A stretch of DNA of 27,979 bases from an uncultured Vicinamibacteraceae bacterium (GTDB lineage Bacteria > Acidobacteriota > Vicinamibacteria > Vicinamibacterales > UBA8438), in assembly GCA_964634925.1 (NCBI GenBank), contig CAZWKO010000001.1:1-27979 (forward strand), in the 5' to 3' direction. Both the position numbers and the translations under genes were made by a program. The notes under the pieces were generated by a model. That model had not been told where the DNA came from and made no database searches. It worked only from the letters and a program-made list of their open reading frames with translations. Within the stretch, counting starts at the first letter, position 1; every line of letters starts with the position of its first letter. Of the stretch, positions 1 through 27,979 are shown one piece after another.

Positions 1-887
1 TTGTCAGCAATCCACACATCGTAGCCAGTAGCGTAGATGTCGTTCGGAAATTCAAATCCCGGCCATGTCGCGATTGGTGAAATATTGGGGTGATACCACA
101 CAGACCGCGTCGTTTCATTAAACACCTGAATTCGATCATTGTTGCGGTCAGCCACATAAATGCGCCCGATACTATCCGTTGCTACGGCGTGCACCGCATC
201 GAACTCGCCTCGACCACTACCCTGAGTCCCCCAGGTCGTCACAAAATTGCCTTCCGCGTCAAACTTCACAACACGAGCATTTTCAGAGTCAGCAACAAAG
301 ATCGAGCCATCTTCGAGAAATGCAAGATCTTGTGGACGATTGAAATGGTTCTCATCATCCCCAACTCCACCGGCACCGAGAGACATTACTAATTCTTCAC
401 CGTCGTTTGAGAACGCATGGACTTGATGATTAGTTTCATCAACAACCCATACCTTCCGGTCAGGGTCAAAGGGACTGATCTTCACCTTGTGCGGGCCGGC
501 TCCCCCTTCAAACATCTCATCCCACTTGGTCCAAGCCTCAATCATGTTGCCACCACCATCAACCACATAGATGGAATTCCGCCAGACACGATTGTCACCT
601 GCTTGCAAGGCGTTCTGGCCAATCGATCCAACAAACCCCTGAAACCCAGGCGGCACGGGATCCGGTAATCGAATTTCGCCACGCTGGATAACAAAAATAC
701 GGTCGGGTGATTCCGCAAAGACACCGGTCGTCGCCCCAAAGGCATGGCCAGACGGGGCAAACGGCTTGACCCACGCATCAACCACATCGTACGGACTTGC
801 TCCGGCCGACATATCCTGCATCACTGCGGGAGCAGCCGTTAAACCAGAGGCGACAACTGCCGTCAAAATCAAATAATAATTTCGCAT
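1..887 (-). CDS. Exported NHL-repeat (PAL-like six-bladed) beta-propeller protein, paralogue A; partial, C-terminal end lies outside the window
   Basis: Hand translation from ATG 887 is open to the window edge (295 codons): MRNYYLILTAVVASGLTAAPAVMQDMSAGASPYDVV...GPHKVKISPFDP...FNRPQDLAFLEDGSIFVADSENARVVKFD...DAVHAVATDSIGRIYVADRNNDRIQVFNETTRSVWYHPNISP...YDVWIAD. It is collinear with the adjacent ORF 915..2087. The ORF track omits it because no stop codon lies in the window. Confidence 0.9.
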   Translation of the reverse strand, partial: MRNYYLILTAVVASGLTAAPAVMQDMSAGASPYDVVDAWVKPFAPSGHAFGATTGVFAESPDRIFVIQRGEIRLPDPVPPGFQGFVGSIGQNALQAGDNRVWRNSIYVVDGGGNMIEAWTKWDEMFEGGAGPHKVKISPFDPDRKVWVVDETNHQVHAFSNDGEELVMSLGAGGVGDDENHFNRPQDLAFLEDGSIFVADSENARVVKFDAEGNFVTTWGTQGSGRGEFDAVHAVATDSIGRIYVADRNNDRIQVFNETTRSVWYHPNISPIATWPGFEFPNDIYATGYDVWIAD

Positions 888-914
888 AGTTCCATCATCC
901 TTTAACTTTGAGCG

Positions 915-2087
915 CTATTGCAACGGTGGGTCCGGTGCACCAAACGTCTCCATGAAGCTCGCCCCTTCTTTCTGGACAAACTTTTGCACTCGACCGTGAC
1001 CAGGATCCGCGACATAGAAATTTTTCTCTGCATCTACAGAAAATTGGTGGACAACGAGCGCCTCACCAGCACCCGTGCCAAAACCGGCAAGTTCCCACGT
1101 AAATTGAGGATTGCCGTTCCAGTCAAGCTTCACCATCCGTGCGGGCCGTGTGGGTTCGCCAGCACCACCTGCAGCAGAGCCTTCACCGTTATCCGAAATC
1201 CAAACATCGTAGCCAGTGGCATAAATATCGGTCGGCCGTTCAAATCCCGGCCACGTCGCGATCGGCGAAATGTTTGGGTGGTACCAGACGGAGCGCGTTG
1301 TTTCATTAAAAACCTGGACTCTGTTGTTTCCCATATCGCCTACGTAAATCCGACCGATGCTGTCGGTCGCAAGGGCGTGAGGTCTATCAAACTCGCCGCG
1401 CCCACTTCCGTTCACACCCCACGTCGTCACAAAATTTCCTTGGGCATCGAACTTCATAATGCGCGAGTTGCCCATATCAGAGACAAAGATAGAGCCGTCC
1501 TCGGTAAATGCCATATCCCAAGGTCGATCAAAATGATTGTCGTCATCTCCCGCACCACCAGCACCGAGTGACATCACAAGCTCTTCACCATCATTTGAAA
1601 AGGCGTGCACTTGATGATTCGTCGTATCGGCCACCCAGAGTTTCCGGTCAGGATCATAGGGGCTGATCTTGATCTTATGTATACCGGAAGCACCCTCTGC
1701 ATCAGTCTCGAACATGTCATCCCACTGTGTCCATGCTTCGGTCATGTTTCCGTCAGCATCGACAACGAAGATGGTGTTCTGCCAAACGCGACTCTCGGCA
1801 GCAGTGTTGGCCCTCACGCCAATCGACCCGAGGAATCCTTCAAAACCTGGGGGGACAGGATCTGGCAATCGATTCTCACCACGCTGGGCAATGAAAATGC
1901 GATCAGGCGACTCAGCAAACACACTTGATGTCGCTCCGAATGAATGCCCAGTCGATGCAAACGGCTTCAGCCAACCATTTACCACATCGTATGGACTCGC
2001 TCCAACGGACATATCCTGCATCACCGCAGGAGTAGCTAGTAACCCAGCCGAGACAATTACTGTAAAAATCAAGAAAGCTCTACGCAT
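915..2087 (-). CDS. Exported NHL-repeat (PAL-like) beta-propeller protein, paralogue B
   Basis: 390 aa. Hydrophobic N-terminal signal. NHL blades FDRPWDMAFTEDGSIFVSDMGNSRIMKF, FDRPHALATDSIGRIYVGDMGNNRVQVF and VHQFSVDAEKNFYVADPGHGRVQKF. SD-like TAAGGA upstream. Confidence 0.9.
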   Translation of the reverse strand: MRRAFLIFTVIVSAGLLATPAVMQDMSVGASPYDVVNGWLKPFASTGHSFGATSSVFAESPDRIFIAQRGENRLPDPVPPGFEGFLGSIGVRANTAAESRVWQNTIFVVDADGNMTEAWTQWDDMFETDAEGASGIHKIKISPYDPDRKLWVADTTNHQVHAFSNDGEELVMSLGAGGAGDDDNHFDRPWDMAFTEDGSIFVSDMGNSRIMKFDAQGNFVTTWGVNGSGRGEFDRPHALATDSIGRIYVGDMGNNRVQVFNETTRSVWYHPNISPIATWPGFERPTDIYATGYDVWISDNGEGSAAGGAGEPTRPARMVKLDWNGNPQFTWELAGFGTGAGEALVVHQFSVDAEKNFYVADPGHGRVQKFVQKEGASFMETFGAPDPPLQ

Positions 2088-2130
2088 GGTTTATTCGTCC
2101 TTATATTGTTCTTGCGAACCTCACCTTAAA

Positions 2131-2154
2131 TGGTTGACACCCCAAAGTCAGCCA
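2131..2154. promoter_or_regulatory. Imperfect dyad TGGTTGAC-N8-GTCAGCCA overlapping a perfect -35 hexamer TTGACA (2134-2139) in the divergent NHL/MBL intergenic region
   Basis: The arms match 7/8 as an inverted repeat. No good -10 lies at 17-nt spacing, so function is uncertain. Confidence 0.25.
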
Positions 2155-2186
2155 ACCCATGTTCCCTGATCGTAAATAATACGTCT

Positions 2187-2840
2187 ATGGAGCTAATCTT
2201 TGAACAAATCCGGACCGGCGGAGACAGAAATTTTGGCTACCTCCTCGGCGACCGGTCAACCAAACAAGCTGTCTTAATAGACCCTTCGTACTCACCAGAC
2301 ACGCTGGTAGACCGAGCCACATCACAACATCTGGTAGTCACTCACATCATCAACACCCACGGGCACCCTGATCATACTGAAGGCAACGACGAAGCCGCCC
2401 GCCTTACCGGCGCAAAAATAGCCGCGCACCCAGAGGGACCGATTGAGCCTGACACCTCCCTAAGTGACGGCCAGACCATACCCATTGGCAATCTGCAGCT
2501 TGAATGCCTGCATGTGCCTGGCCACGCATCAGACCACCTGGTCCTGTACGAACCGTCGTATCAACTCTTGTTTACCGGAGACCTCATCTTCGTAGGCAAA
2601 GTCGGTGGAACAGCTACTGAAGAAGACTCCACCCTCGAATGGACAAGCCTGCAGCGTGTTCTTAGCACCTTCCCCGACAGTAGTACCCTCTGGCCTGGTC
2701 ACGACTATGGCATTCGTCCTAGCTCAACACTCGGTCTTGAACGTCGGTCAAATCCTTTTCTCTTATGCGACAATCTTGAAGCCTTTCTCAATTTGAAAAA
2801 TGAATGGCCAACTTTTAAACAAATACACGGACTGAAGTAG
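2187..2840 (+). CDS. MBL-fold metallo-hydrolase, glyoxalase II / hydroxyacylglutathione hydrolase-like
   Basis: THGHPDHTEG (HxHxDH), HVPGH, LFTGDLIF, WPGHDY and C-terminal SNPFL. Start moved from 2130 to ATG 2187 (MELIFEQI, 217 aa) on fold length. No signal peptide. Confidence 0.85.
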   Translation: MELIFEQIRTGGDRNFGYLLGDRSTKQAVLIDPSYSPDTLVDRATSQHLVVTHIINTHGHPDHTEGNDEAARLTGAKIAAHPEGPIEPDTSLSDGQTIPIGNLQLECLHVPGHASDHLVLYEPSYQLLFTGDLIFVGKVGGTATEEDSTLEWTSLQRVLSTFPDSSTLWPGHDYGIRPSSTLGLERRSNPFLLCDNLEAFLNLKNEWPTFKQIHGLK

Positions 2841-3676
2841 TGACACGTAAACCACCAAACAAAAAGAAAAAGACTAAGAATCGTCTCACCGCGAAAAACG
2901 CTGACATCCACTCGCTGTACCAACTTTCGGTACAGGAACCTTCGGCAGACATCTCGTTCATTCAAAAACGTTTTAAAAAACGCAACGGTCGCAAGGCTCT
3001 TGTTCTCCGAGAAGACTTTTGTGGAACCGCGCTTATGTGCGCGGAATGGGTCCGTGATAAATCAGCACGATCGGCGTATGGCATCGACCTTGACCAGCAG
3101 ACACTTGATTGGGGACGCACACATAACCTCGCGACGCTGACCGATGAAGAAGTCGGGCGAGTCCAGCTCTACAAACAGGACGTACGCGACCCAATCAAAA
3201 CGAAGACGGACGTTACCTGTGCATTTAATTTCTCGTACAGCGTGTTTAAAGAACGCCCGCAACTATTGGACTACTTCCGTGCGGCCAAAATCGGATTAGT
3301 AAAGGACGGGGCTTTCTTTTTAGACCTCTGTGGGGGCCTTGAACTCGGCGCGGAACTTGAAGAACGGAGTAAAAAAGGTCGAGGAGTCACCTACGTATGG
3401 GACCAAAAACCGTTTGACCCAATCAACGGCTATGCCATCCGTCATATTCATTTCGAGTTCAGCGACGGCTCGCGCATAAAAAAAGCGTTTACATATGACT
3501 GGCGTCTCTGGACATTGCCTGAACTACGTGACCTGCTTCGTGAAGCAGGATTTCAAGACGTCGAAGTGTACTGGGAAGGCGATGATGGAAGCGGCGGCGG
3601 CAATGGAATCTTCAGGCGCCGACAAACGGTGATCGAGGAAACCGCCTGGATTGCCTATGTCGTCGCGTGGCGGTAG
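2840..3676 (+). CDS. Class I SAM-dependent methyltransferase of unknown substrate
   Basis: 278 aa. Motif I-like LREDFCGTA, acidic end of strand 2 (YGIDLD), YKQDV, AFNFS and AFFLD. The GTG start overlaps the MBL TAG stop by 1 nt. Lys-rich N-terminus. Confidence 0.8.
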   Translation: MTRKPPNKKKKTKNRLTAKNADIHSLYQLSVQEPSADISFIQKRFKKRNGRKALVLREDFCGTALMCAEWVRDKSARSAYGIDLDQQTLDWGRTHNLATLTDEEVGRVQLYKQDVRDPIKTKTDVTCAFNFSYSVFKERPQLLDYFRAAKIGLVKDGAFFLDLCGGLELGAELEERSKKGRGVTYVWDQKPFDPINGYAIRHIHFEFSDGSRIKKAFTYDWRLWTLPELRDLLREAGFQDVEVYWEGDDGSGGGNGIFRRRQTVIEETAWIAYVVAWR

Positions 3677-3703
3677 TAGCCATTTTGTATTCGTTGAATC
3701 GAA

Positions 3704-4789
3704 TCAATAACGGTCTTCATCATTCTCAGGTGACATCGGCCATGCCTCCGACGGTTGCCCATCCACCGTCGCCCCGGAATGCATGATCGTATTCGCCCAT
3801 TCAAGAAACGGCATCGGGAAACTCAGGGTTGGTGCCGACACGGCATCAAGCGCAGCGACCTGCGCTTCGGTCAATGTCACATCGAGTCCAATCAAATTAG
3901 ACTCAAGCTGCTCCATTGTTCTCGCCCCAATAATCGTTGAGTCGACACCCGGCTTCCGCTGAACCCACGCCAAGGCGACCGCGGCCGGCGTAGTTTTGCA
4001 TTCCGCTGCTATCTTCACTAACTCATCGATAATGCTGAATGTTCGGTCATTCAAATACGCCGTCACTCGTTCACCACGTCCAGGTTTGACATCATTGACA
4101 TTGTCACGGGTATATTTTCCCGTCAGGACGCCACCACGCAGTGGTGACCACGGCGTCACGCCGAGTCCAAGTTCTTGTGCCATTGGAATTAGTTCACCTT
4201 CGACAGTCCGCTCAACAAGCGAGTACTCGATTTGCAAGGCCACAAGCGACGCCCACCCACGAAAATTCGCTGTGATTTGAGCCTGCGCAACTTTCCAAGC
4301 TGGTGTATCAGAAAATCCGATGTAACGAACCTTTCCACTTTGAACAAGGTCGTCCAGCGCGCGCATAGTTTCATCAATCGGGGTAAATCGATCCCATAGG
4401 TGCATCCAGTAAAGATCGATGTAGTCTGTTTGTAGGCGTCTAAGAGATTGATCACACGCTTCCATGAGCGATTTACGACTTGCACCACCACCGTTCGGGT
4501 CAGACGGGTAAAGATTCGCAAAGAACTTCGTGGCAATAACTAATTGATCACGACGCATGTCTTCTTTTTTGATGTAATCACCAATAATTTTCTCTGAATG
4601 ACCTTTGGTATATGCGTTCGCCGTATCAATAAAGTTTCCCCCTCGCTGTAGATACCGTCCAAGAATGGCTTCAGCCTCAGCAACACTCGACCCCCAACCC
4701 CAATCTTCGCCAAATGTCATGGCGCCGAGACAAAAAGGGCTTACACGAAGTCCCGAACGACCAAGGGTGACATAGCGGTCAAGCGACAT
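3704..4789 (-). CDS. Aldo/keto reductase (AKR9/aryl-alcohol-dehydrogenase-like)
   Basis: LGRSGLRVSPFCLGAMTFG. Catalytic tetrad contexts FIDTANAY (D, Y), VIATKF (K) and LYWMH (H). Also GKVRYIGFS, PWSPLRGG and IIGART. GGAGG SD 9 nt before ATG 4789 (361 aa). Confidence 0.93.
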   Translation of the reverse strand: MSLDRYVTLGRSGLRVSPFCLGAMTFGEDWGWGSSVAEAEAILGRYLQRGGNFIDTANAYTKGHSEKIIGDYIKKEDMRRDQLVIATKFFANLYPSDPNGGGASRKSLMEACDQSLRRLQTDYIDLYWMHLWDRFTPIDETMRALDDLVQSGKVRYIGFSDTPAWKVAQAQITANFRGWASLVALQIEYSLVERTVEGELIPMAQELGLGVTPWSPLRGGVLTGKYTRDNVNDVKPGRGERVTAYLNDRTFSIIDELVKIAAECKTTPAAVALAWVQRKPGVDSTIIGARTMEQLESNLIGLDVTLTEAQVAALDAVSAPTLSFPMPFLEWANTIMHSGATVDGQPSEAWPMSPENDEDRY

Positions 4790-4840
4790 ACAGATATCCT
4801 CCAAAACAGTCTAAGGTGAACCTACACCGACGGTTGGAAT

Positions 4841-4855
4841 GAACGTGGCCGGAAC
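4841..4855. promoter_or_regulatory. Candidate LexA box GAAC-N7-GAAC (GTTC-N7-GTTC on the minus strand) upstream of the AKR gene
   Basis: gaac-gtggccg-gaac is an exact match to the direct-repeat SOS box described for Alphaproteobacteria and Acidobacterium capsulatum. It lies ~50 nt upstream of the AKR start. Confidence 0.3.
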
Positions 4856-4866
4856 TTGTTCCGTCT

Positions 4867-5355
4867 TTATTCTAAAGTATCCGACTTTAATCGATACTCT
4901 CCGGTGGTCGGGTCTTGCTCTCGATATACAGCATGACAGGACGCACACGCCGCTTGAATGTCTGCAGCAACCTCCGCCGCCGCCATTGAATCCACTAGCT
5001 CCATCGATAGGACCGCATCGAGATCATCCATGCCCCGCAGCGCAGCACGCACATACCCAGTCGCGTCGTCTTTTTCATGGTCACGCCAGAACGTCACCGT
5101 CGTCGCTAACTGTTCACGTGATCGGCTGAGACGTTCTTTTGTGGTTGCGTAATCAGCAGCAGCAAGCGTTTGCATCGTGGCCGTAAAGTTCGGACCGAGC
5201 GTTTCCATTGTTGCCGCAAGATGATCAGTTGTATAAATCGGATACGGCCTTTGAGCCAACGCAACAATACCGACCATTCCCAAGATCGTCACTATCGAAC
5301 CGCACAGTTTTCCCAGATGACGCGTAATTCGGACCGAAATCTTTTTGTTAGACAT
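4867..5355 (-). CDS. Periplasmic class II cytochrome c (cytochrome c'/c-556-like four-helix bundle)
   Basis: Signal peptide ending ALA|Q, ~128-aa Ala-rich helical mature chain, single C-terminal CASCH. ATG 5355 overlaps the DUF1552 stop by 8 nt (162 aa). Confidence 0.75.
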   Translation of the reverse strand: MSNKKISVRITRHLGKLCGSIVTILGMVGIVALAQRPYPIYTTDHLAATMETLGPNFTATMQTLAAADYATTKERLSRSREQLATTVTFWRDHEKDDATGYVRAALRGMDDLDAVLSMELVDSMAAAEVAADIQAACASCHAVYREQDPTTGEYRLKSDTLE

Positions 5356-6700
5356 CAGTAAGACGCTCAAGGTGGCCGTTACTATCTCCAAATGAATCAA
5401 CCGGGACACCGAGTTTGTCGAGAATCGTCATGTAGAGATTCGCCAGTGGGGTGTCGTCAGCATACCGAACATAGCGCCCACCTTGAATGCCAGTCGCCTT
5501 GCCACCCACCAAGGCAATTGGAAGATCATCGTGGAAATGCGTATTGCTATCACTGATCCCAGTACCATAAAGAAACAGCGTCGAATCCAACATTGTCCCA
5601 TCGGCCTCAGGTAAGGCCGCTAATTTTTCAACCAGGTAAGCGAACTGCTGGAAATGATATCCGTTAATCTTGTGCAACCGTTCAAGCTTGGCGGGCTCAT
5701 CCTGATGATGCGAAAGAGGATGATGAGAATCAGACACTCCAATCTCCGGGTATGCACGCCCACTGACCTCTCGAGCCAACATAAAAGAACTGATCCGGGT
5801 TAAATCTGTCTGATAGGCCAATGCCAGAAGATCCATCATCAATTTAGCGTGCTCTGCATAATCGCTCGGCACCCCGACAGGCTGATCAACAACCGGAAGC
5901 TCGCGCGTACTTTGCTGCTCGGCCATTTGAATACGGCGTTCAATATCACGTAGCGCGTCTAGGTACTCGTCAAGCTTGATTTGATCACCAGGACCAAGAA
6001 TAAGTTCCAGACCTTCTAATTCACCGCCGACCGCGTCAAGAATGGAACGGTCTCGGCGTAATCGTTCCATCCTGGCCTCGGGATCTGTACTACCGGTAGT
6101 CCCAAACAGTCGCTCAAAGACAGCTCGGGGGTCGTTCTCAATCGGCAGTGGTGTCGTTGGTGTCCGCCATGCGATGGTGTTGGTGTAGGCGCAACTTGCA
6201 CCACCGTCACAGTTGCCAACCATGGCATTGGATTCAATCCCTAGTTCAAGAGACGCCAGTTGCGTCTCCTTTGACAACTCACGAGCTGCTATTTGGTCCA
6301 TCGAGACGGCCGCAAAGACATCCGCGCCACTTGTAATCTTGAAGGGAACACACGTCAGAAAAGTCCCCGCCGACCTCGCATGGTCTCCACCGCCCTTAAC
6401 CAAGTTAGCTGATTCGTCATCGAGCCCACCACACAGCAGCACGCGATCCTTAAACGCACTTAACGACTGCAACGTCGGCGGCAATGCAGCAAGCGGTCCT
6501 TCTTTTTGTGGAAACCAGTACGGCATCGACATCCCATTTGGCACATAAAAAACGCCGAAGCGACGCACCGGAGCAGCTGCCGTGCGACGTTGCGCCGTCA
6601 ATGCGGGAACCATGCCATCAAGCAGCGGCAACGCAATGGCAGCACCGAGACCACGCAGAACCGTTCGCCGAGGTAAATATTTCTTTGTAATGAACATCAT
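5348..6700 (-). CDS. DUF1552 (HXXSHH family) protein, copy 1, twin-arginine-type signal
   Basis: LPRRTVLRGLG leader, YVPNGM, GGDHAR, CDGGASCAYTNTIAW, PRAVFERLFG, SHHPLSHH and LPIALVGG. ATG 6700 is 1 nt after the DUF1592 stop (450 aa). Confidence 0.9.
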   Translation of the reverse strand: MMFITKKYLPRRTVLRGLGAAIALPLLDGMVPALTAQRRTAAAPVRRFGVFYVPNGMSMPYWFPQKEGPLAALPPTLQSLSAFKDRVLLCGGLDDESANLVKGGGDHARSAGTFLTCVPFKITSGADVFAAVSMDQIAARELSKETQLASLELGIESNAMVGNCDGGASCAYTNTIAWRTPTTPLPIENDPRAVFERLFGTTGSTDPEARMERLRRDRSILDAVGGELEGLELILGPGDQIKLDEYLDALRDIERRIQMAEQQSTRELPVVDQPVGVPSDYAEHAKLMMDLLALAYQTDLTRISSFMLAREVSGRAYPEIGVSDSHHPLSHHQDEPAKLERLHKINGYHFQQFAYLVEKLAALPEADGTMLDSTLFLYGTGISDSNTHFHDDLPIALVGGKATGIQGGRYVRYADDTPLANLYMTILDKLGVPVDSFGDSNGHLERLTDV

Positions 6701-6701
6701 G

Positions 6702-9110
6702 CTAGTCCTCAATGGCGCGCGCCTCTATATCATCCGGGGCACGACGTTTTTGAAAAGGCTCGCTGGTAACCACAGCCGCGATGAGTGAAGACCATCGGTA
6801 GTCGTTGTCTTTGAGAATGCGTGTTATACGACGGACCGTCGGCGCGTCATAGTACGCGACACCTCGACCCAACGCATAGGTTAGTAACTTTTCGGTCACG
6901 GTACGAACAAACTCATTATCACCGTCGGAGAGCAACGCCTCGCGAAAGGCCCGCGGGTGATCTATGACGGCATCTGACAACGTAATGGTCGCATTAATCT
7001 CCGCACCCCCGTCAGTCTCGCGCCATCGACCAATAGCATCGAAATGCTCCATCGCAAATCCCAATGGATCCATCCGTCGATGGCAACTTGCGCAAACTGG
7101 ACTACTCCGATGCTGTTCCATCCGTTCACGGAGCGACGACGGGTTCCGCCTATCGTTTTCCGCCAGTGGCGGCACATTCGGAGGCGGTGGCGGTGGCGGT
7201 GACCCCAGAAGCGTCTCAAGTACCCACTTGCCACGGAGTACCACTGATGTTCGGTTTGCGTATGACGTCACCGTGAGCACACTCGCGTGTCCGAGTAACC
7301 CGTGGCGCCGATCATCAGTCCATGCTGTCCGTCTGAACCGATTACCGTAGATCCCGGTTACGCCATAATGATCGGCGAGCTGCTCATTCAAAAACGTATA
7401 GTCCGCACGCAGCAATTCATCAATCGGGCGATCTTCGCGCACCTGACTTTCAAAGAAGAGTTCTGTCTCCCGGACCATCGCATTCCGTAGAGAATCGTTA
7501 AATCCAGCAAACAATGCGCCATCGGGGTCTTGAGAGTGTATGTTCCGAACCTGAAGCCATTGCCCAACAAAGTCATCCATGAAACGGGTCGCTCGACGGT
7601 CAGCAAGCATCCGGCGCACCTGACCAGCTAGTACATCAGGCTGACTCAGTTCATCACCAACCGCGAGTTCTAACAATTCTTCATCTGGGATACTTTTCCA
7701 GAGAAAAAAAGAAAGTCGTGATGCGAGTTCGATGTCACTTAGCTGGTAGATAGAACCGGGCTGTGTATCAACGGGCTGCCGCTCAAGACGTAGAAGAAAC
7801 TTTGGCATCGACAGCAGCGCTTCAAGTGCACGCTCTATACCCACCTCAAAGTCACGATCCAACCGTCCCTCCCGATAGACAACCATTAGCGGCTCAATAT
7901 CGTCATCGGTCACGGGTCTGCGATACGCACGACGGGTAAGGGCTCCCATGATCTCTCGTGCGCAGGCCTCCTCCTCCACGAGACTACTACTAGCCACCGG
8001 ATGGCAGCTAAATATACGTCGACGGCTCGGCGTGTCATCTGGGACCACACCATTGAACGGTCCAGAAATATAGACCGTGTCAATGCCTGGTTGATCGCTC
8101 GGCACACCCGGTGAGGGCGCTGAATCCGTAAAAGCAACTGACACGAGTCGTGTGCCCGCTTGAATCGGAACACGCACCTCCAACTCGTGGTCGGCTGTCA
8201 TCCGATATTCGTGCAGTCGTTGTCCATCGACATCCTCTTCCGGAACTGCTATGAGCTGACCCGGGTCCGGGCCAGGATACTTTCCTCCGATCAAGAAACG
8301 TTGAACAAGTGCATGATCGACCCGTACTTCAATTTGGTGTTCGTCTTCAGCAATTCCGTCGATCGTTTCAATCGTTTCATTTCGTTTCAAACGAACCGCA
8401 AACACATATTCACCATCCAAAGGAAACGTATGCCGAATCGCTAATCCCCCGTGGGTCGCGAATGGCATCGTTTCACCAGCTCGAAGATCGCGTCTCTCAT
8501 ACCCAACGTCGTAAACCTGCATGACCGGTCGGTTGTCACGACTCCCGACCGCGGCTCGACTAATCTTTGTTGCAGTCGCAATATAACGAGCCATTAATGA
8601 CGGTGTGATCGAAAGCACGTCAGCATTGTTATCGAATCCAAAACCGGCCATATCTCCCGGAAGCAGTGCACTCCCGTCGATTTCAAGTGCTAACAAATCG
8701 TAAATGGCGTTGACGTACTCAAGACGATTGAGGCGACGGGACGCCACTCGTCCGGGGTTAGGCCTCGTTGCTGCCGCACGGTCAAGCGCATTTTCTAGGG
8801 AGAACGTAAACTCGCCGATCGTCGCCGCGTCCGGCCGCGGACGTCCTTCCGGAGGCATTTGACCACTTCGAAGTTTCCGCACGACCTTTTCGAGAATTTC
8901 GGCATTGCCACCAACGTCTGCAAGGTCGAGACGGTCAAGTGAGAGGCCAGCAGTCTGCAGCCGGTCGTTGTGGCAAGTAATACAGTAATTTGTAAAAATT
9001 TCGCTGGAAATCGCTTCGGTGCGTTCCTGAGCCCAGGAGACCTGGAGCACCAAAAGAGACGCCAGCCCAACAAATCCACTGGCACCGAGTGTCAGCTTCA
9101 GCTTCAGCAT
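6702..9110 (-). CDS. DUF1592/DUF1587/DUF1588/DUF1595/DUF1585 (PSD-family) diheme cytochrome c, copy 1
   Basis: 802 aa. Signal ending SWA|Q. N-terminal heme CITCH...GQMPP. Also RRLNRLEYVNAIYDL, GFDN, RRAYRRP, ELASRLSFFLW, LRGKWVL..PPPPPPP, second heme CASCH and KLLTYALGR. Confidence 0.92.
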   Translation of the reverse strand: MLKLKLTLGASGFVGLASLLVLQVSWAQERTEAISSEIFTNYCITCHNDRLQTAGLSLDRLDLADVGGNAEILEKVVRKLRSGQMPPEGRPRPDAATIGEFTFSLENALDRAAATRPNPGRVASRRLNRLEYVNAIYDLLALEIDGSALLPGDMAGFGFDNNADVLSITPSLMARYIATATKISRAAVGSRDNRPVMQVYDVGYERRDLRAGETMPFATHGGLAIRHTFPLDGEYVFAVRLKRNETIETIDGIAEDEHQIEVRVDHALVQRFLIGGKYPGPDPGQLIAVPEEDVDGQRLHEYRMTADHELEVRVPIQAGTRLVSVAFTDSAPSPGVPSDQPGIDTVYISGPFNGVVPDDTPSRRRIFSCHPVASSSLVEEEACAREIMGALTRRAYRRPVTDDDIEPLMVVYREGRLDRDFEVGIERALEALLSMPKFLLRLERQPVDTQPGSIYQLSDIELASRLSFFLWKSIPDEELLELAVGDELSQPDVLAGQVRRMLADRRATRFMDDFVGQWLQVRNIHSQDPDGALFAGFNDSLRNAMVRETELFFESQVREDRPIDELLRADYTFLNEQLADHYGVTGIYGNRFRRTAWTDDRRHGLLGHASVLTVTSYANRTSVVLRGKWVLETLLGSPPPPPPPNVPPLAENDRRNPSSLRERMEQHRSSPVCASCHRRMDPLGFAMEHFDAIGRWRETDGGAEINATITLSDAVIDHPRAFREALLSDGDNEFVRTVTEKLLTYALGRGVAYYDAPTVRRITRILKDNDYRWSSLIAAVVTSEPFQKRRAPDDIEARAIED

Positions 9111-9181
9111 GATCTTAGACTCTCTGACCTATTTCCAAGTATATCGCTGCTACTTGTGCTAATCCCTAAATATTATTGATG

Positions 9182-9210
9182 TGGACGCAATTTCTAAGAG
9201 TGCATATAGT
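9182..9210 (+). promoter_or_regulatory. Candidate sigma70 promoter TGGACG-N17-TATAGT for the ankyrin/PQQ pair
   Basis: -35 matches 4/6 and -10 matches 5/6 with exact 17-nt spacing, in the AT-rich 110-nt divergent intergenic region. It would give a very short leader to ATG 9221. Confidence 0.35.
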
Positions 9211-9220
9211 GACGGCAGTC

Positions 9221-10840
9221 ATGCAGAGCGACCGTCGCACTCGCCGACTGAAGGTAGCCATAGTCATGGTGATGGCGATTCACGGTTACCTTGTGTCTTC
9301 CGCACACGCTCAAGACCATGCGCTAATCACAGCTTCATCTAATCAAGACTGGCCAGCCGTGATGGAACTCGTGCAGCAGGGAAGTGACCCCAATGTGGCG
9401 CGTGCTGACGGAGTCACCGCATTGCTTTTAGCCTCTCATTGGGACCAAGTCGAGATTGCGCGGCAACTAATCAGTGCCGGTGCCGACGTAAACGCCACCG
9501 ACGACCATGGAGTTTCGCCGCTTGAACGGGCCGCTCAAAACGCCAATACGAACTTAGTCGGTGTCTTGATCGAAGCTGGTGCGAATCCCAATGCGACCCT
9601 CACAAGTGGTTTGACACCACTCATGGTGGCAGCACGGACTGGTAATCTCGATGTTGTTCGACTGCTTCTAGACAATGGCGCTGACGTAAATGCAGCAGCC
9701 ACCGAAACTCAAAGCACCGCCTTAATGTGGGCCGTGGCTGAAACTCACAAAGACATTGTGCGCCTGCTGCTGGCTCGTAGTGCTGACCCAAGGCAATCAA
9801 CCATTAAAGGTTTCACACCATTGATGTATGCCGCACAGAATGGTGACATCGAAACCGCCGAGGCACTACTGGCAGCGGGTGTCGACCTCAATAAAAGAAG
9901 TAATGACGATACTCACGTCCTACCATTTGCAATCGTAAGCAATCAAGACACCTTCGCACTGTTTCTCCTTGAGCATGGAGCTGATCCAAACGGCACGATT
10001 AACGGTATCCCTGCATTACATGCGGCTGCAGGAAATGTCGGGGTGTGGCTCGGTGACTGGTATCGCCGGCACGGGCGAGGTGGCCTCTATGCACGTTTTC
10101 GGCGGGCAAGCCTCAGTGGGGGACAACGACTTCCTTTGGTTGAAGCACTCCTGGCCAAGGGTGCCAACCCCAACGGCCGGATCAGTTCTTCAGCCATGAT
10201 CATGAGCTACATCGGCTATCCCAAGAAGGGCGCGTTCGAACCGTTCGCATGTGGCACGGGCGACCTTCTCGGGGCGACGCCACTATGGGTTGCCGCGTAC
10301 GACATGAATGGTGCCGGAGGACAAGTATTTAGTGTCGGAGAAAGCCGAACCTCGACCAGCACTGACACCCTACTTGCACTTCTCAACGCCGGTGCAGACC
10401 AGCACTTGACAACCGCTGACGGGACAACACCCTTTATGGCAGCCGCTGGCCTCGGACGAGCCACCTATACCCCCCGTGAACCACGTGGTGTCCGGTCACC
10501 TAGCGCAGAAGCGGCAGTCAAGGTCTTGCTCGAAGCGGGTGCCGATATCAATGCAACAAATGAGGCCGACTTCTCCGCTCTCCATGGGGCTTCGTTTCGT
10601 GGGCTGAATGAAGTTGTAGAATTTCTTGTTGCCAAAGGCGCTGACATCAATGCTCGTGACTTTAGAGGCCGTACTGCGTACCGGTTGGCTCAAGGTTCTA
10701 AGCAGTCGTTCCAATTCCAAACCTGGCCCGACACCGCTGAACTACTTGAACGCCTTGGAGCTAATACCGATCTCGGTATTCCTGGTACGATTCAGGAACG
10801 CCTTAGAGACATTCCTTTGGACGCCACCGAACAACCCTGA
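9221..10840 (+). CDS. Exported ankyrin-repeat protein 1
   Basis: Multiple ankyrin repeats (DGVTALLLASHW, GLTPLMVAARTGNLDVVRLLLDNGADVN, GFTPLMYAAQNGD, DFSALHGASFRG). Signal ending AHA|Q. Start uncertain: 9176, 9221 or later. Confidence 0.9.
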   Translation: MQSDRRTRRLKVAIVMVMAIHGYLVSSAHAQDHALITASSNQDWPAVMELVQQGSDPNVARADGVTALLLASHWDQVEIARQLISAGADVNATDDHGVSPLERAAQNANTNLVGVLIEAGANPNATLTSGLTPLMVAARTGNLDVVRLLLDNGADVNAAATETQSTALMWAVAETHKDIVRLLLARSADPRQSTIKGFTPLMYAAQNGDIETAEALLAAGVDLNKRSNDDTHVLPFAIVSNQDTFALFLLEHGADPNGTINGIPALHAAAGNVGVWLGDWYRRHGRGGLYARFRRASLSGGQRLPLVEALLAKGANPNGRISSSAMIMSYIGYPKKGAFEPFACGTGDLLGATPLWVAAYDMNGAGGQVFSVGESRTSTSTDTLLALLNAGADQHLTTADGTTPFMAAAGLGRATYTPREPRGVRSPSAEAAVKVLLEAGADINATNEADFSALHGASFRGLNEVVEFLVAKGADINARDFRGRTAYRLAQGSKQSFQFQTWPDTAELLERLGANTDLGIPGTIQERLRDIPLDATEQP

Positions 10841-10880
10841 CCGAATGCATCAGCTCAAGCTTGAAGGATTAATATTAATA

Positions 10881-12989
10881 ATGACCAACCAGTGGATACG
10901 ACCTGCCATTTTTGTTTTAACGTTTAGTGTGGTCTCATCGACCGCACATGCCCAGCCATGGCAAACCTACGACACGTCAAACGGTGAATGGAGAAGCTAT
11001 GCCGGCGACATTCGAGGCACGAAATATTCTCCGCTCGACCAGATCGACGGCAGTAACTTTTCTGACTTAGAAGTAGCGTGGGAGTGGCTTTCTGTCGACA
11101 ATTCAGTCAGTCGCTCTACACCAGGTGGCGGCGAGTGGTGGGCGCCTCTGCCTACGATCGTCGATTCGCTCGTTACTGATACGCCTGACCTTTACCGGTC
11201 AAGCCAACCGCCTATTGCCTCACGTCTGCAGGCCACCCCCTTAATGGTCGATGGCGTGCTCTACTTTAATACTCCGCTCTCACAAGGTGTCGCGGTCGAT
11301 GCCGTCACTGGAGAAACTCTGTGGGTCTTCAATCCGAAGAGCTATGAAGACGGCACACCAACAATGAGTGCGCCTTGGTCCCAACGTGGTGTGGCCTATT
11401 GGACAGATGGTGCAGATGACGAACGGATCTACTGGGGCACCGGCAATGGTTATCTTGTCTGCGTCAGTGCAAAAACTGGCCAACCGTGTGCTGATTTTGG
11501 CCCGAACGGAAGTGGCATGGTCGACACGATGGCCGGTGTACCACGTGCGGTGCGTGGTGAACGTGACTACCTGAATGCACTGACCTGGGGAGTACATTCA
11601 CCACCAATCGTCGTCCGTGACAAAGTCATCCACGGCTCCCATGTCGCTGACCGACGAATCACGAAAGAAGCGATCCCAGGCTGGGTCAGAGCGTGGGATG
11701 CGCGTACAGGCGAACACTCGTGGGATTTTCACACTGTACCAAACAGCGCCGACGAATACGGTGTTGACACATGGGGCAATGACTCGTGGCGGTACTCCGG
11801 CAACGGCAACGTCTGGTCAATGCTTGCTGGCGACAATGAACTCGGGCATGTGTATCTTCCGACTGGAACTGTCACCAACGACTATGTTGGAGTCGATCGC
11901 CCAGGAGACAATTTATTTTCAGAATCCGTTATTGCTGTTGACGTCGAAACAGGACAGCGCCAGTGGCATTTCCAAGCTGTCCATCACGGCCTGTGGGATT
12001 ACGATTTCCCGACGCACTCCAACTTGGTGGATATCACCGTTGATGGCCGTGACATCAAGGCCCTTGCACAGATTAGCAAGCAAGGCTTCGTCTACGTTTT
12101 TGATCGGGAAACCGGTGATCCTGTTTGGCCCATTGAAGAACGTCCCGTACCGCAAAACTCAAACATGCCCGGTGAAGTGCTATCGCCGACACAACCCTTC
12201 CCAACAAAGCCAGACCCGTTCGACTATCAAGGCATCACTGTTGATGACTTAGTTGATTTCACACCAGAAATTCGAGCGATGGCACTTGAAGCCGTTGACG
12301 GCTGGAGACTCGGTCCACTGTTCACACCTCTTGATTTACCCGTCGAAGGCGAAACGAAAGGCACGGTCATGCGACCGCCGCCGGGGGGAACAGCCGGATG
12401 GTCCGGAGGTGCCGTCGACCCAGAAACTGGCATCCTCTATATCCCGTCCCACAACCAAATATCGGTAGTTGAAATGTACACGCCAGACCCAGAGCTTGGC
12501 GCGACGGTGCCTTACACCCACGGCGCAGATGAGGCTAGCCGTTTAGAACGCATTCGAGCCGGAACGTTTCGAAACGGGCCGATGATGCCTCAAGGGTTAC
12601 CCTTGGTCAAACCACCGTATTCAAGAATGTCAGCGCTTGACCTCAATACGGGGGAATACGTTTGGCAGGTTCCAACAGGAAACGGTGACCGGTTTCGAAA
12701 TCATCCGAGACTGCGTGATCTCAACCTCCCACCACTCGGCGGAGACGGCACGCGAACAGGTGTCGTCCTGACGAAAACATTGGTCATCTACAATCTCTCT
12801 GCCGGTGGTACAAACGGCGGACCACGGATGGTCGCTTACGATAAGGCCACTGGCGAAGAACTCGGGTCTGTTGACCTACCATCAGGTGCCCTCGGAACAC
12901 CTATGACCTACATGGTTAACGGTAAACAGTACGTCGCGCTCGGAATCGGCGGTGGTCCCAGGATGATCGCCTTTGCACTTCCTGATTAG
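10881..12989 (+). CDS. Soluble periplasmic PQQ-dependent dehydrogenase 1 (glucose/quinate dehydrogenase catalytic-domain-like)
   Basis: YSPLDQID, LQATPLMVDGVLY, RGVAYW, RPGDNLFSESVIAVD, HHGLWDYD, SKQGFVYVFDR and PFPTKP. Signal ending AHA|Q. GAAGGA SD before ATG 10881 (702 aa). No N-terminal five-TM domain and no vicinal Cys-Cys. Confidence 0.9.
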   Translation: MTNQWIRPAIFVLTFSVVSSTAHAQPWQTYDTSNGEWRSYAGDIRGTKYSPLDQIDGSNFSDLEVAWEWLSVDNSVSRSTPGGGEWWAPLPTIVDSLVTDTPDLYRSSQPPIASRLQATPLMVDGVLYFNTPLSQGVAVDAVTGETLWVFNPKSYEDGTPTMSAPWSQRGVAYWTDGADDERIYWGTGNGYLVCVSAKTGQPCADFGPNGSGMVDTMAGVPRAVRGERDYLNALTWGVHSPPIVVRDKVIHGSHVADRRITKEAIPGWVRAWDARTGEHSWDFHTVPNSADEYGVDTWGNDSWRYSGNGNVWSMLAGDNELGHVYLPTGTVTNDYVGVDRPGDNLFSESVIAVDVETGQRQWHFQAVHHGLWDYDFPTHSNLVDITVDGRDIKALAQISKQGFVYVFDRETGDPVWPIEERPVPQNSNMPGEVLSPTQPFPTKPDPFDYQGITVDDLVDFTPEIRAMALEAVDGWRLGPLFTPLDLPVEGETKGTVMRPPPGGTAGWSGGAVDPETGILYIPSHNQISVVEMYTPDPELGATVPYTHGADEASRLERIRAGTFRNGPMMPQGLPLVKPPYSRMSALDLNTGEYVWQVPTGNGDRFRNHPRLRDLNLPPLGGDGTRTGVVLTKTLVIYNLSAGGTNGGPRMVAYDKATGEELGSVDLPSGALGTPMTYMVNGKQYVALGIGGGPRMIAFALPD

Positions 12990-12996
12990 TCAGGCA

Positions 12997-14292
12997 TTAA
13001 TCAACGATCGCCTGATAGACCATCGTCCGCACATTCCGTTGATCATCCAAGTTGATCGCTGGAATGATCTGCGTCAAATAAACAACAATCAACTCTTCCT
13101 TAGGGTCGACCCAGTAGGTGGAGTGATAGGCGCCGGCCCAAGCGAACTCCCCGACCGAGCCGGGAAGCCCTGTCGCAGCCGGGTCATGCGTGAGAGAAAA
13201 GCCAAGACCAAAGCTCTGACCAGGGCGAAAGTCGATGCCATCCATATGGTCACTGATCATCGATTCAACTGTCTTTCTCGACAAAATTCGCGTGCCGTTT
13301 AACTCTCCTCCATTCAGCATCATCTGCAAGAAGGTGGCATAGTCAGTAGCAGTCGACAGTGCACCGGCGCCTGCGGAAAACGCCGTGCGCGGCCCGTTTA
13401 CGTAGTGCCCCTGCCCCTCCATATGACCCGGGTCTGGTGCACGCTCAAAGCTACTGCCATCTCCGACAGACGAATAGACAGTAGCAAGCCGTCCCAACTT
13501 ATTCTCAGGTAGGAAAAAATGCGTGTCGGTCATTCCAAGCGGGTCGAACAATCGCTCCTTGAGGAATTCACCGAGTGTCTGGCCGCTAATCTTCTCAATC
13601 ATCGCGCCTAATATGTCGGTGTTGTAGCCGTAGACCCAACGCTCCCCAGGATGAGCAGCCATCGGTAATTCTGCAAGCCGCGTCATCGTATCGATCACCG
13701 GTTCGTCGCGATTGGCGAAGTACCAACCATTGATACCCGCTTCTTCCCACACGTCACTTGAGGGACCATGGTCACGACTCCAAGTTCCATAGCTAATGCC
13801 AGCCGTATGCGTTAGCAAATCGCGGATGGTGATGGAACGTCGGGCCGGCACCACATTGTAGCCACCACCATCGTTCGGTTCGGCAACGGTTGTCTCGGCA
13901 AACGCCGGGAGGTACTTACCGATCGGGTCGGTGATTAGTAGCTTACCCTCCTCCTGAAGCAGCATGACACCCACGCTGGCAAGCGCCTTCGTTTGTGACG
14001 CGATTCTGAAAATTCCGTCAGATGGCATTGGCGCTTGTGCCTCCACATCGCGATGACCGATCCCCTCTCGGTAGGCTATCTTGCCCCTCCGGACGACAAT
14101 AGTGACCGCACCGGCGAGTCGTCCATCGTCGACGTAGCTCTCGAGTGCCAGACTTAAGCGGTCAAGACGTTCGGACGACAGTCCCACCTCTTCCGGCGTA
14201 ACGCGGACCAACCCCTGGCCGACCAGCGTCTGCGGAACGAGCAACAGTACAAACACGACGACGAGCGCCGTCAACCGATTGTGTGATGTCAT
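12997..14292 (-). CDS. Exported serine hydrolase, class C beta-lactamase / family VIII esterase fold
   Basis: 431 aa. FRIASQTK (SxxK), LLTHTAG, PGERWVYG (Tyr motif) and FAWAG. Signal ending LVG|Q. GAGGTGA SD. Confidence 0.9.
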   Translation of the reverse strand: MTSHNRLTALVVVFVLLLVPQTLVGQGLVRVTPEEVGLSSERLDRLSLALESYVDDGRLAGAVTIVVRRGKIAYREGIGHRDVEAQAPMPSDGIFRIASQTKALASVGVMLLQEEGKLLITDPIGKYLPAFAETTVAEPNDGGGYNVVPARRSITIRDLLTHTAGISYGTWSRDHGPSSDVWEEAGINGWYFANRDEPVIDTMTRLAELPMAAHPGERWVYGYNTDILGAMIEKISGQTLGEFLKERLFDPLGMTDTHFFLPENKLGRLATVYSSVGDGSSFERAPDPGHMEGQGHYVNGPRTAFSAGAGALSTATDYATFLQMMLNGGELNGTRILSRKTVESMISDHMDGIDFRPGQSFGLGFSLTHDPAATGLPGSVGEFAWAGAYHSTYWVDPKEELIVVYLTQIIPAINLDDQRNVRTMVYQAIVD

Positions 14293-14357
14293 CGCGTCAC
14301 CTCAAATTTTCTCAGAATCTCTACCATTTCGATGATCAGTATAGCTCGCTGCAACCA

Positions 14358-14447
14358 GTTCGGGCCTGCCACCTCGACGTGCGAACATAGTTCGGCCCAC
14401 CCTATCGTGACCGAAGTGGTAGTCTTGGCAAAAGTGACAGTCCGAAC
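14358..14447 (-). other. Intergenic ~90-nt nested stem-loop structure on the transcribed strand (cis-regulatory RNA, processing site or decayed repeat)
   Basis: Outer stem of 6 bp plus 10 bp, inner 9-bp hairpin, two 15-nt linkers. Four G-U pairs form only on the minus strand. Confidence 0.5.
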
Positions 14448-14453
14448 GAGAAA

Positions 14454-15590
14454 CTACTCGTGTGCTTCGATTAGTTCGTATGCGAGTCCATTCGGGTCTT
14501 CGATCAAGATCGCTCGTGTCTCGCCGAGGGTATACGGACCCTCAAGAATTGGTACGCTCTTAGCCTCAAGGTGGGCAATGACATCATCGAGGTCTGGATA
14601 CGTCAAACCAATGTGATCGACGACTTGCCCACGTGATCGAACTAGCGATCGATCAAGACCGGCACCGCAGCGACCGTCTCGACACTGCCGCGGATACCAC
14701 AACCAGCTCGCATTGCCGACTCGAGCATTTCCAGCCGGAATTCGAAGTTGCCCCACCTCCATGTAGGTCGGAAACGTGACCTCTCCAGTTGGGACCTCGC
14801 ATGGACTCCACCCGTTCTCACTAAAGTTAAAATCCGAGCTGAACGTGTTCTGATTCTCAGGAAACTTCGCACCAAGGTGCTCCACGTGCCAGTTGGCCGC
14901 ACACAGTGGATGCTCCGCCCAGAAATGTGTGTGACTACGAAAGCTGTCATTCTGGCCGGCCGTGACCTCCACCAACATCCCGTCCGGGTCCACGAGATAC
15001 GCGAAATCGAGACCCGAGGTTGGAGGAGTAGGTGGATCAGCAGCCTCCTCCTCGGCGCGTTCGGCAATACTGCTCGCGCGCAGCAAGGCATCCCCCATAG
15101 GTAGTGCAAGTGCATGGTGCGCCGTGTCGCCGCCATCGGACCCACCGTATAAGGTCACAAACTCGAACGCTTCCTGGTCAAAATCACGGATGCGTTCACG
15201 AAATGCGTCGGTGTTGGGTCCAGCAAACGTCGACCCAAAGGTCCAAAATCCACTCTGAGGCTCTGAACGCTGTAACGCTCGGTCAAACCCACCGGGGGGT
15301 TGCGTATCGACCTGCGTATACAACAGGTAAATGTCATCGTAGAAAGCCGGAAACCCTGCGTAGGTTGTGGCCTCTCCCTGTGGCCAGTAATCGCTGTACC
15401 AGGCGATCGAACGGTCCGGATCGACAGAGTTGATATGAATATGGTGAAACGTGGGTGGTGGAAGCGCAACCACCACGTCCTCAGACGCCACGGTCGCTCC
15501 CTCTTCGGCAAACTCAGGAAGCCCGCATGCGGCAGTCAAAACTGTCGCGGCGATCACACTTCTCACGGAAACAACCAACGTTTTCCTCAT
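14454..15590 (-). CDS. VOC (glyoxalase/bleomycin-resistance/dioxygenase superfamily) multi-module protein, probable lipoprotein
   Basis: FHHIHIN, FAYLVDPDGMLVEV, HTHFW, VDHIGL and ILIEDPNGLAYELIE. N-terminus MRK...VLTAA|C with a lipobox-like Cys (378 aa from ATG 15590). Confidence 0.8.
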   Translation of the reverse strand: MRKTLVVSVRSVIAATVLTAACGLPEFAEEGATVASEDVVVALPPPTFHHIHINSVDPDRSIAWYSDYWPQGEATTYAGFPAFYDDIYLLYTQVDTQPPGGFDRALQRSEPQSGFWTFGSTFAGPNTDAFRERIRDFDQEAFEFVTLYGGSDGGDTAHHALALPMGDALLRASSIAERAEEEAADPPTPPTSGLDFAYLVDPDGMLVEVTAGQNDSFRSHTHFWAEHPLCAANWHVEHLGAKFPENQNTFSSDFNFSENGWSPCEVPTGEVTFPTYMEVGQLRIPAGNARVGNASWLWYPRQCRDGRCGAGLDRSLVRSRGQVVDHIGLTYPDLDDVIAHLEAKSVPILEGPYTLGETRAILIEDPNGLAYELIEAHE

Positions 15591-15629
15591 TGACGGCAAA
15601 TCAACTTTGTTTGTGCCTTGGTCCCACTT

Positions 15630-17714
15630 CTATGGCAACGTAAAGGCAACCAATTCCGCGATACGCTCTTCATCCAGCGCCGCCACAACGATGTGCTGTT
15701 GGCCGTTCGCCATGTATGTGATCGGAAATCCGGTCGTTGGTCCACCTGGCAGTTGAAGCTCGTGGACGATCTCGCCCGTCCGTTTGTCATAGGCACGGAG
15801 AACCGGTGCACCCCGAGCTCCCTCTCCAGCAAACAGTAGCGTCGACGTCACTAACAATCCTGAACTCTGCGTTAGGGTTCCCGTCTTCGGTATATCAACA
15901 CCCTGGAGGTCAGGATGTGCCTGGATATAGCCTGGCGTCTCACCGTGCGGAATCTGCCAAATGATTTCGCCCTCGGTCAGATCGATCGCAGTAATGCGCC
16001 CGTAAGGTGGTTTGATGAGAGGAAGGTCACGCACAGTCGGCACACCCGATGCGGAAGAAATATGGTAGCGAACTCCAGTTCCTTCCGAGCCATCGATTAA
16101 ACCAAACAACGACGGCCTCGTGACCGATGGAACGAACAGGATGCCCGCGTCAGCATCAACTGCACCACCCGGCCAATTGACACCGCCACCCGCACTGGGA
16201 AGCGCGATGGTTCCTCGATTACCATTTGGCTCTTGCAATGTCGGCGGCGTATAGATGGGCCCCAGTGTGTAGTTCTCAACAATCTGTAACGCCTCGGCTC
16301 GCAGCTCAGGGGTAAAATCGATAAGATCATCCTCACTCACGCCTTGGCGTTCAAATGCTGGCGGCTTGGTGGGAAAGGGTTGCGTGGGCGACGTCCACTC
16401 CCATGGCACCTCAGATGGCGGTACAGGTCGCTCCTCGATCGGCCAGACTGGTTCACCTGTCTCACGGTTAAGTACGTATGCAAATCCCTGTTTCGAAAGC
16501 TGCACCAAAGCCTTCACCACGGCACCGTCGACCGTGATGTCAACAAGAATAGGAGCGGTCGGGATGTCGTAGTCCCACAGTTCGTGATGGGTGAGCTGGA
16601 AATGCCACACCCGTTCGCCGGTCTCCGCATCAAGGGCGACCACAGAGTTCGCAAAGAGATTATCTCCCGGTCGATAGCCCCCATAATAATCGTTGGTCGC
16701 TGTCTCAGTCGGCACGTAGAACATGCCGAGTTCTTCGTCGACCGTCACAGGGGCCCAATGCCCAATGTTGCCCGTGTACTTCCAGGAAGCATCAAGAAGG
16801 TCCGGCCGTTCTTGAACCCACGGGTGTGTTCCGGTCGCGACTCTCCAGAGTTCCTCGTTCGCTTTCAGCCAGGTGTCGACGCCGAACTCTCCCTCTTTTG
16901 GCACCGTATTAAACCGCCACAGCATCCGACCGGTTCGAGCGTCATAGGCCACCACGTCGCCCGGAATGTTCATCGGCCACACCTCATTAGGATTGCGGAT
17001 GTTCCGTCGATTAGCCCTCGTCGGTATGCTGCCGGTATGAAGCGAAATCGACGCCACCAACACATTTCCAATCAGCGCAGGCGGTGATGTGTTCGCCACC
17101 CGTCCCGCTCGTGTCGTTGCCGGTCGCTCTTCCCAGCGCAGGTCATCAATCATGTCAATGACGCCCGCCGTTCCGAATCCATCGACCAAGTCTCCTGTCC
17201 GCGCGTCGAGAGCGACCAACTGATAGCTCGGTGTGACCACAAAAATTCGATCATCTCCAGCCCCGTCTGTCCAGTAGGTCACACCACGACCGGCACTACG
17301 TGCCACGGGCTCGATGATGTCACCCCATCTTTGTTCGCTGTCGCCTGGACGCCAGCCCCAGATGGACTCACCGGTCGCGGCATCGAGAGCGATGACGTTG
17401 CGTTCGTTCCCGATGGTCGTATACATCACCCCATCGATTACCAAGGGACTGATCTGCGTCCGACCTGACGGCGGGGGCGTCCCCTGGTCCCGAGCACTCC
17501 ATCGCCACGCCACCTCTAGATCACCCACGTTGTCAGAATCAATCTGGTCAAGTGGCGCGTAGCGAGTGGCTCCCGCATCTGCACCAAACACGCCCCACTC
17601 TCCATTGGTGGCGCCAGACTGAGCAACTACACCAGCAGCGCCCAGACACACAATCGCCACCACTGCAGCGACGTAACGAATTACAGGGCGGCGCGTAGAG
17701 AGCAACTTGTGCAT
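15630..17714 (-). CDS. Soluble periplasmic PQQ-dependent dehydrogenase 2
   Basis: YAPLDQID, GRGVTYW, RPGDNLFANSVVALD, HHELWDYD, SKQGFAYVLNR, PFPTKP, GGVNWPG and KPPYGRITAIDL. GGAGG SD 6 nt before ATG 17714 (694 aa). Signal ending VVA|Q. Confidence 0.9.
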   Translation of the reverse strand: MHKLLSTRRPVIRYVAAVVAIVCLGAAGVVAQSGATNGEWGVFGADAGATRYAPLDQIDSDNVGDLEVAWRWSARDQGTPPPSGRTQISPLVIDGVMYTTIGNERNVIALDAATGESIWGWRPGDSEQRWGDIIEPVARSAGRGVTYWTDGAGDDRIFVVTPSYQLVALDARTGDLVDGFGTAGVIDMIDDLRWEERPATTRAGRVANTSPPALIGNVLVASISLHTGSIPTRANRRNIRNPNEVWPMNIPGDVVAYDARTGRMLWRFNTVPKEGEFGVDTWLKANEELWRVATGTHPWVQERPDLLDASWKYTGNIGHWAPVTVDEELGMFYVPTETATNDYYGGYRPGDNLFANSVVALDAETGERVWHFQLTHHELWDYDIPTAPILVDITVDGAVVKALVQLSKQGFAYVLNRETGEPVWPIEERPVPPSEVPWEWTSPTQPFPTKPPAFERQGVSEDDLIDFTPELRAEALQIVENYTLGPIYTPPTLQEPNGNRGTIALPSAGGGVNWPGGAVDADAGILFVPSVTRPSLFGLIDGSEGTGVRYHISSASGVPTVRDLPLIKPPYGRITAIDLTEGEIIWQIPHGETPGYIQAHPDLQGVDIPKTGTLTQSSGLLVTSTLLFAGEGARGAPVLRAYDKRTGEIVHELQLPGGPTTGFPITYMANGQQHIVVAALDEERIAELVAFTLP

Positions 17715-17736
17715 GGTTTTCCTCCAAAAAATTAAA

Positions 17737-19299
17737 TCACTGGTCAGCAGCAAGTCGACGTAGTAGTTCCATCGTGCTTTCGTGCGGTCCGGCATTCGCC
17801 CCACGCCCAAAACCTTGCCGCGCGAAATCAAATGGGGTCAATCCCCCTTCGTTCATCACCGCTAGATCAGCGCCCTGGACAACCAAGTACTCAACGACGG
17901 TGTCATACCCTCGACGCGCCGCTGCGTGAAGCGCGGTGTTGCCATCGGTATCCGCCGCATTAAGGTCTACGCCAAGCTCAACCGCCAGCGTGACCGCGGC
18001 AAGTGTCGTGGTCTCGACCTTGTCCCAATCAGGATCGCGCCGAGTGCTTCGGACCGGTGCGCTCTCGGCAATGCGTCCGAGCCGATCGACGGCAATGAGT
18101 GGCGCACGCCCGCCGAGCCCAACCGCTGCCATTAACGCGGTCGTGGGACCTTCCTCAATCATCCGACGATCTTCGGTAACCCCGAGAGATCCCGGCCAGT
18201 AACTTGGAGAATGCTGCGCATGTGGGTCAGCACCGAGTTCAGCGAGCTGATACATGATGTCCGGCGCACCGAAACGGGCCGCAAGCCAAAACGGCGTCGC
18301 TCCTACATAGGAAGGATGCAGATAAAAATCAACAGCATCCCGGCGAACAGGGGTAGCCCGTTCAACCGTCACGTTGGGGTCAGCGCCATGCGCAAGTAGC
18401 GTACGGACAAGGTCGTTGTCTTTATGCAGGATAGCAGCATGTAACGCGGTATAACCGGCCTCGGCTGCATCTGGGTCCGCCCCGCGTTCAACAAGATAGG
18501 ACGCCACCTCTCCATGCCCACTATGGGCCGCGACAACGACAGCACTCGTACCCACCGGCGCGAGATCATTAACATCAGCCCCAGCCTCAACCAGTAATCG
18601 GGCAGACGCGAGATCACCAACGCGTGCCGCAAATAGCAACGGCGTGTAGCCACCCTGCTGCTGCTCAGTCACATACTCAGGGCTCCATGGGTCCGGTGAT
18701 GTCTTGACCACCTCAGTCCACGACACCGTCCGAGTATCAACATCCGCCCCATACTCAAGCAACACTTCGACAACCGCGGCGTGGCGCTGCGCCGCAGCCC
18801 ACATGAGTGCGGTTTGACCACGCGCAGCAGTCACTTCAGTTCCGGCACCGGCTTCAAGAAGATGACGTACAACAGCAGCGTCACCACTCCGTGCTGCAGT
18901 CATCAATACCGTCTCGCCTGACAGAAGAGCCACATTCGGGTCGGCACCCGCGGCTAGCAGTTGGCGCACTATTACCAGACTACTGTTCTCAGCCGCACTC
19001 CAGAGTGGTGTCACACCGAGGTCGGTCGCCGCATTCACATCGGCCCCTGCAGCAATCAAGCGAGCGGCAATATTAACCTGGTCCCAGTGCACGGCCCAGT
19101 GGAGCGCGGTTGAACCATCTCCCTGGGAGATTGTGACGTCAACACCACCGTCCAGTGATACTTGAACACTCACCCAATCGGCATTACGAGCAGCATCCGC
19201 CACGGTCGGCTCAGCACGCTCAGCAGCAAATACGCTGACAGCGCCCAAGATTACGGCCGCGACGATCCATACACTCTGGAGTAAACGAGTCATTAGCAT
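17737..19299 (-). CDS. Exported ankyrin-repeat protein 2
   Basis: DGSTALHWAVHW, GETVLMTAARSGD, GQTALMWAAAQ, GYTPLLFAARVGD and DGNTALHAAARRG. Signal ending VFA|A. The start overlaps the DUF1552 stop (TGATG). Confidence 0.9.
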   Translation of the reverse strand: MLMTRLLQSVWIVAAVILGAVSVFAAERAEPTVADAARNADWVSVQVSLDGGVDVTISQGDGSTALHWAVHWDQVNIAARLIAAGADVNAATDLGVTPLWSAAENSSLVIVRQLLAAGADPNVALLSGETVLMTAARSGDAAVVRHLLEAGAGTEVTAARGQTALMWAAAQRHAAVVEVLLEYGADVDTRTVSWTEVVKTSPDPWSPEYVTEQQQGGYTPLLFAARVGDLASARLLVEAGADVNDLAPVGTSAVVVAAHSGHGEVASYLVERGADPDAAEAGYTALHAAILHKDNDLVRTLLAHGADPNVTVERATPVRRDAVDFYLHPSYVGATPFWLAARFGAPDIMYQLAELGADPHAQHSPSYWPGSLGVTEDRRMIEEGPTTALMAAVGLGGRAPLIAVDRLGRIAESAPVRSTRRDPDWDKVETTTLAAVTLAVELGVDLNAADTDGNTALHAAARRGYDTVVEYLVVQGADLAVMNEGGLTPFDFARQGFGRGANAGPHESTMELLRRLAADQ

Positions 19300-20636
19300 C
19301 ACACCTCAGACAACGTATCGATGGGAAGCCTATTTGTGCTCTCACCCAATCGTTCAAGAGGCATGTCGAGCTTGTCCATCAGGGTCATCAGCAAGTCAGC
19401 ATTCGACGTATCAGCGGGAAACCTGAGGTGCCGTCCCCCTTTGATCTTTCCTGCGCCCCCACCAAGAACAAGAAGCGGAAGATTCGTACCTGAGTGACTG
19501 GTACTGTTCGAGATGCCGGCCCCGTACAAGATGGTCATGTGGTCGAGCATCGTACCGTCACCGTCCTGCGCAGCGCGCAATCTATCCAGATACCCTGCTG
19601 TCAGCTCAACATGATAGGTATTGATCTTCGACATTAACGCCACACGGGCAGGGATGTTTTCATGGTGCGATAGAGGATGGTGAGCATCAGGAACCCCCAC
19701 TTGTGGAAACGGGCGTGTGCTTTGCTCCCTACCCATCATGAACGTCACCACACGCGTTAAGTCAGCTTGCAGGGCAAGAAACTGGAGGTCAAACATCAGT
19801 TGTAGATGTTCTTCAAATACCCGCGGCGGCCCAGACGGCTGCTCTGTAAACGACGGCTCAATGTCACGTTGTGCCTCAGCCAGTGCGATGCGCCTCTCAA
19901 CATCTCGGACGGCTTCGGTATATTCGTCGAGCCTCGCCCGATCACTCGTTCCAACCGCAATCTTAAGATCCGTTAATTTGTCGGTCACCGAGTCGAGAAT
20001 GCTTTGCTTCTCCTGGCGACGCTCTCGCCGGACCGCCGGATCAGCCGACCCACTATCCCCAAACAATCGCTCAAAAACAGCCCGCGGATTATTTTCCATC
20101 GGCAGAGGCGTGGTCGGCGTTCGCCAGGAGATCGTCTGCGTATAGGCACAACTCAAACCAGCCGTACACTGTCCAGCATTGGCGAACTTGTCTATTGCCA
20201 CCTCGAGCGAACCGAGTTGCGTCGTTTTCCCAAGTTCCCGAGCGAGGATCTGGTCCATTGACGTACTCGCAAGAACATCGGTCTCGTTTTCACCACCGCG
20301 CGGCGTTCCCGTAAGAAACGAGGCGGAAGCCCCAGCGTGCACGTAGTTCCATGACGATCGAAGTCCAGAAATGACGAGCAATTGGTCCCTGAACCGATCG
20401 AGCGGTGCAAGAATCGGACTTAGGTCAAAACGAGTTCCGACGACCTCCGGGGTCCAATAGGGCATTGCCATGCCGTTCGGCACATAGACCGCCTGGAAGC
20501 GATGGATCGGCTTTGCCGCTGTCTTCGCGAGCGCTGTCACAGCCGGCACCATCGCATCGAGTAGCGGAAGCCCCATTGTCACACCAAGACCTCGGAGGAC
20601 AGTGCGACGTGGAAGTGATTTCTTAGTGATTGTCAT
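19299..20636 (-). CDS. DUF1552 (HXXSHH family) protein, copy 2, twin-arginine-type signal
   Basis: LPRRTVLRGLG, YVPNGM, VHAG, CTAGLSCAYTQTISW, PRAVFERLFG and AHHPLSHH. ATG 20636 (445 aa) is 10 nt after the DUF1592 stop. Confidence 0.9.
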   Translation of the reverse strand: MTITKKSLPRRTVLRGLGVTMGLPLLDAMVPAVTALAKTAAKPIHRFQAVYVPNGMAMPYWTPEVVGTRFDLSPILAPLDRFRDQLLVISGLRSSWNYVHAGASASFLTGTPRGGENETDVLASTSMDQILARELGKTTQLGSLEVAIDKFANAGQCTAGLSCAYTQTISWRTPTTPLPMENNPRAVFERLFGDSGSADPAVRRERRQEKQSILDSVTDKLTDLKIAVGTSDRARLDEYTEAVRDVERRIALAEAQRDIEPSFTEQPSGPPRVFEEHLQLMFDLQFLALQADLTRVVTFMMGREQSTRPFPQVGVPDAHHPLSHHENIPARVALMSKINTYHVELTAGYLDRLRAAQDGDGTMLDHMTILYGAGISNSTSHSGTNLPLLVLGGGAGKIKGGRHLRFPADTSNADLLMTLMDKLDMPLERLGESTNRLPIDTLSEV

Positions 20637-20646
20637 AAAGTCTCTC

Positions 20647-23115
20647 TCAGTTCGCAGAAACAAGCGCGGCGTTGCGAGTCAAAAAGGCTGGACTCTTTAC
20701 AATTCCCAAAACGAGCGACGACCAACGATAGTCATCGACTGCCGCATCCTGCACAATCGCACGAACAGTTGGCTTATCGTAATACCCAAGCGCACGGCCC
20801 AAGGCATACGACAAAAGTTTTTCTGTCACCGTTGCGGCAAACTGCTCTGGCTGTTGAAGCAAAAGTGTGCGCAGTCCGGTCATCCCCTGCACCTCAACTC
20901 CATTTGGCATCGTGGCAGTGGCGTCGATTGGGTTTCCAAATTCATCAACATCACGCCAGGCCCCAAGACCATCAAAATTTTCAAGCGCAAACCCAGGCGG
21001 ATCGATCGTGGCATGACAAGCGGCACACGCTGGCGCCTGGCGGTGACGCTCAAGGCGGTCACGTACCGATGTCGTGTTTCCACCCTCTCCCCGTTCAGGC
21101 AATGGCGGTACATCAGCGGGTGGTGTTGGCGCCGGAGCCCCAAAGATCGTATCAAGCAGCCACTTTCCTCGCAGCACCGGCGATGTCCGAGTTGGGTAGG
21201 ATGAAATAGCTAACAATCCTCCATGCCCAAGTAGGCCGCCACGTTGTTCACGGTCCGGTACTGTCACTTTCCTGAAACGACTGCCATAGATTCCCTGAAT
21301 ACCGTAATGTCGTGCGAGACGCTCGTTGACGAACGTGTAATCCGCATCAAGTAGTTCAAGAATACTTCGATCCTCGTTAAGGGTACTCGACAAGAAACGA
21401 GTCGTTTCTTGATAGAACGCATCGACCAGATTGTCGTCAAAATCCGGGAACGGCACGGGGTCACCTTTCACATCTTCCAAGTTGCGAAGATGGAGCCATT
21501 GGACGGCAAAATCATCAACTAGCGATCGGGACCTCGAATCGTTAAGCATCCGATGGACTTGTACTTCGAGCTGACCAGGATCAGTCAGATTGCCCTGTTC
21601 CGCAATGTCCAACAACAGATCGTCTGGCAAACTGCCCCAAAGAAAGAATGAGAGTCGAGACGCAACCTCCATGTCGCTCAGTTGATAAGCACGTTCGGGG
21701 CCAACCGAGTCAGGATCTCGTTCTATACGAAGCAGAAAATCTGGGTCAACTAGTAAACGCTCAAGGGCAAGTTGAATGCCTCGGTCAAAGCTACCGCCAT
21801 TCTCACGGCCACGATCAAAAAAACCAAGGAGCGTCGACAGATCGTCTTCGTTCACGGGACGACGATACGCTCGCCGCGCCAACCGCGACAGTATTGCTGT
21901 CGCGCAGTCTCGCTCCGCACTGACCGTCGTCGGTTGGCAGCTAAAAATAGCCATACGGCTCGCGGTCTGGCCGACGCCACCCGAAGCGTATGGGCCAGCA
22001 ATGGAAACCGAACTCACGGCGGCATTCCCATGATATGCCTCATCATTTGACAGCACCTCACCCACTTGATGCGGCTTGAGGATGCCCTCCGGCTCCCAGA
22101 GATCACGAACAAACGACACGCCCACAACGCGTGAGCCGGCTGCAACGGGAATACGCACTTCAAGGTCTTGGTCGGCATTGAGGACATATGCTTCCCACTC
22201 CGGCGCCCCCTTCTCTGCGATGGTAAAGGTCACTGGCGCGGCCCTAGCCGTTGTTCCGCCACCCACGGTAAAACGTTTCACGAGCACACCATCGATACGA
22301 ACGTCAAGTAACTGTTCGGTGCCCATCCCGAGAATGTAGTCCTGCCAGTTTGTTCGAAGATCTATCTTGAAGAGGTATTCACCGTCAACCGGGAAGTGGT
22401 ACTGGATGGCATGTCCACCACGTGAGCCCAGCGGCAGGTGTTCACTTTGGCGGTCGTCCTGTACGAGTAACAAAGGAACGTCAAAGGTCTCAAACTGCGG
22501 CGCGAGTGGAGCCACCCCAACCGCTAAACGAGAAATACGACGAGCAGCCGATAAGTATCGCTCAAGCTGAGACGTCGTCATCGACAATACATCCGCGTTG
22601 TTATCGAAACCAGTATCAGAAGTCTCATCACCTGGCAGCAGTAAATCGACCTCGATATCAACCGCGAGCAGATCCCGGATAGCATTCCGATACTCCGTGC
22701 GATTTAGTCGGTGTGTTGTACTCGTCCGACCTGGGTTCGGACTTAACGCAGCTGCCTGATCAATTGACGCTTCAAGCCGACTGGCTACGGCATGGTAGGT
22801 CTCAACATCAGGACGTGGGCGACCCGCCGGTGGCATTGCACCACTTCGTAACTTCAAAATGATCCGCTCCCACACATCGGCATCATCGCTGGGATTACGG
22901 CCGTCCAAACGATCGAATGACAGGCCGGCAGTTTGAATGCGATCGTTGTGACAGGATGAGCAATAGCGTTCTATCAACTCCTGCGGACCAGTGACCTCTT
23001 CAGATGCCTGTGCCCACACGGGGGATTGCGTGGCACAAACGAGCAGGAAAGTCGTACTCACCTGTAATTTCCCACCACATAAAACACCGTGTAGCTGTCG
23101 TATCAACTTTCTCAT
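20647..23115 (-). CDS. DUF1592/PSD-family diheme cytochrome c, copy 2
   Basis: 822 aa. CSSCH...GAMPP, HRLNRTEYRNAIRDL, GFDN, RRAYRRP, EVASRLSFFLW, RTSPVLRGKW, CAACH and KLLSYALGR. Signal ending VWA|Q. Confidence 0.92.
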   Translation of the reverse strand: MRKLIRQLHGVLCGGKLQVSTTFLLVCATQSPVWAQASEEVTGPQELIERYCSSCHNDRIQTAGLSFDRLDGRNPSDDADVWERIILKLRSGAMPPAGRPRPDVETYHAVASRLEASIDQAAALSPNPGRTSTTHRLNRTEYRNAIRDLLAVDIEVDLLLPGDETSDTGFDNNADVLSMTTSQLERYLSAARRISRLAVGVAPLAPQFETFDVPLLLVQDDRQSEHLPLGSRGGHAIQYHFPVDGEYLFKIDLRTNWQDYILGMGTEQLLDVRIDGVLVKRFTVGGGTTARAAPVTFTIAEKGAPEWEAYVLNADQDLEVRIPVAAGSRVVGVSFVRDLWEPEGILKPHQVGEVLSNDEAYHGNAAVSSVSIAGPYASGGVGQTASRMAIFSCQPTTVSAERDCATAILSRLARRAYRRPVNEDDLSTLLGFFDRGRENGGSFDRGIQLALERLLVDPDFLLRIERDPDSVGPERAYQLSDMEVASRLSFFLWGSLPDDLLLDIAEQGNLTDPGQLEVQVHRMLNDSRSRSLVDDFAVQWLHLRNLEDVKGDPVPFPDFDDNLVDAFYQETTRFLSSTLNEDRSILELLDADYTFVNERLARHYGIQGIYGSRFRKVTVPDREQRGGLLGHGGLLAISSYPTRTSPVLRGKWLLDTIFGAPAPTPPADVPPLPERGEGGNTTSVRDRLERHRQAPACAACHATIDPPGFALENFDGLGAWRDVDEFGNPIDATATMPNGVEVQGMTGLRTLLLQQPEQFAATVTEKLLSYALGRALGYYDKPTVRAIVQDAAVDDYRWSSLVLGIVKSPAFLTRNAALVSAN

Positions 23116-23174
23116 GCTTCACTTATCTAAGGTGACCTTTACAACACCTATAACGAACCAAACTATCCTACCGT

Positions 23175-23209
23175 TGACTATCGAACCCGACAAATCATTT
23201 CGGTAGTCA
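23175..23209. repeat. 11-bp inverted repeat TGACTATCGAA-N13-TTCGGTAGTCA (10/11), bracketed by GAACCAAA direct repeats at 23155 and 23212
   Basis: Read directly from the sequence. It lies 24 nt past the stop of the upstream minus-strand gene. No U-tract follows it on the minus strand. Confidence 0.4.
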
Positions 23210-23232
23210 TTGAACCAAAGCGTTACAGATAA

Positions 23233-25317
23233 CTATTTGGCCAGCGGATCAGGGCGTATTTGGAATTTCACAGACTTTTGGAGCGTGCCAGGGCCTCCCT
23301 CCAAGTGCCATGCCGCATAATTCGAGTAGCTAGACCAAAGCCCCTTTCCCTTCCATCCTGCACTTGGGTCATCAATACGCCCAACCGAGGACCGGGAAAA
23401 GAATCCCATCGGGTACGGCACTCGCAATGTGACAAATTCCTGAGTCTCTGGGACGAAGACCTCTAGCGAATCAGTATTCACCACTCCGTACACAGGTGTT
23501 TCAGGTCCTAAACCCAACACGTCATGGTGGTCGATCTGCGTCAGGTAACTCTCATCAGAATTAATCGGCGTCTCCGCATTTGCATAGGTAGGCTTGTCCA
23601 TCCGGTAGAACGACCAACCTTCCGGACAGCTTTGGCCTGTCGCTTCAGGACCATTTGTGACTGTGCATACACTTCGGTCAAAGGACGCGAAATGGCCACT
23701 ACCCCGCCAATCCTGCCAAACAAGTCCGTCACTCGTAATGTGCAAACCTCCACTGCCATACGGAGATGGATTTTGAATACTCGGAGGAGGCATATAGACC
23801 TCTGCGATACATGACTCTGGTGGATTGTCTCCAAGCTGGAGACGCATCAAGGTATTGTCATCGCGGCCGTTATCAGAACACCACACGGTACCGTCAGCCT
23901 TGTTGTAGGCGGGCGAGTAACATCCATAGGCGATTCGATGATCTAGTGCTGGATCAACTGACTCATCCGGTTCAGTCCATCCTTGAGAAATCACCCCATC
24001 ACCATTCGTATCCAGAACGGTTGGACACCAACCCTGTGCTGCCTCCGCGTCTTGGGTTTCCTCCCAAATCTCAACATCTATCCACCCGACACCGTCTCTA
24101 AATCCGTAATAGAACCGTTCGTCCTCACCAAGTTGATTGTGATCGGCTGAAAAACACGTGTCGATTTCGCTAAATTCTTCCGTTTCAGGGTCATACTTAA
24201 ATGCCTGTCTCGTACCACGTTCAATTGGAAAATAATCTGCGAACGCGTTCCCAGCATCAGTACAATAGATTGGCTGTTCGTCTGCGCCACGCACCCGTCC
24301 CGTCAGCCAAACTTTTCCCGCACCATCCATCGCGACGCTTCTCGGGTCAGATCGTCTCGCCCAAATCGGCTCGTCACCATAGTACGGAGAAGTCGGCGTC
24401 TCGGACAGAATAGGTGGAGCGTCCGATGGAATCGTGATGTTCGTCGCTCGATGCTCAACCGGATCCAAAACCGCGAGAATATCGCTCGGCTGCACAACCC
24501 CATAAATAAGACCATTTGCGTTCACTGTCGCGTCACGTACATCCGACGGCGTACTGTCTGTTCGACCATCCGTTTCAGTTCCCCAATCCCACAACGTTAC
24601 AACGATGTTTCTCTCGATCCCCATCGGTCGAGGAGGTATCTGTGTCGGTCCTTCACCCGATGCAATCCGATCCGTCCAATCCGCAAACATTTCTCGCTGC
24701 GGTCCGAGTCGACGATACATACCATTCATACCGGCACCCATCGGGCCCATCTGGACACGCTGGTCCCATGCATCAAAATGTGAATCAGATTCGCGCAGAA
24801 TCCCAGGAAGAATTTCGCGAGTGGCCTTATTCCCGACCTGATGGCAATTCATGCAGCCAGTTACCGAACTTCCGAGTTCCTGATGTGACAGGTCACCCTC
24901 CGGAAGCTCCATCATCGACAACCACCAAGCTGCGGGATACACCTGTGCCGCCGCGACTGCATCAGGCGCTACCACGGCATCAAGATTCAACATCTGTCCT
25001 GGCGTCCCAGCAACTCGGTCAGAATCGACAAGTCCATAACCGCGCACGAACACCTGGTACGTCGCCTCAGGCAAATCCGGAAGCACATACTGTCCGTCAT
25101 CATCAGTCGAAACAATCCGTATAAAGCGAGTCGGCAGGTCCGTTGTCTCAGCAATAACCCAGACACCCGCTTCCAGACCAGCCGCACTTGTAACAACGCC
25201 ACCGATGTCATCGGCATCGATCTGAAGCCCAGTCTGACTATCGTCTGCAGGAGCACAACTCGCCATTGCAAGAACCGCCACTGCGCCGATTAGTTTCGAT
25301 GTGACCCGTCCACTCAT
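23233..25317 (-). CDS. Lipoprotein with carboxypeptidase-regulatory-like N-domain, monoheme cytochrome c motif and Cys-rich C-terminal (propeller-like) domain
   Basis: Lipobox MAS|C. IGGVVTSAAGLEAGVWVIAET...TDDDGQYVLPDLP..YQVFVRGYGLVDS, then CMNCH, DTNGDG and C-terminal FQIRPDPLAK. GAGGAGG SD before ATG 25317 (694 aa). Confidence 0.8.
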   Translation of the reverse strand: MSGRVTSKLIGAVAVLAMASCAPADDSQTGLQIDADDIGGVVTSAAGLEAGVWVIAETTDLPTRFIRIVSTDDDGQYVLPDLPEATYQVFVRGYGLVDSDRVAGTPGQMLNLDAVVAPDAVAAAQVYPAAWWLSMMELPEGDLSHQELGSSVTGCMNCHQVGNKATREILPGILRESDSHFDAWDQRVQMGPMGAGMNGMYRRLGPQREMFADWTDRIASGEGPTQIPPRPMGIERNIVVTLWDWGTETDGRTDSTPSDVRDATVNANGLIYGVVQPSDILAVLDPVEHRATNITIPSDAPPILSETPTSPYYGDEPIWARRSDPRSVAMDGAGKVWLTGRVRGADEQPIYCTDAGNAFADYFPIERGTRQAFKYDPETEEFSEIDTCFSADHNQLGEDERFYYGFRDGVGWIDVEIWEETQDAEAAQGWCPTVLDTNGDGVISQGWTEPDESVDPALDHRIAYGCYSPAYNKADGTVWCSDNGRDDNTLMRLQLGDNPPESCIAEVYMPPPSIQNPSPYGSGGLHITSDGLVWQDWRGSGHFASFDRSVCTVTNGPEATGQSCPEGWSFYRMDKPTYANAETPINSDESYLTQIDHHDVLGLGPETPVYGVVNTDSLEVFVPETQEFVTLRVPYPMGFFSRSSVGRIDDPSAGWKGKGLWSSYSNYAAWHLEGGPGTLQKSVKFQIRPDPLAK

Positions 25318-25539
25318 GGTTCCTCCTCGCGACATTCCCGAATGAAGCCTGTAGCTTATTCTCAGAAAGTTGAGCATTTCACATGGCATCAGAGTACACA
25401 AGCCTTCCCACACCCAAACACCCCTCCAAACTTAGCTATCGACCCTCGGTGCACGAAAATTCTATGATCTTGAGCCGTGTAATCTCGTAGGCGCGTCAAA
25501 CCATAAACATTAAGTCAGACAGATTCGGGAGATACAAAC

Positions 25540-26883
25540 ATGCGGACTCGTGAAACACTCAGCTTCTATATAGGCGGAATCTTCCTTTTACAAATGCTGA
25601 TTCTGCCGAGTAGTGCGGTTGGCCAACACTGGCCACAGTTCCGTGGCCCTGATGCAAGTGGCGTCGTCGCAGACAACCAAGAACTTCCCGAAACCTGGTC
25701 TCGCTCGAACAACGTGGCTTGGAGGACCGAAATCCCTGGCCTTGGATGGAGTTCGCCGGTCATTACGAATGACCTCATTGTGTTCACAACCGTCGTGAGT
25801 GATGGGGACGTGGAATTTCCAGAGGGCGGTTGGTATGGCGGAGGCGAACGAGACGTACCAGGAGACATCCACCACTGGGTCGTTTACGCGCTCGATCTGG
25901 AAACCGGCAGCACTCGTTGGACGACAGAAATCCATGCTGGCGTACCCGAGTCATCACATCATGTAAAAAATACCTTTGCCTCAGAAACGCCGGTGACAGA
26001 CGGCGAACGGTTGTATGTGACTTTTGGCAATGTCGGGATCTACGCGCTCGACTTATCAGGCACGGTCCTCTGGTCGCGTGACTTACCAGCATTACAAACA
26101 CGAAACGGCTGGGGAACAGCTGGGTCTCCGGTCATCCATGATGGCCGACTTTACATGGTTGTGGATAATGAGGAACAGTCATACATTGCCGCGCTGAGCA
26201 GCGAAACCGGCGCAGAGGTATGGCGCACCGACCGAGACGAAGGCTCAAATTGGGCCACTCCATACATTTGGGAGCACGAGCAACGGACAGAGATCGTCAC
26301 CCTCGGTACCGATAAGGTCCGTTCCTACGACCTCGACGGCAACCTACTTTGGGAATTGTCTGGTATGTCGTCAATCGTGATTCCAACTCCTATCACCGCA
26401 CACGGCTTGCTTTACATAGAGTCAGGGTACATTGGAGATTTTTTCAGACCGGTCTATGCAATCCGTCCCGGAGCATCAGGCGACATTTCTCTTGCTGATG
26501 GCACCTCTTCAAATAACTACGTTGCGTGGTCACTTGACCAAGGTGGCTCCTATCACCCATCGCCACTGGTGTACGGTGATTATTACTACACACTCCTCGA
26601 TCGCGGCATGTTGACGGCCCACAACGCACGTACTGGAGAAGAAATCTATGGCCGACAGCGGATCACGGTCGGAGAAGGGTTTACAGCATCTCCATGGGCC
26701 TACAACGGAAAGATTTTTGCATTAAGCGAACGTGGGACGACCTACGTGATTGAGGCAGGACCTGAATTTCAAGTGATCGGAGAAAATGAACTCGACGAGT
26801 TTACGATGGCCACGCCGGCCGTCCTTAACGACAGCCTCATTATTCGAACAAGTGAGGCGGTCTACCGTATCGCCAATCAATAA
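25540..26883 (+). CDS. Exported PQQ-binding-like (PQQ_2/BamB-like) beta-propeller repeat protein
   Basis: 447 aa. HWPQFRGP, VAWRTEIPGLGWSSPV, ASETPVTDG, GTAGSPV, repeated G..LW docking motifs and FTASP. Signal ending AVG|Q. GGGAG SD. It lacks the HHxLWDYD dehydrogenase motif. Confidence 0.85.
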   Translation: MRTRETLSFYIGGIFLLQMLILPSSAVGQHWPQFRGPDASGVVADNQELPETWSRSNNVAWRTEIPGLGWSSPVITNDLIVFTTVVSDGDVEFPEGGWYGGGERDVPGDIHHWVVYALDLETGSTRWTTEIHAGVPESSHHVKNTFASETPVTDGERLYVTFGNVGIYALDLSGTVLWSRDLPALQTRNGWGTAGSPVIHDGRLYMVVDNEEQSYIAALSSETGAEVWRTDRDEGSNWATPYIWEHEQRTEIVTLGTDKVRSYDLDGNLLWELSGMSSIVIPTPITAHGLLYIESGYIGDFFRPVYAIRPGASGDISLADGTSSNNYVAWSLDQGGSYHPSPLVYGDYYYTLLDRGMLTAHNARTGEEIYGRQRITVGEGFTASPWAYNGKIFALSERGTTYVIEAGPEFQVIGENELDEFTMATPAVLNDSLIIRTSEAVYRIANQ

Positions 26884-26884
26884 A

Positions 26885-27850
26885 TTAGGAACGTGAAAAG
26901 ATCAGGATCTCGTCAGCAACAGCAACAAATATCAGTTCGTCATTGACCGCCATGGCACCGGCAAATGTTCCTACGTTGTGACTCGCGACTCGGACCGGCT
27001 GTATTGGGTCTGATAGATCAAAAACCTCCAGGGCTGCCTCACTGAGAACAAACACTTCCTGCTCGCGAAGAACAACACCTCTTGGTTGGCCACTAGTTGG
27101 AACTTGGGCCGTAATTGTGGGAACAGTCGGGTCCGACACATCCACAACTTGCAGACCGTCACGTCCACTCGCGACACAGATGACTGTAGGAACCGCCAGA
27201 CCTGGGAGCCATTGCGGAACGAAAACACGAGAGCGAGTACCGCCGAGCGGTAGTTGGCCAATGGGCTCTGGGCTTTCGGGTGTCGTGATATCGAAAACGA
27301 TCAATCCTTCCGGCTGATCAACGAGGTAAACAAAATTACCCGCCGCGGCAATACTGCGAGGAAAACCAATCGCTAAATACTCCCCGACTCGCGCGACGTC
27401 ATTAATGACGCGCACAACATCAAACCCAACAGAATTGTCTGCCACGAATGCATGAGGCCCAATAACGGCAATCGCATTCGCCTGTCCACGGGTGGGCGAA
27501 CCCCCGCTGACAACCGGCACAAACGGATTTGACACATCAAGTCTTTGAAATCCTTCATGCCCATTCGCGACATAGACCGCATCTCGGTTCATAGCCAAAC
27601 CAAGGATGTTGTCAGCAAACTCATACTGACTAATGACCGCCGGAACCTCGGGGTCTGAAATATCGAAAATTGTGAGCTTCTGGGCATCAGCCACCGCCAG
27701 TCGCGTGTCCTGCGCAACCATCTGCGTGGCACCAGCGTGAATCGTCCCACGCGACACAAACTCTGAATCTTGCGCAAAACCTGTGTTGGCCAACCCCAAT
27801 GTAACCGCCGTAAGCCAAACCACGGTAAGAACATGGACAGGAAGACGCAT
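26885..27850 (-). CDS. Exported LVIVD-repeat beta-propeller protein
   Basis: Repeats LTIFDISDP, FQRLDVSNP, LIVFDITTP, LQVVDVSDP and LEVFDLSDP. Signal ending GFA|Q from ATG 27850 (321 aa). Confidence 0.85.
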   Translation of the reverse strand: MRLPVHVLTVVWLTAVTLGLANTGFAQDSEFVSRGTIHAGATQMVAQDTRLAVADAQKLTIFDISDPEVPAVISQYEFADNILGLAMNRDAVYVANGHEGFQRLDVSNPFVPVVSGGSPTRGQANAIAVIGPHAFVADNSVGFDVVRVINDVARVGEYLAIGFPRSIAAAGNFVYLVDQPEGLIVFDITTPESPEPIGQLPLGGTRSRVFVPQWLPGLAVPTVICVASGRDGLQVVDVSDPTVPTITAQVPTSGQPRGVVLREQEVFVLSEAALEVFDLSDPIQPVRVASHNVGTFAGAMAVNDELIFVAVADEILIFSRS

Positions 27851-27946
27851 ATCTCTAAGAAACAAGGGGCTCTCTAATCGACACATCTCGACCATCTTTC
27901 CTCTCTCTTGAAGTGCACATGCGCCCTAACAGACAAAGCGTTCGAA

Positions 27947-27965
27947 GAAGAATCATTGAATCTTC
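27947..27965. promoter_or_regulatory. Candidate operator: 19-bp imperfect palindrome GAAGAATCATTGAATCTTC upstream of the LVIVD gene
   Basis: 16 of 19 positions match the reverse complement, with symmetric mismatches. Confidence 0.2.
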
Positions 27966-27979
27966 ACAAATAGTTGATA

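Follow-up and report, generated by a model that had tools for sequence, protein, structure and literature searches.

The tendency of exported proteins to begin with glutamine after signal-peptide removal, termed the Q-rule, was described together with a glutaminyl cyclase (QC) for the Bacteroidetes (Bochtler et al. 2018, PMC5837995; Szczesniak et al. 2023, PMC10653852). With SignalP and LipoP, the Q-value exceeded 48% in 332 of the 334 Bacteroidetes species (PMC5837995). The QC dependence of the pattern was shown experimentally in Porphyromonas gingivalis, and the same paper called the rule exclusive to Bacteroidetes (PMC10653852). High Q-values outside this phylum were listed for Ignavibacterium album (77%), Chloroherpeton thalassium (55%) and a few cyanobacteria (40-67%) as outliers 'with no obvious pattern', and the Acidobacteriota were left out of that analysis (PMC5837995). 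N-terminal Gln also cyclises spontaneously (PMC5837995). Type I QCs are the β-propeller enzymes of plants and bacteria, and type II QCs are the M28-like enzymes of animals (PMC7948796), labels that the first-pass annotation had swapped. In the papers that could be searched, we found no report of a Q-rule in Acidobacteriota.

The window, which is the whole stretch of 27,979 nucleotides analyzed here, belongs to a metagenome-assembled genome (MAG) of 445 contigs that is 84% complete. Its contamination is estimated at 3.7%, and its contigs vary widely in GC. An RpoB fragment of this genome was 88-89% identical to those of Vicinamibacterales MAGs and 69-78% identical to those of other MAGs named as Acidobacteriota lineages, and a PQQ dehydrogenase in the window had orthologues of 79-81% identity in same-family genomes. 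These identities place the host in the Vicinamibacterales (Acidobacteriota) as an uncultured member outside the FCB group, which agrees with its earlier description as a non-Bacteroidetes, Acidobacteriota-like organism.

Upon re-reading of 16 N-termini in the window, ten showed a hydrophobic core and a canonical -3/-1 site followed by a Gln codon (CAA or CAG) at +1. The signal peptidase I substrates numbered 14, and besides these ten small-x-small/Gln sites they comprised two exceptions (Ala and Lys) and two ambiguous cases. At a background of 3.5%, the probability of finding at least 10 Gln among 14 by chance is 2e-12. The features are as follows, with a slash at the predicted cleavage site:

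816-887, minus strand: NHL-A, ambiguous, AVM/Q or AGA/S seven residues downstream
2016-2087, minus strand: NHL-B, ambiguous, AVM/Q or VGA/S seven residues downstream
5251-5355, minus strand: Class II-like cytochrome c, 34-aa signal peptide, VALA end (ALA/Q), CAA codon 5251-5253, site score 4.8
6590-6697, minus strand: DUF1552-1, twin-arginine (PRRTVLRG) leader, ALTA end (LTA/Q), Gln codon 6590-6592
9027-9110, minus strand: DUF1592-1, 27-aa signal peptide, VSWA end (SWA/Q), Gln codon 9027-9029
9221-9313, plus strand: exported ankyrin-1, 30-aa signal peptide, SAHA end (AHA/Q), Gln codon 9311-9313
10881-10955, plus strand: PQQ dehydrogenase 1, 24-aa signal peptide, TAHA end (AHA/Q), Gln codon 10953-10955
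14215-14292, minus strand: serine hydrolase, 25-aa signal peptide, TLVG end (LVG/Q), Gln codon 14215-14217
15525-15590, minus strand: lipoprotein (..LTAA/C), signal peptidase II substrate, outside the Q-rule
17619-17714, minus strand: PQQ dehydrogenase 2, 31-aa signal peptide, GVVA end (VVA/Q), Gln codon 17619-17621
19222-19293, minus strand: exported ankyrin-2, exception, SVFA/A
20523-20636, minus strand: DUF1552-2, exception, Tat-type leader, TALA end, /K
23008-23115, minus strand: DUF1592-2, 35-aa signal peptide, PVWA end (VWA/Q), Gln codon 23008-23010, read by eye
25255-25317, minus strand: lipoprotein (..AMAS/C), signal peptidase II substrate, outside the Q-rule
25540-25626, plus strand: PQQ-like propeller, 28-aa signal peptide, SAVG end (AVG/Q), Gln codon 25624-25626
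27770-27850, minus strand: LVIVD-repeat protein, 26-aa signal peptide, TGFA end (GFA/Q), Gln codon 27770-27772

The first-pass annotation had counted 12 of 14 substrates as Gln-first, of which ten proved firm. The NHL pair, which the first-pass annotation had itself marked as less certain, was counted as ambiguous because AVM/Q has Met at -1, and the canonical AGA/S and VGA/S sites downstream score better by the -3/-1 rule; the AVM/Q sites were thus not accepted as firm Gln sites. The two exceptions, ankyrin-2 (VFA/A) and DUF1552-2 (ALA/K), were as it had given them. The Tat leader of DUF1552-1 was read by eye, as it is weakly hydrophobic and absent from the list of our own predictor, and the serine hydrolase site is weaker, with Gly at -1 and a site score of 0.9.

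For the whole genome, genes were called with a self-trained caller seeded on GC3, which replaced one that gave 2-4 signal peptides per 100 kb on relatives of 67-73% GC. Cleavage sites were placed by our own predictor, which uses a crude -3/-1 matrix, not SignalP, and never scores the +1 residue. Of the 589 sites that it placed, 263 carried Gln at +1 (44.7%; binomial p = 5e-215; EM estimate 0.59), and the share rose to 91/145 (63%) in a strict set. In particular, Gln makes up 3.5% of residues overall and 0-10.5% at the other positions from -8 to +8, so that the peak is sharp and present only at +1. The identical pipeline gave 17/36 (47%; EM 0.61) for a Bacteroidota control, for which 250 kb of a plasmid from Chondrinema litorale were used rather than a whole genome, and 0/29 for E. 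coli. The genome-wide bias suggested by the window was thus borne out with our own predictor, at about 13-17 times background and equal to the Bacteroidota control. Approximately half or more of the exported proteins are predicted to be Gln-first, which is the level among signal peptidase I substrates that marks a Q-rule organism as defined for Bacteroidetes (PMC5837995).

An artefact of our home-made gene calling and cleavage-site prediction is a very improbable source of this signal. The predictor is crude, calls too many signal peptides (in 22% of genes) and puts sites in the wrong place where genomes are Ala-rich and high in GC; however, such errors would dilute the signal and not create it, and the peak is limited to the one residue outside the scoring. 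Additionally, internal AXA-like sites inside proteins were followed by Gln in only 3.2% of cases, and the two controls separated under the same settings. Because Ala-rich leaders are often mis-sited, with ..AQA/ picked over ..A/QA, the rates obtained for G130 and other high-GC genomes are lower bounds. The first polar residue that follows the hydrophobic core was a poor discriminator between genomes and served as a side check only.

The predicted Gln sites were spread over 152 of the 266 contigs that bear signal peptides, and the median Gln fraction was 0.5 on contigs with at least four signal peptides. This spread argues against an origin of the Gln-first genes in Bacteroidota contigs mis-binned into the MAG, for which the number of contigs, the estimated contamination and the broad GC spread of the bin would speak, as would a lower Gln rate on contigs below 50% GC (20/73) than on those of at least 52% (153/314). 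We also found that the +1 Gln of PQQ dehydrogenase 2 is kept in its 79-81% identical orthologues from two complete same-family genomes (..GASA/Q and ..AVSA/Q), and the bias recurs in three named Vicinamibacterales genomes. We judge mis-binning to be slightly less probable still than a prediction artefact.

A profile search of the genome revealed the cyclase that had been proposed as a search target, in one type I copy:

G000:C4, about 19175-19975 (L001:1420-2220), plus strand: type I glutaminyl cyclase, PF05096 (Glu_cyclase_2), a β-propeller family

The match scored 286.9 bits, where the curated cut-off is 22.3. Among solved QCs, the protein matched those of Xanthomonas campestris (3mbr, E = 1.7e-51), Zymomonas mobilis (3nol, 1.2e-49), Myxococcus xanthus (3nok, 1.8e-44) and Carica papaya (2faw, 1.1e-40). 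Alignment to 2faw showed that E69, N155 and K225 are kept (FGEG, LNELE and TGKLWP motifs), with Gln at papaya position 24. In papaya numbering, E69 is the proton shuttle and N155 and K225 form the oxyanion site, and Gln at position 24 is reported to be the more active variant, the Xanthomonas enzyme having Glu there (PMC5837995). The N-terminus consists of a basic stretch and then about 26 hydrophobic residues with no lipobox, and it may anchor the enzyme in the membrane as an uncleaved segment. On the contig of the cyclase itself, Gln was present at one of seven predicted sites. Signal peptidase I (TIGR02227) is encoded at G000:C26:5043-5570 (175 bits; cut-off 47), and a second copy, which is partial, is also present.

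In this 84% complete genome, we found no type II cyclase; the type II QC of an Acidoferrales genome matched nothing in it at E <= 1e-25. A type II QC would be expected as an M28-fold protein of about 300-350 aa closest to PgQC, TfQC or HsQC. The five strongest M28 peptidases of the genome were rejected as candidates, as they are LapA aminopeptidase-like proteins of 460-608 aa, and the weaker matches include M20-type peptidases.

To place these results in the phylum, the bias was compared with the presence of cyclase genes in other genomes. The three named Vicinamibacterales genomes showed +1 Gln at 30-45% by hard call (EM 0.45-0.56), and an Acidobacteriaceae genome at 40% (EM 0.53). The Acidoferrales genome lacks PF05096 and reached 48% (EM 0.54); it encodes a lipoprotein of 333 aa, to which the closest solved structures are those of the type II QCs 7d18, PgQC (6qql) and TfQC (6qro). 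All five genomes that reached at least 40% Gln by hard call encode a QC of either type, as do two of the three genomes at 30-36%; none was found in the close relatives G058 (4/12, 33%) and G189 (4/11, 36%). Of the eight Acidobacteriota in the sample for which no QC turned up, five to six were near background (0-10%). Gln-first secretomes thus occurred in the cyclase-bearing Vicinamibacterales, Acidobacteriaceae and Acidoferrales sampled and mostly not in cyclase-free lineages. Of 200 Acidobacteriota genomes sampled, 28 carried type I only, 43 type II-like only, 29 both and 100 neither.

The co-occurrence is imperfect. In Cystobacter fuscus, a type I QC goes along with Gln at only 2/22 sites, relative G130 (type I QC only) showed 5/31 by hard call, and Pannonibacter reached 6/24 with no QC found, as G058 and G189 did at their rates. 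In these small samples, a QC does not suffice for the Gln bias and is not clearly needed for it. The cases other than G130, together with the spontaneous cyclisation noted above (PMC5837995), speak for an explanation in which the +1 Gln bias is real and unconnected to enzymatic capping: it would stem from the substrate preference of signal peptidase I in this lineage, or from selection of another kind acting on mature N-termini. Any pyroglutamate would then arise without an enzyme, leaving the cyclase to a few special substrates. We consider this explanation rather unlikely, although it is the strongest of the alternatives. The exceptional samples contain only 11-24 sites, every genome at or above 40% carries a type I or a type II QC, the Acidoferrales genome without type I has the unrelated type, and the P. 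gingivalis pattern depends on QC by experiment (PMC10653852).

We therefore favor, with a probability of roughly 80%, a genome-wide Q-rule with capping by a type I QC in this member of the Vicinamibacterales. Since Gln-first exported proteins coincide with a gene for a QC that is predicted to be membrane-anchored, pyroglutamate capping very probably operates here. The majority of the proteins cut by signal peptidase I, whether exported by Sec or by Tat, would be built to expose an N-terminal Gln on cleavage, at positions that are themselves predicted. The single type I QC, presumably a five-bladed β-propeller, would sit on the periplasmic side of the inner membrane through its uncleaved N-terminal anchor and putatively turn the exposed Gln into pyroglutamate. 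The cyclase is essential in Porphyromonas. By analogy with P. gingivalis, the pyroglutamate may shield exported proteins from aminopeptidases.

A Q-rule alters the N-terminal chemistry of most of the exported proteins of a cell. The same pattern appears here at the same strength in the Acidobacteriota, with a plant-type cyclase in one lineage and an animal-type cyclase in another, which suggests that the trait is broader than published. On balance, we think that the Q-rule is a recurrent lineage-level trait that accompanies a periplasmic QC of either unrelated type and is not a Bacteroidetes speciality, a view held with clearly less confidence than that on this genome. If true, proteome-wide N-terminal capping has probably been gained or lost repeatedly inside one phylum, and cyclase-bearing and cyclase-free relatives offer a natural comparison for why cells cap their secretomes. 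It is also relevant to signal-peptide predictors, to N-terminal proteomics (blocked N-termini) and to heterologous expression of acidobacterial enzymes.

In the pattern found here, as in the Bacteroidetes Q-rule, the +1 Gln enrichment is of the majority type and genome-wide, includes a Tat-type leader and excludes lipoproteins, a membrane-associated periplasmic QC is encoded, and the strength in our pipeline is indistinguishable from that of the Bacteroidota control (45% versus 47% by hard call and 0.59 versus 0.61 by EM). In contrast, the host is an acidobacterium of the Vicinamibacterales and not a member of the Bacteroidetes, the cyclase is apparently held by an uncleaved hydrophobic anchor instead of a lipid anchor, and pyroglutamate is deduced here from genes and predicted sites. 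The similarity to the solved type I QCs is full-length and spans about 220 residues, with E values from 1e-51 to 1e-41; E69, N155, K225 and F67 of the papaya enzyme are kept and position 24 is Gln as in papaya, whereas W169 is replaced by Tyr. This cyclase belongs to a genome with a mostly Gln-first secretome; Cystobacter, which bears an enzyme of the solved bacterial kind, shows no Q-rule in our sample. The non-Bacteroidetes outliers of Bochtler et al. (2018) show that the bias can also occur beyond Bacteroidetes; unlike in those outliers, it is here common to several related genomes and goes with QC genes of either type.

The window covers the initial 27,979 bases of C1, a 37.9-kb contig in a 2.9-Mb metagenome-assembled genome (G000; 445 contigs, 84% complete, 51% GC). 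We found an N-terminal export signal on 16 window proteins, two of which are lipoproteins with Cys at +1. In ten of the 14 non-lipoproteins, a basic N-region, a hydrophobic core and small -3/-1 residues were followed by a CAA or CAG Gln codon; one of these ten, DUF1552-1, has a twin-arginine leader. Ten Gln in fourteen sites correspond to p = 2e-12 at a Gln background of 3.5%. The first-pass annotation had counted 12 of 14 Gln-first substrates. The ten canonical sites stand, but the other two, in the NHL paralogues, are ambiguous: both read AVM↓Q, with Met at -1, and both offer a canonical alternative, AGA↓S or VGA↓S, seven residues downstream. The exceptions it listed, ankyrin-2 (Ala) and DUF1552-2 (Lys), were upheld when the N-termini were re-read.

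The tally was extended to the whole genome with a self-trained, codon-usage gene caller and a purpose-written pipeline in place of SignalP. Candidates need a start codon, a positive N-region and a hydrophobic stretch. Their sites are scored by a weight matrix over -3 and -1, mildly penalised by position; the identity of the +1 residue never enters. Lipoboxes and proteins bearing further membrane helices are dropped. Among 2,632 called genes, 589 were candidate signal peptidase I (SPase I) substrates, and 263 of these (45%; 44.7%) had Gln at +1 by hard call, the next most common residue being Ala (7%). A maximum-likelihood (EM) estimate with the site hidden gave 0.59, and stricter subsets gave 56%, 58% and 63%. 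The enrichment peaked at +1 only: Gln made up 0-7.6% at -8 to -1, 10.5% at +2 and 4-7% at +3 to +8, and followed internal AXA-like sites in 3.2% of cases. Q-sites occurred on 152 of 266 signal-peptide-carrying contigs, and contigs bearing four or more signal peptides had a median Gln fraction of 0.5. The Gln-first bias is real and genome-wide by this predictor, and its level well above background bears out the first-pass annotation. Contigs below 50% GC had Gln at 20/73 sites, compared with 153/314 on contigs of at least 52% GC; the low-GC contigs may include islands, contaminants or extra false signal-peptide calls.

Two controls were passed through identical scripts. A 250-kb stretch of a Chondrinema litorale plasmid (Bacteroidota, Cytophagales) gave 17/36 (47%; EM 0.61), and 250 kb of E. 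coli K-12 gave 0/29, which indicated that the pipeline adds no Gln of its own making. As the published Bacteroidetes mean with SignalP/LipoP is 71% (PMC5837995), the 47% of the Bacteroidota control showed that our pipeline underestimates a true Q-rule organism. By this same-pipeline yardstick G000 matches a Bacteroidota secretome in Gln-richness, and its true +1 Gln rate is probably about 60-70%.

The host is not a member of the Bacteroidetes. A 294-residue RpoB fragment was 88-89% identical to three genomes named Vicinamibacterales bacterium and 69-78% identical to others named as Acidobacteriota lineages; one 72% match was labelled Clostridia, and the remaining matches in other phyla reached at most 68%. 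Because the RpoB contigs are small and somewhat unlike the window in GC, a window protein was itself compared. For PQQ dehydrogenase 2, two complete genomes from the host's own GTDB family had orthologues of 81% and 79% identity, while the runner-up was about 50% identical. Both orthologues are Gln-first (..GASA↓Q and ..AVSA↓Q). Mis-binning does not account for the signal. Both lines of evidence agree with the Acidobacteriota-like host proposed earlier. Same-family and same-order relatives (G043, G070, G106, G206) have 67-73% GC and 3.9-6.5 Mb; at 51% GC and about 2.9 Mb (84% complete), G000 is unusual within Vicinamibacterales for both its low GC and its small genome.

Soluble PQQ dehydrogenases form a strongly expanded family, with at least nine matches in G000 (also on C14, C17, C28, C39, C58 and C92) and nine to ten per same-family genome; of 120 other Acidobacteriota genomes searched, 96 gave none at E <= 1e-60. 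The window copies are:
10881-12989: soluble PQQ dehydrogenase
15630-17714: soluble PQQ dehydrogenase

G000 contains an SPase I gene and, as the search proposed by the first-pass annotation revealed, one type I (beta-propeller) glutaminyl cyclase gene on contig C4; that annotation had reversed the labels of types I and II (PMC7948796).
L001:1420-2220, + strand (C4): Glu_cyclase_2 (PF05096), 286.9 bits
L001:397-1308, + strand (C4), directly upstream: exported protein, endonuclease/exonuclease/phosphatase-like by eye; signal peptide ends ..VARA↓E, not Gln-first

The cyclase matched solved type I enzymes of Xanthomonas, Zymomonas, Myxococcus and papaya over the whole catalytic domain (E 1e-51 to 1e-41). 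Upon alignment with the papaya enzyme, E69, N155, K225 and F67 were kept, with Gln at position 24; E69, N155 and K225 are the proton shuttle and oxyanion residues (Bochtler et al., PMC5837995). The N-terminus opens with a basic stretch, followed by some 26 hydrophobic residues, and shows neither a lipobox nor a good cleavage site, which suggests a signal anchor holding the propeller in the periplasm. On C4, Gln occupied one of seven predicted sites.

No type II (M28-like) cyclase was found in the 84% complete genome among the M28 matches examined. The five strongest (C236, C23, C5, C133 and C109; L006-L010) are LapA-like peptidases of 460-608 aa, unlike type II cyclases, and most of them have a signal peptide themselves. 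One also bears a PDZ domain, and some are Gln-first too (..VVA↓QQ). A periplasm rich in aminopeptidases would be consistent with the protective role proposed for capping.

The comparison was widened to two outgroups and 16 other Acidobacteriota genomes, with 66-200 kb sampled per genome.

Cyclase type and +1 Gln (hard call) in relatives, outgroups and the negative control. Polar share is the fraction of Gln when only polar +1 residues of AXA-like sites are counted.
G070, Vicinamibacterales: type I; 6/20; EM 0.49; polar share 0.52
G106, Vicinamibacterales: type I; 13/29; EM 0.56; polar share 0.57
G206, Vicinamibacterales: type I; 12/33; EM 0.45; polar share 0.59
G209, Acidobacteriaceae: both types; 12/30; EM 0.53; polar share 0.60
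G210, Acidoferrales: type II only; 12/25; EM 0.54; polar share 0.58
G205, Solibacteraceae: type I; 8/45; EM 0.31; polar share 0.42
G130: type I; 5/31; EM 0.20; polar share 0.40
G170: type II; 4/18; EM 0.32; polar share 0.32
G211: none found; 3/31
G004: none found; 1/12
G001: none found; 1/10
G012: none found; 0/6
G006: none found; 1/14
G010: none found; 0/10
G058, same class: none found; 4/12
G189, same order: none found; 4/11
Cystobacter fuscus (outgroup): type I; 2/22
G203, Pannonibacter phragmitetus (Alphaproteobacteria, outgroup): none found; 6/24; polar share 0.41
E. coli (negative control): no cyclase; 0/29

Pooled relatives had Gln at 72/231 sites (31%) with a cyclase versus 14/106 (13%) without one (per-genome Mann-Whitney p = 0.016, the genomes being related and not independent). 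This association is a trend and not proof, since the genomes are related, the samples are small and high-GC values are underestimated. A cyclase alone is clearly not sufficient, as Cystobacter showed, and moderate bias can occur where none was found (G058, G189 and Pannonibacter). G058 and G189 are 99-100% complete; type I matches are absent from both, and their M28 matches are only weak (E about 1e-9). Their Gln bias may reflect a different kind of cyclase, spontaneous cyclisation or small-sample noise. Some Proteobacteria may commonly show an intermediate bias, and the trait would therefore be graded rather than all-or-none.

The Acidoferrales enzyme is type II-like, its nearest solved structures being the bacterial/animal type II cyclases 7d18 (E 3e-62), PgQC 6qql and TfQC 6qro.
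L222:1132-2133, + strand (G210, contig C8): 333 aa, M28-fold, predicted lipoprotein (..VAPG↓C)

An even draw of 200 Acidobacteriota genomes, each 85% complete or better, contained 57 with a strong type I match and 72 with a type II-like match (E <= 1e-25 to the Acidoferrales enzyme; this count takes in G048, a genome flagged unpublished); 29 had both and 100 neither. Apart from that count, no result depends on G048, and none on G023 or G146. All three genomes of the window's family had type I only, and 12 of 13 in its order had at least one type.

Overall, the genome-wide bias, the non-Bacteroidota host and the cyclase gene support the Q-rule interpretation of the first-pass annotation. Full-text searches returned no match for glutaminyl cyclase in Acidobacteria or for pyroglutamate with signal peptides in Acidobacteriota, and the signal-peptide Q-rule papers found all concerned Bacteroidetes or their phages. 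Bochtler et al. (2018), who defined the rule, covered Bacteroidetes, Chlorobi, Spirochaetes, Chlamydiae and Cyanobacteria, and noted isolated high Q-values "with no obvious pattern", namely those of Ignavibacterium, Chloroherpeton and a few cyanobacteria (PMC5837995). Szczesniak et al. (2023) placed it "exclusively in the Bacteroidetes phylum", calling these bacteria "unique among procaryotes" (PMC10653852). Judged from the gene content, the mechanism in G000 would be the known one: SPase I cleavage would expose N-terminal Gln on exported proteins, and the periplasmic cyclase would cap it as pyroglutamate. G000 would add a new lineage to the hosts of this known mechanism, here served by a cyclase of type I.

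Follow-up and report, generated by a model that had tools for sequence, protein, structure and literature searches.

Two diverged copies of a probable three-gene periplasmic module, coding for a dihaem DUF1592 cytochrome, a DUF1552 protein and an exported ankyrin protein, in a Vicinamibacterales genome

The conserved unit in this stretch of an uncultured Vicinamibacteraceae genome is a trio of genes coding, in order, for a DUF1592-type dihaem cytochrome, a Tat-exported DUF1552 (HXXSHH) protein and an exported ankyrin-repeat protein, and the window (the whole stretch analysed, 27,979 nucleotides) holds two old copies of it. The PQQ dehydrogenase found beside both copies is a frequent, interchangeable and facultative neighbour, and no fixed fourth member. 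We put at about 0.7 the probability that the two loci are paralogues, separated long ago, of a periplasmic module of three genes, with the PQQ gene outside the unit. The genes are laid out as follows:

4867-5355, minus strand: small exported cytochrome c, 162 aa, one C-terminal CASCH, class II or c'-like, accessory to copy 1
5348-6700, minus strand: DUF1552 copy 1, Tat-exported (Pfam, 327 bits; RRTVL leader)
6702-9110, minus strand: DUF1592-type dihaem cytochrome copy 1 (Pfam; CITCH at residue 43, CASCH at 673)
9111-9220: intergenic region of 110 nt from which DUF1592 copy 1 and ankyrin 1 diverge
9221-10840, plus strand: ankyrin-repeat protein 1, exported, third member of trio copy 1 (Pfam Ank families; signal peptide)
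10845-12989, plus strand: PQQ-propeller dehydrogenase 1, facultative neighbour (PF01011, 592 bits; alternative start 10881)
12997-14292, minus strand: serine hydrolase of beta-lactamase fold, variable neighbour (PF00144)
14454-15599, minus strand: 381-aa protein with C-terminal VOC/glyoxalase-like domain, variable neighbour (PF00903)
15630-17714, minus strand: PQQ-propeller dehydrogenase 2, facultative neighbour (PF01011, 565 bits)
17737-19299, minus strand: ankyrin-repeat protein 2, exported, third member of trio copy 2 (Pfam)
19299-20636, minus strand: DUF1552 copy 2, Tat-exported (Pfam, 306 bits; RRTVL leader)
20647-23115, minus strand: DUF1592-type dihaem cytochrome copy 2 (Pfam; CSSCH at residue 52, CAACH at 697)
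23233-25413, minus strand: CarboxypepD_reg-domain protein, 726 aa, upstream of copy 2, from a recurrent neighbour family (Pfam)

Pfam searches and a reading of the junctions confirmed the two copies, their gene orders and their tight spacing as given in the initial annotation. In copy 1 the ankyrin and PQQ genes lie on the plus strand and diverge from DUF1592, DUF1552 and cytochrome c on the minus strand; this divergent DUF1592/ankyrin layout occurs five times in the present metagenome-assembled genome (MAG) and repeatedly in other species. In copy 2 DUF1592, DUF1552, ankyrin and PQQ are collinear on the minus strand. DUF1592 and DUF1552 are separated by 1 nt in copy 1 and 10 nt in copy 2; the DUF1552 stop overlaps the cytochrome c gene by 8 nt in the former and the ankyrin gene through TGATG in the latter. 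Ankyrin 1 and PQQ1 are 4 nt apart, or 40 nt from the second ATG, and ankyrin 2 and PQQ2 are separated by 22 nt with a GGAGG. The gene for the VOC-domain protein starts 30 nt downstream of PQQ2, and that for the serine hydrolase, whose NCBIfam matches were all under cut-off, is possibly the last of the copy-2 transcription unit. The leaders of both DUF1552 proteins are of the twin-arginine type and those of the ankyrin and PQQ proteins of the Sec type. Identities between the copies (DUF1552 51%, DUF1592 45%, PQQ 40%, ankyrin 33%) agree with the earlier view that they are strongly diverged and did not arise by recent duplication. DUF1552 copy 1 has its nearest paralogue (77% identity) on another contig, so the two copies in the window are not each other's closest relatives.

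The duplication of the trio in the window is far beyond chance. This MAG contains 22 DUF1552 genes. Of its 17 ankyrin ORFs, no fewer than 13 directly adjoin a DUF1592/DUF1552 pair, one more lies two genes from a pair and three are cut by contig ends. In a closed genome of the same genus (G004), ankyrin genes are present in 23 of 24 modules and, among the matches listed, all 17 distinct ones have a DUF1552 gene no more than 4 kb away (approximately 0.6 expected). In other species an ankyrin gene was located within 500 nt of the pair in 70 of 80 loci, including 10/10 in the Bryobacterales, one in the Longimicrobiales and one locus labelled Acidimicrobiia. Among 20 trios of G004 the Mantel correlation was 0.76 for DUF1592 with DUF1552, and 0.40 and 0.47 with ankyrin (all P≤2e-4). 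The members of the trio stay side by side, are coupled in translation and diverge in step, and genomes of this marine Vicinamibacterales family contain 20-40 copies of the set each. Metatranscriptome contigs of 95-99% identity cover parts of all eight genes, and one spans the DUF1592/DUF1552 junction, though these are assembled contigs from related strains, which leave co-transcription unproven.

The trios sit amid highly varied genes for exported catabolic enzymes. Their neighbours are mostly singletons from many families, and the slot after the ankyrin gene is occupied by DUF481, esterase, amidohydrolase, VOC, PhyH, sGDH, outer membrane barrels, a transporter and others. A VOC protein also lies 3' of ankyrin in L030, and CarboxypepD_reg proteins of ~720-755 aa, similar to the 726-aa one, adjoin trios elsewhere. 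Ankyrin 1 has an orthologue in G004 (76% identity) in conserved position, and that of PQQ1 (86%) is accompanied by a tandem duplicate; the ankyrin-PQQ link of copy 1 is retained across the two species. The orthologues of DUF1552 copy 2 and ankyrin 2 are 90% and 75% identical, respectively, but that of PQQ2 (84%) lies ~350 kb from the copy-2 orthologue and adjoins a different trio, the quartet being broken up within the genus.

Of the 80 loci of other species, 14 have a PQQ gene at 2.5 kb or less from a core gene, and in 3 of 23 G004 modules one stands directly behind ankyrin in the same orientation. Because PQQ dehydrogenase genes are numerous in this lineage (~19 in this MAG, ~40 per genome in relatives), their repetition in the window is weaker evidence. 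Those linked to trios are scattered over the PQQ tree (six label changes among eight linked rows, as in shuffles), PQQ1 and PQQ2 falling in different clades. An apparent enrichment of PQQ genes near trios vanished under a null that keeps regional gene density: jittering by ±30 kb gave 8.0 expected against 9 observed (P=0.38). What survives of the proposed four-gene module is a real, conserved, exported unit to which ankyrin belongs by both neighbourhood and co-divergence; PQQ dehydrogenase as a cognate constituent is not borne out.

It is possible, though we consider it doubtful, that the PQQ adjacency is functionally meaningless, two expanded classes of exported-protein genes sharing islands and becoming neighbours by chance. 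It is favoured by the ~38-45 full-length PQQ dehydrogenase genes and 24 modules present in 5.2 Mb, by the jitter result and by the many families of mostly singleton neighbours. Against it, PQQ genes favour the co-oriented slot on the ankyrin side (12/123 versus 4/145 neighbours, P=0.02), the copy-1 link is shared by two species, and the relocated PQQ2 orthologue is again beside a trio. This modest residual preference, together with the fact that PQQ dehydrogenases form the largest cluster among trio neighbours, is compatible with a functional tie to the trio for a subset.

The DUF1592 protein is a genuine dihaem cytochrome, as had been claimed, both CxxCH motifs being retained in 14/14 paralogues in this MAG and 81/83 elsewhere. 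The AF2 model of copy 1 (pLDDT 83) has a jelly-roll/CBM-like domain at residues ~194-355, and its helical C-terminal half found no counterpart among solved structures. Homologues of the small cytochrome c lie directly 3' of DUF1552 in six loci, every one a close copy 1 orthologue, and one is present in G004 (71% identity). The window protein had no match in the Pfam search; one homologue gave a sub-threshold match to Cytochrom_C_2.

The AF2 model of DUF1552 copy 1 (pLDDT 79.9) matched sulfatases, NPP and PMH using Foldseek and VIA-align, aligning to the alkaline-phosphatase superfamily with Z 14-17 over 240-285 residues (Foldseek E ~3e-4). The predicted core fold is that of type I sulfatases, NPP/autotaxin, phosphonate monoester hydrolases and LtaS/EptC, but identity is 8-14%, and the canonical nucleophile, metal ligands and catalytic residues were not matched to superfamily positions. 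A His/Asp cluster is invariant, and the sequence had no match among solved chains. Its nearest non-self structural family in AFDB is DUF1501 (E 7e-9), to which profile-profile alignment with hhalign gave a weak probability of 16%; six DUF1501 matches occur in this MAG. With such a predicted fold DUF1552 is not an obvious redox enzyme, and its proposed role as a substrate oxidase found no support. To our knowledge no enzyme of this superfamily pairs with a cytochrome.

PQQ1 and PQQ2 are full-length eight-bladed propellers, and the closest solved structure to PQQ1 is 1kv9 (E 4e-44). They resemble the soluble PQQ alcohol dehydrogenases (MxaF/XoxF/ExaA type, with separate cytochrome c acceptors) and the type II quinohaemoprotein alcohol dehydrogenase 1kv9 in their propeller, but have no CxxCH, vicinal Cys-Cys or cytochrome domain, and all NCBIfam matches were under cut-offs. 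Lacking a cytochrome domain, they need an external electron acceptor. Their catalytic region contains a WDYD motif, and an extra Asp of this kind is typical of lanthanide-dependent PQQ dehydrogenases. A pqqC search of this MAG and two closed relatives gave no match, the control being equally silent; aquatic Vicinamibacteria are reported to be PQQ scavengers (PMC12124388).

These features bear on the proposal of a dedicated four-protein oxidation unit, in which PQQ dehydrogenase and/or DUF1552 oxidises a copy-specific substrate, DUF1592 takes the electrons and ankyrin docks both. Both PQQ genes of the window stand co-oriented and close behind ankyrin, the enzymes need an acceptor, theirs is the largest neighbour cluster with its ankyrin-side bias, other cytochrome-dependent dehydrogenases (sGDH, GMC, Mo-hydroxylase) likewise adjoin trios, and another CxxCH ORF is rarer near linked PQQ genes (1/7 vs 5/12, P=0.33). 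Nevertheless, we regard this unit as improbable, since most modules are without PQQ, the linked genes are polyphyletic, the copy-2 quartet does not stay intact even among members of the genus, island-scale clustering accounts for the enrichment, and DUF1552 has a hydrolase-type predicted fold; the Mantel test with PQQ was non-significant, at an n of 5 that gives it no power. That the ankyrins are eukaryote-like effectors directed at a host or grazer, as proposed for those of sponge symbionts and Legionella, with no relation to the cytochrome pair, is very hard to credit. Dot/Icm ankyrin effectors of Legionella are their best NCBIfam matches, but all score far under cut-off and reflect the repeat alone. 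The proteins carry Sec leaders, their genes overlap the DUF1552 stop codon, nearly all ankyrin genes of the genome are linked to a pair and co-diverge with it, and nothing in the surroundings pointed to type IV secretion.

The DUF1592/DUF1552 pair itself is already described, with function unknown. He et al. (2017; PMC5615132) report PSCyt3/PSD ('planctomycete-specific cytochrome', DUF1592/DUF1588) proteins paired with DUF1552 in Planctomycetota and Verrucomicrobiota, and cite Rhodopirellula baltica as the source in which PSCyt/PSD domains were first defined. That pair has the Pfam string of DUF1592 copy 1 (PSCyt1/PSD3/PSD5/PSD4/PSCyt3/PSD2), DUF1552 immediately downstream and many copies per genome; the family in the window differs in its near-constant third gene, a secreted ankyrin, and in its marine acidobacterial host. 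No ankyrin partner of the pair was found in those portions of the literature that were searched. In PVC bacteria a PSCyt1/PSCyt2/PSD1 cytochrome forms a module with DUF1501, for which an electron-transport role is proposed, the function being unknown (Kamneva et al. 2012; PMC3542564). It likewise joins a large exported CxxCH protein to a twin-arginine partner at many paralogous loci, but the Pfam families are others and no ankyrin partner is described for it.

In the preferred reading, that of a three-gene module, the trio proteins would form a periplasmic complex. DUF1552 would be its metal-dependent catalytic subunit, hydrolase- or transferase-like, and the c-type cytochrome DUF1592, exported by Sec, would bring to it a binding domain of jelly-roll type and a pair of haems serving electron transfer or redox control. 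The Sec-exported ankyrin protein (~500 residues) would be the protein-protein scaffold. PQQ dehydrogenases are the commonest of many interchangeable genes that occupy the variable place downstream of ankyrin, in islands of the genome where PQQ genes and trios are both plentiful; at most they would be non-cognate clients, for which the module haems may be the electron outlet. Each trio paralogue would handle its own substrate.

Two paralogous copies of a gene set are present in the window. Each specifies a DUF1592 cytochrome with two predicted haems, a Tat-exported DUF1552 protein and an exported ankyrin protein (hereafter the trio), and lies beside a PQQ dehydrogenase gene (PQQ1 next to copy 1, PQQ2 next to copy 2). 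The features, with the evidence for each in brackets, are:

6702-9110, minus strand: DUF1592-type protein, copy 1 (Pfam PSCyt1, PSD3, PSD5, PSD4, PSCyt3, PSD2)
5348-6700, minus strand: DUF1552/HXXSHH protein, copy 1 (Pfam)
4867-5355, minus strand: 162-amino acid protein with a C-terminal CASCH, copy 1 (ORF listing, motif)
9221-10840, plus strand: ankyrin protein, copy 1, 110 nt from the minus-strand genes (Pfam)
10845-12989, plus strand: PQQ propeller protein, copy 1 (Pfam)
20647-23115, minus strand: DUF1592 protein, copy 2 (Pfam)
19299-20636, minus strand: DUF1552 protein, copy 2 (Pfam)
17737-19299, minus strand: ankyrin protein, copy 2 (Pfam)
15630-17714, minus strand: PQQ protein, copy 2 (Pfam)

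The ORF listing, Pfam and the sequence itself reproduce the map of the initial annotation, with its two copies, gene orders and tight junctions (1 nt, an 8-nt overlap, 10 nt and TGATG). In copy 2 all four genes are collinear on the minus strand. The two copies share 51% identity in DUF1552, 45% in DUF1592, 33% in the ankyrin protein and 40% in the PQQ protein. Upstream of copy 2 lies a gene for a 726-amino acid CarboxypepD_reg-domain protein (23233-25413, minus strand), and members of this family of ca. 720-755 residues recur immediately next to trios of other species, e.g. at loci L069 and L031.

The initial annotation had proposed that these genes form a four-gene redox system. Its three-gene part stands, whereas membership of the PQQ dehydrogenase fails on co-occurrence, on the PQQ tree and against a local-jitter null. 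Both window ankyrin proteins contain multiple repeats (Ank, Ank_2 and related Pfam families, E-values 1e-54 to 1e-58) and, like the PQQ proteins, carry Sec-type leaders. The metagenome-assembled genome to which the window belongs (G000; 2.9 Mb, 84% complete), assigned to marine Acidobacteriota (order Vicinamibacterales) from the names of near-identical DUF1552 proteins and related loci, possesses 22 DUF1552 genes, and the family was found in 23 of 24 genomes of the same bacterial family, mostly with 20 to >42 matches each. Among the 17 ankyrin ORFs of G000, 13 directly abut a DUF1592-DUF1552 pair, one is two genes removed and contig ends truncate the other three. The arrangement is DUF1592>DUF1552>Ank in seven cases, Ank divergent from DUF1592>DUF1552 in five and Ank>DUF1592>DUF1552 in one. 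In G004, a closed genome of the same genus, each of the 17 distinct ankyrin genes among the matches listed has a DUF1552 gene no more than 4 kb away (0.6 expected), and when all regions with a pair (modules) are considered 23 of 24 contain an ankyrin gene. An ankyrin gene also occurs within 500 nt of the pair in 70 of 80 loci from other species, including 10/10 Bryobacterales, one member of the Longimicrobiales (Gemmatimonadota) and one labelled Acidimicrobiia. Mantel tests on the 20 complete trios of G004 gave r values of 0.76 (DUF1592-DUF1552), 0.40 (DUF1552-Ank) and 0.47 (DUF1592-Ank), all with P<=2e-4. The conserved unit is the trio, a real module of three genes and not four. The locus labelled Acidimicrobiia (L036, contig VFZL01000011.1, binned as Actinomycetota) has a complete trio with 58% identity in DUF1552, and may represent a mis-binned contig or lateral transfer.

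Both window DUF1592 proteins contain PSD3, PSD5, PSD4, PSCyt3 and PSD2 in that order, above the Pfam gathering scores. Each has two CxxCH motifs, one in an N-terminal domain and one in the PSCyt3 domain, which are predicted c-type haem sites and which are both kept in 14/14 DUF1592 paralogues of G000 and in 81 of 83 proteins of other species. The AF2 model (pLDDT 83) was searched whole using Foldseek and VIA-wide. Approximately residues 194-355 resemble a CBM6/35/36-like jelly-roll at a borderline Z of 7-8, and no solved counterpart was found for the large helical C-terminal half. Matches in AFDB were to its own family only, some of them named with CBM2 or cellulose-binding domains. On contig C9 of G000 (locus L003, 1597-4018) a DUF1592 gene is broken into three ORFs, either a pseudogene or the result of assembly frameshifts; it adjoins the closest paralogue of DUF1552 copy 1 (77% identity).

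DUF1552 sits directly downstream of DUF1592 in the gene order of G000, of the loci from other species and of G004. The two window proteins match PF07586 over its full length (327 and 306 bits for copies 1 and 2; cut-off 30), and both begin with an RRTVL twin-arginine leader; RRxxL is found in 72 of 91 proteins elsewhere. A search with the DUF1552 profile against PDB chains gave no meaningful sequence match. Since hhalign against four DUF1501 proteins of G000 produced only a marginal, C-terminal match, in which the DxNxH of DUF1552 aligned to the GRDH of DUF1501, structure comparison was used. With an AF2 model (pLDDT 79.9, pTM 0.82) the top Foldseek matches all belonged to the alkaline-phosphatase superfamily (E-value about 3e-4), and VIA-align gave Z scores of 14-17 over 240-285 residues to sulfatases, NPPs, phosphonate monoester hydrolases and EptC. 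The nearest non-self family in AFDB was DUF1501 (E-value 7e-9), followed by sulfatases. On the model, the core alpha/beta fold of DUF1552 is that of the alkaline-phosphatase superfamily. Invariant His and Asp residues (H326, H327, H331, H332, D372, H388 and others) suggest a metal site; no CxPxR-type motif is conserved in DUF1552. DUF1501 is itself a Tat protein, paired with the other cytochrome family of planctomycete type. G000 carries six DUF1501 matches, on contigs C17, C30, C77 and C118 (loci L101, L102, L105 and L106), and the genes of L101, L102 and L106 each adjoin an ORF of ca. 424-440 amino acids without annotation.

The product of 4867-5355, a candidate class II cytochrome c (c') with its C-terminal CASCH, has no Pfam match; a homolog reaches 21.8 bits to Cytochrom_C_2, under the 26.5 cut-off. 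Homologs were located at loci L021, L022, L023, L025, L029 and L033 and in G004 at 2527807-2528253. This small C-terminal-CxxCH cytochrome occurs only with orthologs of DUF1552 copy 1, in each case as the next gene downstream; it is thus a lineage-specific accessory confined to one group of paralogues.

G000 contains ca. 19 true PQQ dehydrogenases and its closed relatives roughly 40 full-length ones, so claims of linkage need a background rate. The proposed co-occurrence of all four genes did not extend across genomes: 14 of 80 loci (0/10 in the Bryobacterales) have a full PQQ gene no further than 2.5 kb from a core gene, 17 of 80 have one at any position inside +-10 kb, and in G004 a co-oriented PQQ gene directly follows the ankyrin gene in only 3 of 23 modules. 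Copy-1 orthologs of other species (DUF1552 79-88% identical) keep the small cytochrome and mostly not the PQQ gene. Both window modules are syntenic with one region of G004, which retains the Ank>PQQ link of copy 1, there with a tandem PQQ duplicate. After its copy-2 ortholog (DUF1552 90%, Ank 75%) comes an unrelated 490-amino acid gene and not PQQ; the PQQ2 ortholog (84%) is found about 350 kb away, convergent with a different trio and one gene from it.

Co-phylogeny of the PQQ dehydrogenase with the other three proteins, expected under the four-gene proposal, was not borne out by this displacement of PQQ2 nor by a maximum-likelihood tree of 35 G004 PQQ dehydrogenases and the two window proteins, on which the linked proteins are scattered. 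Six label changes were counted for eight module-linked rows, in line with shuffled labels (mean 7.4, with 54 of 500 shuffles as low), and PQQ1 and PQQ2 fall in separate clades. A Mantel test including PQQ covered only five modules and had no power.

Under a uniform null, 9 of 38 PQQ genes of G004 lie within 8 kb of a DUF1552 gene versus 2.4 expected (3.7-fold). This null was dropped as the main test because jittering the PQQ positions locally revealed island-scale clustering: displacements of +-30 kb gave 8.0 (P=0.38) and of +-60 kb 6.1 (P=0.10), the observed value being 9. The supposed neighbourhood enrichment is thus mainly island-scale. One such island, a 100-kb region of G004 (2105000-2205000), has seven trios and five PQQ dehydrogenase genes, and most of the apparent enrichment is due to islands rich in both. 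PQQ dehydrogenases do form the largest single cluster of trio neighbours (16 genes, 13 loci). Of those directly abutting a trio, 12 of 16 are on the ankyrin side, eight of them downstream and co-oriented, and this amounts to 12/123 neighbours there versus 4/145 elsewhere around the trio (Fisher P=0.02). The position downstream of the ankyrin gene (the slot) is otherwise occupied by DUF481 and CarboxypepD_reg proteins, an esterase, amidohydrolases, a VOC protein, a PhyH dioxygenase, sGDH, TonB-like barrels, a transporter and unknowns. Neighbour cluster 5 was discarded, as it consisted of antisense shadow ORFs of DUF1552 from the simple ORF caller. At best, a redox chain via the PQQ dehydrogenase is an optional addition to the trio.

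The window PQQ proteins are full-length propellers (PF01011 positions 1-595, 592 and 565 bits) distantly related to the propeller of type II quinohaemoprotein alcohol dehydrogenase, scoring 220 and 218 bits to TIGR03075 (NCBIfam) against a cut-off of 480. Among the PQQ paralogues a search for CC dipeptides showed vicinal Cys-Cys to be absent, and 0/19 in G000 (contigs C1 to C359) have the CxxCH of a C-terminal cytochrome c domain. The catalytic Asp region reads WDYD or WDWD in 16 of 19, the extra Asp being a lanthanide-type signature. If DUF1592 served in place of a dedicated cytochrome, PQQ genes unlinked to a trio would be expected to have their own more often; another CxxCH ORF lies within 4 kb of 5/12 unlinked versus 1/7 linked genes, which is the predicted direction (P=0.33). 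No match to pqqC (TIGR02111) was found in G000, G004 or a further closed relative (G006), for all their dozens of quinoprotein genes, but the control genomes gave no match either, so the gene may still be present. Aquatic Vicinamibacteria are reported to be PqqU-bearing, PqqU-dependent scavengers of PQQ (PMC12124388). Three PQQ matches of G004 (342525-344285, 573732-575492 and 3659026-3660786) share one score and one ORF length (701 amino acids), pointing to a very recent duplication or to a mobile segment present more than once.

Contigs from four marine metatranscriptomes are 95-99% identical over parts of all eight genes, and one crosses the DUF1592/DUF1552 junction of copy 1. Being too short to address Ank-PQQ co-transcription, they show that the genes turn up in RNA libraries from related strains, and not operon structure.

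Two related modules, both conserved, multi-copy and of unknown function, are described in the literature: PSCyt3-type genes beside an unknown family in Verrucomicrobia and other PVC bacteria (PMC5615132), and PSCyt1/2-PSD1 genes beside DUF1501 in PVC bacteria (PMC3542564). In the available parts of this sparse literature we found no ankyrin partner or PQQ link for DUF1592, DUF1552 or PSCyt3. Compared with the PVC pair as portrayed in those published descriptions, the window trio differs in its ankyrin protein and its acidobacterial host. The trio is an ankyrin-bearing acidobacterial form of an already known, uncharacterised pair.

Among the gene families of environmental bacteria that have no assigned function, the DUF1592/DUF1552 pair is one of the large ones, and together with the ankyrin gene it takes up, by a rough and uncomputed estimate, some 2-4% of the coding capacity in this marine family of Vicinamibacterales. 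A fixed ankyrin partner and the phosphatase/sulfatase fold of DUF1552 provide concrete experimental handles, and recognizing the PQQ dehydrogenase as optional spares experiments a wrong four-component model. What is left of the redox idea is narrower: the DUF1592 haems may be able to take electrons from adjoining quinoproteins that lack a cytochrome. Perhaps, though we would put the chance at roughly one in eight, the trio serves as a modular docking platform in the periplasm for client enzymes encoded in the slot. The ankyrin protein would recruit the client (PQQ dehydrogenase, sGDH, esterase, amidohydrolase or others), with the dihaem DUF1592 collecting or delivering electrons and the phosphatase/sulfatase-fold DUF1552 acting on the product. 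Were this so, the 20-40 paralogues per genome would constitute a combinatorial toolkit for the oxidation and de-esterification of dissolved organic matter.
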